Below are positions 1-64,000 of a stretch of DNA of 64,000 nt, in pieces. The number at the start of each line of letters is the position of its first letter. The first letter of the stretch is position 1. A program made the translations under genes and the position numbers. The stretch comes from Candidatus Shapirobacteria bacterium (GTDB taxonomy: Bacteria > Patescibacteriota > Microgenomatia > UBA12405), in contig JBAZYN010000002.1 of the NCBI GenBank assembly GCA_041659325.1, positions 206,082-270,081 of the forward strand. Reading direction: 5' to 3'. A model generated the notes under the pieces. It had not been told where the DNA came from, searched no databases, and worked only from the letters and a program-made list of their open reading frames with translations.

Positions 1-1752
1 GTCGATCTTGACGGTTCTATTGATATCTTGGTGGGAGCTTTTATGACGGGGTACAACTCCCGGGAGGAATCCGGTTCGCTTTATACCATTTTGAATTTCC
101 CGCATACTATTGATGTTGAGGCGGTTTCCAACAATCAGCCGTTGTCGACGGTGGTTTTGACCGGTTCGGTGGGAGCGACGAATTCGGTGACTAATATAAG
201 CGGGGTTCAATACCGGGTGGACAGCAATCAATTGACAGGGACATGGAGCGCGTGTACGGCTGATGACGGGGCTTTTGACAGTCGATTGGAGGATTATAGC
301 TGCGAAATTAGCGGCCTTGCGAACGGATCACACACCGTTTATGTAAGGGCTTATGATGAGAATATTTCATATACGGTTCGGGGCAATTTTGCCTCGACGA
401 CATTTACGGTTTTGGCACCGACTCCGGATATCACGAATGTCGGGACTTCTTCTCTTGATACCGGAGTGACGATTACCTGGGTGACGGAAGAAGCAGCGTC
501 GTCTCAGGTTTATTACGGACTAACTTCCGGATATGGGACAACGACGACGGTGACGGATACTTCGCCGCTGGTGACCAACCATAGGGTGTCACTATCTTTA
601 CTTCAGCCCTGTGCTATCTATCATTATCAGGCGAAATCTGTTGATAGCGAGGGCAATGAAAAATTCAGCAGTGATGGGACTTTTTCAACGACAGGTTGTA
701 CGGTAGCAGCTGCCTCCGAGTCGATGTTTGACAAAGTAATTACCGATATTTCGGGCGGGGAGGTCCCGAAACAATTTGTTGATTCTCAGGGTAATAATTT
801 GGGAATTTCGCTGACGATACCTGCTTCTTCGATTGGTGTCTCTGAGGCTAGTTTCCAAATTCAACAATTTAATAAATTTACGACATTTTCTTTGATTCCG
901 TCGCCTCCCGACTATAATCCGGTGAGTGGTTATATCTATGAACTTCGGGCGTTTGATTTGGCGACTACTGAGGCGGTCGGCAGTTTTAGCCAACCGCTGG
1001 GTATTAGCATTAATTACAACCAGAGTGATTTGGGAAATGATATTGATGAATCGACTTTAACGATTTACCGGTATCATGATGCTGCCTGGAGCCAACTTTC
1101 TTCTTGCCAAATAAATACCGGTTTGCGACGGGTGACGTGCAGTACGACAGGTTTTTCGTTGTTTGTATTGGTGGGCAAAAACAAAGTTGTTTCTGCGGCT
1201 AATCTGACTCCGGAGTGTGGTGATCCAAAACCATTTTCGGCGCCCGATCTGTTTGAAGTTTATACCTTCGCCACCTCGGCCACCATGAAATTTACCCCGA
1301 TTAACAATACGAGCCAATTTTATATTTCATTTTCTTCGGTCAATACTAACGGCGAAGAACACGGGGAGCAAGTGACTCTTGGCCGGGAAGGAGAACAAAA
1401 TCACACGGTTTACCATCTTAAACCCAATACGGTCTATTACTTTAAAGTCAGAGGCCAATTGGGCTGTCAGCCCGGAGAGTGGAGCAAAATATTGACCGCC
1501 AAAACCACAACCGGAAAAAGAACGGCCAGATACTACCCTAATTCCTTAATTCTCAAACCGAAGGTTATGGTGTCGTCAAATTCTGCCAAAACTTCCTCTG
1601 TTCTGGGGGCTCAATCACCTACGCTTGAGGTAGAGGTGGAGCCAACTTTGACCCCAATCCCGACTGTTTCTGTCCCTCCCAAGCCTACTCCTTCTGCTTC
1701 CGTCACTCCAACTCCAAAATCATGTTTCCGTTTTTTGTGGTGGTGTTGGTGA
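1..1752 (+). CDS. cell-surface protein with FN3-like beta-sandwich repeats and a Thr/Pro-rich C-terminal tail; 5' partial (frame open to window start; first ATG at 28)
   Basis: The frame-1 ORF has no stop from base 1. FN3-like segments are present (TITWVTEEAASSQVYYGLTSGYGTT). The C-terminus is a PT-rich linker (EPTLTPIPTVSVPPKPTPSASVTPTPK). Confidence 0.5.
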   Translation, partial: VDLDGSIDILVGAFMTGYNSREESGSLYTILNFPHTIDVEAVSNNQPLSTVVLTGSVGATNSVTNISGVQYRVDSNQLTGTWSACTADDGAFDSRLEDYSCEISGLANGSHTVYVRAYDENISYTVRGNFASTTFTVLAPTPDITNVGTSSLDTGVTITWVTEEAASSQVYYGLTSGYGTTTTVTDTSPLVTNHRVSLSLLQPCAIYHYQAKSVDSEGNEKFSSDGTFSTTGCTVAAASESMFDKVITDISGGEVPKQFVDSQGNNLGISLTIPASSIGVSEASFQIQQFNKFTTFSLIPSPPDYNPVSGYIYELRAFDLATTEAVGSFSQPLGISINYNQSDLGNDIDESTLTIYRYHDAAWSQLSSCQINTGLRRVTCSTTGFSLFVLVGKNKVVSAANLTPECGDPKPFSAPDLFEVYTFATSATMKFTPINNTSQFYISFSSVNTNGEEHGEQVTLGREGEQNHTVYHLKPNTVYYFKVRGQLGCQPGEWSKILTAKTTTGKRTARYYPNSLILKPKVMVSSNSAKTSSVLGAQSPTLEVEVEPTLTPIPTVSVPPKPTPSASVTPTPKSCFRFLWWCW

Positions 1753-1789
1753 TGAGATGAGATGGGCAGAGATGATGACGGATATTGAC

Positions 1790-1818
1790 TTGACAAGAGG
1801 GGAGTAATACCTTAGAAT
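1790..1818 (+). promoter_or_regulatory. candidate sigma70-type promoter upstream of rho (TTGACA, 17-nt spacer, TAGAAT)
   Basis: ttgaca at 1790-1795 and tagaat at 1813-1818, about 80 bp upstream of the rho start. Confidence 0.3.
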
Positions 1819-1896
1819 TAGTTGTTTCATGAGTTTTTCCCGCACGATGTGTGTTATTGTACTTTTCCCCTATTTAGAAATTTCAAAAAATAAAAA

Positions 1897-3243
1897 ATGC
1901 TGAAGAAAGTTGGCGAGCCTGATGAGGCTAGTGTTAAGGTTGTTACAGCGGTCGAAGAAGTAAAAGTTGCTCTGCCGGAAGTGGCGGCAGCCAAAGATAA
2001 GCCGGTGCAGGTTGAAAAAACCGAGGTGCCAAGATCGAGGGTGGAGATAAAACAACCGGTAAGAATCGCTTCACAACCAATCCAAGTAAAGCCTCAGTTG
2101 CAACCACAGCCACAAGTACAGGCGCAATTAAATTCTAATTTTGAAAACATTAACGGTATTTTGGAGATAATGCAGGATGGACAGGGATATATTAGGCCTA
2201 AGTTTAATCCATCAGCAAAGGATGTGTTTATCGGCTCGATGCAGGTTCGGAGATACAACCTGAGGTTTGGGGATTTGATAAGCGGAGTGGCTAAATCACC
2301 CAAGGATGGGGACAGGTATTGGGGGTTGGTGAGGCTTGATAAGGTAAACGGAATGGAGTTGGCTTCAGCCGGTAGAAGACCGGATTTTAGAGATTTGGTA
2401 CCAATATATGCCCAAAAACAGATAAAGCTCGAGACGGACAAGGAAATATTGTCGACGAGGATTATCGATTTGTTTTGCCCGATTGGTTTCGGACAGAGGG
2501 GGATGGTAGTGTCGCCGCCAAAGGCAGGAAAGACGGTTTTGCTAAAAGAGATCGCGGCAGGGGTGACAAGAAACTATCCTGAAGTTCACCTAATGGCAGT
2601 ACTTGTGGGGGAAAGACCGGAGGAAGTGACAGATATGCAGAGATTCATAAAAGGAGAGGTAATTGCTTCTAGCTTTGATCAGAAACCTGAAGAACAGACC
2701 AGGGCGGCCGAGATTGCGATTGAGCGGGCAAAAAGATTGGTAGAACTGGGGAAAGACGTAGTGATGGTTTTTGATTCGATCACGAGACTGGCTCGGGCTT
2801 ATAATTTGGCGATTCCGACTTCAGGAAGAACACTGTCGGGAGGATTTGACCCGGCAGCGCTTTATCCATCGAAGAAATTTTTTGGAGCGGCAAGAAAAAT
2901 TGAAAACGGAGGATCGCTAACCATTATCGGGACGGCTTTGGTTGATACCGGGTCAAAAATGGATGAATTGATTTTTGAGGAATTTAAGGGCACAGGAAAT
3001 ATGGAACTGAGGCTTGACAGAAGGTTGGCGGAGAGAAGGATATTTCCGGCGTTTGACATCTTAAAGTCGGGGACGCGGAAGGAGGAATTGCTTTTGGGTG
3101 AAAGTGAGCTGAGTAAAATTATTGCAATCCGGAGGATGTTTGATGTTATTGATGACAGTAACGGAGCAACAGAGATGATTATCGAGCAGATGTTAAAATC
3201 AAAGAATAATGATGAATTTTTGGCAAAAGTGGGGAAAAAATAG
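1897..3243 (+). CDS. rho: transcription termination factor Rho (with N-terminal Q/P-rich extension)
   Basis: Rho RecA-like core including P-loop: FCPIGFGQRGMVVSPPKAGKTVLLKEIAAG...LVGERPEEVTDM...RRIFPAFDILKSGTRKEELL. Confidence 0.9.
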   Translation: MLKKVGEPDEASVKVVTAVEEVKVALPEVAAAKDKPVQVEKTEVPRSRVEIKQPVRIASQPIQVKPQLQPQPQVQAQLNSNFENINGILEIMQDGQGYIRPKFNPSAKDVFIGSMQVRRYNLRFGDLISGVAKSPKDGDRYWGLVRLDKVNGMELASAGRRPDFRDLVPIYAQKQIKLETDKEILSTRIIDLFCPIGFGQRGMVVSPPKAGKTVLLKEIAAGVTRNYPEVHLMAVLVGERPEEVTDMQRFIKGEVIASSFDQKPEEQTRAAEIAIERAKRLVELGKDVVMVFDSITRLARAYNLAIPTSGRTLSGGFDPAALYPSKKFFGAARKIENGGSLTIIGTALVDTGSKMDELIFEEFKGTGNMELRLDRRLAERRIFPAFDILKSGTRKEELLLGESELSKIIAIRRMFDVIDDSNGATEMIIEQMLKSKNNDEFLAKVGKK

Positions 3244-3262
3244 AGAGACAAACAGCCTTAAA

Positions 3263-3436
3263 GCCATGCCTGCCGGCAGGCAGGTCGAAAGTCTAAAAGT
3301 CGGAAAGTCGAAAGTCTAAAAGTCTGAAAGACTGAAAGATTAATAGTCTAAAAGTCGAAAGTCTAAAAGTCTGAAAGACTGAAAGATTAATAGTCTAAAA
3401 GTCGAAAGTCTAAAAGTCTGAAAGACTGAAAGATTA
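3263..3436. repeat. 24-bp palindrome GCCATGCCTGCCGGCAGGCAGGTC followed by about 3 tandem copies of a 47-bp unit built from GTCNAAA(A) sub-repeats ('KSESLK' family)
   Basis: Direct reading: tagtctaaaagtcgaaagtctaaaagtctgaaagactgaaagattaa x3. The interspersed segments are not unique, so this is not a CRISPR array. Confidence 0.8.
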
Positions 3437-3439
3437 AAG

Positions 3440-4540
3440 ATGATAAATAAAAAATTTTTTGAAGAAGAATCAAAATTAATTAGAGAGTTTTTTGTTGACC
3501 AAAGTCGTTTTTGGGAAGGGGTGTTGGCGGTGTGGTTGGGGTGGGCAGGAATTATAAAAAATAGCCTGAGCAAGATGATGTACCGGCAGAGAGGCCGATT
3601 TAGCCAAACTTTTGTTAATGTCAGTATGGCGGCGTTGTCGTTTCTGGTGATAGTGTTTTCCGGAAAAGTTGAAGAACTGATTACATTTTCGGGAAATAAA
3701 GATGCCGGAGGAAGTAATTATTTGATTATGGCGGCGGACGAAATCGGGGGAGCGGAGACGCAAATATCCAGTTTGCCAAAAGGGGAAACGACCGAGTATC
3801 GGGTGGAGGAGGGGGATACGATATCAGCGATTGCGGTGAAGTTTGGGGTGTCGATTGACACAATTATGTGGGAAAATAACTTAAAGTCAGTAGATCAAAT
3901 TAAGCCGAAACAGATACTAAAGATACTTCCTGTAACAGGGATGAGGTATAAGGTTACCAGAGGAGAGACTATTTATAGTATAGCCAAAAAATTACAGGTT
4001 GACGCACAAAACATTATTGATTACCCTTTTAATACATTTAGCAACGATGAAACTTTTGCTTTGTATGCCGGTCAGGAGCTGATAGTGCCGGACGGAATAA
4101 AACCGAAGGAAGTAGTTATTGATCAGGCCAGATACGTGGCCAGGACGGTGGCGCCAATTCCGGGAGTTCAGGGGGAAGGTAATTTTATGTGGCCAACTGC
4201 GGGGCGTATCAGCCAGAGGTCGTCTTGGTATCACACGGCAGTTGATATTGCTTCCAAAGACGGACCGAACATCCAAGCAGCTCAGGGCGGGACGGTGGTG
4301 ACGGCGGGATGGAATGCCGGAGGTTATGGCAACTATGTGATTATTGATCACGGTAATGGCTATAAAACTTTGTATGCACACTTATTGAGTAACTCGTTGG
4401 TGGTTCAGGCAGGGCAGAGGGTGGTGCAGGGGCAGAAATTAGGGGTGATGGGAAGCACCGGAAGATCAACCGGCCCTCATCTTCATTTTGAAGTGATTAG
4501 TCCAAAGGGGAAATTGGATCCGTTGACAGTGCTTAAATAG
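3440..4540 (+). CDS. LysM-domain M23-family peptidoglycan endopeptidase (start uncertain; ORF start lies in the repeat array, internal Met near 3575 possible)
   Basis: Two LysM motifs (YRVEEGDTISAIAVKFGVSIDTI; YKVTRGETIYSIAKKLQVDAQNI). M23 motifs HTAVD...GYGNYVIIDHGNGYKTLYAHL...GPHLHFEV. Confidence 0.8.
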   Translation: MINKKFFEEESKLIREFFVDQSRFWEGVLAVWLGWAGIIKNSLSKMMYRQRGRFSQTFVNVSMAALSFLVIVFSGKVEELITFSGNKDAGGSNYLIMAADEIGGAETQISSLPKGETTEYRVEEGDTISAIAVKFGVSIDTIMWENNLKSVDQIKPKQILKILPVTGMRYKVTRGETIYSIAKKLQVDAQNIIDYPFNTFSNDETFALYAGQELIVPDGIKPKEVVIDQARYVARTVAPIPGVQGEGNFMWPTAGRISQRSSWYHTAVDIASKDGPNIQAAQGGTVVTAGWNAGGYGNYVIIDHGNGYKTLYAHLLSNSLVVQAGQRVVQGQKLGVMGSTGRSTGPHLHFEVISPKGKLDPLTVLK

Positions 4541-4567
4541 GGAATATCTGATAAAGTTAGTGTGTAG

Positions 4568-5884
4568 ATGAGAAGAAATGGCCATGCCTGCGGGCAGGCA
4601 GGTTTTACAATTATTGAGTTATTGGTGGCGATATCGATAATGGCAGTATTGTCGGTTATTGCCTTTGGCCAATACAGGCAGTCGAAACTAAAGGCGAACG
4701 ATGTTCGGAGGAAGGCAGATTTGAATTCACTTTATAAAGCGATACTGACGGTATACAACGATTCGGGGGTCTTTCCCTCTAATAGTAGTATCCCCTGGGG
4801 AGTGGGGTTGACGGCCAGTGACGGGACTTCATATATGAAGCAAACACCGGTGGATACAAATCCGGCTTTGCCATATTATGTAGAAACGAGGGATGGGGGG
4901 AAGAAAGTAGCTATTTTTTCGAATTTGGAGAACGTGGAGGATTCGGAATATAACAAATATTGTCCGGGTTGCCCGGGTAATCCGTCGTGCCGGAATTCTA
5001 ATTTTGGTTATCGAGCGGGTAACGGACTGACTTATCACTATGTGGTTTTTAGCTCAAATACATCTTATGGGGATTTTGGATTGAATTGTGATATAGTGGC
5101 GTTACCCACCAGTACACCGGTACCTCCCACTAGTACACCAGTTCCACCGACCAGTACGCCGGTACCTCCCACTAGTACACCAATACCACCAACTAGTACA
5201 CCAGTGGCAGCCACCAGTACACCCGTGTCGGCAACCAGTACACCAGTCCCACCAACCAGTACACCGGTGGCACCGACCACTTCACCGCCGCCACCAACAA
5301 GTACACCGATAGTACCGACACCAACATCAACTTGCACTAATCCGGTGTGTCATAGAGATTGGGATACGGATGGGTACGGTGATCCGGGGGTGGCCAATAA
5401 TACCGGATGTGCATCGTGTGTGGCAGGATATGTTATTGATAATAGCGATTGTTGTGATAACAATAATTTGATAAGACCGGGATCGGCATATTATTCAACT
5501 CCTCACGCATCTTGTGTTGGGGTAGGGAGCACTTGGGATTATGATTGTAGTGGTACAGTTACATTCGCGGTAGGGGCGACTTCTGTGTCACTTGCGGGAA
5601 GGCTAAAATCCGGGGGATATTTTCGATACAGAGGGCCTGATTGTGCAGGATGGTCGCCATCGGAAACCGGATATCTGGGATTTGACGCTCAATATATAAC
5701 TCAGGCTGACTGTGGTAAAAACTATTATCTTTGCGACGATGAGGATCTGTCAGTGTTTGATGACGGCCAGGTGTATTCAAGAAAATCGGCAACAGGTGTT
5801 TGTGAAAATATTACCCCGTACTGGATGACAGCGCCCGGGGTTTGTACTTCTCTCGGGTGGCAACAGACAGTTAAGTGTCGATAA
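4568..5884 (+). CDS. type IV pilin-like protein (prepilin N-terminus) with (TSTPVPP)n linker and a Cys-rich C-terminal DTDGYG domain
   Basis: Leader MRRNGHACGQAG followed by FTIIELLVAISIM (class III signal, G/FTxxE). Ten or more TSTPVPP repeats. C-terminal domain CHRDWDTDGYGD...CCDNNNLIRPGSAYY...WDYDCSG, homologous to the ORF 9297-10733 product. Confidence 0.65.
   Translation: MRRNGHACGQAGFTIIELLVAISIMAVLSVIAFGQYRQSKLKANDVRRKADLNSLYKAILTVYNDSGVFPSNSSIPWGVGLTASDGTSYMKQTPVDTNPALPYYVETRDGGKKVAIFSNLENVEDSEYNKYCPGCPGNPSCRNSNFGYRAGNGLTYHYVVFSSNTSYGDFGLNCDIVALPTSTPVPPTSTPVPPTSTPVPPTSTPIPPTSTPVAATSTPVSATSTPVPPTSTPVAPTTSPPPPTSTPIVPTPTSTCTNPVCHRDWDTDGYGDPGVANNTGCASCVAGYVIDNSDCCDNNNLIRPGSAYYSTPHASCVGVGSTWDYDCSGTVTFAVGATSVSLAGRLKSGGYFRYRGPDCAGWSPSETGYLGFDAQYITQADCGKNYYLCDDEDLSVFDDGQVYSRKSATGVCENITPYWMTAPGVCTSLGWQQTVKCR
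4581..4603. repeat. copy of palindrome GCCATGCCTGC(C/G)GGCAGGCAGG, here encoding the pilin leader peptide (GHACGQAG)
   Basis: gccatgcctgcgggcaggcaggtt matches the copies at 3263, 28694 and 54771. Confidence 0.7.
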
Positions 5885-5952
5885 GATAAATTTGCGGTAA
5901 AAAGATATATTTTGTATTTGTGGATTGAGGTGGGGTTTGTTATTCTGAGTTC

Positions 5953-7983
5953 ATGCAGAAGATATTGAAGTGGTATGTAAGAATTGTTATTATGTTGTTT
6001 CCGATTTTCTTTTTGCCGGTAGTTACCGATATATTTGGATTTGGAAAGAGCTGGTTTTTGGGAGTAACGGCACTAATCGGTCTGGTTTTGTGGGTGGCAG
6101 AAATACTGATCACTAAAAAAAATAGTATCAGGGTAAACAAGCCCTTTTGGCTAGTATTGGGGTTGACTGTATGGGCGGGGATTGTGTGGACGAGGCTGAG
6201 TGTGGGAGTGCAGATGAGAACGATGATGGCGCCGATGGGGTGGGGTTTTTTGGTGGCGATGCTGATTTGGTTTTTTCTGTGGTTGCAGGTATCGGAAAAA
6301 GAGGAGACTAATAAACAATTGTGGTTTTTGTCGGTATCGGGGGTGGTGGTAGCGATAACTTCTATGGTGGTTTTTATGATTCCCACGGCTAGGCTGCCAA
6401 TTTTATTGCCGAAGGATAACCCGATCCTGTCTATCGGGCAGGGGTGGTCTGTGACGGGATCACTGATGAGCGAGGTAGCATTTATGCTTTTACTGGTGAG
6501 CCAGTGGGTAAAAAGATTGTTGGCGAAACTAAAAAATAAAGACGGAAGCGATGGGTATATGGTTGAGGCGGTAATGGCAGCGGTTTTCGGACTGGTATTG
6601 CTTTTGGATGTGTATAGACTGGCGACGGGCGGTCTTTTGATGCTGGATAAAAACAGCTCCTGGGTAATTGCAGCAGAGACGCTGAAGCGGTCACCATTTT
6701 TTGGAGTCGGTTTTGGGAATTTTTCCGAAGCATTTAGTCTGTACCGACCGGCACAATATAATTTGACAAAATATTGGGCGAACGGATTTAATACATCCTC
6801 GATGGGAATATTGAATATATGGACGGAACTGGGGATTGTGGGACTGTTGCTGGTAGTAATGTTGGTTAGTGCTTGGGCCAAGACGAAAAGAAGAGGTGAT
6901 TTTTGGTTGGTGGGGATGTTTTTGATTTTGTTTGTCATACTACCAATGGATTTGATGATCTGGTTTGCGGTGATGTGGTTACTAGCGGGAGGTTTGTTTG
7001 AGAGCCGGGAAATAAAATTAACTTTGAATGTGGGCGAAAATAACCTTAATATTGGGCCTTGGATTTTGGGTTTAATTTTGACGAGTGGAGCGATTTTTGG
7101 CGGATATCATTGGGTGAAAATTTTGCGAGGAGAGATGTTTTTGAGGGAGTCCTTTGTGGCTTCATCGAAGAATAACGGCGGGTTGACCTATGATTTGCAG
7201 ATTAAAGCAATCGGACAAAATAACACCTTTGCGGAATACAGAAGAATTTATTCACAAACGAATTTGGGGCTAGCTCAGGTGATGTTGTCAAACAAAGATG
7301 TAACCGACGATGATAAACAAAAAGCATCGACTTTGATTCAACAATCAGTGAGGGAGGCAAAATCAGCGGTAGCCCTGGAAAGTAACAATGCGGTTTATTG
7401 GACAAATCTGGCAGCAATTTATAAGGCCCTGGTGGGATTGGTAGACGGAGCGCCTGATTGGAGTTTTCAGGCATATCAGCAGGCGGCGACGTTGGATCCG
7501 GTTAACCCGTTGATTAAATTGGATATGGGATGGTTGCTGTTTGCGGCCGGAAGGTATGATGAAGCTGATAGGGTGTTTGAACAAGTGGTGGTCAATAAAA
7601 CCGATTATGCCAATGGTTGGTATAACTGGGCATATACGGCCAAAAAAAGTAACAGGTTGGCAGATGCGGTCCAGAGACTTTCTCAGGCGGTGGCGTTAGT
7701 ACCCGTGGATTCAGGTGATTACGAAAAAGCAACGAAAGAACTTTTGGATTGGAAAAAGGAACTGGATGAGGCGATGAAGAAGCAGGCTGATGCTGCGAAA
7801 GCGACGACTGCCAAGCAGGCCGAGACTTTGCAGACGTCTGAACCACTGCCGACTGCTGGAAAAGTGACAGTTCCAAATGAAGAGATGGAACCACCGGAGA
7901 CTCTGCCAATACCGACGGTGGAAGTGGTAACACCAACGCCAACGACTACCGGACCGACAATGACACCAACCGGATCGCCTTAA
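5953..7983 (+). CDS. polytopic membrane protein, O-antigen ligase (Wzy_C)-like, with C-terminal TPR repeats and a Thr/Pro tail
   Basis: More than 10 predicted TM helices in the first ~400 aa. TPR-like helical repeats follow (AVYWTNLAAIYKALVGL...AYQQAATLDPVNPLIKLDMGWLLFAAGRYDEADRVF). Confidence 0.45.
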   Translation: MQKILKWYVRIVIMLFPIFFLPVVTDIFGFGKSWFLGVTALIGLVLWVAEILITKKNSIRVNKPFWLVLGLTVWAGIVWTRLSVGVQMRTMMAPMGWGFLVAMLIWFFLWLQVSEKEETNKQLWFLSVSGVVVAITSMVVFMIPTARLPILLPKDNPILSIGQGWSVTGSLMSEVAFMLLLVSQWVKRLLAKLKNKDGSDGYMVEAVMAAVFGLVLLLDVYRLATGGLLMLDKNSSWVIAAETLKRSPFFGVGFGNFSEAFSLYRPAQYNLTKYWANGFNTSSMGILNIWTELGIVGLLLVVMLVSAWAKTKRRGDFWLVGMFLILFVILPMDLMIWFAVMWLLAGGLFESREIKLTLNVGENNLNIGPWILGLILTSGAIFGGYHWVKILRGEMFLRESFVASSKNNGGLTYDLQIKAIGQNNTFAEYRRIYSQTNLGLAQVMLSNKDVTDDDKQKASTLIQQSVREAKSAVALESNNAVYWTNLAAIYKALVGLVDGAPDWSFQAYQQAATLDPVNPLIKLDMGWLLFAAGRYDEADRVFEQVVVNKTDYANGWYNWAYTAKKSNRLADAVQRLSQAVALVPVDSGDYEKATKELLDWKKELDEAMKKQADAAKATTAKQAETLQTSEPLPTAGKVTVPNEEMEPPETLPIPTVEVVTPTPTTTGPTMTPTGSP

Positions 7984-8056
7984 AATGCGACCGAAATTGA
8001 TAAGGGGACGATTGAAGATGCCTTTTTGAACAGGAAGAAATTAAGAAATCGGGAAA

Positions 8057-9259
8057 TTAGTTGATTATCCACCACTTGAATTCAATCGGTTCAGGGATGG
8101 GGGAATCAAGACCGACAGTGAATGAAGTGTTGGTTTTGGAAATTACACGGAGACTCTGGTGCTTGCCACCTTTTATTACACTGAGATAGACCTGTGAGGA
8201 AGGAGCAAGGTTTTTATTTTGAAGATTGATTTCTTTGGTGGCTGAAGGAAGGGTGGTTTGGCCGGAAAAGGAATTAGTGTCGGTGAGGTTTTCAACATTG
8301 ATGCTTTTTGATGTTTCGGGGGCGGCGATAATCAGACCTGTCCCGATAGGCAAGCCGGAGTCTGCCTGAATGATGGGAGGATTGTCCTGAAGATGGATGG
8401 TGGGGGATGGTGACGTAATTGGTAATCTGTAATCTGTAATCGGTAATTGTTTTGAATCGCTAGAGCTTTGGGAGACTAATTTTTCCAGTGCGAGTTTTTC
8501 ATTTTCAACTTGGGTTTTTTGATCTAGATCGGTAATCAAGGGCAGAAGAGTGGTGTAGGTTTGAAGAGCTTGGGGGATCAGGCCGGTTTGTTGTTGGAGA
8601 CGGGCTAAATCGTAAAAATTTTGGGCTTTGGTGGGCTCCAGAACAACTGTTTGGGTGAGATAGGCAAGGGTTTGAGCAGCATCACCTTTTTTGGCGTACA
8701 TAGAGGCCAAATCACGGGTAATTTCGGCGGAATCGGGGTTGAGCTTTTCGGCGGAGGAGAGATCGGAAATGGCCTGATTAATCAGCTCGGGTTTTGAGCC
8801 GGCAAGGGATTGAAAGATGCGGCTGCGTTGATAATAGCCCCGGTAGTCTTGAGGGAATTCTTTGATGGAATCGGTGGCGGATAAGATGGATTGATTGAGA
8901 AGGCTGATGATAGTTGGTTGAGAGGGCGGACACGTCGGTCCGCCCGTACATGATTGTTGCAATTGGAGAGCTTGGCTGAAATATTGTTGGGAGGTCAGAA
9001 GATAGTGTTGAATTGATTTGGGGACTTGGGTTGGCGAAGGAGATGTAACTGGTAATCTGTAATCTGTAATCTGTAATTGATTAGAATTAGCAGAATCTTG
9101 GGATTTAAATAAAATTAGGGAGCCAAAAGATATGAGGGTGAGGCCGGAAATGGAGATGAGAGGAATAAGGGAGGGTCTCGTATTTTTTGGGGGAGTAGTA
9201 GAAAGTGGTCTAACCCCGAGGGATTCAAGTTTTTGGATTTGGTCGGGGGTGAGATCCAT
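8057..9259 (-). CDS. membrane-anchored TPR-like protein with ITDYRLP(I/V)TSPSPT repeats and C-terminal WWIIN domain
   Basis: N-terminal TM (LIPLISISGLTLISFGSLILF). ITDYRL segments are encoded by the GTAATCW repeat. A GC-rich hairpin copy (8924-8950) sits in frame. The C-terminus ...SFTVGLDSPIPEPIEFKWWIIN matches the C-terminus of the 2584-aa protein. Confidence 0.5.
   Translation of the reverse strand: MDLTPDQIQKLESLGVRPLSTTPPKNTRPSLIPLISISGLTLISFGSLILFKSQDSANSNQLQITDYRLPVTSPSPTQVPKSIQHYLLTSQQYFSQALQLQQSCTGGPTCPPSQPTIISLLNQSILSATDSIKEFPQDYRGYYQRSRIFQSLAGSKPELINQAISDLSSAEKLNPDSAEITRDLASMYAKKGDAAQTLAYLTQTVVLEPTKAQNFYDLARLQQQTGLIPQALQTYTTLLPLITDLDQKTQVENEKLALEKLVSQSSSDSKQLPITDYRLPITSPSPTIHLQDNPPIIQADSGLPIGTGLIIAAPETSKSINVENLTDTNSFSGQTTLPSATKEINLQNKNLAPSSQVYLSVIKGGKHQSLRVISKTNTSFTVGLDSPIPEPIEFKWWIIN
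8414..8448. repeat. GTAATCW heptad repeat in-frame in ORF 8057-9259
   Basis: gtaattggtaatctgtaatctgtaatcggtaattg; the reverse complement encodes ITDYRLPIT. Confidence 0.8.
9045..9078. repeat. GTAATCW heptad repeat in-frame in ORF 8057-9259
   Basis: gtaactggtaatctgtaatctgtaatctgtaatt. Confidence 0.8.
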
Positions 9260-9296
9260 AAATTAGTTTAAGGGATAATTTCGAAATTTTTAGGAG

Positions 9297-10733
9297 TTAA
9301 TGGCAGTTGGCGGTAGCACTGGTCGAGATAATGCAAGTTGCTTTGTTGCCACCGCCGGTGACTGCTTTACAGGTACCGCAAGAGCCGCTATAACTAGCTG
9401 AGCTGCCAATATTAGATTTCACAGTGCAATCGTTGGAACATAGATATGTGCTTGTTCCGCAAGGAGTATTGGCGGCAGTACGACAGGTATACCCGAGGGA
9501 ACCAGAGGTACAGTTGCTGCTTGTCCAATAACATTTGGCACTGGTGCTGTAGTAATAACCATATACGTTTTCCCTTTCAAGAGTATTACTGCAGTTATAA
9601 TCCCATGGAGAGCTGGCCCCGACGCAGGCGGTACTGGCAGCGTAATAAGCGGTGACGCCGGTATTGAAGCTTTTGCCAACTCCAACAACATCACAACAAT
9701 CATCGCCGGAGGCGACATATCCGCCCGGGGCGGCACCGCAGCTGCCGACACTGGACGTACCAACACCATAACCATCGGTATCAGCGTCACGGTAGAAGGT
9801 GGTACAACCAGCACCGGAGGTACAGTTGCCATCGGTAGCAATACAGGCAGAGGTAATATATTTGCTACTGCCGACACTGACGGCGCTGGAACCGGCGCCG
9901 GTATTATCGGACCTGGTACTTCCAGTCCCGCTACAGGCACGATAATAAATGGTGCCGGAACAGGTGTAATCGGTGCAGCTATAACCGGTACCGGCACTGG
10001 TACCGATGTCGGGGATAATATCTACGGCGGTAGTACCGGCTGATTTACATACATAGCCATCGGCGACGTTGATAGTGCCGTTGGCGGTATCGCAGGCACC
10101 GGCATTGTCGCAGTTGCCACTGGGACCGGTGCGGATACATTTGTCGGCGGAACAGGTGGTGTAGGTGGCGGCACATTCGGTAAATAAATCTTCTGCGGCG
10201 GATTGGTTGGCGACGGCGCCGGTGACACATTTGTTGCAGGTGCCGGCGGGATTGGCCCCGGAAGGACAGGAGGTATTTGGGTCGGAATCGATAGTATCTG
10301 GATAGGAGATGCCGATTTTTGGAGTGACATTGGCCGGAGGGGTGAGGGCGACGACAGGGAGGGTGGAACCCGGATAGCCATCGTTGTCGGTATCGGATAG
10401 ATAAGGGCGGTATTTAAGGTATATTTTTTTGTCGGCGGAGAGGGTAAGAAAACAGTCGGTACAACCTCTTAGGTCAATGCTACCAACAACCAGGGTGCCG
10501 CCAATAACCAGGCTAGTATTGGTGCCGGTTAAGGTAAGAGTGGAGGAATTTGCTACCCCCTGAGCCCCATTATCAAGATAAAGGTTGGTGACATTGCAGC
10601 TACTACCATCAGTGGCGCTATAGGAAGTAGTGCCGGAGGTGCAGGCGGCAAAAATTGATGATGAAGAACTAAAAAAATAAACATTAATAATAATTAGTAT
10701 TGCAACGATGGATTTAGCGCATGGGGAAGTCAT
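9297..10733 (-). CDS. secreted Cys-rich protein with DTDGYG domain (paralogous to pilin C-terminal domain)
   Basis: Signal/TM MTSPCAKSIVAILIIINVYFF. YRDADTDGYGVG...DDCCDVVGVGKSFNTGVTAYY...WDYNCSN aligns with the C-terminus of the 4568-5884 product. Confidence 0.5.
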   Translation of the reverse strand: MTSPCAKSIVAILIIINVYFFSSSSSIFAACTSGTTSYSATDGSSCNVTNLYLDNGAQGVANSSTLTLTGTNTSLVIGGTLVVGSIDLRGCTDCFLTLSADKKIYLKYRPYLSDTDNDGYPGSTLPVVALTPPANVTPKIGISYPDTIDSDPNTSCPSGANPAGTCNKCVTGAVANQSAAEDLFTECAATYTTCSADKCIRTGPSGNCDNAGACDTANGTINVADGYVCKSAGTTAVDIIPDIGTSAGTGYSCTDYTCSGTIYYRACSGTGSTRSDNTGAGSSAVSVGSSKYITSACIATDGNCTSGAGCTTFYRDADTDGYGVGTSSVGSCGAAPGGYVASGDDCCDVVGVGKSFNTGVTAYYAASTACVGASSPWDYNCSNTLERENVYGYYYSTSAKCYWTSSNCTSGSLGYTCRTAANTPCGTSTYLCSNDCTVKSNIGSSASYSGSCGTCKAVTGGGNKATCIISTSATANCH

Positions 10734-11283
10734 ATTTTAGAAGTTGGTTTTGGCTGTCGAGAGCCTGGAAAACCATATAATAAGTATAATCGTAAGAATC
10801 AGTGATGATGGAATCACCCTGCCAAGTACCATCGGTTGGGGTGCCGGAGATGAGTTTTAGGTTTATGGCAGCTGTTTGCGTGGTGTCAGTGGTAAGTTCG
10901 TAAAAGGCTTTGGTAATGGGAAGGGCACTTTTTAGTTTGATAGTGACAGTTTGGCGACCGGCAATTTGGGGATCGTAGGGATCGATGGTTAGGTGATAGG
11001 GAATGGGACCGGTTTTTTTGGTACTTTGAACGGTAAATTCCTGATATCCGCGAAGGGTCGGTTTTGATGGTTTAAGGGTGGGGGTAGCTTTTGTTGGAGA
11101 AATTGAGGTATTTTGGGAATTATTTTTAAAGATGAGAGGAGTTTTTTTTCTGGACTTGAGATTGAGATTGTAGTAAAAGATGCCAAAAATCAGAAAGATG
11201 AGAAATACACAAATCAGGATAAGGAAAATAAGCTCGGTGTCTTTGGCGAGATAGTGACTATTTTGATGAGGTTGGTCAATCAT
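10714..11283 (-). CDS. hypothetical single-pass membrane protein
   Basis: N-terminal TM (ELIFLILICVFLIFLIFGIFYY). No recognisable domain. Confidence 0.35.
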   Translation of the reverse strand: MIDQPHQNSHYLAKDTELIFLILICVFLIFLIFGIFYYNLNLKSRKKTPLIFKNNSQNTSISPTKATPTLKPSKPTLRGYQEFTVQSTKKTGPIPYHLTIDPYDPQIAGRQTVTIKLKSALPITKAFYELTTDTTQTAAINLKLISGTPTDGTWQGDSIITDSYDYTYYMVFQALDSQNQLLKYDFPMR

Positions 11284-11358
11284 GTCGGTTGGCGGTGATT
11301 AAGTATTATTATTTGTGAGATTAATGTCAAGCGGGGTGGGTGGGGTGTATGCAGATAC

Positions 11359-14300
11359 CTAATTTATAATCCACCAGTTGACATCAATGTCTTTGTCGAG
11401 CTCTTGGTCGAGGCCAATAGTAAATGAGTCGGCTGATTTTGATTTTAGATAGATAACCTGGTTTCTGGTTGAACCAACCGGAGTCAGATAGACCATGGAG
11501 TTTGGAGTCAATTTGTTGTTGACGATGGTAAGCTCGGTTTTCCCGGCGGGGAGGGTGAGAGTGCCGGCGGCGGCATTGGAACTGATTTGGGCAGAGGAGG
11601 AGGCTTGAGGGGAAGCGGAGTCGGCTGCTATTATGGTAGCGCTTTCGGTGGCGATGCTGATTTTTTGGGTATCGATTTCTTTAGCGGTTAATTTTCCACT
11701 TATGCTGGCGTCTTGAGTGGCTAACATATTGGCAATTAATGACCCAGAGACAGTAGCATCTTTAGTAGTAATATTACCGGTGGCGGTGATGTTGCCACCA
11801 ACATTAAGTTGGCCGTTTACAGTGACTTCACCGGTATCAGAAATAACTAAAGTGTCTGCCAGAATGTGAACCGAGCCAATACCAGAGTGTTGAAGATAGA
11901 GAGCGGTATTGGCGGTGTCGATGTAGTTATCTTTGATAATGACATCACCGACGGAAAGAGTGCCGGTGATGAAAGCATTGGCTAATTGAGAATCACCATT
12001 GATGGCTAGTTTACCGCCGACGACTAAGTTGTCAGTTAGAGTCAGGCTGCCGGTTAACTTGGCAGAGTCGGAAGCAATATCGGTAATCCATTCTTTTGAC
12101 TCGGCTAAAAGCGGGGAAGGAGTAGCCTCAGGGGGGGCGGTGATTAATTTTTGGATTTCGGCTCTAAGAGAGGAGATTTTTTCGGTCATGAGGTCGCCAA
12201 AGGAGCCTTCGCGACCGACGATACTGTCGGCATAAAGAGTGCCGGTGATGGTGGCGTCTTTGACTTCCAGGTTGTCCGTCTTGATATTTTTGGAAATCAG
12301 AGAATCTATATAGCCGGTTTTGACTTCGATATTTTCGGTAGTGATGTTTAGTGCTTCTAAATCATCTACCTGAACCAGGGGAGAAACAATTTTGTCCCGG
12401 ATGGTGAGGTTGTCGGTGACAATGTCTTTGGCGGTGATGGCGCCGGTTTTGAGGTTGGCAATGGTGGCAGAGAAGAAATTGCCGATTTCTTTGACGACAT
12501 TGTTTTGAGAATCAGTGAGAGTATAAATACCATCGCCATTTAGGGATAGGTTGTGCTGATAGTCGGCGGGGTTGAGTGAGGTTTGGATATCGAGATTGTC
12601 AATTTCATCGGGAGAGTCGATGATATAGCCAACCTCATCGGATTGGCGGGTGTTGTCTTGGTCGACAAAATCCCATCTGGGGGCGGTAAAACGGTAGGAA
12701 ATTTTGGATGGGGAGGAAGAATAGATATAAATAGTTTTGTTGGCTTCATCAAGTTCGTACCAAACTTTAGAGCTGTCGGAAGGAGTTAAGAGAACGGTTA
12801 GCCGGCTGATATTTTCGGCCATGTTGGTGGTTTTGCTGAATAGCCAGAGGTCAGAGCCGACGGGCTGAGAGGTTAGTTTAAAACCACCCCGATAGCCGAC
12901 TTGCGGAACATATTGAGAGGTGTTGATGCTGCCGACAACTTCTTCTTTTTGACCGGGCATGGCCGTTAACCAGGTGGCATATTTTGAGCCATTGATAGTG
13001 TAGGGAGGATCGATAAGACCAACGGTGATTTTACCGGCGCCGTCCTGAACTATTAAGGTGCCGCCGACATTAAGAGTACTGTTGACGGTAAGGGAACTAC
13101 CAATGGTGACGTTTCCGGTCATACCGATATTGCCATTGGTGCTCAAAAAAATTGCACTCCTGTCCCAAACAACAGCGTTTGCGGTGCTGCCAACGCCGGT
13201 ATTGCCAACGTTTAAAAGAAGGCCGCCGGCAGCACCACCAATACTTTCAATCTTGGCGGCGGGATCGGAACTGCTGTGTTTCCAACCACCGCTATAAAAG
13301 GCCCCAAATTTGATAGACCCAAGGTTAGCTAAAGAGAGTGAGGAACTGTTGGCGTCGGCATTGTTTAAGTCCAGATAAAACATTGGGTACTCAGAGGCAG
13401 TAGAGTCATAATATTTTGGGGCGGACAAGATACCGGCGGTTCCGACGGTGAGGTTGCCGGTAATACCGATGCCGCCGGCAAAAATGTTGGTTCCCGTTCC
13501 ACTAATGTTTATGGTTCCATCTAAGGTAAGGTCTCCGGCCGCAGTTAGGTTTAAAACTTCATTAAATTGGGTAGAATAGTCGCTCGAAACTTTGAGAACG
13601 CTGGTTGCGCCGGTAGTGGTTGTGGTGTAAAAGCGGAAATCTTTGTCGATTAAGGTGTCGAAATGTAAAGCACTGGCACTTTGATATATCTGAGCATAAC
13701 CGGTGCTTTCATAGTTCTGAAGCTTTAAGAATTTATTAGAGTTGGCCGCACCAGTGAGGTGCACCAGTCCGCCGTAGATGTCTAATTTTGCCGTAGGATT
13801 GGTGGTGCCAATCCCCACATAACCGGTGTTGGTAATGGTTAGAGCCTGAGTATTGTTATTTATACCCAAGAAAGAGAGACCAGAGGAAGCGGCACTAATG
13901 TTGATATTGGTAAAGCCGGTATCGGTTAAGGTGCCTCCGAGACCAAGAATATTGCCGGTTAAATGGAGACCATTATCAGCCGCATAAGTAGTACCAGTAC
14001 TGGTATTGGTAATGGTAATAGAGGTACCGACCTGAGAAATACTGATACCAACTCCATTGATAAAGTTAACCTGAGAGAGAGAAGTAACGGGAGTAGTGTC
14101 ACCACTGTTGGTTTGGAGTCCCCAGTTTCGATAGTTATCATAAGTACCGGAATCAAAAGCCATACTCCCGAGGACTCTTCTGGTAACGACATTGGTAGTG
14201 GGATCAATGAAGAGAGCGGTAGTACCGGAACCGACAACAGTAGAAGCAGATAAAGTCAGAGTCCCACCTATACCGACATTACCGACAGTGGAGAGAGAAG

Positions 14301-17300
14301 TACCAATCCGTAAGTTACCAAAGGTAACCATGGCAGCAGTATCAATGTTCTGGGGTAAGGAGAGACCAATGGCACCGGTATTGGCAGAGACACTGATCTG
14401 ATTGGCAGTACCGGTTAACCAGGTAACACCAGTATTGATAATCTTGTTACCGTTGAGACCTAACCCGGAACCATAATCAACCGAGAGGACATTGTCAGAT
14501 GAGAGAGTCAGACCGACACCAGCGGCATAAGTGGTACCAATACCATCGATCCATTGAAGGCCTGTTTGGGTGGATGATAAGATTTGACCGGTAGTACCGG
14601 TAGAACCAGAAGCAAGAATAGTACCGGTAAGGTTGAGGCTACCGGTTAAGCTAACATCTCCGGCAGAGTAAATACCGCCAAACCCGACATTTAGGCCGTT
14701 TCTAACATAGAGATTATTACCGATATTGGCATTTTCAGAAGTATTTAGGTTGTTGGTAAGGATATTGCCGGCATTGATAGCGGGAGTATCTATACCGTTG
14801 ATATCGATAATTTCAATACCGGAAGTACCGTCGGCGATATAGGCATATTTTCCATGGACATAAGCTTTGTAAGCATTGCCGGGGGTGTCATAGGTAGTTA
14901 CCAGAGAAGGCGAAGCGGGATTGCTAATATCGATTATGTGCAGACCGGAGGTGCCGTCGGCAACATAAGCGTAACGGCCGGCAATAAAGACACCGTTGGC
15001 ATTTCCTGCAGTGTTATATGAGCCAACTTGAGCGGGGGAGGTGTTGTTTGAGATATCTACAACGAGTAATCCACTAGTGTTGGCGGCGATGTAAGCATAT
15101 TTACCATCAGCATAAATGTCTAATGCGGTAACACCGAGGGACAGGGTGCTAACAAGGGATGGAGAGGTGGAATTTGATATATTTAGAATATCCAGACCGG
15201 CGCTGCCGACGGCATAGGCGTAATTGTTTACTACAGAAACTCCGTTATATAGCCCCGGGTTGGTCACATATTCTCCCGTTTCGATGGGGCGGGCGGGGTT
15301 AGTAATATCAACAATTTGGAGGCCTTGCTTATAATCGGCGAGGTAGGCATATTTTCCGGAGATGTAAATATCTTTTGAAACACCTCCGGTTTTAACGGTA
15401 CCGCCGATACTGAGATTTTGAGGATCAGAGATATCGATAATCTGAAGATCAGTGTTTACCCCGTCGGCCAGATAGGCGTATTTTCCGGCGATGGCAATGG
15501 CGTTTGAGGGGAAACCGGCGGTGTTATAATCGTTAGTGATTACCGGGAAAGTGTTGTTGGAAATATCGAGGACAATCATTCCGGTGTAAGTGGAAACATA
15601 AGCATATTGGCCGGAAACGACGATATCATAGGCAGTTTCGCCGATAGAGAAGGTGGAGAGCGCTTCCGGAACACCGGAGATAGTTTGAAGGAAATTACCT
15701 CCGGAGAGAGTTAGTTTTGCACCCGGATTGGTTGTCCCTATCCCCACATACCCATTTTCTCTAATGGTCAGAGCCTGAGTATTGCTATTAACACCTAAGA
15801 TTGAGAGACCGGAGGAGCCACTACCAATGTTGATATTGGTAAAGCCAGCCTGATCAAGTGTGCCCCCCAGACCAATGGCATTAGTGTAGTTGGTTAAACC
15901 ATTAGAGAGAGTAAAGGCTCCGGTATTGGAATTAATACTTAAGACACCGGTATTGGTAATGGTTCTACCAATACCGGAACCGGAAAGAAGAATACCGGAA
16001 CCACCAGTCAGAGTAGTAATGAAGTCACCAGTGGAACCGATACCGACAAAAGAAGCAGCATGAAGACCATCGAGAACATCAGCATTAAGATTGGTAACCA
16101 GATTGGTACTCCCGACACTGACAAAGGTACCACCGACAGTCAGATTGGTAAGAGTGGCACTACCACTAACACCAATCCCACCATTAAAGGTCTGATAACC
16201 AGTCCAGACATTACTGGAACCAAGGTTAAGCTGGAAGTCAGCACCGGAGAGAGTGATACCATTACTGGCGGTATAGACAGTACCGGCCGGTAAAGCACCT
16301 TTGGTGATAATACCGGAACTGTCAATGTAGAGAACAGTACTGCCAACAGCAACATTGGTACCGGTGAGAGATAGAGTCCCACCGATACCGACATTACCGG
16401 AAACACCTAACCCGGAAGTGAAGTAACCATCGCCGACCACATGTAATTTGAAAAGAGGATCAGTGGTACCGATGCCGACGTCACCATTGCTATCTATTCT
16501 GATTCTGTAGTTTTCTCCTTGTTTAAGATCTATAACACCATAGCTTCCACTGGTAATATTACCTGTTCCTAATGTTAGAGCACCTGAATTACCAGAAGAT
16601 GATCCACCAGCGCCAGTAATAAGATTTACGTATCCGCCGTTGGCAGCAGAACCGGCTCGACCTGCTGTTATGGAAATGTGACCACCATTGCCGGCAGAAT
16701 AATCGACAGCACCGGCGAGGAGTTCGATATTTCCAATATCGCTTCTGCTCCCCCAGGCACCTGTGTTTTGGCCGTAAATATAGACATTACCACCAATAGT
16801 ATTACCGGTGTATGTTTGTTTACCGACATAGACATCTCCTCCATACCCAGCGCCACTTGTGTCGTATTGTCCTCCCTCCAGATAAATATTCCCGCCACGG
16901 AAGCCACTACCCCCTCCACGGGTTCCACCTCTGATATAAACCTCTCCTCCGTTGGCATTGCTAATTCCTGCACCACCAATAATATAGGCATCTCCGGCAT
17001 TGTTACCATCACTTTTCCCCCTCATGGTGACATCACCTGTTGACAGTGTATTTATGGACAGTTGTATTGTCCCGGCAGGATTAACTACTTCGAGTTTGTT
17101 GGTTGGAGCGGTGGTGCCAATGCCGACGTTACCACTAGAAGCGATATACAGACTTTGACTATTCCCCAGACCTAAAAATGACAAAGAGAAGGAAGAAGTA
17201 CCGATATTAGTATTTTGATCAAGAGTGCCACCTAGACCAATTCCGGTATTGCCAATAGCCTGGAGACCATTGGTGGCCATGTTAAAGAAACCGGTGCCAC

Positions 17301-19113
17301 CGATCTGGAGAAAACCAGCAGAAGAGATACCATCAAGATAATCAGCAGAAAGATTGGTAACAGTATTGGTGCTACCAACAGAGACAAAGGTACCACCGAC
17401 AGTCAAATTAGTGAGAGTGGTACTACCACTGACACCAATCCCACCATTAAAGGTCTGATAACCAGTCCAGACATTACTGGAACCAAGGTTAAGACGAAAA
17501 TCGTTTCCCGAAAGAGTGATCCCGGTGCTAGCGGTGTAGGCAACACCTTCAGGCAGGTCGATCCAGGTAGGAGTGTCGGCGCCATTGCTAGCAAGGATTT
17601 GGCCGGAGTTACCCACAGACGAATTGGCTAGTTTTGTACCATTTCCATAGATGATTGATCCATTGGTGGCGGCTAAGTTATCGAGTAAATTTAGTTGGGT
17701 AGCGGTGGCTGAGATGAGAGTGTTGCCGATTGATATATTGGTAGAACTGAGGGTAGCGCCAACATAGACATTTCCGGCGGCAGTAACTTCAAAGCGGGTA
17801 TGAAGCTCAGACGTGTCGCCGAGGCCGGTATTGTAATTTTGAAATTGAAGAAAGTTGTAGCCCCGAAGTTGGTTGCCCACCTGGCCACTGAATAAGTTTC
17901 CGGTGGCTAAATTGGCGTTGGTGGCATCGATGAAGCCGCCGATACCGGCAGGAGGAGTGGTGCCTTCTGTTAAAAATTGAATCACTCCGGCCCCATCGGG
18001 GTTGATGGTAATGTCGCCACCGCTGCCGTCGGTGGCCTTGATCAATACCCCCTGACCCTCGATGCCAAGTGAGCCGTTGGTGGCTTTGATAGTGGGGACA
18101 TAGGCGCCACTATCGCCAAGATTTAGGTTGCCCTGTTCGTCGAGGACGACCACGTTGTTGCGATAGGCGACACCGGAGGGACCAATGCCTAATCCCTGAA
18201 GTGTTTCTGAGTTTAAGGCGTAGGCGACAGTGGCGATTTGCTGACGGGGATCCATGACCTCATCGTCGGCGGTGATTTCTAGCCAAACGGCAGTGTGTTC
18301 AGAAAAAACGCTAGAGGGAATTTCTAAACCATGAGTTTTACCTATAATTACGGAAAATATACCGTTGGTATCGGGAGTAACTACTTGGCTAGCGCCGGTT
18401 TCAGAGGTGTAAAGTGAAGTGCCGACACCCAGGGTGGGGTCGTCAAAGAATTTGAAGACGATGCCAGTTTCGGAGCTAATCGGGTTGCCATCCTGGTCGG
18501 TTAGACGACCCTGAAAGGAAAATTGACGGGTGGGACTTTTGGGAGCGTTGGCGGTGGAATAGGCAAGTTGCCTTTTGGCTTTGAGAATGGTTTGTGAGTA
18601 GAGCCCATAGCCGAGGCCGGAGAGGATGATAAGAATTATGGAGACGAGAAGGTATTGGTTAAAAAGAGAAAAGCCTGGTCGTTTTACACCTGGTAAGGGA
18701 GTGGGTGGGTTAAGTAGGTTTTTGATATACTTTCTTATATTTGATTGAGGCGTGTTTTGAGATTTTAGGTAGTATTTGAAGCTCTCGACAAGCTTGGTTG
18801 GAGAAGGTCTCTGGTGTTTTTTTAGGGCGGACTTGAAAAAGTTTGAAGTAATCAGTTTTTGATCAAGGGCGAATTGGCAGAACTTGTTTAAGGATGCCAG
18901 GCGTCTGGCGGAATTGTTTTGAGTGGAAAGATAGGAGACGTATTGGCCAAAGGCAGCTTTGGAAAATATGTTGACAACTCTCTCCTCGGTGTAGGCGATA
19001 AATTTCCTGGTATCGACTAGATAATTACGAATCGTATTGGGATTGTAACTGCGCTTTTCAAGCCAGGAATGGAAGCTATTGAGCACAAGCTCAATATTTT
19101 GTCGATCACCCAT
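11359..19113 (-). CDS. giant (2584 aa) membrane-anchored surface protein: N-terminal integrase-SAM-like cytoplasmic domain, TM, Gly-rich beta-helix-like repeats, GIGTTNPxxKL repeats, LVIVD beta-propeller repeats, C-terminal WWIIN domain
   Basis: N-terminus IELVLNSFHSWLEKRSYNPNTIRNYLVDTRKFIAY. TM LLVSIILIILSGLGYGLY. LVIVD repeats (GLQIVDITNPARP, GLHIIDISNPASP, GIEIIDINGIDTP). VGIGTT(N/A/D)P motifs x5. C-terminus ...SFTIGLDQELDKDIDVNWWIIN. Confidence 0.7.
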   Translation of the reverse strand: MGDRQNIELVLNSFHSWLEKRSYNPNTIRNYLVDTRKFIAYTEERVVNIFSKAAFGQYVSYLSTQNNSARRLASLNKFCQFALDQKLITSNFFKSALKKHQRPSPTKLVESFKYYLKSQNTPQSNIRKYIKNLLNPPTPLPGVKRPGFSLFNQYLLVSIILIILSGLGYGLYSQTILKAKRQLAYSTANAPKSPTRQFSFQGRLTDQDGNPISSETGIVFKFFDDPTLGVGTSLYTSETGASQVVTPDTNGIFSVIIGKTHGLEIPSSVFSEHTAVWLEITADDEVMDPRQQIATVAYALNSETLQGLGIGPSGVAYRNNVVVLDEQGNLNLGDSGAYVPTIKATNGSLGIEGQGVLIKATDGSGGDITINPDGAGVIQFLTEGTTPPAGIGGFIDATNANLATGNLFSGQVGNQLRGYNFLQFQNYNTGLGDTSELHTRFEVTAAGNVYVGATLSSTNISIGNTLISATATQLNLLDNLAATNGSIIYGNGTKLANSSVGNSGQILASNGADTPTWIDLPEGVAYTASTGITLSGNDFRLNLGSSNVWTGYQTFNGGIGVSGSTTLTNLTVGGTFVSVGSTNTVTNLSADYLDGISSAGFLQIGGTGFFNMATNGLQAIGNTGIGLGGTLDQNTNIGTSSFSLSFLGLGNSQSLYIASSGNVGIGTTAPTNKLEVVNPAGTIQLSINTLSTGDVTMRGKSDGNNAGDAYIIGGAGISNANGGEVYIRGGTRGGGSGFRGGNIYLEGGQYDTSGAGYGGDVYVGKQTYTGNTIGGNVYIYGQNTGAWGSRSDIGNIELLAGAVDYSAGNGGHISITAGRAGSAANGGYVNLITGAGGSSSGNSGALTLGTGNITSGSYGVIDLKQGENYRIRIDSNGDVGIGTTDPLFKLHVVGDGYFTSGLGVSGNVGIGGTLSLTGTNVAVGSTVLYIDSSGIITKGALPAGTVYTASNGITLSGADFQLNLGSSNVWTGYQTFNGGIGVSGSATLTNLTVGGTFVSVGSTNLVTNLNADVLDGLHAASFVGIGSTGDFITTLTGGSGILLSGSGIGRTITNTGVLSINSNTGAFTLSNGLTNYTNAIGLGGTLDQAGFTNINIGSGSSGLSILGVNSNTQALTIRENGYVGIGTTNPGAKLTLSGGNFLQTISGVPEALSTFSIGETAYDIVVSGQYAYVSTYTGMIVLDISNNTFPVITNDYNTAGFPSNAIAIAGKYAYLADGVNTDLQIIDISDPQNLSIGGTVKTGGVSKDIYISGKYAYLADYKQGLQIVDITNPARPIETGEYVTNPGLYNGVSVVNNYAYAVGSAGLDILNISNSTSPSLVSTLSLGVTALDIYADGKYAYIAANTSGLLVVDISNNTSPAQVGSYNTAGNANGVFIAGRYAYVADGTSGLHIIDISNPASPSLVTTYDTPGNAYKAYVHGKYAYIADGTSGIEIIDINGIDTPAINAGNILTNNLNTSENANIGNNLYVRNGLNVGFGGIYSAGDVSLTGSLNLTGTILASGSTGTTGQILSSTQTGLQWIDGIGTTYAAGVGLTLSSDNVLSVDYGSGLGLNGNKIINTGVTWLTGTANQISVSANTGAIGLSLPQNIDTAAMVTFGNLRIGTSLSTVGNVGIGGTLTLSASTVVGSGTTALFIDPTTNVVTRRVLGSMAFDSGTYDNYRNWGLQTNSGDTTPVTSLSQVNFINGVGISISQVGTSITITNTSTGTTYAADNGLHLTGNILGLGGTLTDTGFTNINISAASSGLSFLGINNNTQALTITNTGYVGIGTTNPTAKLDIYGGLVHLTGAANSNKFLKLQNYESTGYAQIYQSASALHFDTLIDKDFRFYTTTTTGATSVLKVSSDYSTQFNEVLNLTAAGDLTLDGTINISGTGTNIFAGGIGITGNLTVGTAGILSAPKYYDSTASEYPMFYLDLNNADANSSSLSLANLGSIKFGAFYSGGWKHSSSDPAAKIESIGGAAGGLLLNVGNTGVGSTANAVVWDRSAIFLSTNGNIGMTGNVTIGSSLTVNSTLNVGGTLIVQDGAGKITVGLIDPPYTINGSKYATWLTAMPGQKEEVVGSINTSQYVPQVGYRGGFKLTSQPVGSDLWLFSKTTNMAENISRLTVLLTPSDSSKVWYELDEANKTIYIYSSSPSKISYRFTAPRWDFVDQDNTRQSDEVGYIIDSPDEIDNLDIQTSLNPADYQHNLSLNGDGIYTLTDSQNNVVKEIGNFFSATIANLKTGAITAKDIVTDNLTIRDKIVSPLVQVDDLEALNITTENIEVKTGYIDSLISKNIKTDNLEVKDATITGTLYADSIVGREGSFGDLMTEKISSLRAEIQKLITAPPEATPSPLLAESKEWITDIASDSAKLTGSLTLTDNLVVGGKLAINGDSQLANAFITGTLSVGDVIIKDNYIDTANTALYLQHSGIGSVHILADTLVISDTGEVTVNGQLNVGGNITATGNITTKDATVSGSLIANMLATQDASISGKLTAKEIDTQKISIATESATIIAADSASPQASSSAQISSNAAAGTLTLPAGKTELTIVNNKLTPNSMVYLTPVGSTRNQVIYLKSKSADSFTIGLDQELDKDIDVNWWIIN

Positions 19114-19950
19114 GATTATTTCCAGAGCCAGATAAAGCTGGCAGCGATTATGAGAAAGGGGAATAACTTTTCGGCGATAATTACCAAAGGGCTTTGCGGG
19201 TGCGGTGATAAAGAATCAGGTATAAAATGGTATTTTTTATACGTTTTTAAGTGGCGTCTGATAGGGTACATAGAATAACTATCTACTATTAGAAAAAAGC
19301 TGTCAATAGTCGGTTTTTAGGGGAAAATGATACGTTATGATAGTATCTTGTAACTGGTAATTTGTAATCAGTAATCTGTAATCTGAATTTCACGGGGCGA
19401 CAATACACGAATAGAACTACTATCATTTAAAAACATATACAATCAAATACATAATAAAGTGGATAGGTGGAAAAATATTGAGATGCGGGGAAATGCGGAA
19501 TAGATATTCTGATATTAAAAGATAGTAATAAGACATACCAAACTTGTTTTTTATCTATTGGTTTGATGGGGTTGGTGAGAATAGTTTAAGGAGAGCCGGT
19601 GTGTGGCAAATAGTATCATCAGTATTGACGGTGGCGGTTTTGCGGAGATGAAGACATGATGTAGTAAAATAGACCAAGTGATGAAATTAGATGAATCTGA
19701 GAAAAATGTAACGCGAACTAACAGAATACATAGGGTTAGCTTATGTAATAGAGTGATATATAAAATTAATAATATGGTCAATCTGTCGTCGGGGTAAGGA
19801 AAACGGGAATAATCGGGTAAGGTGTTTATGCAAAATAACCCTAAGAAAAGACTAAACAAGGATAAATATTTTGTTGGCAGCTTAGAGTAAATATTGCCAA
19901 AAAGGTAATTTATAATATGATTTGTGGTAGATGTGATATGATATTTTTAT
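19114..19950. promoter_or_regulatory. 837-bp AT-rich divergent intergenic region (contains GTAATCW repeat at 19351-19387)
   Basis: No ORF over 70 aa lies here. The flanking genes diverge (minus-strand giant gene start at 19113; plus-strand gene start at 19951). Confidence 0.3.
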
Positions 19951-20385
19951 ATGATCAGTAAGAGGAGAAATGTTGTTTTGGTAGCGGCAGCGGTTTTTGG
20001 TATCGGTTTTGTATATTTTCTGGCGACTTTTGTAGTACCAAAGATTCTGGTCACTATGACAAAGGCGGCACCGGCAACGAAAATATCAATGTCAAATTCC
20101 TATCTTTTGGGATCAAAGATATTGTGTAAAGCTGACGGGACGGATAAATGTGGAGTGAATGTTTTTTTGGGTGATTCTGAGGGGAGGCCGGTGGCGGGAA
20201 AGATGGTGGCTTTGTCGACGACAGGGGTGGAAGCGGAAGTGTCGCCCGAAGCGCAAAAGTCAGATCAGACGGGCAAGACCGGTTTTACATTGACGTCGAA
20301 TAAAGAGGGTCAGGTAACTGTTGCGGCGAGTGTGGATGGGACACCGATGGAGAAATCGGTGGTGGTGACTTTTAGAGGAAACTAG
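19951..20385 (+). CDS. small membrane-anchored protein with one bacterial Ig-like (Big_1-like) domain
   Basis: N-terminal TM. NSYLLGSKILCKADGTDKCGVNVFLGDSEGRPVAGKMVAL...QVTVAASVDGTPMEKSVVVTF. Confidence 0.5.
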   Translation: MISKRRNVVLVAAAVFGIGFVYFLATFVVPKILVTMTKAAPATKISMSNSYLLGSKILCKADGTDKCGVNVFLGDSEGRPVAGKMVALSTTGVEAEVSPEAQKSDQTGKTGFTLTSNKEGQVTVAASVDGTPMEKSVVVTFRGN

Positions 20386-20805
20386 CTAGGGGGTAAAGGT
20401 AACCTTTACTTTTTGGGAAATTTCTTTTGAGTTTACCTTGGCAACAATTTCATATTTTCCGGGAGTGGAGGAAGTAAGGTCGAAAACGCTTTTTCCCATG
20501 TCGTCGCTGGTGGCCTGGATATCAGTTAAATTTATCGCTGGAGGTTTGGTCAGCTCTACCTCCTGGTTTCCGACGCCCATGCCCCGACCGTCCAGTAAAA
20601 AAACAGTAATGCGGATTTTTTCTTTACCATCGGCCTTGGCCTGGAGGGGGGAGGCAAAAAGATAGGAGTTTTCTAAAGTAATCGGACTAGTGCTGTTGAG
20701 CCCGGTGGCCCGGCCGGAATAGATAGCGGGGCGAACGACCAGATAGGTGACGGCAATGAGAGCGAGAAGGAGGATTGCGATGGTAAGCAGGGACTTGGTT
20801 GACAT
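20386..20805 (-). CDS. paralog of 19951-20385: membrane-anchored Big_1-like Ig domain protein (convergent, stop codons abut)
   Basis: NSYLFASPLQAKADGKEKIRITVFLLDGRGMGVGNQEVEL...KYEIVAKVNSKEISQKVKVTF. Stop codons at 20383-20385 (+) and 20386-20388 (-) are adjacent. Confidence 0.5.
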   Translation of the reverse strand: MSTKSLLTIAILLLALIAVTYLVVRPAIYSGRATGLNSTSPITLENSYLFASPLQAKADGKEKIRITVFLLDGRGMGVGNQEVELTKPPAINLTDIQATSDDMGKSVFDLTSSTPGKYEIVAKVNSKEISQKVKVTFTP

Positions 20806-20848
20806 CCTGGTTAATTATCGATGATTGCTGATTAATTAGCAACTTCCT

Positions 20849-23800
20849 TCAGTCAGAAAACTTGATGGCGGCGTTGGAATTAAAAATTGTTTTTATCTGA
20901 GTAGGTGTGAGAGGGTAGTTATATATTTGGACATCGTCAATGAGGCCGGAATAGTATGTAGAGCCGACTTTGCCTAGGTTAACCGTATTGGCAGGAAGAG
21001 AAGCAGAGGAAACAACAGTAATGTGGTGCCAGTTAGTATCGGGAATGGTGGAGGATAGACGACCATCAACATAAACAGTTTCGGTACCAAAACCGGTAAC
21101 AGTAATAGTACCGGAGGATATAGCGATACTGTCGGAGGCGGATAATTCAAGAATACTTTGACTTGTAGAAGAAGGTTTAATCCAGAAACTGACAGCAGTA
21201 GCACTGGTACCGATATCACCAACAGAGACATAATCATCAGAACCATCAAGGTTGAGACTGCTGTTTATCTTTCCGGTGGCACCATTGAACCAAACACCGG
21301 AAGTAGTGCAGGTACCGGCAGAGGTTTGGGTGCCGGAGGCACCAACGGAAAGGGTACCATGAAAAGTGTCGGAGGAGGAATTGTGGACAGCGGTGCCCTG
21401 GCATTCGTCCATTTTGTAGTGAGCAATTGGTCTACCGTGGTTGTAGTCAAGGGCGATTTGGGCGGGGGAACGAGCGTAGTTATAAACCAGGATTTGATCA
21501 ATTATTGCGTCGGCAAAATCGTCGTTATCAATATCCGAACCGGAAGGTCTAGTTCTTAATCCGATTCCCATATATGGATTTGAAGCATAGGTTTGGATAT
21601 TGCTGCTGGTCACAGAGGTGTTCTGTCCCCTGAGAATTCCATCGACAAATAACTTTGAAGAAGTACCATCAACGACATAAGTTAAAAAATGCCATTTATT
21701 GTCCCTATACGAAGCCTGGGAATTGGTGTATAAGTGGCTGGAGTTATTACAATAGTTGCTGACCGACAGAACTCCGTTCGCGCTTCTCCAGCCGATAGCT
21801 TCGTCTGCGTTTGCAGAAGTAGCGGGGAGATTGGCATCTCCAAACTGGATGAGCGGTCCGGATGAGGCGGCGGAAGTTTTAAACCACAAGGCGATAGTAT
21901 GAACTTGATTACCGGAAGTCCGTATCGGAATTCGAATGTTTTTGATATAGTTATTTACACCGTTAAAACGCAAACTCTTACCGATTCTTCCTGATAACCA
22001 GCTGGCATTTACTATTTCACCGGTGTTATTGTTTCCGCTAGTGTCATAAGTAGAGTTGCCGACACCCTCATTAAAATCCCACCTACCAACAGGTGGTAAA
22101 CAGGCGGCACTATCGCCGGGGATACAATATTCCTGGCTGGCGGCAGAGGAGGGAGCGGTGTTGCCGGTGCCGGAGGAGAGAGTGCCAAAGACAACAGCCG
22201 AGCCAAGGTTATAGTCCTGTTTTATTTCGTCGCCGGTGAGAGCATGGTTGTAAATCTTGACTTCGTCAAGGAGGCCAGTATAAAAATCATTATTATATTC
22301 AGGATTCCTTCCAAGACTGGGGAGAACTCCACCTATGAGATTGGAATTGTTATAACTTGAGTTAGATCCTGTTGCATCCAACTTACCGTCAATATATAAA
22401 CTTAAAGTTGTATCGCTTGTTTTGACTAAGGCGACATAGTGCCAATTATCATCGTTAACAATTTTTGTCCCGCCGACAGAGAGTATGAAAGTTCCACCAT
22501 CTCTAAAACTGCCTGATGCTTTTCCGCCGGAGATTGTAAGGAAACCATTGAGTGTATTATTTGCAGCATAATCCCCGTAGAGTGTTCCGCTGCTTGCGGT
22601 TGTTTTAAACCAAAGAGAAATGGAAGGGTTTACACTGGTGAGATCAAATTCCGCACCTGTAGAGAGGGTGACATAATCATTGCCATCAAAACTTAACGCC
22701 TTGCCGAATTTTCCATCGTTGGACCAATTGGGGGCGGAGGAGCCGGTGCCGAATGTGCCATTGTTAGTCCCGACAGAATCATGAGCGATGGTGTTATAGC
22801 CTTCATCAAATTTCCAATGAGCGACGAGTTTTTTGGAAATGGGAGTGACTACCGGTTGGCCGGGTTCTTCACCAATGACGACAGCTTTACCAAGATTAGT
22901 TTCTTTTTTGATTTCAGAAGAGGACAGAACATAGGGAAAAACTTTGATTTCATCCAGGAAGCCGGAAAAGAAGTCGGCGCCTGATTGGCCAATTTTGAGA
23001 GAGGAGAGACCAAAAGAAGTCGAAGAAGTGATAAGAACCTGGGACCAGATATCAGAAGGGACGGCAGAGGTAGCGGCGCCATTGACATAGATAGAGGGAG
23101 AGGTAAGGCCATTGGCTTGAAGAATGTTGTTTGTTAGAGTAACCGTTTGGATGCCATTTAAATCAAAAATCGGGGTAGAAGAGGCAGACGGCTTGATCCA
23201 AAAGGAAAGACTTTTTAAACCGGTCAGACTGCCGTTGACGATGGCATAGTCATCGGAACCATCAAAACTAAGGCAGGAGTTGACGGCACAGGAGGTGCCA
23301 ATAGCCCAGGTAGGTGAGGAGCTACCGGAGCCCAGAGCCCCGTGGTTGATGTTGATAGAATCATTGAGAATAGTACCGGTATTTTCGTCAAGTTTCCAAT
23401 AAGAGGTTGACGGTTCGCCGTCGGTAAAGCGCTCGGTATAGCCTGATTGTTGTTGATGAGAGCCGAGGCCGGAATAGTAAAGGTCGGCGACTTCGGCGGC
23501 GGTAAGAGGATCGTCATAGAATTTAGCGTTAGAAATGGTGGTGCTATGTGGTGAGCCGTAACTGGTAGGAATGAAATCCACTCGGCCATCATCGGTGTGG
23601 GTATTAAAGGTAATGGCTGAACTGGCGACGTTATTGACGAACAGTTGGGCGGTTGTTTCGTTCCAGGTATAAACAAGGTGATACCATTTATCTTTGGTGA
23701 TAGTGGTTGAAACAGTAGCGGTGCCACTGCCTGTGCCATAATGACCGACTCTGAAACTACTTATTGTGTCGCCGGGATTGTTAGAGTAATTTCCTATAAA

Positions 23801-26800
23801 AAACCCATTTCCCCAGCCGTAACCTCCCGAACCTATTTTTAGATAAGTTAAAGTGTCCCATTGTTCAGCGGGGCCGTCGGATCCGTTCCAATTAGGTTTA
23901 ACCCAGAGGCTGACGGTTCCGGTAGTATCGTTTGTAGGGATGGCGGTATTGTAAATTGTTTGAGCGATAGCTCTGGTGCTGGTTGATTCGTTGGCAGTTC
24001 CTGTCCAAGAATAACCTATTCCCATATTACCGTCGGTATAAGTGGTTAGGGTTTGGTTTTGTTCCAACTGAAAACCATCGACATAAATAGTTTTTCCGGA
24101 TTTAACCTGAAGGCCGTAGTTTTGAGAATCGGAACCGGCTGTACCCCGATACCAGAGTCGCCACCAACCACCACCAGCATCGACATAGGTAGTGCCAACA
24201 GCAACACCATTGAAAATTAGTTGGGCGACGGTCGAGGAAACAGCCCCACCCATGTTGCCGGTAGTACCATCGTAGACGTAGGCGGAGAGAGTGTGAGTGG
24301 CGGTGGAGCCGGTGTTGATGGGTATTACAAAACCTCTGGGATCAGATGCAAGTGAGTTATTGATGGTGGTTGATTTTGCCCCAAATTTGAAATAGGGAGA
24401 GATGGTGTTTTGAATAAAGCTGGCGGGCTGAGGTAAAAAGGTGGCATCAGCTTGATTTAGTCCAGTTTGGTTGGTGCCCCAAAAGGCAGTAGAAGGGGCG
24501 GTGCCAAAATTAGCCGGGATGGAGGATAAAGAGATTCGGGAGGTGCCGTCAAGGATAAAGGACATAGTACCGCCACCGGTATAACCAATGGACATTTGAT
24601 AGGTGGTACCGGCGGTGACAGCACTGGCGTCCCAGGTGGCACTGGCGGTGGAGCCAACCATAGAATAATCAAGTTTGATGGTGTTGGCAGCTGACCAATA
24701 TAGCCTGATATAGTCATCGGAATCGCCGTAAAATTCGGCTATATATGGCATGGTAGATCCGAATTTATTAATGATTGAGGCGGAATGTCGGGGAGTGTAA
24801 TCAAAGACGACTGAACCAATCGTTGTGCCCGTTCCCAGGAGGGTATGGGTGTAAGTATCGGTACCGTCGATTCGGATTCGGTTGGATTCGAGAGAATTGG
24901 TAGAAGTTGCCGGGGTAACCGTAAGAGAAACGTCGGAGAGCCGAAAAGCATATAGATCGTCAACGATGCCTACAGTCCAAGAGTAAAAAGAAAGATAAGA
25001 TCCTTCCCCGCATAAGGTTGGCATTCTGACAGCATTAAAGAAATTTTTCCATGTACTGCCTCCGGTACTGGTGGCGACCATATTTCTATAGGGGTCTGGG
25101 CATTCATGAAATCCAAAGTTGGCATCCGATGCTCCTTTTGCAGCAAAACCAACATTTATAAACGATCCCGTAGAGAACGTTGTATCTAGGTCGTAAGTAC
25201 CGTTTTTCCCGTATGTGCTCATCCCGTTGATTTGCCAGGCTGATAAACCAGAATTAACATCAGATAATTCTTGTTCGGCTTCGCCTTCGGTTCCACTTGT
25301 AATTGTAAAACCCGTTGGTAACCACGGAGTTCCGGAGCCTGTTTCCATTGAGGGTCCGTTGACCTGATTTGGCAGTAATTCTACTTGATGCCAATGAACA
25401 GTGCCCGAGTTAGCAGCATTAACGAGCTTGACTGTTATGGAGGTACAATCTGCAGATACTCCATGTTTTGCAATTGTCGGTAGTTCAAAGGTAAATAACA
25501 TTACGTCGGGTGCGGTTCTGCCGGAGCCTACAGTGCCGGTGTAACTAGTAATATCTGCCCCGTTTGTTTCATCATAAATAAAGATTTTGGGTTGACCAGT
25601 GCCATCGCCACTGTTGGCGATAGCTCTGACAACATAATTTTGGCCGGCGGTAAGACCTGTTTTCGTTGTACTAATACCTTGGTTAGCACCGGTAGTGGTA
25701 AATTTATAGCCGCCTGCATATATTTTTTCGCTGGCTGCCAGAGGGGCTACCGAAAGGTAGGTGCCACCCGCATCAAGTGTCTCCATAGCATCCGTAACAT
25801 TTGCTACCTGGTCGGCGGTGAGGGTGGTGTTGTAGATGGCGGCGGCCTGGATTTTTCCGGGTAGGAAAGAATCGGCTCCGGAATTAGTATTTTTTGCCCC
25901 GATATATAGGTTTTTATTTGGCGGATTTATTATTGGTATAGTACCTGGTTCTGAGGTTCCGTTAAGGTAACCTTTGTTATAGGACATGCCCATCACGCCG
26001 GAAGCTACCGCACCGGAGAGATATAAGCTATCATAATGTCCGTTGTAATATGCTTTATAGCCGCCACCCCCAGCTATAGGGTATACTGCAACGGACCAGT
26101 TATTGTTATCGGTTGTACCGATAATAGCTCTCCAGTAATCAGAGGTATTCGCATCAGAGAATCTTACTAGATAGCTCCAGGTATTTGCAGAAGGTGTTAA
26201 ACCTGTTGTTAAGAATTGGTTGGTTCCGTTAAATGTCCAGCCTGTTGAAGCTGACCATGTGGGTGCGGTGCCGGAGGTTAGATTGTATGTTCCCGGATTA
26301 GCCAGATTGACATAACTTGCCGCTGAACTTCCAGCTCCAATTGCCTGATAAGCTGCCACTTGCCCGGTTGTGCCACCCACTTTATACCAAGGGATTACGT
26401 TCCAGCCATCATTGGGGGCAGTACCGCTCATCATAAATCCACCTGTATTGGTAGTCGATGTATATAGCACATTGGAAGCATGGGGGTGGGACCAGGCCTC
26501 TCCGGTTGCTGTTGTGCCTAAACCCAATGTCCCTGTCGAAGAGTTGGTAGGCAGGGCAAAGACGACGTCCCAAGAACCGGTTATTGTAGCGGGATCTTTG
26601 CCGATTCCGCTACCGTGGATTAAGGCTATCTCATCTCCGTTGCCGGCGTTTATGCCATAGGCGCCATCCCAAAGGGGACGACGATAGATAGTTAAACCTT
26701 CGATAATTCCATCTGCTACCCCGATACCGCCGCTAATTCCTTTCCCGATATAGATATTTGAATTCGTAGCATCAATAGTTGGGGCAGAGGTTCCCCCATA

Positions 26801-28651
26801 AGAATGAGAGTCACCCACAGAGATGCTTAAGTAATTTGTTCCATCAAGATTATAATCAGACGACCATCTTGCTGTGATTAAATAGGTGGCTCCGGCAACT
26901 AAGGTTTGGCTTTTAGTTGCATATTTTTCGTCTACTCCCAAGGAAAAATATTTATAACCCACCCTACTGTCATACACTAGTTCTATGCCGTTCCAATCGC
27001 TACTAAAAGCAAATAATCCATGTACTGAGGTGTCGTCATCAGAATTAAACTCCGGGGTGTACCAAAAGGTAATACTTCCTTGTTTTCTATCGAATTGGTT
27101 ATAAAGATTGCCAGCAATTTGAGAACCAAGGGGGAAAGCGAGCGAGTCTCCGTTAGCATCTCCCCAGCGATCTCCCTGGATAAGAACGCCTGCAGCAAAA
27201 GGGGCGGTGGCGCCGGTGCCGGCATTTCTTTTGGCGATATTTGGGGTAAAGGTGGAAAAATCATTTCCACCATCGGTCCAGCCAATACTATATGTGCCGT
27301 GTTCGAAACTGGGATTAGTAATTTTGTTGGTAGTGGCCTCTTCCAGAAAAATTCCCGGGTGTGCGGCATAAGATTGGGTGGGGAGAGTGCCGGTGTCGAG
27401 AGTTGAGGAGTCGATGCCAACAAGCCCACCGACATATTTGGCACCGGTGATAGTGCCGTGGTTGGCGTTGCCCGAATCGTCGATGGCCTTGCCGGAGTTT
27501 CTGGGGTCATCCCCGTTTTCGTCAAAATGAAGAAGAAGTTTGGTGAATTCATCGCGGACAAAGGGGGTGGTTTGGGGGGTAAAGTCGGTGGTGTAACGAG
27601 CGACACTGGAAACTCTTACTTCGTCAACAATCCCGTTGTAGTTATTGGAGCCAATATTAAATCCTGACCATATGGTTGGTGTTGTGCAAAGCCCGGTTCC
27701 GGTAGCATAATTGTTGCCGTTTAAATAATATTTTATATCGGCACCGTTTCGGACAATGGCGATGTGATACCAGAGATTATGAGTTATGTTTGCGCTTGAA
27801 GCGCTATAATCTTTACAACCGTTAAAAGTATATGCTTGAATGTCATGTCTTCCGTCTCCCCAGTAATGAAAAACGCCTGACCCTCCGTCTCCTCCTCCGT
27901 TTGTTAGCGACATAATTTGCGAGCTTATCGGGTTGTCGGCAGCTTTAAACCAAAATTCTACAGTAAAAAAATTTGAGCCGGACAATAGGGTGCCTGTTTT
28001 GCTTACATTGTCTCCACTTCCAAAACTTAAAGCACTATTGGCTCCGGAATAGCGAATGGCACCGGAGGAAGTGGTGGGGGTGGTGGTACCGGAGGCGGTA
28101 GCGCAGGTGGTGTTGCCGTTGAAACCACAATAAAAGGTAGCCTGTTTGGAGCCAATATTAAAAGCGGAAATGGACGAGGCGTCAACAGCATTTGGGTTGG
28201 AATAGTAAAGAAAGTAATTGGGATCGACGGCAGAGTTGGCCATATCCGCCTGGAGGGGGAAATGAATAATGGTACTGGCAGAGGTGGCACATGTGGCGGA
28301 GGAGGGGAGATCAACATAGTAGTTTAACTGAGCGTTGGTGGTGAGAGATTGATAATAAACTCTAAGATCAGCGCAGTCTGATTGAAGGTCACCGGAATCA
28401 ACTAGAGCTTTGGTATTGAGGGTAAGGGAATAGGTGGTATTGGCGTCGAGAGTTTGGCCGGAGTTGTTGGCCAGGGTAAGCTGTTTGCGTTTTAACCACT
28501 CACCGGCGGTGACAGGCCAAGAAGCGGCTTTAATAGAGGCTCTTTTTTGATTGATACGAATGAGAAGAACAATAGGGATGAGAAGAAAGACAAGGATAAT
28601 AAGAAGGGTTTTGTAAGAAAAAGAGCTGGCCCTTTTGTGAAATGACATCAA
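20849..28651 (-). CDS. giant (2600 aa) membrane-anchored surface protein with multiple concanavalin A-like/LamG (Laminin_G_3-like) lectin domains
   Basis: N-terminal TM (KTLLIILVFLLIPIVLLIRI). Repeated LamG-like cores: FTVEFWFKAADNPISSQIMSL, SLSFWIKPSASSTPIFDL, SISLWFKTTASSGTLYG, TIALWFKTSAASSGPLIQFGD, AVSFWIKPSSTSQSILEL, each followed by WYHIAIV/WHYVALV/WHFLTYV-type strands. Confidence 0.7.
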   Translation of the reverse strand: MMSFHKRASSFSYKTLLIILVFLLIPIVLLIRINQKRASIKAASWPVTAGEWLKRKQLTLANNSGQTLDANTTYSLTLNTKALVDSGDLQSDCADLRVYYQSLTTNAQLNYYVDLPSSATCATSASTIIHFPLQADMANSAVDPNYFLYYSNPNAVDASSISAFNIGSKQATFYCGFNGNTTCATASGTTTPTTSSGAIRYSGANSALSFGSGDNVSKTGTLLSGSNFFTVEFWFKAADNPISSQIMSLTNGGGDGGSGVFHYWGDGRHDIQAYTFNGCKDYSASSANITHNLWYHIAIVRNGADIKYYLNGNNYATGTGLCTTPTIWSGFNIGSNNYNGIVDEVRVSSVARYTTDFTPQTTPFVRDEFTKLLLHFDENGDDPRNSGKAIDDSGNANHGTITGAKYVGGLVGIDSSTLDTGTLPTQSYAAHPGIFLEEATTNKITNPSFEHGTYSIGWTDGGNDFSTFTPNIAKRNAGTGATAPFAAGVLIQGDRWGDANGDSLAFPLGSQIAGNLYNQFDRKQGSITFWYTPEFNSDDDTSVHGLFAFSSDWNGIELVYDSRVGYKYFSLGVDEKYATKSQTLVAGATYLITARWSSDYNLDGTNYLSISVGDSHSYGGTSAPTIDATNSNIYIGKGISGGIGVADGIIEGLTIYRRPLWDGAYGINAGNGDEIALIHGSGIGKDPATITGSWDVVFALPTNSSTGTLGLGTTATGEAWSHPHASNVLYTSTTNTGGFMMSGTAPNDGWNVIPWYKVGGTTGQVAAYQAIGAGSSAASYVNLANPGTYNLTSGTAPTWSASTGWTFNGTNQFLTTGLTPSANTWSYLVRFSDANTSDYWRAIIGTTDNNNWSVAVYPIAGGGGYKAYYNGHYDSLYLSGAVASGVMGMSYNKGYLNGTSEPGTIPIINPPNKNLYIGAKNTNSGADSFLPGKIQAAAIYNTTLTADQVANVTDAMETLDAGGTYLSVAPLAASEKIYAGGYKFTTTGANQGISTTKTGLTAGQNYVVRAIANSGDGTGQPKIFIYDETNGADITSYTGTVGSGRTAPDVMLFTFELPTIAKHGVSADCTSITVKLVNAANSGTVHWHQVELLPNQVNGPSMETGSGTPWLPTGFTITSGTEGEAEQELSDVNSGLSAWQINGMSTYGKNGTYDLDTTFSTGSFINVGFAAKGASDANFGFHECPDPYRNMVATSTGGSTWKNFFNAVRMPTLCGEGSYLSFYSWTVGIVDDLYAFRLSDVSLTVTPATSTNSLESNRIRIDGTDTYTHTLLGTGTTIGSVVFDYTPRHSASIINKFGSTMPYIAEFYGDSDDYIRLYWSAANTIKLDYSMVGSTASATWDASAVTAGTTYQMSIGYTGGGTMSFILDGTSRISLSSIPANFGTAPSTAFWGTNQTGLNQADATFLPQPASFIQNTISPYFKFGAKSTTINNSLASDPRGFVIPINTGSTATHTLSAYVYDGTTGNMGGAVSSTVAQLIFNGVAVGTTYVDAGGGWWRLWYRGTAGSDSQNYGLQVKSGKTIYVDGFQLEQNQTLTTYTDGNMGIGYSWTGTANESTSTRAIAQTIYNTAIPTNDTTGTVSLWVKPNWNGSDGPAEQWDTLTYLKIGSGGYGWGNGFFIGNYSNNPGDTISSFRVGHYGTGSGTATVSTTITKDKWYHLVYTWNETTAQLFVNNVASSAITFNTHTDDGRVDFIPTSYGSPHSTTISNAKFYDDPLTAAEVADLYYSGLGSHQQQSGYTERFTDGEPSTSYWKLDENTGTILNDSININHGALGSGSSSPTWAIGTSCAVNSCLSFDGSDDYAIVNGSLTGLKSLSFWIKPSASSTPIFDLNGIQTVTLTNNILQANGLTSPSIYVNGAATSAVPSDIWSQVLITSSTSFGLSSLKIGQSGADFFSGFLDEIKVFPYVLSSSEIKKETNLGKAVVIGEEPGQPVVTPISKKLVAHWKFDEGYNTIAHDSVGTNNGTFGTGSSAPNWSNDGKFGKALSFDGNDYVTLSTGAEFDLTSVNPSISLWFKTTASSGTLYGDYAANNTLNGFLTISGGKASGSFRDGGTFILSVGGTKIVNDDNWHYVALVKTSDTTLSLYIDGKLDATGSNSSYNNSNLIGGVLPSLGRNPEYNNDFYTGLLDEVKIYNHALTGDEIKQDYNLGSAVVFGTLSSGTGNTAPSSAASQEYCIPGDSAACLPPVGRWDFNEGVGNSTYDTSGNNNTGEIVNASWLSGRIGKSLRFNGVNNYIKNIRIPIRTSGNQVHTIALWFKTSAASSGPLIQFGDANLPATSANADEAIGWRSANGVLSVSNYCNNSSHLYTNSQASYRDNKWHFLTYVVDGTSSKLFVDGILRGQNTSVTSSNIQTYASNPYMGIGLRTRPSGSDIDNDDFADAIIDQILVYNYARSPAQIALDYNHGRPIAHYKMDECQGTAVHNSSSDTFHGTLSVGASGTQTSAGTCTTSGVWFNGATGKINSSLNLDGSDDYVSVGDIGTSATAVSFWIKPSSTSQSILELSASDSIAISSGTITVTGFGTETVYVDGRLSSTIPDTNWHHITVVSSASLPANTVNLGKVGSTYYSGLIDDVQIYNYPLTPTQIKTIFNSNAAIKFSD

Positions 28652-28662
28652 TTAAGTATAGA

Positions 28663-28724
28663 GTCTGAAAGTCGGAAAGTCGAAAGTCTAAAAGCCATGC
28701 CTGCCGGCAGGCAGGTCTAAAAGT
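28663..28724. repeat. GTCNAAA ('KSESLK') repeat plus palindrome GCCATGCCTGCCGGCAGGCAGGTC in intergenic spacer
   Basis: gtctgaaagtcggaaagtcgaaagtctaaaagccatgcctgccggcaggcaggtctaaaagt. Confidence 0.8.
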
Positions 28725-28738
28725 AATAAAGTAGAAAA

Positions 28739-29566
28739 TTAGTAAGGTAGGCGGGGGACGAAGCGGGGGTAGATTTGGAGAGTGGATTCAATTTTGTGAG
28801 ATTTGAATAAAAGAATGAAAAAGATAAAGAGGGTTAAAAGGAAGACGGGGATGAGGACGATAAAGAAGTAGTATTGCTGCCAATAGAACCACCAAAGGGA
28901 GGGAAGAGTATAAAGAAGAGTATTCGATTTCGGTGAATTGCTGTCAAGATATTTTACAGAGGTGTACAGGCGGTAATTGCTGGAGTAGGCGGTGGGGAGG
29001 TTAAATTCATAATTTCCGGCGGTATTGGTTTTGGTGGTGAGGGATGGGAGAGAATAGGCTTGAACTTCTTTTGGAAAAGAAAGGGCGGAGTTGGTCACCT
29101 TGAAAAATTCAATTTTTATCTCTGAGTCGGGGATGGCTTGGCCGGAGGCAAGAGCGGTAGAATTTGGTTTTATTTTGGCAGTGTCAATTGTCAGGGTGGG
29201 AGAGAGGAGGATGGGGCCGGTTTCGGTGTGATAGTTAGTTTCCGGTGGAGGGGGGATACAGACGGGAACGGATTGACGAAAACTATCGTCGGTGGAGCGG
29301 AAACAGAGTTCTGAGGGTAGTTTTGGTAAGAGGGTTTTGAGAAATATAAAATAACCGGTGGTATCGCTGTATGTCTGGGAGTAAACATTGGTGCTTTCCA
29401 TCTCTACTTTTGAGAGAGGAGAGGTATAGCCGTAGACGGTGATTTCGTTTTCGCCGATTGAAGCGGAAACCAAAACTGCTGACGGTTGGACGGTATACAG
29501 AGAAGCAAGAGAGTCTTTCGGAGTAAATGCCTGTGCCAGAAAAAAAAGGAACAGGATGAAGCTCAT
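28739..29566 (-). CDS. secreted protein with C-terminal TM anchor; contains AGNYE motif
   Basis: Signal peptide MSFILFLFFLAQAF. ...TNTAGNYEFNLPTAY... C-terminal TM WWFYWQQYYFFIVLIPVFLLTLFIFFILLF. Confidence 0.5.
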   Translation of the reverse strand: MSFILFLFFLAQAFTPKDSLASLYTVQPSAVLVSASIGENEITVYGYTSPLSKVEMESTNVYSQTYSDTTGYFIFLKTLLPKLPSELCFRSTDDSFRQSVPVCIPPPPETNYHTETGPILLSPTLTIDTAKIKPNSTALASGQAIPDSEIKIEFFKVTNSALSFPKEVQAYSLPSLTTKTNTAGNYEFNLPTAYSSNYRLYTSVKYLDSNSPKSNTLLYTLPSLWWFYWQQYYFFIVLIPVFLLTLFIFFILLFKSHKIESTLQIYPRFVPRLPY

Positions 29567-29570
29567 GGGA

Positions 29571-30566
29571 TTATTTGCTGTCTTTGTATTTTTTCTTGAG
29601 CTCTGAGAGTTCTTCTTCGAGTTTTTCGACTTTTTGGGCGTCCTTTTTGGGCGGATTGGTTTGGCCGATCAGTTTTATCAAGATGAGCAAAAGGGCGAGG
29701 GTGGCGACAACCAGGACAATAATCTTCCATGGGATTACCCAGAAGAAAATGGTGGCGGCCAATAGGCCTCCGGCAGTACCATAGCCGGCCTGAAGGTTGG
29801 CTTTGTAGCGACCAAATAACCATTTTTTGCTAAAGGTATTTTCGAAAGTTCGGCTAGTATAGGGGAAAATGTTGGTGTTGTTGAGAGGGAGATTAATGAC
29901 GTTTTTGCCGAAGATATTTGAAATAGCGATGTGGCCAATCGGGTTGATATGGATATCGGAGAGGTTTTTTATGGTGGTAGTGAAATCGACGGGGCCATAT
30001 TCAAGAAAGATGGGGGCGGAAAAATCGGTGATTTGAGCGTCCTGCTTTATGTCTCCGGCGATGGTGATGTAAACAAGAGTACCGACATTGGTCTCGATGG
30101 AAGAGCCGGTGGCATCCAGGACAGCTTCGTTTTGGGGACTGTGAAGAACCATGGCATAGTGACCGCCGGGGATGGCATCGTCGGGAGCCAGGACTGACAA
30201 CATTAATGATTTTGTTTCTCCGGGTTTAAGCTTTATCTGAGAGGGGGAGACCTGAACCCAATTGCTAGCGGCCCAGCGATTTTGGGTTTCATCAGTGGCG
30301 ACCCTTACCGGGGTGCCATCGTCGGTGTTGACAATGAAGTCTGAGGTGATGGTGGTAATAACTCTTTCGGTGGAGGATTCGTTTCGGACTTTGATTTCTC
30401 TGGTGACGACTTCACCCGGATTGAGGGAGATTTCAAGTCGGGGGGGAATAGCGGAAAGGCCAAGGGCGGATTGGGCATTTGCCTGGGTAACCTGTAATTT
30501 GTAACCGGTAATCAGTAACAAAAATAGGGCCAGAATTTGTGATAATTTCTTTTGATTTGTTTTCAT
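29571..30566 (-). CDS. secreted protein with C-terminal TM anchor and Lys/Glu-rich cytoplasmic tail (4-bp overlap with downstream gene)
   Basis: Signal MKTNQKKLSQILALFLLLITG. C-terminal TM FFWVIPWKIIVLVVATLALLLILIKLIG, then KKDAQKVEKLEEELSELKKKYKDSK. Confidence 0.5.
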   Translation of the reverse strand: MKTNQKKLSQILALFLLLITGYKLQVTQANAQSALGLSAIPPRLEISLNPGEVVTREIKVRNESSTERVITTITSDFIVNTDDGTPVRVATDETQNRWAASNWVQVSPSQIKLKPGETKSLMLSVLAPDDAIPGGHYAMVLHSPQNEAVLDATGSSIETNVGTLVYITIAGDIKQDAQITDFSAPIFLEYGPVDFTTTIKNLSDIHINPIGHIAISNIFGKNVINLPLNNTNIFPYTSRTFENTFSKKWLFGRYKANLQAGYGTAGGLLAATIFFWVIPWKIIVLVVATLALLLILIKLIGQTNPPKKDAQKVEKLEEELSELKKKYKDSK

Positions 30567-30608
30567 TTTAATTACAGATTACTAATTACAGATTACCGTT
30601 TACAAATT
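30493..30608. repeat. GTAATCW heptad repeats in both orientations at the gene boundary
   Basis: cctgtaatttgtaaccggtaatcagtaac ... ttaattacagattactaattacagattaccg. Confidence 0.7.
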
Positions 30609-32101
30609 TAAAATGTTGCCGTGGCGGTGTATACCAATTTGCCTTCGTAATTTCCGGCCTCTTGGAAGTTGGTAACCGATAAGCGATAACAAACCCAGGC
30701 GGTTTCGCTGGTAGTGGGCGGACTGGCGCTAGAGAGAATGGTTTGGGCACTGGTGGAGCCTATACCGAAAGATTTGTAGCCTGTGTTGTAATCAAAGATG
30801 GAGGTGCCGACATTAATATTTTCGATTGAATAACCCCACTCTGACCGAGCCGTGTCAACGGCCGTCCAGGCGGCGGCGGTGGTGAATGAACAGCCACCAT
30901 TGCAGTCGGTGTCGGGGATGGTGGTGGTGGTGTTGATATTTTTCATATTATTTTCCTCAAAAACTGTGACGGCATAACCGTTGTCGGCATTGGTGACACA
31001 GGACAGGTGTTGGGCGAGATCGTTGAATACGGACAAGTTTAGAGATCCGAAATTGACAGCGGTAGCGGTAGTGTTGGGAGCGGCGGCGCTTAGAGGGGAA
31101 CCGCAAAGTGAGTCTCCGGCGCTTAGAACTCCGGAAGTGCCGATGGTAAAGGTAAGTGTCGGGTCGACGGTGGCAGTAACACGAACTGCTTCTACCAAGG
31201 CAATTCGGCCGGCGGTGGTGTCGGAGCTATATACTGCACCAGTGCTGTCGGTATGGCGAACGTAATAGAAATATGTGTCTCCGGAAGAATCGGCCTGACC
31301 CGGGGTGTGGCTAGAAGAGGCACTCGGATTAATTAACTGACTGCCGGTGGCGAGGTCTGTTCCAATAACCATGGAGACACCGACATCAACAGGATTGGTG
31401 GTGCCAGCAGCAAGGGCGCATTCGATGATATGAAAGGAACTGGTGGTCGACCCATTGGTAATAACGGCGGTGGTACCGGTGGCGGAAGCGGTAACGCCAA
31501 AAGGACAGGTAATATCGGCAAGGTTAACCCTGGTACCCAGGCCGGTTTGGGTGCCACCGACATCCTGACCGAGGTCAAAACCGTCTTGGTCGGGAATACC
31601 GTCGGCTTCTTTACCGGTGACCGAGGTGGCTTTGATGAGAAACTGCCATTTGTTTCCCGGAGACGTGGATTTGGGGGTGAAATGGACAGTATGGACGGCG
31701 GATCTGGTGGCGACAATGGCAGCACCGGCAAAATTATTGCTAACACCGATGCCGGTATTTAGTTGGATAGAGGCGGTATTACCAATGTCCCGAACTGTAT
31801 AGACGGTCATCGGACCGTTTAGGTCAGCTCCGGTAAAACCGATTGCGATGGTGTCTCCCACGAATAAATTGGAGGTGTTAAGTGATGGGGCGGTGCCAGC
31901 GGTCATTGATACTCTGATAACATTGTCGCCGGCAGAACTTCCGGCGCTAAGCCGGGCAAAATATGAGAGTTGGGAGGTGGAGAGAACGTCCTTGACGTTG
32001 GTGGAGGGGGCGGATTCGAGTTTTTTGGTCCGAGCAAAAAAGAAAAAACAAACGATTAACAGGCAGGAAAAAACGGAGAGCTCACGAATGGTACGTTTCA
32101 T
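30608..32101 (-). CDS. secreted beta-rich protein ending in AGNYE motif (paralogous C-terminus to 38110-38859)
   Basis: Signal MKRTIRELSVFSCLLIVCFFFFA. C-terminus ...VTNFQEAGNYEGKLVYTATATF. Confidence 0.5.
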   Translation of the reverse strand: MKRTIRELSVFSCLLIVCFFFFARTKKLESAPSTNVKDVLSTSQLSYFARLSAGSSAGDNVIRVSMTAGTAPSLNTSNLFVGDTIAIGFTGADLNGPMTVYTVRDIGNTASIQLNTGIGVSNNFAGAAIVATRSAVHTVHFTPKSTSPGNKWQFLIKATSVTGKEADGIPDQDGFDLGQDVGGTQTGLGTRVNLADITCPFGVTASATGTTAVITNGSTTSSFHIIECALAAGTTNPVDVGVSMVIGTDLATGSQLINPSASSSHTPGQADSSGDTYFYYVRHTDSTGAVYSSDTTAGRIALVEAVRVTATVDPTLTFTIGTSGVLSAGDSLCGSPLSAAAPNTTATAVNFGSLNLSVFNDLAQHLSCVTNADNGYAVTVFEENNMKNINTTTTIPDTDCNGGCSFTTAAAWTAVDTARSEWGYSIENINVGTSIFDYNTGYKSFGIGSTSAQTILSSASPPTTSETAWVCYRLSVTNFQEAGNYEGKLVYTATATF

Positions 32102-32218
32102 TTATAAATAGTTATAAAAATGGCAATAATTCCTATACCTTAAAGATAGACCAAGTTATTAACTATTGTCAATGAGTAGGTGGGTAAATTTTATTACAAA
32201 GGGAGTTGGGGCGGGATG

Positions 32219-32792
32219 TGTATTTAATAGGTTGATTTTTAAAGAATATAGGTCTATAATGGGTTATGGCTGAGTATGAAGTTGAGGTGTTGAGAAAAGG
32301 AGAATCTTTGGAGGGGGAAGGAGTTGTCGCTGTAGTTTCTAGTGGAGATCTTTTCGAAATAGATGGAATACGAGTTGATAATTGCTCAAGCCCGACTTCG
32401 GGTGTTATTGGGCAAGTGTGGGTTCCGGAAGGGGGCTTTAGGGTAAGCCTAGAAATGTTCGGGTCGAGGGTAGAAGTTGGTGGGAGGGTCTGTAAAGAAA
32501 AGTGCGTCCGGGGGGCTTAGTTTTAATGAAAATGCAGGTATAGGGGGGCAAGGTGTGGTGGCAGAGATTTTTAGAAGGGGTGAGGTGATTGATCAACAAA
32601 AATCGAAAGGGGAAAGTGTGGTGATGGTTAAAGACTCGCCAGTATCTGTTATTGTAGAAAAACCGAAAGGGGACACAATCGTTTTCAGGTATAGACAAGC
32701 TGTTTGAGGGTTTAATTCTTTGGCAAGGTTGAGAGAGACCGGAGTTTTTTATAAGTGAGGTTGTAGGTGTGTATTTAATAGGTTGATTTTTG
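32219..32792. repeat. 24-bp direct repeats (tgtgtatttaataggttgattttt) bracketing a 550-bp segment with two overlapping small ORFs
   Basis: Copies at 32219-32243 and 32769-32792. ORFs 32266-32520 and 32477-32707 are in adjacent frames and share internal similarity (GVVAVV/GVVAEI). Confidence 0.5.
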
Positions 32793-32826
32793 GTGGTCAA
32801 AAGGATAAAGTAAACGAGTCTAAAAG

Positions 32827-32862
32827 TTAAAAGTCTAAAAGTCGAAAGTATGAAAACATCAA
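32827..32862. repeat. GTCNAAA repeat overlapping the ppdK start codon
   Basis: gtctaaaagttaaaagtctaaaagtcgaaagtatgaaaac. Confidence 0.7.
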
Positions 32863-35597
32863 AAACAGAAAAAATGAAAAAATACGTCTATTTTTTTGGT
32901 AGTGGAAAAGCCGAGGGTGACAAGGATATGAAGTTTATATTGGGCGGAAAAGGGGCAAATTTAGCGGAAATGACAAACTTGGGGATTCCGGTACCGGCGG
33001 GTTTTACGATTTCAACTGAAGTTTGTAAATATTATGCAGAAAGTCTCAAAGTCGAAAAGTCCGAAAGTCTCAAAGTCGAAAAGTCTGAAAGTCTGAAAGC
33101 CGGAAAGTCGGAAGACAGATATCCGAAGGGGCTGGTAGAAGAGGTTGAGGAAGTACTGAAGAAACTGGAAAAAAATACGGGAAAAAGGTTTGGGGATGCA
33201 AAAAATCCGCTTTTGGTATCGGTTCGGTCCGGAGCAGCCGCCTCAATGCCGGGGATGATGGATACTATTTTAAATTTAGGTCTTAATGATAAAGTGGTGG
33301 CGGGAATGATTGAAAAAACCGGAAATGGGCGGTTTGTGTGGGATTCGTACCGAAGATTTATGCAGATGTTTGGCAATGTAGTCGATGGGGTGGAGCATGA
33401 GAAGTTCGAGCATGTGATAACTGAGGTTAAGGCCAAAAAGGGGATAAAGGCCGATACGGAAATGAAAGCCGAGGATTGGCAAGAGGTGGTATCGGGTTAT
33501 AAAAAGATTTACAGAATTGAGAAAGGCAGCGAATTTCCCGAAGATGCCAAAGAGCAGATGTGGCGGGCAATTAATGCGGTTTTTGGGTCGTGGAATAACC
33601 CTAGGGCCAATGTTTACCGCCAACTAAATAAAATCGATGAAAAGAAAATATTTGGGACGGCCGTGAATGTGCAAAGCATGGTGTTTGGAAATATGGGTGA
33701 TGACTGTGGGACGGGGGTGGCATTTACCCGAAATCCCTCAACCGGAGAAAACAAAGCTTACGGAGAATATTTGATGAATGCTCAGGGAGAAGACGTGGTG
33801 GCGGGAATAAGAACGCCAAAGCACTTGGAGTCCCTGAAGGAAGATAACGAGAAGGTGTATGCCCAGTTGATCAACATCTTTGAGAAGTTGGAGAAGCATT
33901 ATAAAGATATGCAGGATGTGGAATTTACGATTGAAAATGGAAATTTGTTTATCCTGCAGACTCGGAACGGCAAGAGAACGGCAGCGGCCATGGTTAGAGT
34001 GGCGTGTGATTTGGTAAAGGAAGGGTTGATTGACGAAAAGACGGCCTTGGTTCGGGTTGAGGCTGACAAGTTAGATCAGTTACTTCACCCGACATTGGAT
34101 GCAAAAGCCAAGGCAAATTTTAAAGTAATAGCCAAGGGGTTACCGGCTAGTCCGGGAGCAGCTTCGGGAAAAGTGGTGTTCAATGCCGAGGCGGCAGTTG
34201 AAGCCAAAGAAAAAGGAGAGAAAGTAATACTGGTTCGTCAGGAAACAAGCCCAGAGGACATTTCGGGAATGAATGCAGCCCAGGGGATTTTGACGGCCAG
34301 GGGCGGGATGACTTCTCATGCGGCAGTAGTGGCCAGAGGTATGGGTAAATGTTGTGTGTCTGGCGCTGAGAACGTAATAGTGCTAGAAGCAGGAAAGATG
34401 TTTAAAGTAGGTGATTTGGTGGTAAATGAGGGGGACATAATAACTCTGGATGGAGGAACAGGCGAAGTGCTTTTGGGCCAAGTACCGACAATGGCGCCCG
34501 AGTTATCGGGATATTTTGAGCAGATTATGAAATGGGCGGATAAGTATCGAAAATTGGGAGTAAGAACCAATGCAGATACACCCAAGGATGCAAAGACAGC
34601 CCGGGAGTTTGGGGCGGAGGGGATCGGGCTTTGCCGAACCGAACATATGTTCTTTGCCGAGGATAGGATTTTTGCGGTCCGCCAGATGATTGTGGCGGAT
34701 ACTTTGGAGCAGAGGGAAGTGGCTCTGAAAAAGATTTTCCCAATGCAAAAAAATGATTTTAAACAATTGTTTGAAATTATGAGGGGGCTGCCGGTGAAAA
34801 TAAGATTATTGGATCCACCGCTTCACGAATTTTTACCTCAAAAGAAAGAGGATGTTGAAGCTTTGGCCAAAGAGATGGGAATAACTACCGAAAAATTGCA
34901 GGAGAAAATAGATTCTTTGCATGAGTTTAATCCAATGATGGGACACAGAGGCTGTAGATTGGGAATTACTTTCCCGGAGATTTTTGTGATGCAGGTAAAG
35001 GCAATAATGACAGCCGCCTGCGAGGTGTCAAAAGAAGGGCAGACACATCGGTCTGCCCATACAATCAAGCCGGAAATCATGATTCCGTTGGTGGGTGATG
35101 TGGAAGAATTGAAGTGGCTTAAGGTCAGATTGGTTCCGGCAATTGAGGAAACCATGAAAGAGATGGGGGTAAAGCTTGACTATGAGATTGGGACAATGAT
35201 TGAGATTCCGAGAGCAGCAGTAACGGCTGATGAGATTGCGGTAGAGGCTGATTTCTTCTCGTTTGGGACGAATGATTTGACCCAGATGACCTATGGATTT
35301 TCGAGAGATGATGCCGGAAAGTTTTTGAAGGATTATATCAGCCAAAAAATATTGGTGGAAGATCCTTTCAAGAGCGTTGATCAGGTGGGAGTAGGTAAAT
35401 TGATGAAAATGGCAGTAGAGCTTGGTAGGGGAACTAAAAAGCATCTGCACGTAGGGATTTGCGGTGAGCAGGGCGGAGATCCTGATACTGTAAAATTTTG
35501 CCATAGAATAGGACTAGATTATGTATCCTGTTCGCCTTATCGGGTGCCGATTGCCAGATTAGCAGCAGCTCAGGCGGCGGTGGAAGAAAAGAAATAA
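32850..35597 (+). CDS. ppdK: pyruvate, phosphate dikinase
   Basis: PEP-utilising phosphohistidine domain GGMTSHAAVVARGMGKCCVSGA. N-terminal ATP-grasp and C-terminal PEP/pyruvate domain (ICGEQGGDP). Carries an in-frame insert ESLKVEKSESLKVEKSESLKAGKSE encoded by the GTCNAAA repeat at 33041-33115. Confidence 0.9.
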   Translation: MKTSKTEKMKKYVYFFGSGKAEGDKDMKFILGGKGANLAEMTNLGIPVPAGFTISTEVCKYYAESLKVEKSESLKVEKSESLKAGKSEDRYPKGLVEEVEEVLKKLEKNTGKRFGDAKNPLLVSVRSGAAASMPGMMDTILNLGLNDKVVAGMIEKTGNGRFVWDSYRRFMQMFGNVVDGVEHEKFEHVITEVKAKKGIKADTEMKAEDWQEVVSGYKKIYRIEKGSEFPEDAKEQMWRAINAVFGSWNNPRANVYRQLNKIDEKKIFGTAVNVQSMVFGNMGDDCGTGVAFTRNPSTGENKAYGEYLMNAQGEDVVAGIRTPKHLESLKEDNEKVYAQLINIFEKLEKHYKDMQDVEFTIENGNLFILQTRNGKRTAAAMVRVACDLVKEGLIDEKTALVRVEADKLDQLLHPTLDAKAKANFKVIAKGLPASPGAASGKVVFNAEAAVEAKEKGEKVILVRQETSPEDISGMNAAQGILTARGGMTSHAAVVARGMGKCCVSGAENVIVLEAGKMFKVGDLVVNEGDIITLDGGTGEVLLGQVPTMAPELSGYFEQIMKWADKYRKLGVRTNADTPKDAKTAREFGAEGIGLCRTEHMFFAEDRIFAVRQMIVADTLEQREVALKKIFPMQKNDFKQLFEIMRGLPVKIRLLDPPLHEFLPQKKEDVEALAKEMGITTEKLQEKIDSLHEFNPMMGHRGCRLGITFPEIFVMQVKAIMTAACEVSKEGQTHRSAHTIKPEIMIPLVGDVEELKWLKVRLVPAIEETMKEMGVKLDYEIGTMIEIPRAAVTADEIAVEADFFSFGTNDLTQMTYGFSRDDAGKFLKDYISQKILVEDPFKSVDQVGVGKLMKMAVELGRGTKKHLHVGICGEQGGDPDTVKFCHRIGLDYVSCSPYRVPIARLAAAQAAVEEKK
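33041..33115. repeat. GTCNAAA ('KSESLK') repeat inserted in-frame in ppdK
   Basis: aagtctcaaagtcgaaaagtccgaaagtctcaaagtcgaaaagtctgaaagtctgaaagccggaaagtcg. Confidence 0.85.
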
Positions 35598-35619
35598 AGC
35601 TCTTGAAGGTGGAATTAAA

Positions 35620-35646
35620 GCCCCGCTTAAACGGCGGGGTTTTTGG
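35620..35646 (+). terminator. rho-independent terminator after ppdK
   Basis: aaagccccgcttaaacggcggggttttt: GC stem, loop and T-tract 23 bp after the stop. Confidence 0.6.
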
Positions 35647-35654
35647 TATGGGTA

Positions 35655-35683
35655 TTGAAATAAATCCTATAATATGATATAAT
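35655..35683 (+). promoter_or_regulatory. candidate promoter (TTGAAA, 17-nt spacer, TATAAT) for lipoprotein gene
   Basis: ttgaaa at 35655-35660 and tataat at 35678-35683. Confidence 0.35.
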
Positions 35684-35795
35684 GGGGGTGTTCTTTAAGT
35701 ACCTTAAAAACTGATGCCAGACAAGTGGTTTTTCCGGTCCAAAAGTGAAAAATCAGGTATTTTTTACTTTTGGGTCGTGAAAGATCACTTATGTT

Positions 35796-36377
35796 ATGAA
35801 AAAGGAGATGATTGTGAAGAAGCGCTATGTTTTGCTATTCGTCGCGCTGCTGGCTATGTTGGTGGTTGGGTGTGAGGTTACTCCGGGTGTTGCGCCTGCG
35901 CCTGTGCCTGCAGACACCCTCGAAGGGATGACTGAAGCGGAAGTCGAGGTTGTGCCGACGATAGTGTTGGTGCAACTGCCACTCGAGTCATTTCCGGACG
36001 ATGCACTCTGGAGTTTGACCGTGGAGATTGTAGACTCTACCGAGGGTACGGTTTGGGATGAGGCGCGAGGTCAGCGCAGATCTGGGGATTTTGCCATTTC
36101 TGTGTTTGGGTGGGAAAAAGGATATATTCTCTACCCTTGGGATGGGAATACCCGTATTGGCGCGGTGAAGCAGGTAGAGGTCGATTTTGGTCTTGTTCCA
36201 AGCATCCGTGAAGAGGATAAGACGTATATCACAGAAGCGCTTTCGCGGATTGCGGGGACCAACGATATGGGAATCCAAGACCTGGTGTGGAAGGTCACGA
36301 ATGCGACCTATACGGACGAAGGTCTAAGCATGAACCTGGTGTTCTTCTCTCTTGAGGGGAGGAAACCAGCGAACTAG
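35796..36377 (+). CDS. lipoprotein (lipobox VVGC) of unknown function; GC-rich, atypical codon usage, probable foreign origin
   Basis: MKKEMIVKKRYVLLFVALLAMLVVGC signal plus lipobox. The gene is visibly about 50%+ GC with GCG/CGC/CTG codons, against an AT-rich background. Confidence 0.55.
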   Translation: MKKEMIVKKRYVLLFVALLAMLVVGCEVTPGVAPAPVPADTLEGMTEAEVEVVPTIVLVQLPLESFPDDALWSLTVEIVDSTEGTVWDEARGQRRSGDFAISVFGWEKGYILYPWDGNTRIGAVKQVEVDFGLVPSIREEDKTYITEALSRIAGTNDMGIQDLVWKVTNATYTDEGLSMNLVFFSLEGRKPAN

Positions 36378-36525
36378 TTCGGCGGGCGCAGTCTGGCGTT
36401 AGGAGGTCCGGAAGAGGGCAAAGGAGAAGGTGGGAAGCGCTACGCTTTCTATTTTTGATTTTGTTTCTCTTCCGGGCCGGTGTGTGTGTTTTTCTTTTTT
36501 CTGTTTTAAAAAGATGATTTTTTAA

Positions 36526-37173
36526 TTGGGAAAAGAGAAAAAATTTAAATCACCCTTTTTTAACGCTCCCCTGTCAAGGGGAGCTGTCCGTAGGACTGAG
36601 GGGTTTGAGATTAAAACCCCTTTTGTGTTTAAACCCTGTCCTAACCTTTCCCTTGACAGGTCAAGGCATAATATGTCATCTTCTCCCTATCAAGAGGAGG
36701 ATTTAAAATTCAAACCCCTCTTGTATTCTCCCCTTGACAGGGGAGAAAATGGGACGGGGATGAAAACCGGTATTATTTTTGAGGCTAAAACTAAAAAATA
36801 TCATTTGAAATATAGGGATTCTTTAACATGGGCAGCAAAAAATAATCGTAAAAATGAAACAGAAAGTGAAAAATTATTATGGAATAAGTTATTGAGGAAA
36901 AAGAATTTAGGTTATAAATTTACCAGACAAAAACCAATAAACAGGTTTATCGTTGATTTTTATTGTTCTGAATTAAGTTTAGCTATTGAAATAGACGGTG
37001 ATTCTCATAACCTTAGGAAGGACAGAGATAGTCTAAGAGATAAATATTTATATACCTGTGGAATTAAAACGTTAAGAATAAGCGATAAGGATGTGATAAA
37101 TGATATTGGAAAAGTAGAAAAAGAAATTAATGAATTTATTAGATGCTCCCCTGTCAAGGGGAGCTGTCCGTAG
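36526..37173 (+). CDS. DUF559 (Vsr-like endonuclease fold) domain protein; true start probably near 36760 (upstream part of ORF is repeat-encoded)
   Basis: LLWNKLLRKKNLGYKFTRQKPINRFIVDFYCSELSLAIEIDGDSHNLRKDRDSLRDKYLYTCGIKTLRISDKDV is the typical DUF559 core. Confidence 0.6.
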   Translation: MGKEKKFKSPFFNAPLSRGAVRRTEGFEIKTPFVFKPCPNLSLDRSRHNMSSSPYQEEDLKFKPLLYSPLDRGENGTGMKTGIIFEAKTKKYHLKYRDSLTWAAKNNRKNETESEKLLWNKLLRKKNLGYKFTRQKPINRFIVDFYCSELSLAIEIDGDSHNLRKDRDSLRDKYLYTCGIKTLRISDKDVINDIGKVEKEINEFIRCSPVKGSCP

Positions 37174-37187
37174 GACTGAGGGGTTTG
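36565..37187 (+). mobile_element. DUF559 gene bracketed by identical 43-bp direct repeats (gctcccctgtcaaggggagctgtccgtaggactgaggggtttg), with extra partial copies inside
   Basis: Copies at 36565-36607 and 37145-37187. Related hairpin fragments at 36640-36665 and 36722-36748. A homologous copy lies in-frame in leuS (56085-56180). Confidence 0.5.
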
Positions 37188-37249
37188 GAGGTAGGGTTTG
37201 CCGGTCGACAGGGGAAGGGTTTGGGGTAAGGTTCGAAGTGGGGGTAGAT

Positions 37250-38107
37250 TTAGGAACGTGTAACACTGCCATGCTTTGCTCGTAATGACGATTGGGTTTT
37301 GATGATGAAGATTAGTGCAGGGATAATCAGCAAAATCAGCAGGGAAAAAGGAAAGACAAAAAAGGTAGTAGAAAAGGACTTGGCGGAAATGGAGGGGTCA
37401 AAGTTGATGGTGGCGGTATAAGCACCCGGCCAAAAGGGAGGGGAGATGGTACAACTTTCCTGGCACTGGAGATTACGGCGGTGGTTTGAAAGGACATTGA
37501 GAGGGCTCAGCTCGATTCTTTTGATGACGAGGCCATTTTTGGAAATAGTAAGGTCACCGATAGTTTTAAAATAGAAGCCGGAGTCATTTCTAATTTGAGC
37601 CGAGAAGGTAACAGGGGTGAAGAAAATATCTTTTATTTTTGGGGTGGCTTTAAAGTTATCAACAGAAATATCGGTGGCGGGGTTTTCGGTTTGGGAAACG
37701 GAGAGAAGGATATGAGACCCGATTTTACCCGAAGTTCCGGAAAAAGAACCAGAGGTAGCAGAGGTTTGTCGCTGCGAGATAAAAAAGGTGTAGTAATAAT
37801 CACCAAGGTTGGCATCGGGGGCAACTTCAATTTTGAGGACAAGTTGACGGGTGGATTTTGGCATCAGGACAAAGGGGCTATCAAGCCGGTTATCCTGATT
37901 GGTTAGGGAAAACTGAAGGTAATTGGTGGAAGCGACGTTGTCGTAGGTGACGGAACCGTCGGGTCCGGTTGGTTTCCAGGGGAGGACAGAGGCGTCGACG
38001 GCAAGGCTGGTGTTGGAGTTATTGGTGACGTTATAAACCTGAGTAATGACACCACCGGGGAGAACGACGAATTCGGTTTGGGCTGGTTTTAGGGTAATAT
38101 CAAACAT
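37250..38107 (-). CDS. hypothetical protein with C-terminal TM anchor
   Basis: C-terminal FFVFPFSLLILLIIPALIFIIKT. No N-terminal signal is evident. There is a 2-bp gap to the upstream gene. Confidence 0.45.
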   Translation of the reverse strand: MFDITLKPAQTEFVVLPGGVITQVYNVTNNSNTSLAVDASVLPWKPTGPDGSVTYDNVASTNYLQFSLTNQDNRLDSPFVLMPKSTRQLVLKIEVAPDANLGDYYYTFFISQRQTSATSGSFSGTSGKIGSHILLSVSQTENPATDISVDNFKATPKIKDIFFTPVTFSAQIRNDSGFYFKTIGDLTISKNGLVIKRIELSPLNVLSNHRRNLQCQESCTISPPFWPGAYTATINFDPSISAKSFSTTFFVFPFSLLILLIIPALIFIIKTQSSLRAKHGSVTRS

Positions 38108-38109
38108 AG

Positions 38110-38859
38110 TTAATATTTGGGAATGGCAATAAAGGTAATGGCGTTTTCGTAGTTGCCGGCGGATTGAGTGGCTAGGATGTTGACTTTGTAGGTAATAGAA
38201 GCAGTCCGACTTCGGGACGGGACGTTTTCAGACATAAAAATATGGCCTGAGGTGGCAAAGGGACGGTAGTGGCTGGAAGTGGGGAAATAAGTGGCACCGA
38301 TGCCGGAAACATTGTAGCCAAAGCCGTAGGCGGTGGGCGAGTTCCAGACATTGGAGGAAGAAACGGTACACGAGGTGGCCTGGTCGCAGGAAGTATCGGG
38401 AATGGTGGTTTGTGAACCGACTAGGGTCAGGGGGTGGTTTTCCAAAACATAGATATCATAGCCATGGCCGGAAGGAGAGGAGACAGTGACAGTATGGCTT
38501 TGGGTGGTGCCGATGTCGGGGGTAAGGGTGCCAAAATTTATGGCCAGGTCGGGATTGTTGATTTTGAAAGAAAAATCGAATAAAAGATCGTAGATGTATT
38601 GAAAACCGGATTTGACAATATAGCCACCGTCAAGGCTGAATTTCCCTGGGGCAAATTGACCGACAGTGTCGGTAAGCTGATAAGTAGTGGAGGATTTTTT
38701 GCCGGAGGTCATGTTGAAATTCCCCATGTCGATAATGTAGCTATCGGAGGAGAAACGTTGAGCGTGGCTGGTAATTGGTAACCAGTAATTAGTAATTAGT
38801 AATAAGAAAAGAGTTAGAAAGATTTTAGATTTCATCAATGGTTCTGTCGCTATCTTCAT
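38110..38859 (-). CDS. secreted beta-rich protein ending in AGNYE motif (paralogous to 30608-32101 C-terminus)
   Basis: Signal MKIATEPLMKSKIFLTLFLLLITNYWLPITSHA (partly encoded by the GTAATCW repeat at 38770-38803). C-terminus ...ATQSAGNYENAITFIAIPKY. Confidence 0.5.
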   Translation of the reverse strand: MKIATEPLMKSKIFLTLFLLLITNYWLPITSHAQRFSSDSYIIDMGNFNMTSGKKSSTTYQLTDTVGQFAPGKFSLDGGYIVKSGFQYIYDLLFDFSFKINNPDLAINFGTLTPDIGTTQSHTVTVSSPSGHGYDIYVLENHPLTLVGSQTTIPDTSCDQATSCTVSSSNVWNSPTAYGFGYNVSGIGATYFPTSSHYRPFATSGHIFMSENVPSRSRTASITYKVNILATQSAGNYENAITFIAIPKY

Positions 38860-39475
38860 TGATATAGTTTGATACTTTATTGGAGGAATTGGATATATAT
38901 TTTAGGTCGTTTTTTATTTTTGTCAGAGAGACTTTTTGGGAAGAGGTAAGGTCGGAGCTGCCAAGAAGGTTAGTGATGGAATCGGTGGTGTTTTTGATGA
39001 AACCTTTAAATTTTAGGGAATGCCAGAGGAGAATGTCGGTTTCTTCCTGGGAAATCTGGCGATCAAGGGTAGTCTTTTCCAAATACTGACGGCTGACAAA
39101 CCAGGCAAGGGGATCAATTAGGAGAAGAGAAAGAAGAGGAATGAGGGAGGAAGCGGAGTTTAGAGATTGGGAGAGAAAAATAATAATGATTAGAGAGTAC
39201 GCCAGGGTGAAGGAGGGCGAAAGCCGGAAGGCAGAAATAAATAAAAGAAAGTAGACGAGAAAAAAGCCGGGGGAATTGAGACCGCCGGTGGTGAAAATAA
39301 TGACGTTAACAATAGCGCCGATAAGATTGAGGTATAGAGTTTTTTTGTAAATCGAGAGTCCGAGGGTGATGATAGCCAGGAGAGCGATTAGCTGAGGGGT
39401 CAGATGAGTATAGGGGGAAATGGAAAAGAGATAGGCAAGAGTGGTGGTGATGAAAAAATAGGCAATGGATTGCAT
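38825..39475 (-). CDS. polytopic membrane protein (ORF track 38825-39871; likely starts at the internal Met near 39475 because the upstream part overlaps comEA)
   Basis: Several TM helices (AYLFSISPYTHLTPQLIALLAIITLGL; GFFLVYFLLFISAF; LIIIIFLSQSL). The 5' 400 bp of the long ORF is antisense to the well-supported comEA. Confidence 0.4.
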   Translation of the reverse strand: MQSIAYFFITTTLAYLFSISPYTHLTPQLIALLAIITLGLSIYKKTLYLNLIGAIVNVIIFTTGGLNSPGFFLVYFLLFISAFRLSPSFTLAYSLIIIIFLSQSLNSASSLIPLLSLLLIDPLAWFVSRQYLEKTTLDRQISQEETDILLWHSLKFKGFIKNTTDSITNLLGSSDLTSSQKVSLTKIKNDLKYISNSSNKVSNYINEDSDRTIDEI

Positions 39476-39878
39476 TAATATTATGGTAGCATTTTTGGAG
39501 ATGGGCAAGAAATGGTGGAGGTCCAAGTGGATTATTGATTTAATCTTGGTTTTGGGGATATTAATGGTGGCGTTGGGGGTGGGAATGGAAATCGAGGGCC
39601 AAAAACAGGTTTCTGAAGTGGTGGTGGAGAAGGGAGCAGTAAAGGGAGTAGTGGTGGCCCCGTCGGCGGCGGGAACAGGAATTAGAACAGGGATAAATAT
39701 CAACAAGGCCACGGCCGAAGAGTTGGACGTTTTGCCTGGTATCGGGCCGGCGATAGCTAAAAGAATAATAGAGTATAGGGAGAAAAACGGTGGTTTTTTG
39801 AATACAGAGGAAATTAAGTTAGTCAGCGGGATAGGAGAGAAATTGTTTGAAAAAATTAAGGACAAGATCACTATCTGA
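39465..39878 (+). CDS. comEA: competence protein ComEA (TM + helix-hairpin-helix DNA-binding domain); probable start at 39501 (MGKKWW...)
   Basis: GININKATAEELDVLPGIGPAIAKRIIEYREKNGGFLNTEEIKLVSGIGEKLFEKIKDKI is the ComEA HhH signature. Confidence 0.75.
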   Translation: MDCINIMVAFLEMGKKWWRSKWIIDLILVLGILMVALGVGMEIEGQKQVSEVVVEKGAVKGVVVAPSAAGTGIRTGININKATAEELDVLPGIGPAIAKRIIEYREKNGGFLNTEEIKLVSGIGEKLFEKIKDKITI

Positions 39879-40914
39879 ATGGATGGTAATGGCGGGATTG
39901 GTATTGGTGGGAATGGGGGTGGTTTCGATGTACAAGTTTATAAATAAGGATAGTTTGATTGGGGTAATAAATCAAAGTTTGCCGCCGCGGGAGGCGGGAT
40001 TGTTGGCCGGAATGCTTCTGGGGGATAGAAGTGGGTTTGAAAAAGATTTTTGGAAAGACTTAAAGGTGTCGGGAGTGGTGCATTTGGTGGTAGTGAGCGG
40101 GACAAATGTGGTGTTATTAAGCAGCTTATTGATTGAAAATTTGGCCCAATTTTTGGGGCGGAAAAAGACAATTGTGGGAGTATTGACTTTGGTATGGGGG
40201 TATGCCGGGATGGTAGGGTGGGAACCACCGGTAATCAGGGCAGTTTTGTTGGTCTCGATTTTATATTGGGCGCAACTTTTGGGAAGAAAATTCGATGTTT
40301 GGAGAAGTTTGATTTTGGTGGTAGCGATGATGGTGATTGCTGACCGGACAATGATTGGTGGGGTTAGTTTTTGGCTGTCGTTTCTGGCGTTTATTGGAGT
40401 AATAAGTCAATTACGAATTAACAATTACGAATTACGAATTAAAAATAAATATATATTAAATATGGTTGGTAATTTTATCACGACGGTGTGGGTGAGCTTG
40501 TGGATTACGCCGGTGATGGCAATGGTGTTTGGAAAAATTAGCCTGATATCGCCTTTTACAAATCTTTTGGTAATGTTTTTGGCGGAAACAGTATTTGTTG
40601 TGGGCGGAGTGGGGGTGGCGGCGGGGTTGATTTGGCCGTTTTTGGGCGAGGTGGTGTTGATATTAATTTTGCCCCTGTTGAAATATTTTGTAGTGATAAC
40701 GGAGTGGATGGGGAATATGAAATGGGCGAGTTTTGAAGTGAAATTTAATTGGTTGATGTTGGCGGGGTGGTATTTGATTTTGGGGTGGTTTTTGTTAAGA
40801 AGAAAGGGCGGACACGCCGGTCCGCCCGTACAGAAAATCGTGGGGGCGGGCCCAATTGATGCGCCCCCACAGAATAATGTAGGGGTCGACCGGGGTGTCG
40901 ACCCAAAAGGATAA
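39847..40914 (+). CDS. comEC: ComEC/Rec2 N-terminal part (DUF4131 + Competence TM domain); C-terminus is read-through into REP-like repeat
   Basis: LLAGMLLGDRSGFEKDFWKDLKVSGVVHLVVVSGTNVVLL...VLLVSILYWAQLLGRKFDVWRSL is the competence-domain motif. It carries an in-frame ATTACGA insert (QLRINNYELRIKNKY). The tail KGGHAGPPVQKIVGAG is encoded by the GC-rich hairpin repeat. Confidence 0.7.
   Translation: MKKLRTRSLSEWMVMAGLVLVGMGVVSMYKFINKDSLIGVINQSLPPREAGLLAGMLLGDRSGFEKDFWKDLKVSGVVHLVVVSGTNVVLLSSLLIENLAQFLGRKKTIVGVLTLVWGYAGMVGWEPPVIRAVLLVSILYWAQLLGRKFDVWRSLILVVAMMVIADRTMIGGVSFWLSFLAFIGVISQLRINNYELRIKNKYILNMVGNFITTVWVSLWITPVMAMVFGKISLISPFTNLLVMFLAETVFVVGGVGVAAGLIWPFLGEVVLILILPLLKYFVVITEWMGNMKWASFEVKFNWLMLAGWYLILGWFLLRRKGGHAGPPVQKIVGAGPIDAPPQNNVGVDRGVDPKG
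40409..40442. repeat. ATTACGA heptad repeat in-frame inside comEC
   Basis: caattacgaattaacaattacgaattacgaatt. Confidence 0.8.
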
Positions 40915-41620
40915 AAATGATATTTGGAAATAGAAAATCAATTAGATTGAAGGGATATGATTATTCGATGGGTGGGTATTATTTCGTGACGATATGTACG
41001 CAGGATAGGCGATGTTTATTTAGGGCGGACACCCGCCAGAGGCGGGTAGGCGTCGTCCGTCCGTACACGGAAATAAATGATATTGGAATTATGATGGATT
41101 ATTGGTGGAACGAATTGTCTAATCATTTTGATAATAAAATTAATTTGGATGAATACGTGATTATGCCTAATCATATACACGGAATAATTGTGATTAAAAA
41201 TATTAATAAGGGCGGACACGCCGGTCCGCCCGTACAGAAAATCGTAGGGGCAGGCCGATGTGCCTGCCCAAATGATCCGCCCGTACAGAAAATGGTAGGG
41301 GTCGACCGATGTGTCGAACCAAATGATGCACCCGTACAGAAAATTCCCATTAAATTAGGAGATGTTATTCGATGGTTTAAAACAATAACCACCAATGAAT
41401 ATATTAAGGAAAGAACATTAAACAATTGGCCGAAATTTGATAAGCGAATTTGGCAAAGAAATTATTATGAAAGGATTATCAGAAATGAAAAAGAATATAT
41501 AAAGGTCAAGAATTATATTAAGGCAAACATGTCTACCGGTGGGCAGGTTTTGTGACAATATGTACGCAGGATAGGCGATGTTTATTTAGGGCGGACACAC
41601 CGGTCCGCCCGTACAAAATT
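40806..41620 (+). mobile_element. RAYT/IS200-like element: Y1 (HuH) transposase gene flanked and interrupted by REP-like hairpin repeats GGGCGGACACGCCGGTCCGCCCGTACA
   Basis: Hairpin copies at 40806-40832, 41023-41069 (variant), 41210-41236, 41270-41295 (half), 41328-41345 (half) and 41589-41615. Additional GC hairpins at 40842-40870 and 40877-40908. Confidence 0.65.
40917..41555 (+). CDS. IS200/IS605-family Y1 transposase, REP-associated tyrosine transposase (RAYT)-like
   Basis: RLKGYDYSMGGYYFVTICTQDRRCLF...YVIMPNHIHGIIVI (HuH motif HIH)...EYIKVKNYIKAN (C-terminal Tyr region). REP-encoded in-frame inserts (KGGHAGPPVQKIVGAG). Confidence 0.7.
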   Translation: MIFGNRKSIRLKGYDYSMGGYYFVTICTQDRRCLFRADTRQRRVGVVRPYTEINDIGIMMDYWWNELSNHFDNKINLDEYVIMPNHIHGIIVIKNINKGGHAGPPVQKIVGAGRCACPNDPPVQKMVGVDRCVEPNDAPVQKIPIKLGDVIRWFKTITTNEYIKERTLNNWPKFDKRIWQRNYYERIIRNEKEYIKVKNYIKANMSTGGQVL

Positions 41621-41631
41621 AGGAATAATTT

Positions 41632-42450
41632 ATGAAAATTAAAATATTATTAGTAGTTAGCCTGATAGGGCTGGGAATTTGGTGGTGGGTTAACAGGCCA
41701 AACAATAATTTTAAAATGGTGTTTTGTGATGTCGGTCAGGGGGATGCGGCACTGGTGGTTTATGGTAATTTCCAGATGCTTATAGATGCAGGTCCCGAGA
41801 ACAGAAAGGTATTGAATTGTTTGGAGGATAATTTGCCGTTTGGGGATAAGCAACTGGAGTTAGCGGTAATAACCCACTGGGATTTGGACCACGCCGGTGG
41901 TATAAGAGATGTTTTGAATTATTACAAGATTGAAAAAGTGTTTTCCGGCACTAAACCGGAAGCGGGTTTTGAACAAATAAATTATACAGGTAATTTAAAG
42001 AGCGGTGATGTCATCAAATATGGATTGATGAGTTTTGAAATACTGTCAACGGAGGGAGTTGAGGGAAAAGGAGAGGATGAGGATAACGCTAATTCGGTGG
42101 TTGGGGTGTTAAGTTATAAGGACTATGTGTTTTTCATGATGGGAGATGCGCCGTTGGTAGTGGAGCAAAGACTGGTGTGGAGACAGATAGTCGAAAAGTC
42201 TCAAAGTCTTAAAGCCTCAAAGTCTGAAAATCTGAAAGTAGTATTAAAGGTGAGTCACCATGGGTCGGATACGGCTACGGGCGAGGAATTGTTGGAAGCG
42301 GTAAAGCCGAATATGGCGGTAGTTAGTGTGGGAAAAAATAATTTTGGGCATCCGGCGGAGGAGGTGATAAAAAGGCTTAACGAGAGGGGGATACAGATAT
42401 TAAGAACTGATATGATGGGGGAGATAGAGTTTGTAATCAGTAATCAGTAA
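41632..42450 (+). CDS. comEC: ComEC C-terminal metallo-beta-lactamase domain (separate ORF downstream of RAYT insertion)
   Basis: TM then MLIDAGPEN...AVITHWDLDHAGGIRDV...VSHHGSDTATGEELLEAVKPNMAVVSVGKNNFGHPAEEVIKRL. In-frame GTCNAAA insert (KSQSLKASKSENLKV) at 42190-42240. Confidence 0.65.
   Translation: MKIKILLVVSLIGLGIWWWVNRPNNNFKMVFCDVGQGDAALVVYGNFQMLIDAGPENRKVLNCLEDNLPFGDKQLELAVITHWDLDHAGGIRDVLNYYKIEKVFSGTKPEAGFEQINYTGNLKSGDVIKYGLMSFEILSTEGVEGKGEDEDNANSVVGVLSYKDYVFFMMGDAPLVVEQRLVWRQIVEKSQSLKASKSENLKVVLKVSHHGSDTATGEELLEAVKPNMAVVSVGKNNFGHPAEEVIKRLNERGIQILRTDMMGEIEFVISNQ
42190..42240. repeat. GTCNAAA repeat in-frame in comEC MBL domain
   Basis: gtcgaaaagtctcaaagtcttaaagcctcaaagtctgaaaatctgaaagt. 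Confidence 0.8.
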
Positions 42451-42475
42451 TCAGTAATCAGTAATCTGTAATCTG
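42432..42475. repeat. GTAATCW heptad repeat x6 spanning the comEC stop
   Basis: gtaatcagtaatcagtaatcagtaatcagtaatctgtaatctgg. Confidence 0.85.
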
Positions 42476-42531
42476 GTATGGAGTGTAAATCTGCAGGCAT
42501 GGGCGGAGCGATGCAATAAGGGGAGATTAGG

Positions 42532-43515
42532 TTAATTCTCTTGGTTAATTTCAGAGAAAATGGTGGCGGAGGTTTGTTTGATGAAACTGGCGAGCTTGGT
42601 AAAATCTTGACCGCGGGTCATAATACAAAGAAGATATTGTTTTTGGGGGAGATGGACAATGCCACAATCATGAAGTTGCTTTTCTTCGATATCAAGAAAC
42701 TGTCTTTCGCCAAATTTGTGGGAAACTTCTATGTTGGTTGGAGTGCCACCGACAATCCCAAGGTTAAAATTAGATTGAGTGAGCAGCTTTAGGGCTTTTT
42801 CTGACATATTTTTGTTGAGATACGAAGAGTTATAAAGGACGCGAAAGAAAGAAGCGTAATCCTTGACGGAGAGAATATTACCGGCCGGATTGCCGGATTG
42901 TTTTGTCTGAATATCAATACTCATATCGTTGTAAACCTGAAAGACGAAACGACCGTCGATGTTTTTGAGGAGAAGTTCGTAGGCGAGATTGTCGGAGTAG
43001 GTGATCATGATGTCGATGAGTTCATCGACAGAATAAGACCGGTTGGGGGTTAGGGTGACTTCGGGGATGATATTTTGGGAATTGGAGGCATCATCAACTT
43101 GCGTGTTGGTAATTTTTTGTTCCAGGATAGTGGGGTCAGTTTCGGCTTGTTTGTAGTAAGCGATCATTAGGGGGACCTTGATAAGACTAGCCGGGGAAAA
43201 ATCATCTTTTTCATTGATACCAAACCAGGGGCCGTTGTTGAGATCCCGAAAGTAAACAGAGGCGTAGGAGATATTACCGGTTTTAGTCTCGGTTGAGATG
43301 GCGTTTTTTATTTGGTCGCGGAGGTGGTTTAGGTTGGTGGCGTTGCTTAAATTAACAGAGTCGCATTCCAGCAGGGGATTGGTGTATTGATAACTGCCCT
43401 TAAGGCGGATTTCTTTGACGAGAGAATTGCCCGGAGGGGAGATGATATAGCCGACGGCAAAGGAAACAATAATCATAATTGCTTTTGGGTAATGTCGACG
43501 GATAAATGTTTTCAT
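42532..43515 (-). CDS. class A beta-lactamase-related serine hydrolase (PBP/D-Ala-D-Ala carboxypeptidase-like), membrane anchored
   Basis: SxxK (PASLIKVPL) and SDN (MITYSDNLAYELL) motifs. KFG at the KTG position. N-terminal TM. Confidence 0.5.
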   Translation of the reverse strand: MKTFIRRHYPKAIMIIVSFAVGYIISPPGNSLVKEIRLKGSYQYTNPLLECDSVNLSNATNLNHLRDQIKNAISTETKTGNISYASVYFRDLNNGPWFGINEKDDFSPASLIKVPLMIAYYKQAETDPTILEQKITNTQVDDASNSQNIIPEVTLTPNRSYSVDELIDIMITYSDNLAYELLLKNIDGRFVFQVYNDMSIDIQTKQSGNPAGNILSVKDYASFFRVLYNSSYLNKNMSEKALKLLTQSNFNLGIVGGTPTNIEVSHKFGERQFLDIEEKQLHDCGIVHLPQKQYLLCIMTRGQDFTKLASFIKQTSATIFSEINQEN

Positions 43516-43668
43516 GGCACTCTTGTCTAGTATATAGGTGAGGGTTGGGTTTTATTAATAGTAAAGTGCATGTAGAGCAAGTAATAGATAATGTAGAATA
43601 AATGGTAAATAAAGATGCAGTAGTATCTAGCGCTTGCAATGGATAAAGTGGATGTATAGACTGAATTA

Positions 43669-43968
43669 GTGGACAAGTGGAGACAGAGAATTCATAGATT
43701 AAGTATGAACCAACTAAAAGCGTTGGGGGTGTTGGCGGCGAGTAAAAACGGGATTGTGGAAGCATTGGAATCATCGGGTAATTTGCGTTTATACGGAAAA
43801 GCGTTGGGAGGAGTATTTTCGTCGCTGTCGCGACAAGTTTTGAACGGTCAGCATTTGATCGAGGCCTGGGGTCGTGTCGAACGCGGTAGGGGGTTGAGGT
43901 GGAAGCTGAACTTGGAAGCAATTAGTCAGCGGGAATTGAAAAAAGCGGTAGAGGAGGTACTGGGGTGA
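43669..43968 (+). CDS. small hypothetical protein, stop overlaps start of giant gene (ATGA)
   Basis: 99-aa ORF. The 4-bp overlap suggests translational coupling. Confidence 0.3.
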   Translation: MDKWRQRIHRLSMNQLKALGVLAASKNGIVEALESSGNLRLYGKALGGVFSSLSRQVLNGQHLIEAWGRVERGRGLRWKLNLEAISQRELKKAVEEVLG

Positions 43969-46900
43969 AATTTATCAATTACGAATTACGAATTACTAAT
44001 TACGAATTTAAAAAAATAGTAATTGTTCTGGTTTTGTGGGCGGTGGGATTGGGGGTGGGGTTAATTGGTGGGAATTATTGGTGGAATAATCGAAATGAGG
44101 TGTCGGCGGCAGACAGGGTGTTGACGACAACGGCAGATTTTGACGGGGGAAGATATATGAACATGGAGGCGGATTCAAAACAGGGGCAGCTTAAGTTAAA
44201 GGCTGACGGCTCCTGGGGGCCGAGAGTTTTTACGGTGCCCAACGTTAATTTGGGAAATGAGTCGCCGATAGCTTCGGATGGAAATTATATATATGTGATA
44301 GCTAGTGCGGATAATTATTTTGCCAGGTATATACCGGCGGAGGATAAATGGGAAACTTTGGCATCGGCACCTCACTATGCATATCCCGGTTCGGATATGG
44401 TGGTTTTGGGTGATTATGTATATGCGGTCTTTGGGGGATACCAGCGGGAGTTTAGCCGATATTCGATTGTCAATGACACCTGGGAGGAGATGGCAATGCT
44501 ACTGGATATAACATATGGAGGGACATCGCTGTCAACTGATGGGAATGAGATTTATTGTCTGCGGGGACATAATACGAATGATTTTTGGAAATATGATGTG
44601 CAAGCGGACAGGTGGACTCCGATTGGTAGTACTCCTTTGACGATCAGGTATGGAGCTGATTTGTCATATAGCAGTGAAACCAATAAAATGTATACCCCGA
44701 GGGGTAATAGTTCAAACGTTTTTTATATATATGATTTGGGAACAAGTATCTGGTCGATAGGACCAACATTGCCGGAGACGATGACCGAGGATAGCAACAG
44801 CGATATTGGCGGAACCGTGATTTATGTGCCCAGAGGAATCGGGACAAGTACTTTTTGGGCATTTAACGTGGGAACTACGCAGTGGAGTATTTTAACGGGA
44901 ACTCCCCAGATAACCAGATATGTGGGAGCGGTTTATAATGCGGCGGAAGACAAGGTTTATGTATTTAGGGGCAACGGAACCCCCGACTTTTGGAAATATG
45001 ACCCGGGGGCCAATAGCTTTCCGGGACCAACAGATTTGCCGGCGGCACCGGGGACGGGGTCGGATTTGATATATTCCGATGGATATTGGTATTACAATCG
45101 CGGAGGGACGACGGCAATGTATAGGTATAATGGGGCAGTGGGAGCGACTTGGCAGACAATGGCGGTGGGCTCATCGGTATTTTCGTCGGATACAAAAGGG
45201 GTAGCGGTAAATGGACTATTATATTATCTTCAGGGAGGTGGGGCAAGAAACTTTTTCAGCTTTAGTCCATCGGTGGGGGTGGGAGGAAGCTGGGGGACTT
45301 TGGCGACAATACCGGCGGCGATAGCACCAAATTATGGGGCGGGATTGGCATACCCAGGGAGCGGTGATTATATTTATGCTACCCGGGGAGTCGGAACCAG
45401 AACGTTTATGAGATATGATATGCCCGGCAATGTTTGGAGTGATGTTGGAGTGACGGATTTACCGGATGATGCAGAGGCGGGATATGGGTCGCGGATTATT
45501 GGAGTGGGAACGACGGAATTGTTTTATATTGCCGGAAACGGGGTTGCAAAATTTTTAAAATACAATATTACCAGTGATGCCTGGACGGTGTTGGGAAATT
45601 TGCCATTCTCTCCGTATTATGGGACAGATATGACATATTATGGTGGAAAGATGTATTTCCAGGCGGGATACTACAAGAGGGATATTTGGGAATATACGTT
45701 GGCAACAGGTGAGTGGAGACGTCTGGCGGATATTTCCGGATACAATGCGTCTGATAGCGGGCCTTATAACGGAGGATCGTTGGAGTCGGACGGGGCAGGG
45801 AATTTGTATTCGATTAATGGGGCGAATGTTTTGTGGATCAGAAGTTACTCGATAGGGAGCAGTAGGTATCCGGGTGGGGGGAGTTGGAATTCCGGGACAA
45901 TTGATTTGGAATATGCGGCGGGTTGGTCGGGAATAAATGTGGGAAAGACAACCCCCGGTGATTCGTCGGTGTCGGTGTATACCAGAAGTAGTAGTAACCA
46001 GACTAGTTGGTCGCCATGGCAGGAGGCGGTGGGGATGGGGATCTCCAGCCCCATAAATAGATACCTACAAATAGGAGTTTCGATGCATTCTTCAAGCGGG
46101 GGGAGTGAGACACCAATAATTAATGATATTACGGTGAGTTATATTGGGGATACCGGAGTGCCGACTAATCCGACGTCGATTAGCGGTTTGTCACAGCAGG
46201 TCGCCGGAGTAGGATTAACTTCCGGGCAGAGCTATTCTTATAACCAACCGTATTTTGATTGGAGTGGGGGGGGAGACACAGAAACATCGGTGGCAGGGTA
46301 TTATGTGTATTTTGGGACCGGAACAACGGCGACGGTCGACCCGGCGATCAGCGGCAGCTATCAGACGGACTCTAGCTATTTGGTAACAATGCCGATGCAA
46401 ACCGGGACTTATAGTTTGTTGATTAAAACAAAAGATCTGGGCGGGAATGTAAGCAATACTTGGCAGGCATTTGTGTATGTTTATAACGGAGTATCTCCTT
46501 TTATAAGTTTTGCTCAAGCGTCGACGCCTGAATTTTCGATAGGGACAACGGCGGGGGTGGATATTAGCAATAATAGAATCAGACTGATGGGGACAAGTGG
46601 GTTTTGGGAACAGGAGAGGTTGAGCTTGTTACAGGCTAATGTTACGGTTGGTAACGGGGGCGATGTGGCGGTAATGGGTAACAAGCTTTATATTATGAGA
46701 GGTAACGGAGGAAAGGAATTTTCTATTTATGATTTGTCTACCGATGTAGTATCGGTGGGACCGACAATGCCGGCAACGGTGGCGGCCGGAGGAGCTTTGG
46801 TAGAAGGACCGCCTGGGTATTTGTATGCTATGAGAGGAGGAGGGACATCGACTTTTTGGAGGTATGACATTGGGGCTAGTCTGTGGTCTGATGCTTTGGC

Positions 46901-49900
46901 GATGGATACACTGCAACAGACGAATTCGGGAGCGGCAATGGTGTATGACGAGGGAAATTATATTTATGCACTGAAGGGGAACGGAGACGATACTTTTATG
47001 AGATATGATGCTTCAATTGATAACTGGGAAGTGATGGCAAACAACGTTGTTTTTGGAGCACCAGAAAATCAGGCCGATAATTTAGTGAACTTAGGAGGGG
47101 ACTTGGCTTATGACGTGGGGACTAGCAGGGTTTATGCGATTCAGGGAAATTTAAGAACGGGGTTTGCTGTTTATGATGTCAATGCGGATTCGTGGTCTCA
47201 GCTACCAAATTTGCCGGCATTATCTTATTATGGGGCGAGGATCGAGTATGACTCGGGGACCGGGGCAGTGTTTTATATCCCCGGATGGGATAAACCATTT
47301 TTGTATAAGTATGATGTGGGGGAACAGGTTTGGACAAAGATATCAGACGCGCCGGCGGGGTTGGGATATGGGGCTAATTTGAGAAAGGTAGGAGGGTATC
47401 TTTATGTGACCCGAGGGGCATCGACAACGACGATATACAAGTATAATATTGCCAAAAATTCCTGGGTAGTGCCGAGTTGGAATCTATTTGGGGGTTGGTG
47501 GAGGGGGTCGGATAGCCGGACTTTTGCTGATGGGGCTGACATAATTCGGGGGGATGGAAACAATATGTATATTTTCAGGGGAAATTATGACAATTTGTTT
47601 GTAAAATATAATGCGACCACGGGTGAGGTGACAAAATTGACGGATGTTCCAGCCGGGATATTTAGGGGGTCAGAATTGGTGTATGATAGCGTAAATAATA
47701 AAATTTATGCCTCAACCAGTATCTATGATAAAAAGTTTATGGTTTATGACATAGCGACTGATGAGTGGTCTCAGGTGGTGGGAAGCGGGGGAACAATGCC
47801 CACCGATGCCGGGGAGGGATCATCTCTGGTGTTTGACGGGAGTGAATATATTTATCGGTTGAGGGGTGGCAATACGCAGACATTTCACAAATTTAGCGTG
47901 AATACCGGCTTGTGGTCGACACTGCCTAATACGCCGAGGGCGATGCAGTATGGGTCGGATTTGGAGATATACAACAGTAATTATTATGCTACCCGAGGAG
48001 CCGGAACGACTGAATTTTTTATGTTTAATCCAACTTTGGGGGTGTGGTCTTCGTCGCCGGCGATTGCCAGATTGCCGACGGGGATGACCTTTAATTATGA
48101 TGGGTTTTTGGTGAAAGGAGCGAGTGATAAAATGTATGGCTGTCGGGGAGGAAATACGGCTGATTGTTTTGTGTATTCGGTAATAAGTAATACCTGGACA
48201 TATATCGGGACAAGTATGCCGGCAAATTTAACCTACGGAGGAGCGGGGGCGATAAACCAAACCGGGGATAAAATGTATGTAATTGCCGGGGCGGGAACGA
48301 ATACCTATAGCAATGGACTCTATTCCTATGTGATTTCGACCGATAATTCATCGGTGGGTGAAAGCGGAACTTTTATATCGGGGGCTCATGATTTGGGAGA
48401 AGTGTTTAGGTATGCCAATTTAGAGGTGGGTTATAGTGCGGCGCCAAATACAACACTTATGGTATGGACGAGGACTTCTGACGATGGAGTAGGGTGGGGC
48501 AGTTGGGTGCAGGCATCATCGGAAAAACAGATTGGGAGTGATTTTTATTATCGAATTGGATCGACGGCGAAGCGGTATATTCAGGTTCGGTTTGATTTGG
48601 CCTCGGGAGACAAGATGTATTCGGGAACAATATATGACTATAAAATTAATTATTATCAGGATTCGGCCCCGCCAACCAATCCGACAATAATATCGGCTTT
48701 TGATAACGGCGGAATGGGGTCAACTTTGGTGTCGGGGACTTTTTATGCTACAACCGCCCCTTATTTTGATTGGCCGGGGGTGGGAGAAACCGGAGCGGCG
48801 GGTGATGGTAACGGTGGGTCTGGAGTAAATGGGTACTATGTTTATTTTGGCTTGGGAGAGACGGCTAATCCGGTATCCGGAGCCGGAACAACTTATACAA
48901 TAGCAACAGCGCATACCGGAACAGGAATGACAACGGGCAACCTGTATTATTTAAGACTTAAAGCAAAAGATGAGGCGGGGAATGTGGCCAGTGAGGTGGG
49001 GACGACATTTGTGTTTGGTTATGATGGGTCACCACCAACTAATCCGACAACGATTACAGCCGATCCACCGGGATACACGGCAACAAATAGTTTTGCTTTT
49101 TCTTGGAGTGGGGCCGGTGATACCGGGGCGGGGGTAGAAGGATATTATTATAAAACCGGTTCGGTAGGGGCGACAGAAGTCTTTACCACTGACTCAAATG
49201 TGGCGGGGATAGCAGCTTACCAAACAGGGACAAATACTTTTTATGTGAGGACAAAGGACTTGGCAGGAAATGTGTCGGAATATACCACTTCGTCATATTA
49301 TTGGAGCTCGACGGCGCCGGGAGCGCCGAGGGATTTAAGACTGACTTATCCTGATGTGGGGACAAGTAATACGGTTAATGAGTTTGCATTTGCCTGGTCG
49401 AGCCCGGATCCGGAAACGTATTTTGGGCAATTAAGCGGGCTGCGGTATTATTATTCGTTTAATGAAACGCCATCGGTAAGCAATGTTAATGAGGTTGGAT
49501 TAGCGGTGACTTATCTGTCGAAAGGGGCATATGCAACGCGTAGAGATACAAACACTTTATACGTGGTGGCGATGGATGAAGCAGGAAATATTGACTATAG
49601 AAATCGTGCCTCAATAGATTTTGAGGCATCAACTTCAGCACCGGGGACACCGGGAGATATTGATATTTCTGATGTGTCAATAAAAGAAAGCAGTGCCTGG
49701 AGATTGGCGCTGACTTGGGATACGCCGGTGGCAACCGGGTCGGGGGTATCAATGTATAAGGTTTATAGATCGACAACGACAGGAGCAGTTTGTACCAGTG
49801 ATTTTTCAGACTTTGAATATGCGTCGTCAACAACAGGGGTATCTTATGTGGATATCGGCCTAACTCAGGTGAAATATTATTATTGTGTGAAAGCCTGTGA

Positions 49901-51197
49901 TTCGACCAATGAATGTAGTGCCCCGTCCGGGACAGTGAGCTATAAGCCGGACGGAAAGTGGAAGGTAGCCCCGACAATGACGGCTAGCCCGTCGGCGACG
50001 ATTAAAACAAAGTCGGCAACAATAAGTTGGTCGACAAACAGAACCAGTAATTCGTTTGTAAAATACGGAAAGACATCGGGGACTTACGGGGAAGAAGTGG
50101 GATCGTCTGACCAGGTATCGTTGCACGAAATTACTTTAACCGGATTGGACCCGGGAACGACGTATTATTATATTACTCAATGGACTGACGAGGATGGGAA
50201 TACCGGATCTTCGGCCGAGCTGAACCTGACGACTAATGCGGCACCATTTGTGTCGGCAGTAAAAGTGGTAGATACCGGATTGTACTCGGTCTATGTGGAG
50301 TTTAATTTAAGCAATGCAACAACGGCGACGGTGCAGTACGGGAAAACAATAAGTTACGGAGGGGTGCAAACGGTAACAACATCCCGGGAGGCGAGTAGTT
50401 ATACGGTAAAAATAGAGGGATTAGACGAGGGAACGGAATATCATTTGCGGATTGCCGCCAATGACGAGGAGGGTAATACTTTTGCTAGCGATGACTATAC
50501 CTTTGAAACATTGCCGGTACCAAAGATTAGCGGGGTAAAAATTCAGCAGGTCAAGGGTATGCCGACGGCGACGGTGCGGTTTTTATGGAAGACGAATACC
50601 GGAGTCAGTTCAATTATTACCTATTATCCTGAAGGAAGGGCGGAAATGGCCCGGGATCAAATATCGTTGCCTTTGACGTTAAATCATGAAATGATGATAA
50701 AAGATTTGTTGGATGATACGCCATATGTGTTTGTAATAAAGGGGAAAGATGTGATAGGAAACAGCGCTGAGCCCAGTCCTCAGAAATTTACAACATCGAC
50801 TGATTTGAGGCCGCCATCTATTTCTAACTTAAGACTAGAGGCTTCGGTGGCCGGGGTAGGCGAAGAGGCGAAAGCGCAAATTACTTTATACTGGGATACC
50901 GATGAGCCGTCGACGGCTCAGGTGGAGTACGGAGCCGGGACCGGATCTGATTATCCGAGTAAAACTCAGAAAGATGTGATTATGGTAATGAACCACACAG
51001 TAACAGTGACGGATTTGGCGCCGGGGCAGGTATACCACTTGCGGGTTTTGGCAGAGGATAGGGTGCAAAATTTGACAATGTCCTATGATAACGTGGTGAT
51101 TACACCAAAGGCGACCAGATCAGCCCTGGATTTGGTGGTAGAAAATTTGTCAAAGAGTTTTGGATTCTTTAATAATTTGTCGCAAGTAGCTAAATAA
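43965..51197 (+). CDS. giant (2410 aa) membrane-anchored surface protein with many Kelch-type beta-propeller blades and C-terminal FN3/PKD-like domains
   Basis: N-terminal TM. Dozens of repeats of the form YxxxG..x(F/Y)xxYDxxxxxW (e.g. DKVYVFRGNGTPDFWKYD). FN3-like segments (SATISWSTNRTSNSFVKYGKTSGTYGEE...HEITLTGLDPGTTYYY). The N-terminus KFINYELRITNYEF is encoded by the ATTACGA repeat. Confidence 0.7.
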   Translation: MKFINYELRITNYEFKKIVIVLVLWAVGLGVGLIGGNYWWNNRNEVSAADRVLTTTADFDGGRYMNMEADSKQGQLKLKADGSWGPRVFTVPNVNLGNESPIASDGNYIYVIASADNYFARYIPAEDKWETLASAPHYAYPGSDMVVLGDYVYAVFGGYQREFSRYSIVNDTWEEMAMLLDITYGGTSLSTDGNEIYCLRGHNTNDFWKYDVQADRWTPIGSTPLTIRYGADLSYSSETNKMYTPRGNSSNVFYIYDLGTSIWSIGPTLPETMTEDSNSDIGGTVIYVPRGIGTSTFWAFNVGTTQWSILTGTPQITRYVGAVYNAAEDKVYVFRGNGTPDFWKYDPGANSFPGPTDLPAAPGTGSDLIYSDGYWYYNRGGTTAMYRYNGAVGATWQTMAVGSSVFSSDTKGVAVNGLLYYLQGGGARNFFSFSPSVGVGGSWGTLATIPAAIAPNYGAGLAYPGSGDYIYATRGVGTRTFMRYDMPGNVWSDVGVTDLPDDAEAGYGSRIIGVGTTELFYIAGNGVAKFLKYNITSDAWTVLGNLPFSPYYGTDMTYYGGKMYFQAGYYKRDIWEYTLATGEWRRLADISGYNASDSGPYNGGSLESDGAGNLYSINGANVLWIRSYSIGSSRYPGGGSWNSGTIDLEYAAGWSGINVGKTTPGDSSVSVYTRSSSNQTSWSPWQEAVGMGISSPINRYLQIGVSMHSSSGGSETPIINDITVSYIGDTGVPTNPTSISGLSQQVAGVGLTSGQSYSYNQPYFDWSGGGDTETSVAGYYVYFGTGTTATVDPAISGSYQTDSSYLVTMPMQTGTYSLLIKTKDLGGNVSNTWQAFVYVYNGVSPFISFAQASTPEFSIGTTAGVDISNNRIRLMGTSGFWEQERLSLLQANVTVGNGGDVAVMGNKLYIMRGNGGKEFSIYDLSTDVVSVGPTMPATVAAGGALVEGPPGYLYAMRGGGTSTFWRYDIGASLWSDALAMDTLQQTNSGAAMVYDEGNYIYALKGNGDDTFMRYDASIDNWEVMANNVVFGAPENQADNLVNLGGDLAYDVGTSRVYAIQGNLRTGFAVYDVNADSWSQLPNLPALSYYGARIEYDSGTGAVFYIPGWDKPFLYKYDVGEQVWTKISDAPAGLGYGANLRKVGGYLYVTRGASTTTIYKYNIAKNSWVVPSWNLFGGWWRGSDSRTFADGADIIRGDGNNMYIFRGNYDNLFVKYNATTGEVTKLTDVPAGIFRGSELVYDSVNNKIYASTSIYDKKFMVYDIATDEWSQVVGSGGTMPTDAGEGSSLVFDGSEYIYRLRGGNTQTFHKFSVNTGLWSTLPNTPRAMQYGSDLEIYNSNYYATRGAGTTEFFMFNPTLGVWSSSPAIARLPTGMTFNYDGFLVKGASDKMYGCRGGNTADCFVYSVISNTWTYIGTSMPANLTYGGAGAINQTGDKMYVIAGAGTNTYSNGLYSYVISTDNSSVGESGTFISGAHDLGEVFRYANLEVGYSAAPNTTLMVWTRTSDDGVGWGSWVQASSEKQIGSDFYYRIGSTAKRYIQVRFDLASGDKMYSGTIYDYKINYYQDSAPPTNPTIISAFDNGGMGSTLVSGTFYATTAPYFDWPGVGETGAAGDGNGGSGVNGYYVYFGLGETANPVSGAGTTYTIATAHTGTGMTTGNLYYLRLKAKDEAGNVASEVGTTFVFGYDGSPPTNPTTITADPPGYTATNSFAFSWSGAGDTGAGVEGYYYKTGSVGATEVFTTDSNVAGIAAYQTGTNTFYVRTKDLAGNVSEYTTSSYYWSSTAPGAPRDLRLTYPDVGTSNTVNEFAFAWSSPDPETYFGQLSGLRYYYSFNETPSVSNVNEVGLAVTYLSKGAYATRRDTNTLYVVAMDEAGNIDYRNRASIDFEASTSAPGTPGDIDISDVSIKESSAWRLALTWDTPVATGSGVSMYKVYRSTTTGAVCTSDFSDFEYASSTTGVSYVDIGLTQVKYYYCVKACDSTNECSAPSGTVSYKPDGKWKVAPTMTASPSATIKTKSATISWSTNRTSNSFVKYGKTSGTYGEEVGSSDQVSLHEITLTGLDPGTTYYYITQWTDEDGNTGSSAELNLTTNAAPFVSAVKVVDTGLYSVYVEFNLSNATTATVQYGKTISYGGVQTVTTSREASSYTVKIEGLDEGTEYHLRIAANDEEGNTFASDDYTFETLPVPKISGVKIQQVKGMPTATVRFLWKTNTGVSSIITYYPEGRAEMARDQISLPLTLNHEMMIKDLLDDTPYVFVIKGKDVIGNSAEPSPQKFTTSTDLRPPSISNLRLEASVAGVGEEAKAQITLYWDTDEPSTAQVEYGAGTGSDYPSKTQKDVIMVMNHTVTVTDLAPGQVYHLRVLAEDRVQNLTMSYDNVVITPKATRSALDLVVENLSKSFGFFNNLSQVAK
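43977..44009. repeat. ATTACGA heptad repeat encoding the N-terminus of the 2410-aa protein
   Basis: caattacgaattacgaattactaattacgaatt. Confidence 0.85.
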
Positions 51198-51232
51198 TTA
51201 ATTACGAATTATGAATTACGAATTACGAATTA
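51198..51232. repeat. ATTACGA heptad repeat at giant-gene stop / ABC-gene upstream
   Basis: taattaattacgaattatgaattacgaattacgaatt. Confidence 0.85.
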
Positions 51233-51242
51233 AAAACTAAAA

Positions 51243-52064
51243 ATGTATCAGCGAACAGGACAAGGAGAGGCAATACTGAAGGTAGAAGAGGTGAAAAAGA
51301 ATTTCTACATCGGGGGACAGGATTTGCCGGTGCTAAAGGGGATAACCTTACAGGTTAACCGGGGGGATTTTGCAATAATTTTCGGGCCGTCAGGGTGTGG
51401 GAAATCAACCTTGTTACACGCTATTTTGGGGATGGAACCGCCAACCTCGGGCAAAGTATGGATTGACGGAGTGAATTTGTACAATATGGACGAAGACGAG
51501 ATTGTCCGACATAGAAAAGAGAGAATCGGGATTGTTTTTCAGCAATCGATTTGGATAAAGTCACTAACCGTGTTGGAAAATGTAAGTTTCCCAAACAGGC
51601 TTAAAGGGATGAGCAAGGAGGAGGCGGAATCGTTGGCCTTGGAGACTCTAAAGTCAGTGACACTGGATAATTGGGCTCATCACCACCCTTCGGAACTGTC
51701 TTCGGGGCAGCAGCAAAGGGTGAGTTTGGCCAGGGCGTTGACGATTGATCCTTTGGTGATTGTGGCGGATGAACCGACGGGGAATTTGGATACGGTTTCG
51801 GGAGATGAGTTAATGGAATTGGTATCGGAGCTAAATACAAAAAGAGGGAAAACGGTGCTAATGGTGACTCACGACTTGGAATATTTGAGATACGCAAATA
51901 AGCTGTTTCATATAATTGATGGGGAACTAGTAGAAGAAGTGGACGGGAAGGGGGCGATGGAATTGGCACAAAAGTTGAAAAGTAAAAAAGGTCTGCGAAC
52001 GAGAACGACGGTTCGCGATAAGAATTTTTTAGTCAGTAATAAAGAAAAATATGTGGCAAAATAG
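51243..52064 (+). CDS. ABC transporter ATP-binding protein (MacB/LolD/FtsE-like)
   Basis: Walker A GPSGCGKST. Signature LSSGQQQRVSLARAL. Walker B IVADEPTGNLD. H-loop VTHD. Confidence 0.85.
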   Translation: MYQRTGQGEAILKVEEVKKNFYIGGQDLPVLKGITLQVNRGDFAIIFGPSGCGKSTLLHAILGMEPPTSGKVWIDGVNLYNMDEDEIVRHRKERIGIVFQQSIWIKSLTVLENVSFPNRLKGMSKEEAESLALETLKSVTLDNWAHHHPSELSSGQQQRVSLARALTIDPLVIVADEPTGNLDTVSGDELMELVSELNTKRGKTVLMVTHDLEYLRYANKLFHIIDGELVEEVDGKGAMELAQKLKSKKGLRTRTTVRDKNFLVSNKEKYVAK

Positions 52065-54180
52065 ATTGATAAAAATTAAGGAAAAATTTTTAACAACAGG
52101 GGTGTTTTTGTGGTCCAATGTGGTGTTTATTGCCATACTTTATGTCTATGTAACCAGGGCGCTAATTATCCGCTTGTTAAGGCTAAGGGTATTAGGTTTT
52201 GTGCCCAGATTGATACACTTAGAGATATTGGTAAAAATACTTGATAAGGTAACCAAGTCGATTGATTTTGACGTAAAAAACCAAGTTTCCCGGGGCTATT
52301 TGGTAGAACTGGCTTTTAGGAACATGAAATCGAAAAAGAATCGGACGGTGGTGACAATCGGAGGAGTGGCCCTGGGGGTGGGAGCAATCGTGTTTTTGGT
52401 GTCGATGGGGTATGGGCTGGAGCGGATGGTGATTTCCAAGGTGGCCAGGTTGGATGAACTAAAAATGGCAGACGTATCGTCGGGAAAGGCGGCATCGCTG
52501 ACGATGAATGATGAAATAATTAAAAGAATAAAGGGTCTCGACGGAGTGGCGGAAGTTATTCCGATGGTGTCGATGGTGTCGAAGGTGAGATACAACAATT
52601 CTGTTTTGGATGTAATGACGTATGGGGTTGACGAAAGATATCTAAAAGCAGTCAATGCCAAATTTTTAAACGGGGAGCCGTTTAAGAATAAAAATGGAGA
52701 CATAATGTCGATGGTCCCAATTGAATATTCGGGTGAGGGGGAGGTGGCGGGGATAGAACAGGAAGTGGTTTGGGTGCAAAAAGGGGAAAAGGTGGAAGAC
52801 GGGGTAATCAGATTTAATGTGGCAGAGGGGAAGAAAGTTTTGGTGTATGAAGATTGTGACACGGATTCGACGGCTGCCGGTGAGGTAATTAGAAGTGAGG
52901 GTGGGTATATCGGGGAAGAAGTGTGGGGCGAGGTCTATGGTGAGGCCGATTCAGCCGTGGTGGGCAAAGATGTCTATCAGGAAGTAACTTATTCTAAGTG
53001 GGTCAGGACAAAGGCGCCTCTCTGGAAGGTGGATGATAAGGGAGTGGCGATTCCGTATCTGGATGGAGTGGGGAAGCAAAAATGGACAATCGGCTGTATT
53101 AAATCAGAGGATCTAATCATTGAGGCGCAGAGCATGGAAGAGTTTAATGCGGATAATCTGGACGAGTATATCTTTGGGTTGGAAAACAAGATTTTGGGAG
53201 AGACAATTTCTTCTGCCTCGGCTAGCCGGACGGCTTCGACCTCGGCGGAGTTGGTAGCGGTAGAGGCCAGTTCGAGTGCGGTCCTATTTGAGACGATAGT
53301 GGCCACAGATTCGGCCGGGGTAGAATGGGTGGAATTAAGAAAGATTGGAGAGGACAAAAATAAGCTGATGGAAATTGAGTACACGACGGAACCGGTGGCA
53401 GAGGCTTATGTGACCACCGGTTTGCTAAAGATGTTGGGTTTGGCCTCCAGTGAAGCGGCGGGGAAAAAGTTTATGGTTTCATATATTATCCCCGACGGAC
53501 TAGTAGAGGGGAAAAGTGGCAGGATGCAATCGGTCGAGAGGGAGTACAAGATTATGGGAGTGGTGGAGGATGATGGCAATAACTTTTATTATTTTCATTT
53601 GACAGATACAAAAAGTTTAGGGGCTAAAAGTTATTCACAGCTCAAAGTGACGGTGGTTGATAAAGCTAAGTTGGCTGAAGTCAGAAAAGCGATTGAGACG
53701 ATTGGTTTTAAAACAACTAGCACGGTAGATACGGTGGCGGGGATTGAGCGGATTTTTGGAACTTTGAGATTGATTTTGGGGCTGTTGGGAACAATTGCTT
53801 TGGCGGTGGCCTCGTTGGGGATGTTCAATACTATGACGGTGTCGCTTTTGGAGCGGACCAGGGAGGTGGGGGTAATGAAGTCAATGGGAATGTTGTCGAA
53901 AGAAGTGAGAGAATTATTTTTGGCCGAATCGATGATTATGGGAATGGGAGGAGGGACATTGGGGGTGCTGTTTGGATTTATGATGGGTTGGACTTTATCG
54001 ATAACATTGTCGGCGGTATCGGTGCTAAAGGGGCAGGGGGTGATAAATATTTCGTATGTGCCATGGTTTTTTGTAGCTTTTATTATGTTTATTTCTTTTA
54101 TGGTGGGGATGGTGACCGGGTGGTATCCCAGTAAACGGGCGAGAATGATTTCGGCTTTGAATGCGTTGAGGTATGAATAA
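52051..54180 (+). CDS. ABC transporter permease, MacB/FtsX-like with large extracytoplasmic domain
   Basis: N-terminal TM plus long periplasmic region. C-terminal FtsX 4-TM module (LGTIALAVASLGMFNTMTVSLLERTREVGVMKSMG...). Confidence 0.75.
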   Translation: MWQNRLIKIKEKFLTTGVFLWSNVVFIAILYVYVTRALIIRLLRLRVLGFVPRLIHLEILVKILDKVTKSIDFDVKNQVSRGYLVELAFRNMKSKKNRTVVTIGGVALGVGAIVFLVSMGYGLERMVISKVARLDELKMADVSSGKAASLTMNDEIIKRIKGLDGVAEVIPMVSMVSKVRYNNSVLDVMTYGVDERYLKAVNAKFLNGEPFKNKNGDIMSMVPIEYSGEGEVAGIEQEVVWVQKGEKVEDGVIRFNVAEGKKVLVYEDCDTDSTAAGEVIRSEGGYIGEEVWGEVYGEADSAVVGKDVYQEVTYSKWVRTKAPLWKVDDKGVAIPYLDGVGKQKWTIGCIKSEDLIIEAQSMEEFNADNLDEYIFGLENKILGETISSASASRTASTSAELVAVEASSSAVLFETIVATDSAGVEWVELRKIGEDKNKLMEIEYTTEPVAEAYVTTGLLKMLGLASSEAAGKKFMVSYIIPDGLVEGKSGRMQSVEREYKIMGVVEDDGNNFYYFHLTDTKSLGAKSYSQLKVTVVDKAKLAEVRKAIETIGFKTTSTVDTVAGIERIFGTLRLILGLLGTIALAVASLGMFNTMTVSLLERTREVGVMKSMGMLSKEVRELFLAESMIMGMGGGTLGVLFGFMMGWTLSITLSAVSVLKGQGVINISYVPWFFVAFIMFISFMVGMVTGWYPSKRARMISALNALRYE

Positions 54181-54186
54181 GAAAAA

Positions 54187-54250
54187 GAAAGTCTAAAAGT
54201 CTGAAAGTCTTAAAGTCGAAAGTTATAAAGTTCATAAAGTTTATAAAGAG
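54187..54250. repeat. GTCNAAA repeat (intergenic)
   Basis: gaaagtctaaaagtctgaaagtcttaaagtcgaaagttataaagttcataaagtttataaag. Confidence 0.8.
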
Positions 54251-54330
54251 GGGGAAAAAATAACGTCATTGCCACACTTCTTCCGGCAGAGGCGGACAAG
54301 CGCAATGGTGGGTAAACCGGCAGGCGGGTT

Positions 54331-54366
54331 TGTAATCAGTAATTGGTAATTTGTAATCTGCAATAA
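54331..54366. repeat. GTAATCW heptad repeat (intergenic)
   Basis: tgtaatcagtaattggtaatttgtaatctgcaat. Confidence 0.75.
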
Positions 54367-54385
54367 ACAGAAGATATAATTAGGT

Positions 54386-54658
54386 ATGCCAATAATCAGG
54401 GGAGTAGAACACGGGGAGCTGATTGGGGAGAATGGTGAAAAAATTGAACTGCCGGTTTCTCCCAGGAAAGTGCCTAAACCAAAACGAAAAATTCTAGTGG
54501 CACCACAATCGGACGAGTTGAGAGAAGCAGGATGCAGAAGGGAGGAATTTAACGAGATAGCGGAGGGTACAACCGATACGCAGGTGGTGGCAGTAGAATT
54601 ACCGATTAGAAGGAAAACAAGTCGGTCTAGAAGGAAAAGAGCCGCACCCGAGGAATAG
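54386..54658 (+). CDS. small Arg/Lys-rich hypothetical protein
   Basis: 90-aa ORF, basic C-terminus (RRKTSRSRRKRAAPEE). No recognisable domain. Confidence 0.25.
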   Translation: MPIIRGVEHGELIGENGEKIELPVSPRKVPKPKRKILVAPQSDELREAGCRREEFNEIAEGTTDTQVVAVELPIRRKTSRSRRKRAAPEE

Positions 54659-54680
54659 CCTGATTGTGCTAGAATAAGCC

Positions 54681-57383
54681 ATGAATTTTGCTGAAATCGA
54701 GCCAAAATGGTTAAAGTTTTGGAATGAGCATCCGGAGCTTTATAGAGCCACTGAGTCTGAAAGTCTGAAAGCCATGCCTGCCGGCAGGCAGGTCTTAAAG
54801 TCTGAAAGTAAAAAAGATAAAAAATACATTTTGGTGGAGTTTCCGTATCCGAGTGGAAGCGGATTGCATGTTGGTCATGCTTTTAGTTTTACGGCAGCAG
54901 ACATATATGCCAGGTTTAAGAGAATGCAGGGGTATAATGTGATGTTTCCTATGGGGTGGGATGCGTTTGGACTGCCGACTGAGAATTATGCAATAAAGAT
55001 GAAGCGGAAACCACAAGAGATTGCCCGGGAGAATATTGATATGTTTAGGGAGCAGGCGAAGAGGTTGGCGCTTTCTTTTGATTGGGAGAGAGAAGTAAGC
55101 ACGATTGATCCAAATTATTATAAATGGACTCAATGGATTTTTATACAATTATTTAAGAAGGGATTGGCATACAAGAAAGAGATGCCGATTAATTGGTGTC
55201 CTTCATGTAAAATCGGTTTGGCAAATGAAGAAGTAGTGGATGGGAAGTGTGAACGGTGTGGGGCAGAAGTTTCAAGAAGAAATATTTCCCAATGGGTGGT
55301 AAAAATTACTAATTATGCAGACCGACTGCTAGAAGGGTTAAAAAATACCGATTTTATCGATAAAGTAAAACAGGCGCAGATAAACTGGATTGATCGTAAA
55401 GAATGGATCGATATTACTTATCCGATTGAAGGAACGAAAGAAACAGTGACAGTGGCAACGACCAGGCCGGATACAAATTTTGGAGCGACTTTTATTGTGT
55501 TGGCGCCGGAACATGATTTGGTAAGTAAGTTGACAACCGGAATGCTAAAAACGGATCAGGACTTAAAAGAGATAAAGAACTATGTGGTTAAAGCTAAGAG
55601 GAAATCGGAATTAGAAAGGCAGCGGGAAGTAACCGGTAGGGATAAAACGGGGGTGTTTACCGGATTGTATGCAATTAACCACTTAACAAATAAAAAAATG
55701 CCGATTTGGATAACGGATTTTGTATTGGCAACAGTGGGAACGGGGGCGGTGGTTGGAGTGCCGGGACACGATATTCGTGATTTTGAATTTGCCAAGCAAT
55801 TTGGTCTGGAGGTGAAAAGAGTAGTAGTAGGTAAAGATGGTGATAAATCGGAAATAATCAAAAAGGAACAGGTTCAGGAAGAGGAGGGGGAGATGGTCAA
55901 TTCCGGTTTTCTTGACGGACTCGGTATCCATGAGGCAACAAAAAAGGTTATGGATTATTTGGAAGAGAAGGGGTGGGGGAAAAGATCGATCAGATATCAC
56001 TTAAGAGACTGGATATTTTCCAGGCAGCATTATTGGGGAGAGCCAATACCGATGATTTTTTGCGAAAAATGCGCAGAAAATCAAACCCTACCCCCGGCCC
56101 CTTCCCTTGACAGGGCAGGGGAAAAAGAAATTCTCCCTTGTCAAGGGGAGATGGCCGAAGGCCAGAGGGGTTTGAATTGCGGTTGGGTTCCGGTGCCGGA
56201 GGATCAACTGCCAATTAAGTTGCCGGAGGTTGAGGCGTATGAGCCGACTGAGGACGGGAAGAGCCCGTTGTCAAAAATTGAAAGCTTTGTGAAGTGCAAA
56301 TGCCCGGTATGCGGGGGCGAGGCAAAGAGGGAAACGGATACAATGCCAAACTGGGCGGGATCTGACTGGTATTATCTCGCATATTTATTACCTAATATGC
56401 GAGAGTCTGAAAGTCAAAAGTCAAAAGTCGAAAGTAATAAGGGAAATATTTTTATTGAAAATCAAGAGAAACTAAGAGAATGGATGCCGGTTGATATATA
56501 TATTGGCGGGGATGAACACAATACTTTGCATTTGCTGTATTCCCGGTTTATTTACCAGTTTTTATGGGATTTGGGAGTGGTCCCCAAAGAGTATCCGGAG
56601 CCGTATATAAAGCGGGTATCGCATGGGGTGATTTTGGGGCCGGATAATCAGAGGATGAGTAAGTCGAAGGGAAATATAATAGTGCCGGAAAAGGTGTCTG
56701 AGGTATATGGAGTGGATGTGATTAGGTGCTATCTAATGTTTATGGGACCGTTTGATGCAGTAATGGCATGGAATGAAAAAACTTTAATGGGGGTGAAGAG
56801 GTTTTTGGATAGGTTTAGTAAATATATTAATGATCAATTACGAATTACCCACCTCGGCGGGCAGGCGAATTACGAATTAGACATAGTGTCTGCTAGCAAA
56901 GCCGAGGATAAAGTGTTTATCAATAAGATGGTGGCCGGGGTGACAAAGGACTTAGAAGAATTTGGCTATAACACGGCGATAGCGAAGATGATGGAAGGAA
57001 TAAATCAATTACGAATTAATAATTACGAATTACGAATTGAGGAAATAAAAACGTTAATTAAATTAATTGCGCCGTTTGCGCCGTATTTGGGGGAGGAGCT
57101 TTGGAGCATGTGTGGAGAAAAGGGGTCGGTACATGTTTCTGCCTGGCCGGTGGCAGAGGATAAGTATTTGGTTGAGAAGACAATTACAATAGCGGTGGCG
57201 ATTAATGGAAAAGTGAGGGATCAGATAGAAGTCGAAAGTCTAAAAGTCTTAAAGTCTGAAAGTAAAGAAGAAATTATTGCGGAGGCAAAGAAATTGGAAA
57301 AGATTCAAAAGTGGCTGGAAGGAAAGAAGATTATCAGAGAAATATATGTGCCGGGGAAGATGGTTAATTTTGTAGTAGAGTAG
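54681..57383 (+). CDS. leuS: leucyl-tRNA synthetase carrying five in-frame repeat-derived insertions
   Basis: HIGH-class motif PYPSGSGLHVGHAFSFTAADIYARF. KMSKS as RMSKSKGN. Editing and anticodon-binding regions. Inserts at 54754-54812, 56085-56180, 56401-56436, 56836-56879 and 57007-57040/57231-57266. Confidence 0.9.
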   Translation: MNFAEIEPKWLKFWNEHPELYRATESESLKAMPAGRQVLKSESKKDKKYILVEFPYPSGSGLHVGHAFSFTAADIYARFKRMQGYNVMFPMGWDAFGLPTENYAIKMKRKPQEIARENIDMFREQAKRLALSFDWEREVSTIDPNYYKWTQWIFIQLFKKGLAYKKEMPINWCPSCKIGLANEEVVDGKCERCGAEVSRRNISQWVVKITNYADRLLEGLKNTDFIDKVKQAQINWIDRKEWIDITYPIEGTKETVTVATTRPDTNFGATFIVLAPEHDLVSKLTTGMLKTDQDLKEIKNYVVKAKRKSELERQREVTGRDKTGVFTGLYAINHLTNKKMPIWITDFVLATVGTGAVVGVPGHDIRDFEFAKQFGLEVKRVVVGKDGDKSEIIKKEQVQEEEGEMVNSGFLDGLGIHEATKKVMDYLEEKGWGKRSIRYHLRDWIFSRQHYWGEPIPMIFCEKCAENQTLPPAPSLDRAGEKEILPCQGEMAEGQRGLNCGWVPVPEDQLPIKLPEVEAYEPTEDGKSPLSKIESFVKCKCPVCGGEAKRETDTMPNWAGSDWYYLAYLLPNMRESESQKSKVESNKGNIFIENQEKLREWMPVDIYIGGDEHNTLHLLYSRFIYQFLWDLGVVPKEYPEPYIKRVSHGVILGPDNQRMSKSKGNIIVPEKVSEVYGVDVIRCYLMFMGPFDAVMAWNEKTLMGVKRFLDRFSKYINDQLRITHLGGQANYELDIVSASKAEDKVFINKMVAGVTKDLEEFGYNTAIAKMMEGINQLRINNYELRIEEIKTLIKLIAPFAPYLGEELWSMCGEKGSVHVSAWPVAEDKYLVEKTITIAVAINGKVRDQIEVESLKVLKSESKEEIIAEAKKLEKIQKWLEGKKIIREIYVPGKMVNFVVE
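54754..54812. repeat. GTCNAAA repeat + GCCATGCCTGCCGGCAGGCAGGTC palindrome in-frame in leuS (ESESLKAMPAGRQVLKSESKKD)
   Basis: agtctgaaagtctgaaagccatgcctgccggcaggcaggtcttaaagtctgaaagt. Confidence 0.85.
56085..56180. repeat. copy of DUF559-element terminal repeat (CCCTTGTCAAGGGGAG...GAGGGGTTTGA) inserted in-frame in leuS
   Basis: ccttcccttgacagggcagggg...ctcccttgtcaaggggagatggccgaaggccagaggggtttgaattg. It encodes PAPSLDRAGEKEILPCQGEMAEGQRGLNCG, which is absent from E. coli LeuS at this position (recalled from memory). Confidence 0.7.
56401..56436. repeat. GTCNAAA repeat in-frame in leuS (ESESQKSKVESNKG)
   Basis: gagagtctgaaagtcaaaagtcaaaagtcgaaagt. Confidence 0.8.
56836..56879. repeat. ATTACGA repeat (interrupted by cctcggcgggcaggcg) in-frame in leuS
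   Basis: caattacgaattacccacctcggcgggcaggcgaattacgaatt. Confidence 0.75.
57007..57040. repeat. ATTACGA repeat in-frame in leuS (QLRINNYELRIEE)
   Basis: caattacgaattaataattacgaattacgaatt. Confidence 0.85.
57231..57266. repeat. GTCNAAA repeat in-frame in leuS (VESLKVLKSESKEE)
   Basis: gtcgaaagtctaaaagtcttaaagtctgaaagt. Confidence 0.8.
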
Positions 57384-57386
57384 TCT

Positions 57387-57956
57387 ATGGGCGAAGATGA
57401 TGTTGCTGAGATGACTACTCCTGCAGAAGAGATAGATATAAAGGACGTTTATAAGGGGCCGATGATAAATGTAGTGGAGGAAAGCAGGAAAGGTCTGATT
57501 AGTAACCAGAGAGTATCAGAGATGTTGGAGGTATTAGGTAAAGGTGGAGTAGTGATGGTGGAATCCGCCTTCCCTCGATTTGCTATGTATGATAGTGGTA
57601 AATTGGAATTTGGTTTGCCGAAGGAACCGGAAACGGAAGTTGGTGTGATACATGAGTTAGTCCATGCTGAACAGTGGCTCGGGGTTTTTAGGGAAGGTAT
57701 TACTCCCGAACAATTTATGCAATGGCTCGATGGAGATGATTCTGGTATTGCAGAAGTACTCGCTGAAATATCAGCGTATAGAGTTCAGCTAGAACAGCTC
57801 TTTTTTAGAGGGATTGCCGAAGGCGAAATTGTAGAAGAATTACGAAGGAGGGTTGGTTGGGGGGAGGAAATAGTTAGAGAGGCTGGTTATGAGGTTCCGG
57901 AGGATATAAAAAATCCGTATTGTGATTTTATGGGTATAGAACATCTTAATGAATAA
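57387..57956 (+). CDS. hypothetical protein with HExxH zinc-metallopeptidase-like motif; 8-bp overlap with downstream M16 peptidase gene
   Basis: VGVIHELVHAEQW (HELVH). Confidence 0.4.
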   Translation: MGEDDVAEMTTPAEEIDIKDVYKGPMINVVEESRKGLISNQRVSEMLEVLGKGGVVMVESAFPRFAMYDSGKLEFGLPKEPETEVGVIHELVHAEQWLGVFREGITPEQFMQWLDGDDSGIAEVLAEISAYRVQLEQLFFRGIAEGEIVEELRRRVGWGEEIVREAGYEVPEDIKNPYCDFMGIEHLNE

Positions 57957-59193
57957 AAAGTACGAAATTATTAACCTAGATAATGGAATAAGGGCGTTGG
58001 TAGTGCCACTTCGGGGGTTGAAGTCGGTGACGGTGGAGGTGTTTGTAAAGATCGGGTCGAAATATGAAGGCCCGGGTGAACATGGGATGAGCCATTTTTT
58101 GGAACACATGGCTTTTAAGGGAACTATGAAGAGGCCTAGTGCCAGATCTATAGTTAATGAAATTGACAGTCGGGGGGCGGCACACAATGCCGGGACGGGT
58201 CATGAATATACGTCTTACTACATAAAGACGGTACAAGAAAATGTACCATGGGCGTTGGAGCTGTTGGCGGATATTTTGTTTAATTCAAAATTTGATGGTG
58301 AAGAGATAAAAAAGGAGAAGGGGGTGATTGTTGAAGAGATAAGAATGTACAAAGATAATCCGGTAATGGGATTATCTTCGGAATTTGTAAAATTTCTTTA
58401 CGGAAAGTCAAAAATTGGTTGTTGGAACATATCGGGAGAGGAAAAGGATATATCTGTTATTAATAGAGGTACTTTGATTGATTACCGGGAAAGATACATG
58501 ATGCCAGATGATATATTGGTTGTGATTGCGGGGGATGTAGACACGGACTTTAAGGAAACTACAAAATATTTTTCTTCTTTTACAAGTGCATCAGGCGTTG
58601 GTCTACCAAGCATTCAAATAGTGTTGAATGATAATATGAGTATCAGAAAGACACAAGAGACAAATCAGGGTCATTTTTGTGTGGGGGTGCCGACTATTTC
58701 ATGGAGAGATGACAGAAGATACGCGATGAAACTATTAGAGATTATTCTTGGTGGATACAGCTCTTCAAAGCTGCAGCAGAGGATTAGGGAGGATGAGGGA
58801 ATGGCATATTATATTCATTCGATAAGTGATAGTTTTGAGGAAGCAGGATACTTGGCTTTTCAGGCGGGAGTGAGGCCGGAGGTGCTTGATAGGGCGATTG
58901 CGTTGACAATTGAGGAGATGACGGCGGTTGGGGACAGGGTTGATGAAAGTGACTTGGTAAGGGCAAAGGATTACTTGACCGGGAGGATAAGGTTACTGAT
59001 GGATCAAAGTGATTTCTGGTCTGGCTACCTTGGCCAGAAGATGCTCTTGGAGGGGAAAATCATGAGTCCCGAAGAGGAGCTTGCCAAGTACAGATCTGTG
59101 AAAATAGAGGATGTCTACAAGCTTGCCGACCAGTACCTGACAAAAGATCAGGTAAGATTGATAACTGTATCGGGGAATAAAAGTAGAGTATAA
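57949..59193 (+). CDS. M16-family (pitrilysin/insulinase-like) zinc peptidase
   Basis: Inverted zinc motif HFLEHMAFKGT (HxxEH) and the typical M16 N-terminal domain. Confidence 0.8.
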   Translation: MNKKYEIINLDNGIRALVVPLRGLKSVTVEVFVKIGSKYEGPGEHGMSHFLEHMAFKGTMKRPSARSIVNEIDSRGAAHNAGTGHEYTSYYIKTVQENVPWALELLADILFNSKFDGEEIKKEKGVIVEEIRMYKDNPVMGLSSEFVKFLYGKSKIGCWNISGEEKDISVINRGTLIDYRERYMMPDDILVVIAGDVDTDFKETTKYFSSFTSASGVGLPSIQIVLNDNMSIRKTQETNQGHFCVGVPTISWRDDRRYAMKLLEIILGGYSSSKLQQRIREDEGMAYYIHSISDSFEEAGYLAFQAGVRPEVLDRAIALTIEEMTAVGDRVDESDLVRAKDYLTGRIRLLMDQSDFWSGYLGQKMLLEGKIMSPEEELAKYRSVKIEDVYKLADQYLTKDQVRLITVSGNKSRV

Positions 59194-59760
59194 GAATACT
59201 AACAGAGTATTGTAAGTATTTGGAGTATTTTTAGCAAAAAGGTTTTTGACTGCCAGACTAAATATATGAGTAAATAGTGCCTAATGTTTCGGATCTAGTT
59301 GATATGAAGTGGTTGATAGTTTGTGAATATTTTCGGATAATTATTGTTAGTCTAGGACTAATATTGCTTTGTGAACAATGTATATCACTTAAGAACATCG
59401 ATATTTTAGGCTTAGAGAATAATGTTTTGTGAAAATCAAAGCGGTGAAATAAGTGGTTTTGAAGGTAGAGGGAGCCCTTTTTTCAGAAATATAACTAGGG
59501 TGCGGTTATTAGGATGTAGTTAGGGTTTATATGATATATAAAGGTAAGGTTACCAGACACTCCTATTTGCGGATATGAAATTTTACCGAAAATATATTTT
59601 TGAGAGAAAAAGTAGAAGAGAAAGTGCGGGGAATAAGCGGTAAGGTGCGGAGATAGGGGTATAGTAGGTATAAAAGATGCGGTAAAATTGTGAAACGTAA
59701 TATCAGTTTAAGCTGATAAACGTTTCAACAACGTAAGTTCCTGAAAGGAACTGTACGTTG

Positions 59761-59832
59761 TGTCCCCACCGAGAATCGAACTCGGATCTGCTGCTTAGGA
59801 GGCGGCTATTCTATCCATTGAACTATAGGGAC
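59761..59832 (-). tRNA. tRNA-Arg (anticodon CCU); CCA not encoded
   Basis: Hand-folded cloverleaf on the minus strand. Acceptor GUCCCUA/UGGGGAC. T-arm CCGAG-UUCGAUU-CUCGG. Anticodon loop CUCCUAA. One C-A mismatch in the anticodon stem. Confidence 0.55.
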
Positions 59833-59850
59833 GGAGTAAAATAATTATAA

Positions 59851-59876
59851 ATTACGAATTACGAATTACGAATTGG
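59851..59876. repeat. ATTACGA heptad repeat between the two tRNA genes
   Basis: aattacgaattacgaattacgaatt. Confidence 0.85.
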
Positions 59877-59955
59877 TATCGACTAGATTTGTTATTTATT
59901 AAAGTTCTGCAGTGGGTGGTCGCCATCGCTTTGATAAATTTGCTACGGTGACCGA

Positions 59956-60067
59956 TGTCGGGGTTACTGGATTTCCCCCATTCGGGGGATAAACTTCTCA
60001 TCCAGTAACTTGGTCGGGGTTACTGGATTTCCCCCATTCGGGGGATAAACTTCTCATCCAGTAACTT
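59956..60067 (-). repeat. two tandem 56-bp units each starting with a copy of the tRNA-Pro 3' end (gtcggggttactggatt) followed by a hairpin-containing 39-bp tail
   Basis: Units at 59956-60011 and 60012-60067. The third occurrence of the 17-mer (60068-60084) is the genuine 3' end of tRNA-Pro. Confidence 0.7.
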
Positions 60068-60142
60068 GGTCGGGGTTACTGGATTCGAACCAGCAGCCTC
60101 AGCGTCCCGAACGCTGCGCGCTAGCCAATTGCGCCAAACCCC
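60066..60142 (-). tRNA. tRNA-Pro (anticodon CGG) with encoded CCA
   Basis: Minus strand. Acceptor CGGGGUU/AACCCCG (C1-G72, typical of bacterial tRNA-Pro). D-stem GCGC. Anticodon loop UUCGGGA. T-arm GCUGG-UUCGAAU-CCAGU. A73 then CCA. Confidence 0.75.
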
Positions 60143-60484
60143 GATAAGGATTCTCTTATATCTTAATGTACAGGCAAAAAGGGATGGAAAGTTAAGGTTC
60201 TGTCAGAAATTCCCAGAGCCTTTTTGCAAGGACTATTATATCCTATTTGAGGTGTTTTTTCCGATGGTATGTATTTATATAGAAGGAATAGGATAGGAAT
60301 ATATTGATGTGTTAGGCGAAAATGACGAGGTTATAAAATTGGCAAAAGGAGTGGGGCGGTGCTAAAAGATTTATTGTTTTATATTGATGAAAAGTGAGGG
60401 GAAAACATGAGTTTGAGGCAATATGGGTTTTGGTGGAAAAAGAATGAATTGGATATGATAGTAGAAAGGGGTTTTTTGATAATT

Positions 60485-60615
60485 TATATGTCAACAGACC
60501 GGAAAAACTCCAATAATGGTTGCCCAATGGTTTTTTGCCAGAATAAATCCCGTTCCGGCTGTGTCATTTCGGAGAGATGTTTGCCGGTCTCAGCGTCTAT
60601 CTGAATTGAATCGAG
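60485..60615. repeat. degenerate 131-bp copy of the 3' end (last ~44 codons) of gene 62141-62773
   Basis: About 95% identical to 62142-62273 (tatatgtcaacagaccggaaaaac...ctatctgaattgaatcgag). Confidence 0.8.
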
Positions 60616-60632
60616 CATTAACGTAAAGATAT

Positions 60633-61232
60633 CTATAAAATATCAATCTCTTGAGAAAGAGCTAATTGGTCAAGTCCCCAGAAATCACTGGCTTTCGCGC
60701 TAAAATGTATCTTTCCGTCTTCTGACATTCCGGCAGTTCTTAGGCCGACGGTTTCCCCCACGGCATATATTATTTTTTCATCCGGACGAAAATCGCCTAT
60801 CTTAATCCCTTCCGGCGAAGATGACCTGTTGCACGCCATAACCACTTGGACGGGAGGTTCTCCCTTGTCTTCCAGGTATTTATTTACTGCTCTTACGGTT
60901 TCAACCACGGGATATCCGTCTTCTATGGAACTAAACTGCCACTTTCCACCCTCCTCTCTTCCTCCGTGCATAAAAATTACCTGGACGTTTTCTAAAATCA
61001 CCCCTTCTGGGTGTTTTTCGTCGTATAAACTCATTACATCCGCTTTAAAAACATAAGGTGGACCCGATAAATTTCTCATTACTTCTCTGTCAACCGACCT
61101 CGTCTCTCTATTCATGGGAAAACCTCGCCTAATCCATATGTTTCTTTCTAAATCCACACAAACCAAAGTCTCTACCTGAATATCTCTTTCTGTAATTTTG
61201 ATAGGAGTTTCATCGTTCTTACCCATATACAA
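60633..61232 (-). CDS. hypothetical protein (cassette gene 1); higher GC than surroundings
   Basis: 199-aa ORF, no recognisable motif. Lies between the 131-bp direct repeats. Confidence 0.4.
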   Translation of the reverse strand: MYMGKNDETPIKITERDIQVETLVCVDLERNIWIRRGFPMNRETRSVDREVMRNLSGPPYVFKADVMSLYDEKHPEGVILENVQVIFMHGGREEGGKWQFSSIEDGYPVVETVRAVNKYLEDKGEPPVQVVMACNRSSSPEGIKIGDFRPDEKIIYAVGETVGLRTAGMSEDGKIHFSAKASDFWGLDQLALSQEIDIL

Positions 61233-61390
61233 TTATAAACACAATTCAACGACCTGATGTTAAGCCAAAGCACCTTTTATCTATACCAATAGTTCTATAA
61301 TGTTTTCGCCGACGGAAACTGATGTTTTAGCAGCTGCGGGTAGGCACCCCGTGGGTATATCTGGCGGTGTTTGTTTGCCCTGGTTTTCAA

Positions 61391-61981
61391 CTACCCTTTT
61401 GGGGTTTCTAGGCTTGGTCTACTAAGGATGCTTTTCATAATCTCAAACTTTTCATGAGGTTCTGGACCTATAGTACTAACTGTCGGATTTTCCCTTCTTG
61501 ATTCCTCTGCCGCGCTTGCATGTCTTTTATCATCCTCATGTGTTGATTGTAATGCATCACTGAACTTGAGGTTATCGGGATCCCGATTATCAACTGGGGT
61601 GGACAAAAAGGCATCAAGCATTTTGAAGCCTTTTTTGGCAATGTCAACTAATTCAAGTAAACCTGCTTTAGATTCTCCTTCCATAGGCGAGCCTATAAGG
61701 ACAGACCCTTCTTCCCATGGTATTACCGAAAAAGATATTTGGTCATTTTGGCCATCTTCGCCTTCGGGTTGGGGTATAATTCTGGAAGATATATAAACAT
61801 AGGGGGGGCGTTCATGGTGAAGATCATCTCTTTGTAGACCGACACTGACTAGTCTTGCACCGCCTTCGGGCAAAGCTTGATATACTCTTATATCTCCAAT
61901 CCTATCCCTTACGACGGATATGTCAGGATAAGAACGAGTTAGCTCCAGTAGAGATGGGGCGCCCTCGATTTCTCTTTTCAT
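61391..61981 (-). CDS. hypothetical protein (cassette gene 2)
   Basis: 196-aa ORF, acidic C-terminal half, no recognisable domain. Confidence 0.4.
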   Translation of the reverse strand: MKREIEGAPSLLELTRSYPDISVVRDRIGDIRVYQALPEGGARLVSVGLQRDDLHHERPPYVYISSRIIPQPEGEDGQNDQISFSVIPWEEGSVLIGSPMEGESKAGLLELVDIAKKGFKMLDAFLSTPVDNRDPDNLKFSDALQSTHEDDKRHASAAEESRRENPTVSTIGPEPHEKFEIMKSILSRPSLETPKG

Positions 61982-62140
61982 ATACGAAATTCTAACATGT
62001 ACACGTGTCTATTAGCAATAATTTACAGGTAAATTATTCAACCTTGATTATTATAAAACGGGCTTTGGGGTTGTAGGGTAAATTTTTGATTAATTAAAAA
62101 GAAAGATCAAACAATAGTGGATTTAGTAGTTTCGGGATGG

Positions 62141-62773
62141 TTATATGTCAACAGACCGGAAAAACTTCAATAGTGGTTGCCCAATGGTTTTTTGCCAGAA
62201 TAAATCCCGTTCCGGCTGTGTCATTTCAGAGAGATATTTGCCGGATTCGGGGTCTATCTGAATTGAATCGAGGGGATAGCCTTCAACTATTTGTGGGCTG
62301 GGTTGAGCGGTAAAGGTTCTGGGAGATTTTATTGTTGTTTCCCAAGTTTTACCTTCGGGGGTGGCGATACATAGGCCAAATTCCCAATATCCGCCAACTT
62401 CTCCTCCCAACCCAAGTATTAGATCGGAGTAGTATTTAAGCATTTGTTCGTCGGAAGATATATTTGGGTAACCGTTAATTCTCCGGACATTTAATCCCGG
62501 CTGGTTTTCTGGTGGCAGGCCATTAATGTATAAAGCGTTATCCATAGAAAAAACAGGTTCTCCAAGCGTCTTGGCGTAGGCGATGGCCTTTTTGTGGGCA
62601 TTTTCAGCAGCTGTTTTCCCGTTTTCATCGACAGTCGGGAGTAATCCTTTGTCGGTGATTCCTTTTACTATAATGTGAGCCGGAGCAAGGGCACCTTCGA
62701 TTTGTTTAATTTTTGCGTTATTAGTAGTGCCAAAGAGTATTGCTTTCATTTTTTGAGTATAGCAAGGTAGCAA
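62141..62773 (-). CDS. putative Ham1/RdgB-like non-canonical NTP pyrophosphatase (tentative)
   Basis: N-terminal MKAILFGTTNNAKIKQIEG resembles the RdgB N-terminal motif, and C-terminal LSEMTQPERD resembles the RdgB C-terminal motif. Weak. Confidence 0.35.
   Translation of the reverse strand: MLPCYTQKMKAILFGTTNNAKIKQIEGALAPAHIIVKGITDKGLLPTVDENGKTAAENAHKKAIAYAKTLGEPVFSMDNALYINGLPPENQPGLNVRRINGYPNISSDEQMLKYYSDLILGLGGEVGGYWEFGLCIATPEGKTWETTIKSPRTFTAQPSPQIVEGYPLDSIQIDPESGKYLSEMTQPERDLFWQKTIGQPLLKFFRSVDI
62142..62273. repeat. intact copy of the 131-bp repeat (3' end of gene 62141-62773)
   Basis: See the copy at 60485-60615. Confidence 0.8.
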
Positions 62774-62832
62774 GGGGAGAGGCAGGCACTATGTGGACAA
62801 GATAATATTCCTTGTATAATCGGTGTATCTAA

Positions 62833-63465
62833 ATGAAGTTTCAACTAGTTTGCTTTGATCTAAATAAAACTCTAATTTCTGAAAACACCTGGTATGAACT
62901 AAATCTGGCCATGGGGATGACTGCTGAAGAAGATCAGGCCCTGTTCGCTCTTTATCAAAAAGGGGAATTGACATACGTTGATTGGCAAAAAGAACTGGAA
63001 AGAATTTATATAAAAAATGGCAAAGCTACACGGGAGAATATATCGAAGGTTATTTATAACTACACCTATCGTGTTGGGGCAAAGGAGGTAATAGAGTACC
63101 TAAAATCAAAAGGCTATACTCTTGCTCTTATTAGTGGGTCAATTGATGTTTTGGTTGAGAGAGTTGCGAGGGAGTGTGGAATTTCGCACTATTTGGCCAA
63201 CAACACATTTGTTTATGACAAAAATAACTATTTAAAAGAAATTAAATGTCTGGGTGGTGATGTAGAGGTAAAAGGTTTACAACTGCGGCAACTCTGTGAG
63301 GAATTAAAAATTGATATTACCCAAGTAGTATGTGTGGGGGATGGAGATAATGACTTCGAAATTTTTAAACTATCGGGGCACGGAATAACTTTTGAAGGAT
63401 CAAAGATAGAGCCGTATGCCTGGAAGACAATCGGGCAATTAACGGATCTCCGGTTAATTTTGTAG
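62833..63465 (+). CDS. HAD-superfamily hydrolase, subfamily IB (phosphoserine phosphatase-like)
   Basis: Motif I FDLNKTL (DxDxT). Motif IV GDGDND. ISGSID motif. Confidence 0.7.
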   Translation: MKFQLVCFDLNKTLISENTWYELNLAMGMTAEEDQALFALYQKGELTYVDWQKELERIYIKNGKATRENISKVIYNYTYRVGAKEVIEYLKSKGYTLALISGSIDVLVERVARECGISHYLANNTFVYDKNNYLKEIKCLGGDVEVKGLQLRQLCEELKIDITQVVCVGDGDNDFEIFKLSGHGITFEGSKIEPYAWKTIGQLTDLRLIL

Positions 63466-63654
63466 AGCCACCCTTCGGGGTTCGACTTTTACGCACAAGA
63501 GGCCTCCAATGGCTTATTTCAAATAAGGTCCTAAAAAGGCATTGCGCGAACGTACCAGGTAAAACCTTTCCTTTAACGACTAAACCATCCTTACAAGTTT
63601 ATAGACGAGTGATATTCGCTCCTCAATGGGAACTGTAGGCAAAAAACGGTTTTA

Positions 63655-64000
63655 TTAATAACCGCCGCCCCAGCTGATAACATCATTGACAAGAGCACAG
63701 GAGCGAAGCCCCGAACATTCGGAACCGCCAACAGTTTTCCCTGAAATCGCCCAGGCATTAAAACGGCACTCTGGTGATCCGGTGCATTTATCGGTGCCGG
63801 TGGTTAAATCACAATTGCTTGCATACATATACTTAAAGCGTCGGGTAGTCGAATCATAATTGCTAACCATATTGGTGATATTAGGATAAGTAAAAGTACA
63901 AGCCAGGCTATTACCATTGCCGGTGCATTGGCTGCCGGTAGGTAGCACCTGGTAGTAATATTTGGTCCGGCCATTTGGAAGAACTTGGGTAACTTCTTTT
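63655..64000 (-). CDS. Cys-rich hypothetical protein, 5' partial (frame open to window end; GTG at 63946-63948 is only the first in-window start)
   Basis: The reading frame continues without a stop to base 64000. Cys/Gly-rich (CTGNGNSLACTF...CTGSPEC). Confidence 0.35.
   Translation of the reverse strand, partial: KEVTQVLPNGRTKYYYQVLPTGSQCTGNGNSLACTFTYPNITNMVSNYDSTTRRFKYMYASNCDLTTGTDKCTGSPECRFNAWAISGKTVGGSECSGLRSCALVNDVISWGGGY

Follow-up and report, generated by a model that had tools for sequence, protein, structure and literature searches.

Why do the same short repeats recur at unlinked sites of a CPR genome, inside essential genes as well as between genes? CPR bacteria generally have small genomes. 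The window analysed here is a stretch of 64,000 nucleotides from a Candidatus Shapirobacteria (CPR) MAG. It contains 23 short arrays of 7-8-nt repeat units (coordinates called with TRF), spaced at about one per 3 kb and typically roughly 33 bases long; shuffled sequence gives about zero. A scan by period finds eleven arrays of period 7 and six of period 8; the corresponding values from 20 dinucleotide shuffles are 0.0 and 0.05, and the window has none at periods 4-6 and 10-12. The sequence ATTACNNATTACNNATTAC (two mismatches or fewer) has 46 matches where 0.22 are expected. The pattern AAAGTCN{1,2}AAAGTCN{1,2}AAAGT has 19 matches where 0.00 are expected, every one on the plus strand. The 12 kb flank beyond the window, which brings the genomic sequence examined to 76 kb in all, contains no array.

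The initial annotation described three repeat families and judged that they look like an invasive repeat system. A repeat array is present at every position that it listed, and one further array (30569-30608, ATTACAG units, plus strand) had been missed. The three families are in fact two, because ATTACGA and GTAATCW differ solely in a 2-nt linker and represent one ATTAC+NN core on opposite strands. The first family, AAAGTCN(N), mixes 7- and 8-nt units and is found on the plus strand only; the second, ATTACNN, is present in both orientations. The proposed gene identities (ppdK, leuS, comEC and the giant Kelch gene) are upheld by Pfam, and the proposed peptides (ESLKVEKS..., NYELRI..., ITDYRL...) match the translations. 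The arrays and the main host genes (identity by Pfam) are as follows.

3287..3437, plus strand: AAAGTCN(N) array, intergenic, ending 2 nt before the ATG (3440) of an M23/LysM peptidase gene
8414..8447, minus strand (GTAATCT on the plus strand): ATTACNN array, codons 271-282 (LPITDYRLPIT) of a minus-strand TPR gene
9044..9077, minus strand: ATTACNN array, codons 61-72 (LQITDYRLPVT) of the TPR gene
19348..19390, minus strand: ATTACNN array, intergenic; the giant LVIVD gene (minus strand) begins ~235 nt downstream
28662..28694, plus strand: AAAGTCN(N) array, 33 nt, intergenic
30487..30519, minus strand: ATTACNN array, codons 16-27 (LLLITGYKLQVT) of a 331-aa minus-strand ORF, N-terminal hydrophobic segment
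30569..30608, plus strand: ATTACNN array between two minus-strand ORFs, the 497-aa ORF (its stop codon) and the 331-aa ORF (its start, 30566)
32817..32849, plus strand: AAAGTCN(N) array, 33 nt, abutting the ppdK ATG (32850)
32850-35597: ppdK
33039..33113, plus strand: AAAGTCN(N) array, ppdK codons 64-88
38771..38803, minus strand: ATTACNN array, codons 19-30 (LLLITNYWLPIT) of a 249-aa minus-strand ORF, N-terminal hydrophobic segment
39847-40914: comEC Competence ORF
40409..40441, plus strand: (AATTACG)n array, 33 nt, comEC Competence ORF codons 188-199 (QLRINNYELRI)
41632-42450: comEC Lactamase_B ORF
42188..42239, plus strand: AAAGTCN(N) array, comEC Lactamase_B ORF codons 186-203 (EKSQSLKASKSENLKV)
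42432..42473, minus strand: ATTACNN-family array, (GTAATCA)n as read on the plus strand, at the comEC Lactamase_B stop
43965-51197: giant Kelch/fn3 protein gene
43977..44008, plus strand: (AATTACG)n array, Kelch/fn3 giant codons 5-15
51200..51232, plus strand: (AATTACG)n array, 33 nt, intergenic
54187..54248, plus strand: AAAGTCN(N) array degenerating into AAAGTTNAT units, intergenic
54331..54364, minus strand: ATTACNN array in the intergenic region that separates the FtsX permease gene from leuS
54681-57383: leuS
54754..54815, plus strand: composite AAAGTCN(N)-type element, leuS codons 25-45
56401..56435, plus strand: AAAGTCN array, leuS codons 574-585 (ESESQKSKVES)
56836..56848, plus strand: AATTACG remnant, ~2 units, leuS codons 719-723 (DQLRIT)
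56998..57038, plus strand: (AATTACG)n array, leuS; core 57007-57038, codons 776-786, NQLRINNYELRI
57228..57263, plus strand: AAAGTCN(N) array, leuS codons 850-861 (VESLKVLKSES)
59850..59874, plus strand: perfect (AATTACG)3.6 array, intergenic; the 5' end of tRNA-Arg is 17 nt away

Twelve of the 23 arrays (52%) lie in frame within intact ORFs: leuS (four or five), ppdK, both comEC ORFs, the Kelch giant, the TPR protein and two secreted proteins. This is fewer than the 20.4 expected at a coding density of 88.8% (P about 1e-5). It had been claimed that copies inside genes always add a multiple of 3 nt and leave the reading frame open. All in-ORF copies do keep the frame; however, the rule is a survivorship effect, since inserts are automatically multiples of 3 where the array-bearing ORFs are intact. 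Orientation follows the same logic. All in-ORF ATTAC arrays are in the sole stop-free orientation, because the other carries stop codons. Just one array has stops in both orientations (ATTACTG/GTAATCA units), and it is located on a stop codon. As the genome is 89% coding, a large share of tolerated copies falls within genes, essential ones included.

LeuS is the most informative host. The window protein is identical to MFA5828562.1 (Candidatus Shapirobacteria MAG) and has 900 aa; in a comparison with 20 orthologs the core length is ~805-815 aa. The composite element at 54754..54815 consists of two AGTCTGAA units, the 24-nt palindrome GCCATGCCTGCCGGCAGGCAGGTC and two further units; it translates as TESESLKAMPAGRQVLKSESK, a segment missing from T. 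thermophilus LeuS (structure 1h3n) and from most orthologs. The segment at 56401..56435 is ~15 aa longer than its T. thermophilus counterpart. At 56836 a repeat is present as annotated but has merely ~2 units; the matching region of a related genome, L002, carries a full (AATTACG)n array. A second related genome, L001, shares the array at 56998..57038 and has the AAAGTCN family at the position of 56401..56435. The stretch at 56998..57038 equals array-free orthologs in length and is thus a replacement. At 57228..57263 the three sister genomes have three different families at the same codon position between conserved flanks: AAAGTCN(N) in the window, (AATTACG)n in L001 and (CAGTTAN/GAGTTAN)n in L002 (three-genome lengths 41, 32 and 38 nt). 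The L001 segment has the length of array-free orthologs, with no net change. At two LeuS sites the array takes the place of ~11 native codons and adds little or nothing to the overall length. The term 'inserted' is true of some arrays only; others are equal-length replacements. The replacement reading rests on the alignment of poorly conserved loops, and insertion plus deletion may be the alternative.

In ppdK the array at 33039..33113 encodes ESLKVEKS x 3, with a higher-order period of 24 nt, and is a clean 22-aa insertion relative to the Clostridium symbiosum PPDK (9pzl/1kbl). The orthologous L001 protein is ~90% identical outside the inserts; its gene has a different hairpin element at this site and a REP-type hairpin in place of the array at 32817..32849. 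In comEC, the sites at 40409 and 42190 were correctly placed within ORFs, but 42432-42473 is not internal: it overlaps the Lactamase_B stop. Its orientation has stops in every frame and supplies that stop codon (...VISNQ*). L001 has a different element at 40409..40441 and a shorter array of the AAAGTCN(N) family at 42188..42239; L002 has no array at the latter site. The structural and orthologue comparisons (LeuS and PPDK structures, 20 orthologs) show the segments to be lineage-specific. Judged from these alignments, the arrays are lineage-specific additions to conserved proteins. Separate RPE-like elements also occur: REP hairpins in ppdK, and a roughly 105-nt hairpin in leuS.

Several of the remaining arrays have distinctive surroundings. 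The 3287..3437 array includes a perfect 47-nt x 2.9 higher-order repeat (3304-3437) and is immediately preceded by a 24-nt palindrome (3263-3286); a copy of the palindrome comes after the 28662..28694 array. Only 10 nt separate the latter from the downstream start (28651) of a giant Laminin_G gene; as the array is on the plus strand and the gene on the minus strand, it is antisense to that gene. The 54187..54248 array begins 6 nt past the FtsX-permease stop codon, and 51200..51232 lies 2 nt past the Kelch giant stop and 10 nt before the ATG of an ABC ATPase gene. The array at 43977..44008 is flanked by a GTG start (Shine-Dalgarno sequence GGAGG) on one side and a KK-hydrophobic signal segment on the other. 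The two TPR arrays (8414-8447 and 9044-9077) share a 630-nt internal duplication and are thus not independent events. The array at 30569-30608 is the inverted partner of 30487-30519; in mRNA the two are predicted to pair around the AUG of the 331-aa ORF, forming a hairpin of -36.9 kcal/mol (z = -4.85). Folding of the L002 ortholog predicts the same architecture from different heptamers (z = -3.25).

The trait extends across the clade. Within 22.6 kb, L002 has 23 arrays (~1 per kb), of at least eight different units; nine or ten are within ORFs, including LeuS (three), MurB, RuvC and WecG. At four sites (ppdK, upstream of ppdK, the LeuS N-terminus and comEC_N) the window and L001 contain unrelated small elements. 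The arrays are still 84-94% regular, although synonymous sites are only ~57% identical between the window and L001; arrays common to both have nucleotide identities of 0.61-0.72, not above the gene average. An independent Logan assembly has flanks 99.8-100% identical to the window, and four of its contig ends lie inside arrays or no more than ~10 nt from them. No strain-level gain or loss of arrays is seen in this sole second assembly, which breaks at arrays.

The repeats are widespread. More than 120 genome stretches from at least eight phyla contain the exact 19-mer (AATTACG)2.7; Nostocales dominate, and two CPR genomes are among them. Arrays of (AATTACG)n fill genomes of Nostocales, Bacteroidota, Chloroflexota, Acidobacteriota, Planctomycetota and phages; in metagenomes (AAAGTCN)n arrays are equally common. 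At loci containing the 19-mer, period 7 accounts for 405 arrays, and no other period exceeds 95. These 405 represent 149 distinct units, the classical CCCCAGT among them. A bona fide phage contig has arrays of 31-33 nt at almost all of its gene junctions. A length mode of 31-33 nt with a sharp fall beyond is common to the genome, metagenome and viral sets. Of 141 (AATTACG)n arrays from a set free of ascertainment bias, 99 have one and the same start phase, versus 1/7 expected (binomial tail about 5e-51, counting arrays as independent). Phase-locking in the AAAGTCN family is moderate: 78% of arrays begin in three of seven phases. Among the (AATTACG)n arrays of other phyla, 17% are 30 nt or less upstream of a start codon, versus 2% under random placement, and only 7% are in ORFs, versus 52% in the window. 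Because both (AATTACG)n and (AAAGTCN)n extend across many phyla and phages, the arrays belong to the known STRR / TAACTGA-type heptamer class and not to a new system (PMC4679880, PMC4692102).

We favour, with slightly better than even confidence, a reading in which these known-class arrays spread by cassette-like copying or overwriting in trans, and are then modified by slippage and filtered by purifying selection. An array would be written as a ~26-33 nt unit with a fixed first base, by trans-acting copying of the repair or recombination type; this step would add sequence or overwrite a stretch of similar length. Replication slippage would later alter the array, as the 47-nt x 2.9 and in-frame 24-nt x 3 repeats partly illustrate. 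Purifying selection would eliminate gene-breaking copies, a step visible as a pattern. The copies that survive in ORFs have the stop-free orientation, keep the frame and occupy loops of low conservation, N-termini or signal-peptide regions; the remainder accumulate at gene boundaries. Some copies may have gained roles as a stop codon, N-terminal hydrophobic segments or a start-codon hairpin. The early judgement that this is not ordinary slippage is borne out by units that recur at many loci, phase-locked ends and different families at one LeuS codon position in the sister genomes. The description 'invasive', taken to mean a real copying mechanism, is something we infer. No copying enzyme, target-site duplication or transposition intermediate is found in the DNA examined. 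This counts against the favoured reading, as do the 149 units seen elsewhere, the moderate phase-locking of the AAAGTCN family, the lack of a strain-level gain or loss, and the identity of the shared arrays, which does not exceed the gene average.

In-place slippage, in which the replicative polymerase of these lineages slips by 7 nt and any local heptamer expands with no copying between loci, is unlikely to be the explanation. Preferential 7-nt slippage was suggested by Mrazek et al. 2007, according to PMC4679880. Recurrent units would be those easiest to expand or best tolerated. The dominance of period 7 irrespective of unit and the variety of units in L002 are consistent with this, and the perfect higher-order repeats indicate that slippage is active; lengths of 7k+5 are expected from a seed of two 5-nt repeats 7 nt apart. 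The 149 units suggest, by their sequence diversity, that many arrays elsewhere do arise locally. However, each step of +/-7 nt in an essential ORF is a frameshift, and stepwise growth to 4-5 units is therefore not viable. Unit and start phase are identical in unrelated phyla; base composition is calculated to give only a ~2-fold phase bias, whereas 5-fold is observed. The single LeuS site with three families, one without length change, and the sharp length drop past 33 nt also argue against slippage. So do the unrelated small elements of the window and L001 at four sites, and the regularity that the arrays retain despite divergent synonymous sites. An origin in assembly or binning is hardly credible: although the source is a MAG and repeats are difficult for short-read assemblers, the Logan assembly reproduces the flanks up to the arrays, orthologous arrays are found in two further genomes from other samples, and every affected ORF is intact.

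Placement near gene ends invites functional readings. The arrays could be cis-elements, located at gene junctions and the 5' ends of mRNAs and acting there in translational or processing control as unstructured leaders or binding sites, with in-ORF copies as by-products or N-terminal leader extensions; we consider this quite unlikely. Five intergenic arrays lie within 10 nt of start codons (array to start: 3437 to 3440, 32849 to 32850, 51232 to 51243, 30569 to 30566, 28662 to 28651), and the first 30 codons hold many in-ORF arrays. The upstream enrichment in other phyla, the phage gene junctions and the AUG hairpin predicted in two genomes point the same way and agree with PMC4679880 and PMC4692102. 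But the intergenic ATTAC arrays of the window have no consistent orientation relative to transcription, numerous units per genome would demand numerous binders, and it is not obvious what part arrays deep in leuS, ppdK and comEC would play in expression. In an 89% coding genome, moreover, gene boundaries are the only neutral places, so location alone cannot separate function from tolerance. Contingency loci, where frameshifts of +/-1 unit at the 5' ends of surface genes cause phase variation, are very improbable. They would suit the arrays in Kelch giant codons 5-15, those upstream of the other two giant genes, and those at codons 16-30 in two ORFs whose N-terminal segments are hydrophobic. 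In the rho region, the only differences between the two assemblies of the strain cluster in the 3287 array; these are at a de Bruijn contig end, however, and may be artefact. Switching off leuS, ppdK, comEC, or murB and ruvC in L002, would be lethal or pointless, and copy numbers are low (4-5) with imperfect units.

Among known systems, STRR heptamers of heterocystous cyanobacteria and heptanucleotide 'long SSRs' were reportedly described by Mazel et al. 1990 and Mrazek et al. 2007. Both are summarised in PMC4679880 and PMC4692102. As in STRR, units are of 7 nt, few per array, with several dispersed families per genome and an unexplained mechanism; AATTACG is abundant in Nostocales and CCCCAGT occurs in the same loci. 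The window differs from STRR in that its host belongs to the CPR, 7- and 8-nt units are mixed within one family, density is about one per 3 kb (one per kb in L002), and essential genes are included in the greater in-ORF share. Tolerance within coding sequence is the feature that sets the window apart from the heptamer class elsewhere. TAACTGA direct repeats of marine Beggiatoaceae, cyanobacteria and Bacteroidetes have 2-6 copies, mostly a few nucleotides from start codons, and translational or processing control has been proposed (MacGregor 2015, PMC4679880). They too have one orientation with stops in all frames, which ends ORFs, and one which is translated (LSVISYQ); their patchy cross-phylum distribution likewise suggests horizontal spread. 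The CAGTTAN units in L002 LeuS are near the reverse complement TCAGTTA and read QLSVNSDELRV. The units differ in sequence from those of the window, and translated BOGUAY copies belong to hypothetical proteins or sit at the ends of proteins, whereas window copies are internal to LeuS, PpdK and ComEC.

G-rich heptamers, GGGAATC in Xanthomonas and GGGGA(T/C)T in Nostoc (Rehm et al. 2015, PMC4692102), share the preference for ~4 units, location 50 bp or less from ORF ends, occasional inverted pairs, and variation in length and sequence between close relatives. The window arrays are A/T-rich with the same modal length; G4 formation alone therefore cannot explain the length preference. Rickettsia palindromic elements (RPE; Ogata et al. 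2000) are said to be about 100-150 bp. They resemble the arrays as selfish repeats in frame in conserved genes of a reduced genome, surface-exposed and in functional genes, but are palindromic and far longer than 7-8-nt tandem units. The small dispersed repeats (SDR) of Nostocaceae reportedly measure 21-27 nt (Elhai et al. 2008). They are likewise dispersed and under 35 nt, and their presence or absence at orthologous sites reportedly points to movement that relies on no transposase of their own. The palindrome nested in AAAGTC arrays matches this account, with no shared sequence established. Borg repeats are said to have their own unit in each region, divisible by 3 within ORFs. According to PMC9879509 they create disordered protein regions and arise independently per locus. 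Both kinds of tandem repeat add probably disordered peptide to ORFs and keep the frame, but the window units are of 7-8 nt and are common to unlinked loci and across phyla.

Tandem Repeats Finder lists an array of period 7 or 8 at every coordinate reported in the initial annotation. These arrays exceed what shuffled DNA yields, so that part of the annotation stands. A period scan of the window finds 11 period-7 arrays (0.0 in dinucleotide shuffles) and six of period 8 (0.05), with none at periods 4-6 or 10-12. The pattern of three ATTAC cores has 46 matches in the window against 0.22 expected; that of three AAAGTC cores has 19 against 0.00, on the + strand only. The total is 23 arrays per 64 kb, comprising 14 ATTAC-core loci and nine AAAGTC loci dispersed across 56 kb. 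The original list of sites is correct but incomplete, as the array at 30569-30608 had been overlooked. It had also named three families; ATTACGA and GTAATCW are, a 2-nt linker aside, one ATTAC+NN repeat on opposite strands, and the families are therefore two. Copy number in the ATTACNN arrays is 2.7-6 at period 7, and 7- and 8-nt units are mixed in the AAAGTC family of the window. Arrays are absent from an extra 12 kb of flanking sequence, and an Rfam search of the window returns only two tRNAs at the gathering threshold.

All nine AAAGTC arrays lie on the + strand (two-sided P = 0.004). GC skew across positions 1-64000 is very strong and nearly all positive (+0.2 to +0.46 per 2 kb), and it holds through minus-strand genes; the + strand is thus the G-rich strand, and it carries every AAAGTC array. 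Stop codons do not account for this exclusive orientation. Reverse-complemented, the GAAAGTCT, GAAAGTCG, AAAGTCG and AAAGTCC units are free of stops in every frame, unlike AAAAGTCT, CAAAGTCT, AAAGTCT and AAAGTCA.

Pfam confirms rho, an M23/LysM peptidase, ppdK, leuS, an M16 peptidase, ComEC as two ORFs (Competence and Lactamase_B; comEC_N and comEC_C below), and three giant proteins with LVIVD, Laminin_G and Kelch/fn3 domains. The LeuS of the window is identical to MFA5828562.1, from a Candidatus Shapirobacteria MAG (335-kb contig); the next nearest among 5.8 billion proteins searched shares only 66% identity. Comparisons drew on two syntenic relatives: L001, from a JGI metagenome, and L002, from Shapirobacteria GCA_018062705.1. 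ComEC is split in all three genomes, so the split is not caused by the repeats. The sole other assembly found for a nearly identical strain is Logan SRR18595301. This k-mer assembly breaks at arrays: it has contig ends at positions 3330, 51202, 54177 and 59872, each inside an array or no more than about 10 nt from one. One of its loci (L124, 8468-8512) differs from window positions 3287-3330 only inside the long AAAGTC array (six mismatches, two gaps), which may be copy-number variation or a contig-end artefact.

Twelve of the 23 arrays lie within intact ORFs, where they encode peptides of the ESLKVEKS, NYELRI or ITDYRL type. At a coding density of 88.8%, 20.4 would be expected (P ~1e-5), and ORFs are thus depleted of arrays. 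For (AATTACG)n and (ATTACAG)n, one strand has no stops in any frame and the other has stops in all frames; all ATTAC arrays within ORFs take the open orientation. With (ATTACTG)n, both strands contain stops, and the matching array (42432-42473) sits on the stop codon of comEC_C. Pure GAAAGTCT or AAAAGTCT units contain TGA or TAA; coding AAAGTC arrays have different linkers or keep these triplets out of frame. An alternative genetic code for the TGA-containing units is unneeded, no in-ORF array having in-frame stops under table 11. The frames are indeed open, as first noted, but with orientation forced by stops and ORFs depleted, open frames and multiples of 3 are survivorship effects and not a special rule. 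Among the matches listed from other phyla, 11 of 165 (AATTACG)n arrays are in sense ORFs, against 48% under random placement; relative to these matches, the odds of an ORF location are 15-fold higher in the window (Fisher P ~3e-7). Arrays of L002 are also found in ORFs (three in LeuS, and in MurB, RuvC and WecG). The simplest reason for the high coding share is that the genome has scant non-coding room.

Comparison with orthologs identifies the coding copies as insertions or replacements. The LeuS array regions at codons 25-45, 574-585 and 850-861 are gaps against the solved Thermus thermophilus LeuS. Alignment of 20 orthologs gives a LeuS core of about 805-815 aa; the protein of the window has 900 aa, and the repeat peptides are limited to the closest relatives. 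The PpdK array is a clean 22-aa insertion against Clostridium symbiosum PPDK; inserts excluded, PpdK is about 90% identical to its L001 ortholog. Alignments of LeuS, PpdK and ComEC thus bear out that the inserts are lineage-specific. Judged by sequence, the array-bearing genes are probably working genes and not pseudogenes. An AlphaFold2 model of LeuS from a 21-sequence alignment is mediocre (mean pLDDT 66); pLDDT is low in the N-terminal, 469-495 and 567-613 inserts and in long native stretches as well.

Different repeats occupy the same site near the LeuS C-terminus in the three genomes:

LeuS C-terminal site, window: 41 nt of AAAGTC repeats, flanked by GGGATCA and AAGAAGA
LeuS C-terminal site, L001: 32 nt of (AATTACG)n, flanked by GGGATCA and AAGAAGA
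LeuS C-terminal site, L002: 38 nt of CAGTTAN/GAGTTAN repeats, flanked by AGAGAACA and AAGAAGA

The L001 segment is 10 residues long, equal to that of repeat-free orthologs, and its array appears to have replaced native sequence with no lengthening. The (AATTACG)n array at LeuS codons 776-786 is likewise a probable replacement. Unrelated small elements (tandem arrays, REP hairpins and other hairpin elements) also occupy matching sites of the window and L001 at ppdK codons 64-88, directly 5' of the ppdK ATG, at the LeuS N-terminus and in comEC_N. One family is kept at one site in both genomes in comEC_C and at LeuS 574-585 and 776-786. Arrays common to the two are still 84-94% regular, and the synonymous positions around them are only about 57% identical, which would suggest ongoing renewal or homogenisation. 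At the DNA level these shared arrays score no better than their genes, in a comparison whose identity values are inflated by array self-similarity.

The arrays have a preferred start and a preferred length. In the set of (AATTACG)n arrays without ascertainment bias, AATTACG is the exact start of 99 of 141, and 24 more start one base earlier; the binomial tail against uniform phase is ~5e-51 with arrays counted as independent, a figure that shared ancestry would weaken. The ends are looser (AAT, AATT or AATTA). AAAGTCN arrays begin at AAAGTC, AAGTC or AGTC in 78% of cases. In genome, metagenome and viral sets, the length of heptamer arrays peaks at 31-33 nt and then falls sharply, with weaker peaks at 19, 26 and 40 nt. 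ATTAC arrays of the window mostly span 32-34 nt, and a length of 33 nt is seen in several of its AAAGTC arrays. For A/T-rich units, this preference cannot be put down to G-quadruplex formation. The inverted pair 30487-30519/30569-30608 forms a predicted hairpin around the AUG of a 331-aa ORF (-36.9 kcal/mol, z = -4.85); the L002 ortholog has the same predicted architecture, built from different heptamers (z = -3.25).

Identical units are found far outside this lineage. The exact 19-mer AATTACGAATTACGAATTA, which is (AATTACG)2.7, occurs in at least 120 stretches among 185,579 species genomes. In the matches listed, Nostocales are foremost, with dozens of Nostoc, Anabaena, Calothrix and Scytonema genomes; Bacteroidota, Ignavibacteria, Acidobacteriota, Chloroflexota, Planctomycetota, Verrucomicrobiota, Lentisphaerota and two Candidate Phyla Radiation (CPR) genomes are also represented. 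The loci of these listed matches hold 405 period-7 arrays, against at most 95 at any other period, and 149 distinct units, among them the classical cyanobacterial CCCCAGT. The AAAGTC family is common in metagenomes, mainly as a strict heptamer of period 7 among the matches listed. Viral contigs contain 91 (AATTACG)n stretches; one such contig is a genuine phage (endolysin, tape-measure and tail-fibre genes) with 31-33-nt arrays at nearly all gene junctions. L002 has 19 period-7 arrays with at least eight different units. The assignment of the window arrays to the STRR-type dispersed heptamer and octamer repeats is well supported, and the proposal of a new system gives way to a known, widespread class whose units recur in many phyla and phages. 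Three features are new: a CPR host, a family of mixed 7- and 8-nt units, and arrays that frequently sit in frame within essential genes; a literature search found nothing on heptamer repeats in CPR.

We lean, by a small measure, towards dispersed STRR-type repeats that are written by a trans-acting process and then subject to slippage, selection and some co-option. Such a process would write arrays into or over DNA as units of about 26-33 nt. Slippage would then modify the written arrays, a step suggested by perfect 47-nt x 2.9 and in-frame 24-nt x 3 higher-order repeats. Selection would then filter them, and a few copies would be co-opted; this filter has good support. Copying itself is inferred from the locked phase, the modal length and the exchange of families at one site. 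Tolerance of the repeats in coding sequence is upheld, and their invasiveness would follow from this indirect reading of phase, length and exchange. That the arrays are not ordinary slippage products is upheld: the fixed start phase, the unit-independent 31-33-nt mode and family swapping at orthologous codons constrain any mechanism and speak against plain slippage.

In-place slippage alone would fit the diversity of units, but it offers no viable intermediates on the way to a 4-5-unit array in an essential ORF and leaves the fixed start phase unaccounted for; we regard it as unlikely. Clustering at start codons and the conserved start-codon hairpin would suit a regulatory role at mRNA 5' ends. 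This may hold for a subset of arrays, but as a general account it is quite unlikely given the mixed orientations, the many units and the copies deep within enzymes. Phase variation is plausible only for arrays in surface-protein genes: the Kelch giant and ORFs with N-terminal hydrophobic segments are compatible sites, but those in leuS and ppdK are not, and this explanation is very improbable. An assembly artefact is effectively excluded by the independent assembly and the orthologous arrays.

The writing process that we favour could, more speculatively, be a horizontally spread trans-acting activity present in many bacterial phyla and phages, an extension to which we give little credence. A template-directed polymerase, a reverse transcriptase or an oligonucleotide-integrating enzyme, for example, might begin from one set base of a heptamer template and insert about 33 nt (4-5 units) or overwrite a stretch of similar length. 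If true, repeat-writing would cover four observations: start phase, the 31-33-nt mode, cross-phylum units and family swapping. Small CPR genomes (about one array per 1-3 kb) would then be the simplest place to find the writer gene by phylogenetic profiling.

These arrays extend the heptamer class to the CPR at very high density, and they are translated inside essential enzymes of a genome nearly without intergenic space. Coding arrays provide a natural map of permissive loops in LeuS, PpdK and ComEC and supply peptide segments that are new, including parts of hydrophobic segments at N-termini. We know of no explanation for the spread of identical heptamer units to hundreds of loci or to unrelated phyla; the regularities and the family swapping at orthologous codons make this old question more tractable. 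In practical terms, arrays break short-read assemblies and make CPR proteins longer (LeuS, with a core of ~810 aa, reaches 900 aa), and inserts could yield spurious low-complexity "domains" in annotation.

Other small elements accompany the arrays in the window:

40917-41555: RAYT gene between the two comEC ORFs, with its own REP family GGGCGGACACGCCGGTCCGCCC; a different element from the arrays
3263-3286, 28695-28718 and 54772-54795: identical copies of the 24-nt element GCCATGCCTGCCGGCAGGCAGGTC, with a 14-nt perfect palindrome core
56073-56177: hairpin element of about 105 nt (…CTCCCTTGTCAAGGGGAG…GAGGGGTTTG), leuS codons 465-499, in frame; a 35-aa gap against T. thermophilus LeuS

An AAAGTC array surrounds every GCCATGCCTGCCGGCAGGCAGGTC copy, as if 21 nt had been inserted into a unit between AAAG and TC; the leuS copy encodes AMPAGRQV. 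Codons 6-12 of a pilin-like gene contain a variant (4583-4602), and the pattern has 17 matches against 0.15 expected by chance. The leuS hairpin element sits after a CEKC motif (aligned to the CEAC motif of T. thermophilus LeuS), and copies at 36556-36607 and 37136-37187 bracket a DUF559 endonuclease gene. Many Microgenomates LeuS proteins have other inserts at this position, and both the orthologs P0003, P0008, P0011, P0015 and P0034 of the alignment (A1) and the L001 ppdK, leuS and comEC_N carry different recurrent peptide-coding elements in the same loops (e.g. RRDAPRND, RDCHGLRPRND and EIATAFGLAMT-type segments). With such elements in the same loops of other Microgenomates, repeat colonisation of conserved proteins looks general in the group.

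A perfect 56-nt x 2.3 tandem repeat (59957-60085) lies beside tRNA-Pro (60067-60143, - strand). Its unit begins with sequence overlapping the tRNA 3' end and contains a GGGGG/CCCCC hairpin; possible origins are an integration-site scar and a duplicated terminator. In L002 (14779-14921), a repeat of similar kind, 63 nt x 2.3, adjoins heptamer arrays. Upstream of leuS, TGTGCTAGAATAAGCC-ATG is conserved (window 54655-54683, L001 9955-10003); the extended -10-like box only about 5 nt 5' of the ATG suggests that the mRNA could be leaderless. The 21-nt/63-nt in-frame repeat ACCAGTACACC… (5104-5307) encodes a T-S-T-P-V-P-rich linker of a pilin-like protein; it is ordinary codon-periodic sequence with no relation to the 7-8-nt families.

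Several known element classes can be compared. MITEs and foldback elements consist of a short non-coding core between terminal inverted repeats, together with a target-site duplication. Inverted repeats are absent from solitary arrays. A similar shape is seen in one inverted pair in the window (30487-30608) and in foldbacks with (AATTACG)n arms in four other phyla; neither a target-site duplication nor an empty site was found for arrays in the window or foldbacks elsewhere. REPs and REPINs are imperfect palindromic hairpins with a cognate RAYT gene flanked by copies, and the tandem arrays differ in not being self-complementary. REP-like hairpins GGGCGGACACGCCGGTCCGCCCGTACA flank the RAYT (REP-associated tyrosine transposase) gene here; the hairpin positions are 8922, 35035, 40804, 41208, 41259 and 41587. 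REP copies also lie in frame within the RAYT gene (51-nt x 2.4 repeat), lengthen the comEC_N C-terminus and occur inside ppdK (KEGQTHRSAHT). In L001 the RAYT ortholog (7361-7936, 38% identity) lies at the equivalent position, and its matching internal site carries a 24-nt x 3.9 repeat. RAYT was rejected as mobiliser of the tandem arrays: it explains the REP hairpins, but the arrays have no hairpin.

Rickettsia palindromic elements are palindromes of about 100-150 bp. The LeuS, PpdK and ComEC arrays resemble them in being in frame in intact conserved genes and absent from orthologs; they differ as direct repeats of 19-75 nt. The GCCATGCCTGCCGGCAGGCAGGTC element resembles the "small dispersed repeats" of Nostoc. 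Phase-variable contingency SSRs act on a surface or virulence gene through changes of repeat number, from one cell or strain to another, that alter its reading frame or promoter spacing.

Knowledge of heptamer repeats in cyanobacteria goes back to about 1990. The window arrays share with this class 7-nt head-to-tail units, recurrence at unlinked loci, several families and a cyanobacterial unit; its predominantly intergenic habit is not shown by them. Within the class, G-rich heptamers have a preferred copy number, lie near ORF ends and at times form inverted pairs (Rehm 2015, PMC4692102). Mrazek 2007 is cited, in that paper and in PMC4679880, for a general heptanucleotide-repeat excess and the idea of polymerase slippage. 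TAACTGA heptamers adjoin start codons, have one stop-filled and one translated orientation and are patchy across phyla (MacGregor 2015, PMC4679880); these habits are like those of the window arrays.

Follow-up and report, generated by a model that had tools for sequence, protein, structure and literature searches.

Modular pilins and related systems

Type IV pilins in which a functional module is grafted onto the pilin module have already been described as a class, the modular pilins (PMC8179133). In Streptococcus sanguinis, for instance, PilB associates a pilin module with a vWA module, and PilC associates it with a lectin (Raynaud et al., 2021; PMC8179133). Modular pilins are widespread. They are expected to be low-abundance pilins whose binding module is exposed on the fibre; with a flexible linker, this module could be displayed at the tip or along the fibre body (PMC8179133). 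A comparable design is found in the large minor type IVb pilins CofB of ETEC and TcpB of V. cholerae, where the pilin module is followed by a flexible linker and by extra C-terminal domains. A location at the tip of the pilus is proposed for these proteins (PMC8179133), and trimeric tip complexes have been documented. Finally, Datasets S1 and S2 of Raynaud et al. contain pilins and PilY1-type adhesins with IPR021655, in architectures such as IPR012902-IPR006860-IPR021655xN and IPR021655-IPR021655-IPR008707 (PMC8179133).

Host recognition by CPR/Patescibacteria is little understood, the leading candidates being type IV pili. In Saccharibacteria, host attachment has been shown to depend on such pili (PMC9894109, PMC11623550). 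The CPR 'Pam' pilus (bioRxiv 10.64898/2026.03.03.709456) is built from Ig-like donor-strand pilins and was set aside as unrelated to the protein considered below.

The present analysis deals with a prepilin of 438 residues from a Candidatus Shapirobacteria (CPR/Patescibacteria) bacterium, a tiny groundwater organism. We consider that this protein is probably a modular, minor type IV pilin. Like PilB and PilC of S. sanguinis, it has a class III signal peptide, a small pilin module and a C-terminal module that also exists on non-pilins. Indeed, the extra module of a modular pilin also occurs outside pilus biology; here, it recurs in a secreted protein of 478 residues, and its first part is shared with thousands of PF11617 repeat proteins. 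The differences lie in the Cys-rich, PF11617-related head, which replaces the vWA or lectin module, in the orphan status of the gene, away from pil clusters, and in the CPR host. Modular pilins are also characterized by a short linker, whereas 77 residues of TP repeats are found here in place of the short loop of S. sanguinis PilB. Because flexible linkers are permitted in the modular-pilin class (PMC8179133), linker length is a difference of degree. With CofB and TcpB, the likeness concerns the arrangement of the modules; their extra domains, a beta-repeat and a beta-sandwich, are unrelated to the Cys-rich head and belong to a type IVb system.

The prepilin gene and its pilin module

The prepilin gene occupies positions 4568..5884 (plus strand) of the window, i.e. 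the whole stretch of 64,000 nucleotides that was analysed. Its product exactly matches an NCBI protein, MFA5828533.1, labelled 'type II secretion system protein', and a Logan protein. An earlier note on this DNA had singled out this open reading frame together with that of the 478-residue protein (9297-10733, minus strand), and both are present as it described them. The N-terminus, as read from the open reading frame, is MRRNGHACGQAG|FTIIELLVAI, that is, a short basic class III leader peptide (4568..4603, plus strand) with Gly at its end, followed by Phe+1 and then by Glu5. The N-methylation motif PF07963 is recognized at residues 10-33 with 28.3 bits, for a cutoff of 21.2, and TIGR02532 scores 27.1 bits, for a cutoff of 16.3. 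With both models above their curated cutoffs, the textbook prepilin N-terminus proposed in the earlier note is well founded. In type IV pilins, Glu5 is needed for pilin assembly.

The pilin module extends from residue 13 to residue 178 (4604..5101, plus strand). After F1 and E5, it has a hydrophobic alpha1N segment, a predicted long helix and beta-sheet, and four Cys near its end. A profile built from its alignment (A3) matches solved pilins, namely Geobacter PilA (7e-17) and Neisseria PilE (5e-11; positions 10-151). In the AF2 model (pLDDT 69), a helix at residues 15-66 precedes strands, and the best Foldseek matches of this model are type IV pilins, with weak E values of 0.24-1. Two relatives, P0166 and P0167, are respectively 69 and 44% identical to the module by BLASTP, or 71 and 46% in alignment A3. 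P0167, the nearest complete relative, sits in a PilB-PilT-PilC-pilin-PilD-pilins cluster. All the closest relatives within type IV pilus clusters are short and devoid of a head. More broadly, the pilin module gave 161 domain matches across 80 PilB loci. Those listed, 45 in number, lie in ORFs of 127-306 residues, and the ORFs of these 80 loci gave no match to the head HMM or to the unit HMM described below.

Another relative is a syntenic ortholog (L099), also located just downstream of an M23 peptidase gene and about 80% identical at the nucleotide level. This ortholog is a short pilin. Its stop codon lies two codons past the last Cys of the pilin module, right after GLNC, and neither stalk nor head follows. 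As this head-less ortholog ends after the pilin module, the stalk and the head were gained or lost as one unit, a single block at the 3' end of an orphan pilin gene that is ordinary in other respects.

An orphan gene with a long linker

The earlier note had called for a check on pilD and pilus assembly genes, and the 64-kb window yielded neither a prepilin peptidase nor assembly genes, nor any other pilin-like N-terminus. Sister Shapirobacteria MAGs encode PilB, PilT, PilC and a prepilin peptidase. The search for PilB relatives in GTDB genomes returned 80 loci, none of them on the source contig, and the Shapirobacteria PilB/T/C/D genes belong to other MAGs.

The pilin module is followed by a Thr/Ser/Pro-rich linker of 77 residues (residues 179-255; 5102..5332, plus strand), so that the long (TSTPVPP)n spacer reported earlier is borne out. 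At the DNA level, an imperfect tandem repeat with a unit of 21 nt underlies the linker (TRF: 5104-5307, period 21, 9.7 copies, 74% matches). Long stalks of this kind are typical of wall-spanning spacers. It may therefore be asked whether the prepilin N-terminus serves only as a secretion or membrane-anchor signal, with the TP stalk lifting the head through the envelope in the manner of a stalked adhesin. The orphan status of the gene, the lack of any other pilin-like N-terminus in the window and the presence of a paralogous head on a non-pilin protein would fit such an arrangement, as would the length of the stalk, which far exceeds the short loop of S. sanguinis PilB (PMC8179133). However, the pilin module is more than a signal, since it comprises a full conserved globular pilin domain; moreover, it retains Glu5 and has relatives inside complete type IV pilus clusters. 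We therefore regard a role as a simple surface anchor as doubtful, and a pilin incorporated into a fibre is preferred.

Since the linker is repetitive, the reality of the fusion also had to be considered. A mis-assembly or a sequencing error in the TP-coding repeat might have joined a short pilin gene to a separate Cys-rich gene. The junction does adjoin a tandem repeat, the head-less ortholog has its stop at this very place, and the JGI gene call at the pilin locus gives only a 205-residue product with a GTG start inside the linker. Nevertheless, the reading frame is uninterrupted from 4568 to 5884, the repeat is imperfect with a period that is a multiple of 3, and a head gene starting within the linker would be devoid of a signal peptide of its own. 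In addition to the 438-residue NCBI protein, an independent Logan assembly of run SRR18595301 gives an identical protein with the same neighbours. The fusion is thus not the artefact of one assembler, the second assembly being very probably derived from the same reads. Altogether, an artefactual origin appears highly improbable.

Two homologous copies of a Cys-rich head

The head covers residues 256-438 of the prepilin (5333..5881, plus strand) and contains 14 Cys; its profile, from alignment A1, covers all 176 positions. A paralogous head with 17 Cys forms the C-terminus of the 478-residue protein (residues 304-478; 9300..9824, minus strand). BLASTP with composition adjustment gives 31% identity between the two over 161 residues (E 1e-13). 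The Smith-Waterman score is 190, as compared to 49 +/- 8.7 in 2000 shuffles (z = 16); when the parts of the head are considered separately, z values of 14.9 for the N-terminal part alone and of 8.0 for the C-terminal part are obtained. In the alignment of three head sequences, 12 Cys columns and the motifs D-x-D-x-D-G-Y-G, GYV, DCCD and WDY-x-CS are invariant. The shuffle statistics, taken together with these invariant columns and motif blocks, rule out a similarity due to composition only, which the earlier note had named as the outcome that would have undone its proposal; the pairwise alignment that it called for instead establishes homology.

The same domain therefore occurs, as had been proposed, on a pilin and on a secreted protein 3.4 kb away, although its extent had been underestimated, at about 130 residues and 10 Cys instead of about 183 residues and 14 Cys. 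The idea of a swappable head has to be divided in the same way. The head-less syntenic ortholog agrees with a detachable module, but a recent swap between the two carriers does not hold, since an identity of only 31% indicates an old paralogy.

Outside these proteins, the complete head is rare. Neither head had a match in Pfam or NCBIfam, even at E 10, and the head profile retrieved nothing meaningful among PDB sequences. When the pilin head was used as query in a word-index homolog search, it retrieved only itself. An exhaustive search of 1.84 billion representatives with the head profile yielded 4962 matches. Among those listed, the only full-length one is P0002, an ortholog of the 478-residue protein; the others are N-terminal only and mostly fall within positions ~4-75. 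The last ~105 residues of the head are found in only one other protein among the matches listed. When JGI metagenomes were scanned with the alignment of the heads, the contig of P0002 and PF11617 repeat proteins were retrieved, and no further pilin-head fusion. Thus, the C-terminal Cys-rich extension of about 105 residues appears restricted to this small family, among the matches listed. Structure prediction, also suggested in the earlier note, produced a model too poor for a fold search: from an alignment of 8 sequences, AF2 gave a pLDDT of 41, only residues 1-40 being near 70. Consequently, the model offers no fold-based clue to the ligand.

A divergent PF11617-type unit at the start of the head

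All seven head-profile matches that were tested are PF11617 (Cu-binding_MopE) repeat proteins. The likeness resides in a unit of about 65 residues, [FY]YRDxDxDGYG...C..P.GYV....DC.D......PG...C....D..C.G, with 31-40% identity to single units. Comparison of the head alignment (A1) with an alignment of the units (A4) by hhalign gave a probability of 98.8% and E 6.5e-17 over 64 columns. Reciprocally, an HMM derived from 231 units recovered the pilin head (E 2e-9) and the head of the 478-residue protein (E 7e-11), these two ORFs being its only matches in the window. On the basis of hhalign and of this reciprocal HMM, the unit in the pilin head lies at residues ~261-333 (5348..5566, plus strand; DWDTDGYG...GYV...DCCD...PG...C...WDYDCSG), and that of the paralogous head at residues ~308-385. 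The invariant positions of the unit are D9, D11, D13, G14, Y15, G16, C26, G32, D39, C40, D42, C61, D69 and C72.

The unit of the head departs from PF11617 by a CC doublet and, within its second half, by two insertions of 6 and 4 residues. In addition, AYY...C.G...WDY.CS stands where PF11617 has its ExCDGxDNDCDG block. Its score lies under the Pfam threshold, and the Pfam PF11617 model (gathering score 27 bits) finds no match on either head at E <= 10. In PF11617 repeat proteins, which are large and secreted, the units form tandem arrays of 6-48, whereas each head carries one. The first ~75 residues of the head are a divergent copy of the PF11617 / MopE unit, a widespread 'putative metal-binding motif'. 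The head is thus only partly new, with a PF11617-type start and a private remainder of about 105 residues. None of the top 150 PF11617-type matches has a prepilin N-terminus. An association of this motif family with type IV pilus components would have a precedent in the pilins and PilY1 adhesins with IPR021655, an entry that we take to be equivalent to PF11617. Those proteins contain several canonical units, and the pilins among them also have a FecR-type domain; here, in contrast, a single divergent unit, undetected by Pfam, is followed by the family-specific extension of ~105 residues.

This relationship raises the question of the function of the head. The DxDxDG motif, reportedly a calcium-binding loop motif, makes this part of the head a candidate calcium-binding loop. 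The head might accordingly be a metal-binding or purely structural module, with Ca2+ or Cu as the metal, that captures metal or stabilizes the pilus or the envelope, and not an adhesin. Such a role would be in keeping with the homology of the first ~75 residues to PF11617 units, with the invariance of DxDxDG in all three family members, and with the matches of the unit profile to the copper protein MopE* (2vov, E 9e-5) and to a segment of acyloxyacyl hydrolase. PF11617, however, covers just a small part of MopE, and specificity beyond the putative site is lacking (PMC6189053). Furthermore, over half of the head consists of the family-specific extension, which is devoid of the DxDxDG motif, and an adhesive head could also bind calcium, so that the two roles are no true alternatives. 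A head devoted only to metal binding or to structure thus seems unlikely, and a ligand-binding or adhesive module is preferred.

The secreted protein and its operon

The second carrier of the head, identified from its ORF (9297..10733, minus strand) and from exact NCBI, JGI and Logan matches, contains 35 Cys and is annotated as hypothetical in NCBI (MFA5828536.1). Its N-terminus, as read from the sequence, probably corresponds to a Sec signal peptide, MTSPCAKSIVAILIIINVYFFSSSSSIFA|A (10650..10733, minus strand), and that of P0002 is likewise typical, MKKIIFLITTIILISPKSVQA|Q. Thus, as the earlier note had stated, a homologous head is found on a separate, secreted, non-pilin protein, here of the Sec type and with the head at its C-terminus. 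Because the paralogous head ends this protein, related modules would be presented on two different carriers. A motif scan also pointed to a second, degenerate motif, DTDNDGY, at residues 114-120 (10374..10394, minus strand), with a weak unit-HMM match of 8.3 bits. A word-index homolog search with the 478-residue protein retrieved only P0002, 58% identical and located in a syntenic operon, and one weak PF11617 protein. Upstream, in a shared minus-strand unit (10714..19113), genes for a giant surface protein of 2584 residues and a single-pass membrane protein of 189 residues are found, and this gene order is conserved beside P0002 (L001).

A possible mode of action

From these elements, we infer for the 438-residue protein incorporation into a filament, glycosylation, calcium binding and adhesion. 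Prepilin peptidase would cleave the 12-residue leader after Gly, and the hydrophobic alpha1 helix would then serve to insert the pilin module (residues 13-178) into a type IV pilus. The 77-residue linker, probably extended and possibly O-glycosylated, would keep the disulfide-rich head of 183 residues off the fibre, where it might act as a ligand-binding or adhesive module in contact with a host cell or a surface.

It is tempting to go further, although only speculatively, and to imagine an episymbiotic CPR bacterium in which one family-specific recognition head, made of a PF11617-like calcium loop and a private Cys-rich extension, would be used on two platforms. One would be a type IV pilus of long reach, with a glycosylated stalk of about 20 nm, and the other a secreted partner of the giant surface protein. 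The pilin version would have arisen when stalk and head were grafted onto an orphan pilin gene of the ordinary type. If the head sets host specificity, such grafts would provide a simple route to retarget pili to new hosts. This pilin has a detachable head, which is missing from an ortholog and has a paralog on a secreted protein, and is thereby a concrete candidate for a determinant of host binding in a lineage not yet cultured. It reveals no new kind of machinery; it extends the catalogue of modular pilins by a domain that current databases miss.

The gene downstream of the prepilin

A gene located 69 nt downstream of the prepilin gene (5953..7983, plus strand) encodes a polytopic membrane protein of 676 residues with C-terminal TPR repeats, assigned from TPR matches. 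Residues 209-338 match PDB 9rmk, 'Oligosaccharyltransferase' (phmmer E 1.8e-5), with a GxGxGxF...ExGxxG core. In the HSHN block of 9rmk, both His align to TSSM in the 676-residue protein. Wzy_C enzymes require a histidine (PMC9829042), absent at the aligned position here, and the Pfam Wzy_C model finds no match on the protein. The similarity to an O-antigen-ligase-like oligosaccharyltransferase is a distant one.

In P. aeruginosa and Acinetobacter, pilA and tfpO are adjacent genes. With these pilA-tfpO pairs (PglL family), the present locus shares an oligosaccharyltransferase-like gene right after the pilin gene, and by analogy the Ser/Thr-rich stretch of the pilin could accept O-glycans. The locus differs from them in that the 676-residue protein carries TPR repeats and has neither a Wzy_C match nor the aligned His. 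The comparison gives partial support to the 676-residue protein as a putative pilin O-glycosyltransferase.

Pilin module and prepilin signature

The gene at 4568-5884 (+) encodes a 438-residue protein (MFA5828533.1 at NCBI, annotated there as a 'type II secretion system protein') in which a pilin module extends to about residue 178. A Thr/Ser/Pro linker follows at residues 179-255, and a Cys-rich C-terminal head occupies residues 256-438. The linker is coded for by 9.7 imperfect tandem copies of a 21-nt sequence (74% matches). The prepilin N-terminus recognized in the earlier note is borne out. The 12-residue leader, MRRNGHACGQAG, is followed by FTIIELLVAISIMAVL, giving Gly-1, Phe+1 and Glu+5, and both PF07963 (28.3 bits for a cutoff of 21.2) and TIGR02532 (27.1 bits for a cutoff of 16.3) exceed their thresholds. 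When a profile built from the pilin module and four relatives was compared with solved structures, Geobacter PilA (7e-17) and Neisseria PilE (5e-11, positions 10-151) were matched. The AF2 model of the module (pLDDT 69) shows beta strands after a helix that spans 15-66, and its best Foldseek matches in the PDB are type IV pilins, with weak scores (E 0.24). Among complete relatives, the nearest is P0167 (161 aa, 44% identity), the gene of which belongs to a full PilB-PilT-PilC-pilin-PilD-pilins cluster. The N-terminal part of the protein is thus a genuine pilin module.

The module has 161 domain matches in 80 PilB loci of Shapirobacteria and other CPR genomes; the 45 matches listed are in ORFs of 127-306 aa. 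No ORF in these 80 loci matches the head or an HMM of the related repeat unit described below. A search of the 64-kb window for pilus machinery found neither PilB nor PilC nor PilD, and the prepilin N-terminus of the pilin is the only one there; the Shapirobacteria PilB/T/C/D proteins retrieved come from other MAGs. That the prepilin N-terminus would merely anchor a stalked surface protein in the membrane is unlikely, and the reading as a pilin is the one followed here.

A head shared with a secreted protein

The product of the gene at 9297-10733 (-) is 478 aa long and contains 35 Cys; its N-terminus, read by eye, resembles a Sec signal peptide. Its last 175 residues form a second copy of the head. 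BLASTP with composition adjustment aligns the pilin head with this protein over 161 aa (31% identity, E 1e-13), and the local alignment score of the two heads is 190, against 49 +/- 8.7 for 2000 shuffles (z = 16). Scored separately, the two halves give z = 14.9 and z = 8.0. A third head is carried by P0002, a 679-aa protein from JGI sample 3300013138 that is 58% identical to the 478-aa protein; in the three-sequence alignment, 12 Cys columns and the RD.D.DGYG, GYV, DCCD and WDY.CS blocks are invariant. Therefore, the similarity is not one of composition without conserved spacing, and the proposal that the two proteins carry the same domain holds. Its size had been underestimated, at about 130 aa with 10 Cys: the pilin head has 183 aa and 14 Cys. 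Since the pilin head differs to about the same extent from those of the 478-aa protein and P0002 (33% and 31% identity), the paralogy is old and does not reflect recent copying. In P0002 (L001 2567-4606), the middle Cys-rich module (CP.G.NP.GTCNKC...) is duplicated internally, and there is an extra truncated DxDxDAYG unit, in which the family-specific extension is missing.

Relationship of the head to PF11617 repeats

Pfam and NCBIfam scans of the head gave nothing. With the profile of the three heads, exhaustive HMMER searching of 1.84 billion representatives matched 4962 proteins (E <= 1e-3). Among the matches listed, all but P0002 cover the N-terminal part of the profile only, with best stretches mostly at about 4-75 and usually many per protein; matches that are longer score low and run through two tandem units. 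All seven matches scanned are repeat proteins of PF11617 (Cu-binding_MopE, 'putative metal-binding motif'). An HMM of 231 such units, run against the window in six frames, retrieves exactly two ORFs, those of the pilin (E 2e-9) and the 478-aa protein (E 7e-11). The test has some circularity because the units were chosen with the head profile itself, but the source proteins have their Pfam identity independently of it. When the head family was compared profile to profile with 22 units, the probability was 98.8% (E 6.5e-17, 64 columns), and the alignment extends over the entire unit, interrupted by two insertions in the second half. Judged from the repeat-protein matches, the unit HMM and the profile-profile comparison, the first ~75 residues of the head can be assigned as one divergent PF11617-type unit with its DxDxDG motif intact. 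This motif is known as a calcium-binding loop. The head is thus in part a known motif. Its other ~105 residues are confined to three proteins, namely P0002, the 478-aa protein and the pilin; no additional family member turned up when JGI metagenome contigs were scanned.

Among solved structures, the unit profile matches MopE* (2vov, E 9e-5) and acyloxyacyl hydrolase. Little can be read from these matches about function, since what PF11617 covers in MopE is a small, putative metal site only (PMC6189053). AlphaFold2 gave no usable model of the head (pLDDT 41). A head that serves in metal binding or structure instead of adhesion seems quite improbable; a putative ligand-binding role is preferred.

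A probable modular pilin

The 438-aa protein fits the concept of modular pilin, and its architecture is of a known class. IPR021655, which we take to be the InterPro entry for PF11617, already occurs on pilins and PilY1, and here a PF11617-related head is carried by a pilin. In the published datasets, which comprise 264 architectures and 1219 modular pilins, IPR012902-IPR006860-IPR021655xN is listed for pilins and IPR021655 for PilY1 proteins (PMC8179133). Modular pilins are argued to polymerise via the pilin module and to occupy the pilus tip or else, given a flexible linker, the body of the fibre (PMC8179133). It is proposed that a prepilin peptidase cleaves the leader and that the protein enters a type IV pilus at low abundance. 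The linker would form an extended stalk, perhaps O-glycosylated, with a reach of roughly 20 nm (77 residues x ~0.3 nm), and the head would be disulfide-bonded and bind Ca2+ and a ligand.

Could the pilin-head fusion be an assembly artefact? The JGI/IMG call comprises only a 205-aa product, starting from a GTG within the TP linker, as opposed to the 438 aa called by NCBI; this is an annotation difference. The frame is open throughout 4568-5884, and an independent Logan assembly of SRR18595301, very probably from the same reads, has the identical protein with the same neighbours. An artefact is highly improbable.

A head-less ortholog bears on how the fusion arose. The 726-bp contig L099 (ENA ERZ27250570 k141_261797) is orthologous to the window at ~80% nucleotide identity, over a stretch that starts at the 3' end of the M23 peptidase gene, crosses the intergenic spacer and takes in the entire pilin module. 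Past the common ...GGATTGAATTGT (G-L-N-C), L099 reads ATT TAA, with the TAA stop two codons after GLNC, whereas the window continues GAT ATA GTG GCG TTA CCC ACC AGT ACA... into the stalk and head. The L099 locus thus encodes an ordinary short pilin. The stop after the pilin module at the same locus shows that stalk and head were gained or lost as one block. Of the earlier idea of a swappable head, modularity and head gain or loss thus stand, while adhesion and a location at the tip are conjectural; recent copying is disfavoured by the age of the paralogy.

Genomic context and other features of the window

The pilin gene is flanked by an M23/LysM peptidase gene and, 69 nt downstream, by a gene (5953-7983, +) whose 676-aa product is a polytopic membrane protein that carries TPR repeats. 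The latter protein matches PDB 9rmk 'Oligosaccharyltransferase' (E 1.8e-5) over a SPFFGVGFGNF...TELGIVGLL core with PglL/O-antigen-ligase-like motifs. It has no match to the Wzy_C Pfam, and in the alignment with 9rmk the conserved His does not appear at its position. By analogy with TfpO acting on pilins, it could be a candidate for glycosylation of the TP linker, or an inactive relative.

On the opposite strand, the unit containing the 478-aa gene encodes, in order, a giant 2584-aa protein, a 189-aa membrane protein, the 478-aa protein and a 400-aa TPR protein; the order giant, small membrane protein, Cys-rich protein is kept around P0002. A ~50-aa C-terminal domain ending ...WWIIN is common to the giant (11359-19113, -), the 400-aa TPR protein (8057-9259, -) and the giant fragment beside P0002 (L001 14-1981). 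The N-terminus of the giant (17614-19113, -) matches the phage-integrase N-terminal SAM-like PF02899 (23.7 bits for a cutoff of 22.3) before a transmembrane segment, an odd combination.

The + strand of the window (1-64000) has 18,263 G and 10,633 C; overall, its GC skew is +0.26, far exceeding usual bacterial skews. Each gene examined has a skew of +0.06 to +0.48 irrespective of gene strand; minus-strand genes therefore have strongly C-rich coding strands. ComEC is apparently split (39847-42450, +) into a Competence-domain gene (39847-40914) and a metallo-beta-lactamase gene (41632-42450), with, in between, a 212-aa ORF weakly matching an IS200-like Y1 transposase (E 4e-4, below cutoff). Finally, two small abutting ORFs, 19951-20385 (+) and 20386-20805 (-), each match a Big_1 / invasin D3 bacterial Ig-like domain and may represent an inverted duplication or a shadow ORF.

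Follow-up and report, generated by a model that had tools for sequence, protein, structure and literature searches.

The pentapeptide AGNYE occurs three times in the six-frame translation of the window, the whole 64,000-nucleotide stretch of a Candidatus Shapirobacteria genome analyzed here, where 0.017 occurrences would be expected from composition. The question raised by this locus is whether the motif joins the proteins that carry it into one paralogous family, as the first-pass annotation had proposed, and what these proteins and their neighbors might do together. The three open reading frames (A, 30608-32101; D, 38110-38859; C, 28739-29566) and the motif positions were as that annotation had given them:

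38146-38160, minus strand: AGNYE in D, in the turn preceding the last beta-strand
30644-30658, minus strand: AGNYE in A (residues 482-486), in the turn of the hairpin formed by the final two predicted strands (466-475, 489-495); identity 0.92
29006-29020, minus strand: AGNYE in C, a coincidental pentapeptide inside a CarboxypepD_reg-like G-x-aromatic motif

Two related proteins among the three motif carriers

A ends in ...FQEAGNYEGKLVYTATATF and D in ...QSAGNYENAITFIAIPKY, and C carries ...NTAGNYEFNLPTAY... ahead of its C-terminal hydrophobic helix. Homology links residues 343-497 of A to 101-249 of D, with 28% identity across 157 aa in BLASTP (E=5e-15); a profile built from the D family alone recovered A at 1.4e-21, and HHalign joined A and D at 99.7%. 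Q480, G483 and Y485 do not vary within the A family and E486 hardly does; in the D family the invariant residues are Q232, G235, Y237 and N239. C showed no similarity to A or D past the pentapeptide. The proposed family of three accordingly shrinks to A and D, with C sharing five letters only.

It might be argued that the motif arose by chance in Thr/Ala-rich secreted proteins that have no functional link, and in C the five exact letters are a coincidence, its orthologs reading otherwise. For A and D this explanation is refuted by their homology, which extends over ~150 aa, and by the invariance of the motif residues; the excess over expectation and the 1,845 clusters (50% identity) that the D-family profile finds in public data argue in the same direction, and we give chance almost no credence as an account of the locus. 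AGNYE, or more generally Q-x-x-G-x-Y-[EQ]-N, is a conserved turn that leads into the final beta-strand of the pilin domain, and it marks the last hairpin in two related pilus subunits (A and D) of an uncultured CPR bacterium. By analogy, the strand that follows this turn would line the groove of the domain.

Pilin-like proteins A and D

Pam is a chaperone-assisted, donor-strand-exchange pilus of CPR bacteria, from Ca. Mycosynbacter amalyticus; its parts are PamA/B/E/T pilins, PamC/D chaperones and the anchor PamR, and homologs have been reported in Microgenomatia (Troman et al., bioRxiv 2026, 10.64898/2026.03.03.709456). Our comparison uses the NCBIfam models derived from this pilus and the parts list of that paper, the system here being known from its genes and predicted folds. 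The proteins concerned are:

30608-32101, minus strand: A, PamA-like two-domain major pilin (signal peptide, beta-rich N-terminal domain, linker, C-terminal domain)
31154-31216, minus strand: linker of A (residues 296-316, ...VEAVRVTATVDPTLTF), candidate donor strand
38110-38859, minus strand: D, single-domain PamT-like (tip) pilin (signal peptide, conserved N-terminal region, pilin C-terminal domain ending AGNYENAITFIAIPKY)

D matched the PamT model NF058579 (equivalog) over positions 7-241 of 241 (E=1.2e-8, 34.7 bits against a curated cut-off of 240) and the pilin C-terminal domain model NF058581 at E=6.4e-7, and A matched NF058581 over positions 2-148 of 148 (E=4.3e-5). The PamT model was matched by 42 of 43 D-family members (best 3e-16) and NF058581 by all 43 (best 5.5e-10), below the curated cut-off in either case; 21 of 42 A-family members matched NF058581 (best 5.5e-7). 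Because all Pam scores lie far below their curated cut-offs (23.6 against 55 bits for NF058581), homology is supported and automatic naming is not, and the distance from the cut-offs points to a remote Microgenomatia branch that is still annotated 'hypothetical'. A Pam-type pilin C-terminal domain, homologous but sub-cut-off, is present in both A and D, and D is a homolog of PamT, perhaps with an equivalent function. Its conserved N-terminal region reads QxFxSxSYxIDWGNFNMTSG...KSGFQYIY. In one D-family member (P0391), the D-like region is fused to Laminin_G_3.

Homologs of A (n=558, ~50-60% identity) come from Shapirobacteria and Woesebacteria and are all named 'hypothetical'. The A family has six invariant cysteines, and the invariant cysteine pairing is found in D as well, which fits an extracellular location. 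The AF2 model of A predicts a beta-rich N-terminal domain (pLDDT 60-85), a disordered but conserved linker (pLDDT <50 at residues 304-312 of the monomer) and a confident C-terminal domain (~90). The linker is the best-conserved stretch of the protein, with a mean identity of 0.83 and the top 15-aa windows starting at residues 297-307. In Pam pilins conservation is reported to be highest in the linker that is donated and in the site that receives it (bioRxiv 10.64898/2026.03.03.709456). We count a linker that is conserved yet lacks order in the monomer model in favor of a Pam-type pilin. Foldseek matches of A were weak and included donor-strand-assembled CfaB (prob 1.0), Saf, CsuE and the TasA fiber.

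Our preferred reading, at a probability of about 0.7, is that this Candidatus Shapirobacteria genome (Microgenomatia) carries here a divergent pilus system of the Pam type. The system would be a further member of the known Pam type and not a new type. The conserved surface-complex or pilus-like module that had been suggested from the open reading frames is borne out by the Pam-model matches of A and D, by the chaperone-like partners and by synteny in six genomes.

Membrane-anchored partners B and E

As the first-pass annotation had noticed, each of the two loci pairs an AGNYE protein with a C-terminally anchored neighbor, B following A and E following D:

29571-30566, minus strand: B, chaperone-like, WxLIP-related (signal peptide, two predicted beta-sandwich domains, membrane helix, charged cytoplasmic helix)
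29661-29729, minus strand: membrane helix of B (residues 280-302, AF2 model)
37250-38107, minus strand: E, chaperone-like paralog of B, probably with two Ig-like domains (C-terminal membrane helix ~37301-37363, basic tail, no signal peptide)

The AF2 model of B (pLDDT 85) has two Ig-like domains. Its top Foldseek matches were Enterococcus faecium WxLIP, 9i25_C and 9i1y (2-3e-11), the former (E=2e-11) being WxLIP bound to long WxL, and the next were fimbrial chaperones: CfaA (E=8e-10, TM 0.52), then FimC, CsuC and Caf1M (~1e-8). As reference families we used Pfam PF13731 for WxL, PF06030 and PF11797 for WxLIP, and the structures 9i25 and 9i1y. Of 44 B-family members, 36 matched Pfam WxLIP_PGBD (DUF916), the best at 8.8e-6, which is under the cut-off. 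HHalign of B against Firmicutes WxLIP (n=55, a sample of them Pfam-verified) gave 97.1%, falling to 87.7% once signal peptide and membrane helix were trimmed; taken singly, domain 1 scored 90.7% and domain 2 was not significant. B is a remote WxLIP homolog that falls below the Pfam threshold for family membership. Of the profiles that the first-pass annotation had pointed to, DUF916 was apt for the anchored partner and WxL proved negative for the AGNYE proteins.

E is related to B (BLASTP E=9e-9, 24% identity over 191 aa) and, since it aligns to the predicted B, is likely to share the two-Ig-domain fold. It starts 2 nt after the stop codon of D. Hydrophobic N-termini, which we read by eye as signal peptides, are present in A, B, C and D; E has none in 6 of 6 genomes, its orthologs beginning directly at the first strand (by eye). 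This sits badly with a chaperone acting outside the cytoplasm.

The relation of B to WxLIP raises an alternative to the Pam-type pilus. In the WxL clusters of Firmicutes a surface complex of small WxL, large WxL and DUF916-DUF3324-TM proteins has been proposed, WxLIP being predicted to fill a gap in the WxL sandwich with a strand (PMC10599100). By the same scheme B and E would hold A and D at the membrane one-to-one in a non-filamentous complex, permanently completing their incomplete beta-sandwiches without polymerization. In addition to the structural, Pfam and HHalign matches of B, the gene logic is alike: a small protein made of one domain, a large one that ends in the same domain and a two-Ig protein with an anchor (PMC10599100). 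With the WxLIP of the WxL/WxLIP (Csc) clusters B, and E by paralogy, has in common a DUF916-like domain, an Ig-like second one and a membrane helix at the C-terminus, and B the signal peptide too. The likeness does not extend to the other half of the complex: (i) Pfam found no WxL domain (PF13731) in A, D or 42 A-family members, and three pilin profiles, among them one of Neff 5.4, gave HHalign values of at most 1% when compared with 74 verified WxL proteins; (ii) A and D match Pam pilin models; (iii) the best-conserved segment of A is an inter-domain linker, disordered in the monomer, for which a one-to-one complex has no need; and (iv) the strand pattern of this linker recurs at the N-terminus of C, which is likewise not needed for such a complex. 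Neither A nor D has a W-x-L motif, Y-x-V and Y-x-A standing at the analogous places, and the collinear resemblance of three short motifs between pilin and WxL is without statistical support; homology of the pilins to WxL is, as far as sequences go, unsupported. There is no LPXTG partner either. Against the Pam-type pilus, in turn, counts that the nearest solved relative of B belongs to the WxL system, from which no filament has to our knowledge been reported. We judge the non-filamentous complex unlikely, if by no means fanciful.

The candidate anchor C

28739-29566, minus strand: C, candidate PamR-like membrane anchor, its architecture read from sequence
29456-29476, minus strand: strand V31-I37 (VLVSASI) at the N-terminus of C, candidate terminating donor strand, resembling VRVTATV of the A linker

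C appears to consist of a signal peptide, the strand AVLVSASIG directly after it, two small beta-domains in which D..G.Y.f.lP motifs occur, and a membrane helix at the C-terminus (~28805-28873); it looks like the membrane anchor of the module. Among the real open reading frames of the window, only the A linker and the N-terminus of C match the pattern [VI].[VI][TS]A[TS][VI], and in orthologs the C strand reads KSVAISASIG or KSVSISATIG. A search of NCBIfam with C gave no match. Orthologs occur in the related loci L004, L074, L075 and L076. Around the AGNYE site they have SQGYYSLNLPNSY, DGTYSLSLPTTY or QGRFSFSLPTDH, with QGYYS, DGTYS, QGRFS or QGNFN in place of the pentapeptide, and only G-x-aromatic is kept.

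The G-x-Y...P...Y pattern had earlier been likened to the Cna-B/SpaA motif of Gram-positive pilins, which would suggest a sortase-assembled pilus or adhesin. What can be said for this is confined to C, where CarboxypepD_reg gave weak, sub-threshold matches at the motif site (E 0.005-0.056, 3 of 5 sequences), and to a 645-aa neighbor in L002 with faint SpaA/SdrD_B marks. The likeness applies to C alone, which is not homologous to A or D, and fails for the pilins: a Pfam search of A and 41 aligned homologs found no Cna-B, no SpaA and no other family, and Cna-B/SpaA is absent from D and its family as well. No LPXTG-like sorting signal occurs in C-terminal position in A-E, nor any sortase family among the Pfam-annotated neighbors of the related loci. 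We reject the sortase reading on these grounds and regard it as highly improbable.

Gene cluster and neighbors

32850-37173, plus strand: inserted genes splitting the cluster, namely PPDK (32850-35597), a 193-aa ORF (35796-36377) and a DUF559 endonuclease-like ORF (36526-37173; Pfam E=1.7e-27)
38825-39460, minus strand: X, polytopic membrane protein with cytoplasmic helical tail, conserved first gene of the cluster
20849-28651, minus strand: giant surface protein of 2600 aa, with 7 Laminin_G_3 domains (Pfam E=2e-82) and a membrane helix at the N-terminus, directly downstream of C

The cluster X-D-E-A-B-C is common to six genomes and adjoins comEA/comEC in the six read. D-E and A-B are contiguous in L002/L003 and L074, and PPDK alone intervenes in L004. 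The two loci of the window are not modules in their own right; they are one ancestral operon split by insertions, and the inserted genes are not part of the system. X has orthologs of 186-216 aa at the equivalent position in the six genomes and no Pfam or NCBIfam match; its start is uncertain because the ORF as called, 348 aa long and reaching 39871, overlaps with comEA on the opposite strand. In every related locus the cluster is followed by giant LamG/DUF2341/Peptidase_S74 proteins; judged by synteny alone, the giant surface protein is possibly an associated adhesin.

Likeness to Pam and proposed assembly

Pam is reported to comprise pilins of two domains, PamT with a single domain, chaperones of the PapD type that end in a membrane helix, and an anchor in which an N-terminal strand is combined with a membrane helix (bioRxiv 10.64898/2026.03.03.709456). 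Here we find the PamT-like D, two chaperone-like paralogs with C-terminal membrane helices (PapD/FimC-like by predicted fold in B), the anchor candidate C with strand and helix, paired cysteines, and giant 'tail-fibre-like' neighbors. The host is likewise a CPR bacterium: named homologs belong to Shapirobacteria, Woesebacteria and Patescibacteria, and B and D are 100% identical to the Candidatus Shapirobacteria MAG proteins WC841_04285 and WC841_04320. The Pam paper draws no link between its chaperones and WxLIP (bioRxiv 10.64898/2026.03.03.709456).

There are differences. The window has one major pilin type, with no PamB or PamE equivalents. Signal peptides are reported on all Pam components, in contrast to E, and pam operons lie in an ATP-synthase neighborhood (bioRxiv 10.64898/2026.03.03.709456), whereas the present cluster adjoins comEA/comEC, is split by PPDK and other genes, and shows no ATP-synthase genes in the gene tables of five related loci. 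The domains of C, as far as can be read, seem CarboxypepD_reg-like and are not demonstrably RbmA/FnIII-like.

On the Pam-type reading, D would start the fiber at the tip and A would polymerize, the linker strand AVRVTATVDP of each subunit entering the open groove of the previous one, a truncated Ig-like C-terminal domain. C would terminate the fiber with AVLVSASIG, its membrane helix tying the fiber to the membrane. B and E may act as membrane-anchored chaperones, each temporarily completing the pilin groove with a strand of its own, much as WxLIP is predicted to act on WxL and as PapD/FimC act on pilins. Polymerization, subunit order, strand exchange and an adhesion function we infer, the indirect signs of donor-strand exchange being the conservation and disorder of the linker; the homologies of A with D and of B with E, the NCBIfam matches, the relation of B to WxLIP, the predicted folds and the synteny are what the analysis shows.

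Chaperone-usher pili (class 5 CFA/I with CfaA/CfaB; archaic Csu) differ from this system, which has no usher and no outer membrane and whose chaperones are membrane-anchored; no usher family was found among the Pfam-annotated neighbors in five related loci, and no sequence-level relation was detected. A also has an extra N-terminal domain, and its candidate donor strand is an internal linker, not N-terminal. What is shared is the similar chaperone fold of B, the pilin-like Foldseek matches of A to CfaB, CsuE and Saf, and presumably the donor-strand logic.

A probable divergent Pam pilus system

The window probably encodes a divergent, so far unannotated member of the Pam pilus family, the pilus system of CPR bacteria (PamA, PamB, PamE and PamT pilins, PamC and PamD chaperones, PamR anchor). 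Five neighbouring ORFs of the minus strand are assigned to it.

Pam-type ORFs of the window
38110-38859, minus strand: D, 249 aa ORF, single-domain PamT-like (tip) pilin
37250-38107, minus strand: E, 285 aa ORF, chaperone-like paralogue of B
30608-32101, minus strand: A, 497 aa ORF, two-domain PamA-like pilin
29571-30566, minus strand: B, 331 aa ORF, chaperone-like protein with a C-terminal membrane helix
28739-29566, minus strand: C, 275 aa ORF, candidate PamR-like anchor

The first-pass annotation had suggested a pilus-like module here, and this idea was borne out by matches of A and D to the Pam pilin models of NCBIfam (June 2026 release). The analogy to Cna-B/sortase pilins was wrong; A has no Pfam match at all, and D has just a weak one to VKOR, below threshold (E=0.048).

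Matches of A and D to Pam pilin models
D to NF058579, "CPR-type pilus protein PamT": E=1.2e-8, 34.7 bits (curated cut-off 240 bits), model positions 7-241 of 241
D to NF058581, "Pam pilus system pilin subunit": E=6.4e-7, 29.6 bits (curated cut-off 55 bits), model positions 5-148 of 148
A to NF058581: E=4.3e-5, 23.6 bits (curated cut-off 55 bits), model positions 2-148 of 148

Among homologues, NF058581 was matched in 43/43 relatives of D (best 5.5e-10) and in 21 of the 42 relatives of A, and the PamT model in 42/43 relatives of D (best 3e-16). There was no NCBIfam match for the orthologues of C, of E or of X, a polytopic membrane protein of about 200 aa. Both models derive from Troman et al. 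(bioRxiv 10.64898/2026.03.03.709456), where cryo-EM structures of two filaments of Ca. Mycosynbacter amalyticus were solved. In that account a Pam pilin domain receives the linker of the subunit that follows. PamC and PamD are chaperones resembling PapD, each with a C-terminal membrane helix; PamT, at the tip, consists of a single domain; and PamR, the anchor, has a strand at its N-terminus as well as a membrane helix. The authors set their system apart from every filament characterised before and found distant PamA homologues in Microgenomatia via language-model search only (bioRxiv 10.64898/2026.03.03.709456). For the window system we infer donor-strand exchange, the subunit order and the function. 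The first description of Pam pili dates from 2026, and their supposed role is in the contact of episymbiotic CPR bacteria with their hosts; the Pam-type proteins of the window are still annotated as "hypothetical".

The pentapeptide AGNYE, which had drawn attention to these proteins, occurs three times in the six-frame translation of the window (in A, C and D) versus 0.017 expected from composition. As a family motif it is real in A and D, which are paralogues: their C-terminal ~150 residues are 28% identical (BLASTP, E=5e-15), a profile built from D homologues alone recovers A at 1.4e-21 and HHalign pairs the two at 99.7%. The inclusion of C did not hold up, as C has only the pentapeptide in common with A and D; in its orthologues the site reads QGYYSLNLP, DGTYSLSLP, QGRFSFSLP or QGNFNLNLP, and in C it coincides with weak CarboxypepD_reg matches. 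AGNYE is the signature of one two-protein family with a look-alike in C. B and E are likewise paralogues (24% identity over 191 aa, E=9e-9), and no further ORF in the window has the pilin domain or the B/E domain.

B and D have counterparts of 100% identity, WC841_04285 and WC841_04320 respectively, on a 335-kb contig of a Candidatus Shapirobacteria MAG. For each of A, B and D, homologues at ~50-60% identity number in the hundreds; those named come from Shapirobacteria, Woesebacteria and unclassified Patescibacteria, and nearly all are labelled "hypothetical". Searched against 1.84 billion representatives, the D-family profile found 1,845 clusters (50% identity) at E≤1e-3, of which 861 also pass E≤1e-10. 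The C-terminal consensus is YICYRLTASTTQEAGNYENxLVYTATATF in the A family, with Q480, G483 and Y485 invariant, and ITYKxNISxxQxAGxYQNSIxFIAVPKY in the D family. Some D-family members are fusions: P0391 (479 aa) combines a Laminin_G_3 domain with a D-like region, and P0457 is a giant protein (2559 aa) with a PamT-like domain at its end. They recall the 'large WxL protein' architecture of WxL clusters and also the giant LamG protein beside the window's cluster.

A conserved linker in A and a candidate anchor

The AlphaFold2 model of A (mean pLDDT 78) opens with a signal-peptide helix, followed by a beta-rich N-terminal domain (pLDDT 60-85), a stretch below 50 at residues 304-312 and a confident C-terminal domain (~90), in which AGNYE (residues 482-486) lies at the turn between the final two predicted strands, 466-475 and 489-495. 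The linker at residues 296-316, VEAVRVTATVDPTLTF, and the C-terminal end are the best-conserved stretches of A, with mean identities of 0.83 for the linker, 0.84 for the last 30 residues and ~0.68 elsewhere. Conserved and yet disordered in the monomer model, the linker has the pattern that a donated strand would show. This agrees with the published account, in which conservation is highest in the donated linker and in the site that binds it (bioRxiv 10.64898/2026.03.03.709456). Foldseek matches of full-length A to the PDB were weak and domain-confounded, and included CfaB (prob 1.0), SafDAA, CsuE and the TasA fibre; there was neither a Pam entry nor a WxL chain among the best 50. PDB sequence-profile searches with A and with the pilin C-terminal domain gave no match.

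In C and its orthologues a hydrophobic N-terminus is followed by a conserved strand (AVLVSASIG in the window, KSVAISASIG or KSVSISATIG in the orthologues), then by two small domains, each with D..G.[YF].[FL]..LP, and by a C-terminal membrane helix. Among the real ORFs of the window, the pattern [VI].[VI][TS]A[TS][VI] is found only in the A linker and the N-terminus of C. Judged from sequence, this architecture fits the role proposed for PamR; C would terminate the fibre with its N-terminal strand and anchor it with its membrane helix. One Shapirobacteria genome has a different, 199-aa protein in the position of C (L002:12457-13056), with an N-terminal hydrophobic segment, a donor-like strand ATATVSATIP and a C-terminal dockerin-like domain (E=2.8e-4) in place of the membrane helix.

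One cluster with insertions

The AGNYE proteins had been assigned to two loci. In six genomes the same order is kept, with a beta-lactamase-like gene, comEC and comEA on one strand and X, D, E, A, B and a C-like gene divergent from them. D-E and A-B are contiguous in L002/L003 and L074, PPDK separates E from A in L004 as well as in the window, and small selfish genes lie between D and E in L075 and L076. Given this conserved order, the "two loci" of the window are not separate and represent a single cluster that insertions have divided, namely PPDK, a DUF559 ORF and a 193-aa ORF. After the C-like gene, related loci have Big_1 proteins and a small integrase-N-like ORF, followed by a giant LamG/DUF2341/Peptidase_S74 protein; in the window C has the giant gene as its direct successor. 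The Microgenomatia version of Pam would comprise X, a tip pilin, a signal-peptide-less chaperone paralogue, a major pilin, a chaperone, an anchor and giant lectin-like proteins. ATP-synthase neighbours of pam are reported for Saccharimonadia (bioRxiv 10.64898/2026.03.03.709456); the ATP-synthase family is absent from the gene tables of the five related loci. A scan for promoters and terminators gave counts no higher than in shuffles; the following individual sites are hints only.

Putative expression signals
32172-32143: putative promoter upstream of A
38926-38899: putative promoter upstream of D
28715-28700: hairpin after C

The comEA/comEC region (39465-42450) adjoins the pilus cluster divergently in 6/6 genomes read. 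In the window comEC is in two pieces, a Competence part (39847-40914) and a Lactamase_B part (41632-42450), and the ORF between them (40917-41555), which resembles an IS200/RAYT-type transposase by eye, holds a 51-nt tandem repeat at 41225-41344. Three giant predicted surface proteins (2400-2600 aa) lie within 40 kb, at 11359-19113, 20849-28651 and 43965-51197; the one beside the pilus cluster carries 7 Laminin_G_3 domains in addition to an N-terminal membrane helix.

B is related to WxLIP, and E lacks a signal peptide

In Enterococcus, Listeria and Lactobacillus, WxL clusters have been linked to virulence and adhesion. In the AlphaFold2 model of B (pLDDT 85) a signal peptide precedes two beta-sandwich domains, which are followed by a membrane helix (280-302) and a charged cytoplasmic helix. 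The top PDB match of B in Foldseek was 9i25_C, "WxLIP from Enterococcus faecium locus A bound to long WxL" (E=2.1e-11), WxLIP being the DUF916/DUF3324 partner of WxL surface proteins in Firmicutes; 9i1y came second (2.9e-11), followed by RbmA and then the fimbrial chaperones CfaA (8e-10), FimC, CsuC, Caf1M and CupB2. A DUF916 comparison, advised at first pass, was on target: Pfam WxLIP_PGBD (DUF916) matched 36/44 B-family members (best 8.8e-6, all below cut-off), and PapD matched 0/44. For profile comparison, 68 Firmicutes WxL loci were collected by a DNA pattern for the DUF916 signature motif, yielding 55 WxLIP and 74 small WxL proteins whose identity was confirmed by Pfam on a sample. Against the 55 WxLIPs the B/E family gave (i) 97.1% in HHalign (E=5e-11, 249 columns); (ii) 87.7% once signal peptides and membrane helices had been trimmed (E=3.4e-6, 215 collinear columns); (iii) 90.7% with domain 1 alone; and (iv) nothing significant with domain 2 alone, negative controls staying at ≤10%. 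Because Foldseek, Pfam and HHalign all match it to WxLIP, B is a remote homologue of that protein.

E lacks a signal peptide, as do all five orthologues read (6/6 genomes).

E family
37250-38107, minus strand: E of the window
L002:9180-9992, L004:6493-7311, L074:8828-9733, L075:9067-9945 and L076:9168-10004: orthologues in related loci

These proteins begin at the strand that comes after the signal peptide in B and retain the C-terminal membrane helix and basic tail, from which the N-terminal part is predicted to face outward. E may have an unconventional export route; alternatively, it may work on the cytoplasmic face. Its start usually lies 0-2 nt past the D stop codon. A D-E fusion by readthrough or frameshift was rejected on account of inconsistent frames (L002 in frame, L004 +1, window +2) and of the separate genes between D and E in L075 and L076; an upstream alternative start was also sought and there is none in frame. 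WxL and DUF916 are both absent from the Pam paper (bioRxiv 10.64898/2026.03.03.709456), and both the B-WxLIP homology and the signal-peptide-less E paralogue go beyond published work.

WxLIP is predicted to fill a gap in the WxL sandwich with one of its own strands (PMC10599100). The B-WxLIP link offers both fields a testable hypothesis, namely that WxL clusters use the same strand-complementation logic. A corresponding check of the pilins against WxL was negative, with Pfam WxL absent from A and D and HHalign at ≤1% against the 74 WxL proteins for four pilin profiles (the C-terminal domain, the A-family C-terminal domain, the D family and a more diverse D profile, Neff 5.4) under two alignment settings. 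The best local HHalign paths pair three collinear motifs, with no statistical support.

Motifs paired between pilins and WxL proteins
xFGx in both; joint form xFGx
GYxV with GWxL; joint form G[YW]x[VL]
EAGNYEGKLVYTA with DAVDYKTKLTWVL; joint form GxYxxx[LI]x[YW]x[AL]

As a sign of pilin-WxL kinship these motifs would be a hint, a lead and not evidence. We consider it conceivable, if on balance unlikely, that Pam pili and the WxL/WxLIP (Csc) clusters of Firmicutes are two branches of a single ancient system of strand complementation in bacteria that lack an outer membrane, with the AGNYE domain corresponding to the WxL domain. If so, either WxL proteins polymerise or Pam pili arose from a 1:1 anchoring complex.

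Composition, repeats and a further pilin-like ORF

Throughout the window the + strand is strongly enriched in G over C, with a GC skew of 0.05-0.46 in nearly all 2-kb bins, and third-codon-position skew, in + strand terms, is +0.2 to +0.84 in 22/22 large genes of either orientation, an unusually strong strand-specific mutational asymmetry with no switch point within the window. Two short units recur in dispersed arrays.

Dispersed repeat arrays
8-nt unit (AAGTCNNN / GAAAGTCT), + orientation throughout: 3289-3420, 28662-28694, 32817-32847, 33039-33113, 42195-42239, 54189-54215, 57236-57255
7-nt unit (ATTACNN / GTAATYA), both strands: 8426-8455, 9063-9085, 19368-19390, 30569-30608, 38771-38803, 40409-40441, 42433-42473, 43977-44000, 54343-54365, 59851-59870

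The 8-nt unit has 19 two-unit matches versus 0.15 expected and the 7-nt unit 33 versus 0.3. Some 8-nt arrays lie within coding sequence, where they give ESLKVEKSESLKVEKSESLK in PPDK and, in the metallo-beta-lactamase domain of ComEC, an insert of similar kind. A 7-nt array fills the A-B intergenic spacer, another lies inside the signal-peptide coding region of D (ITNYWLPIT), and further ones encode NYELRITNYE-type peptides at gene starts.

Finally, a 438-aa ORF at 4568-5884 has an N-terminus, GFTIIELLVAISIMAVL, that resembles a type IV prepilin by eye, followed by Pro/Thr-rich repeats and a Cys-rich domain; if the resemblance is real, the genome also encodes type IV pilin-like proteins.
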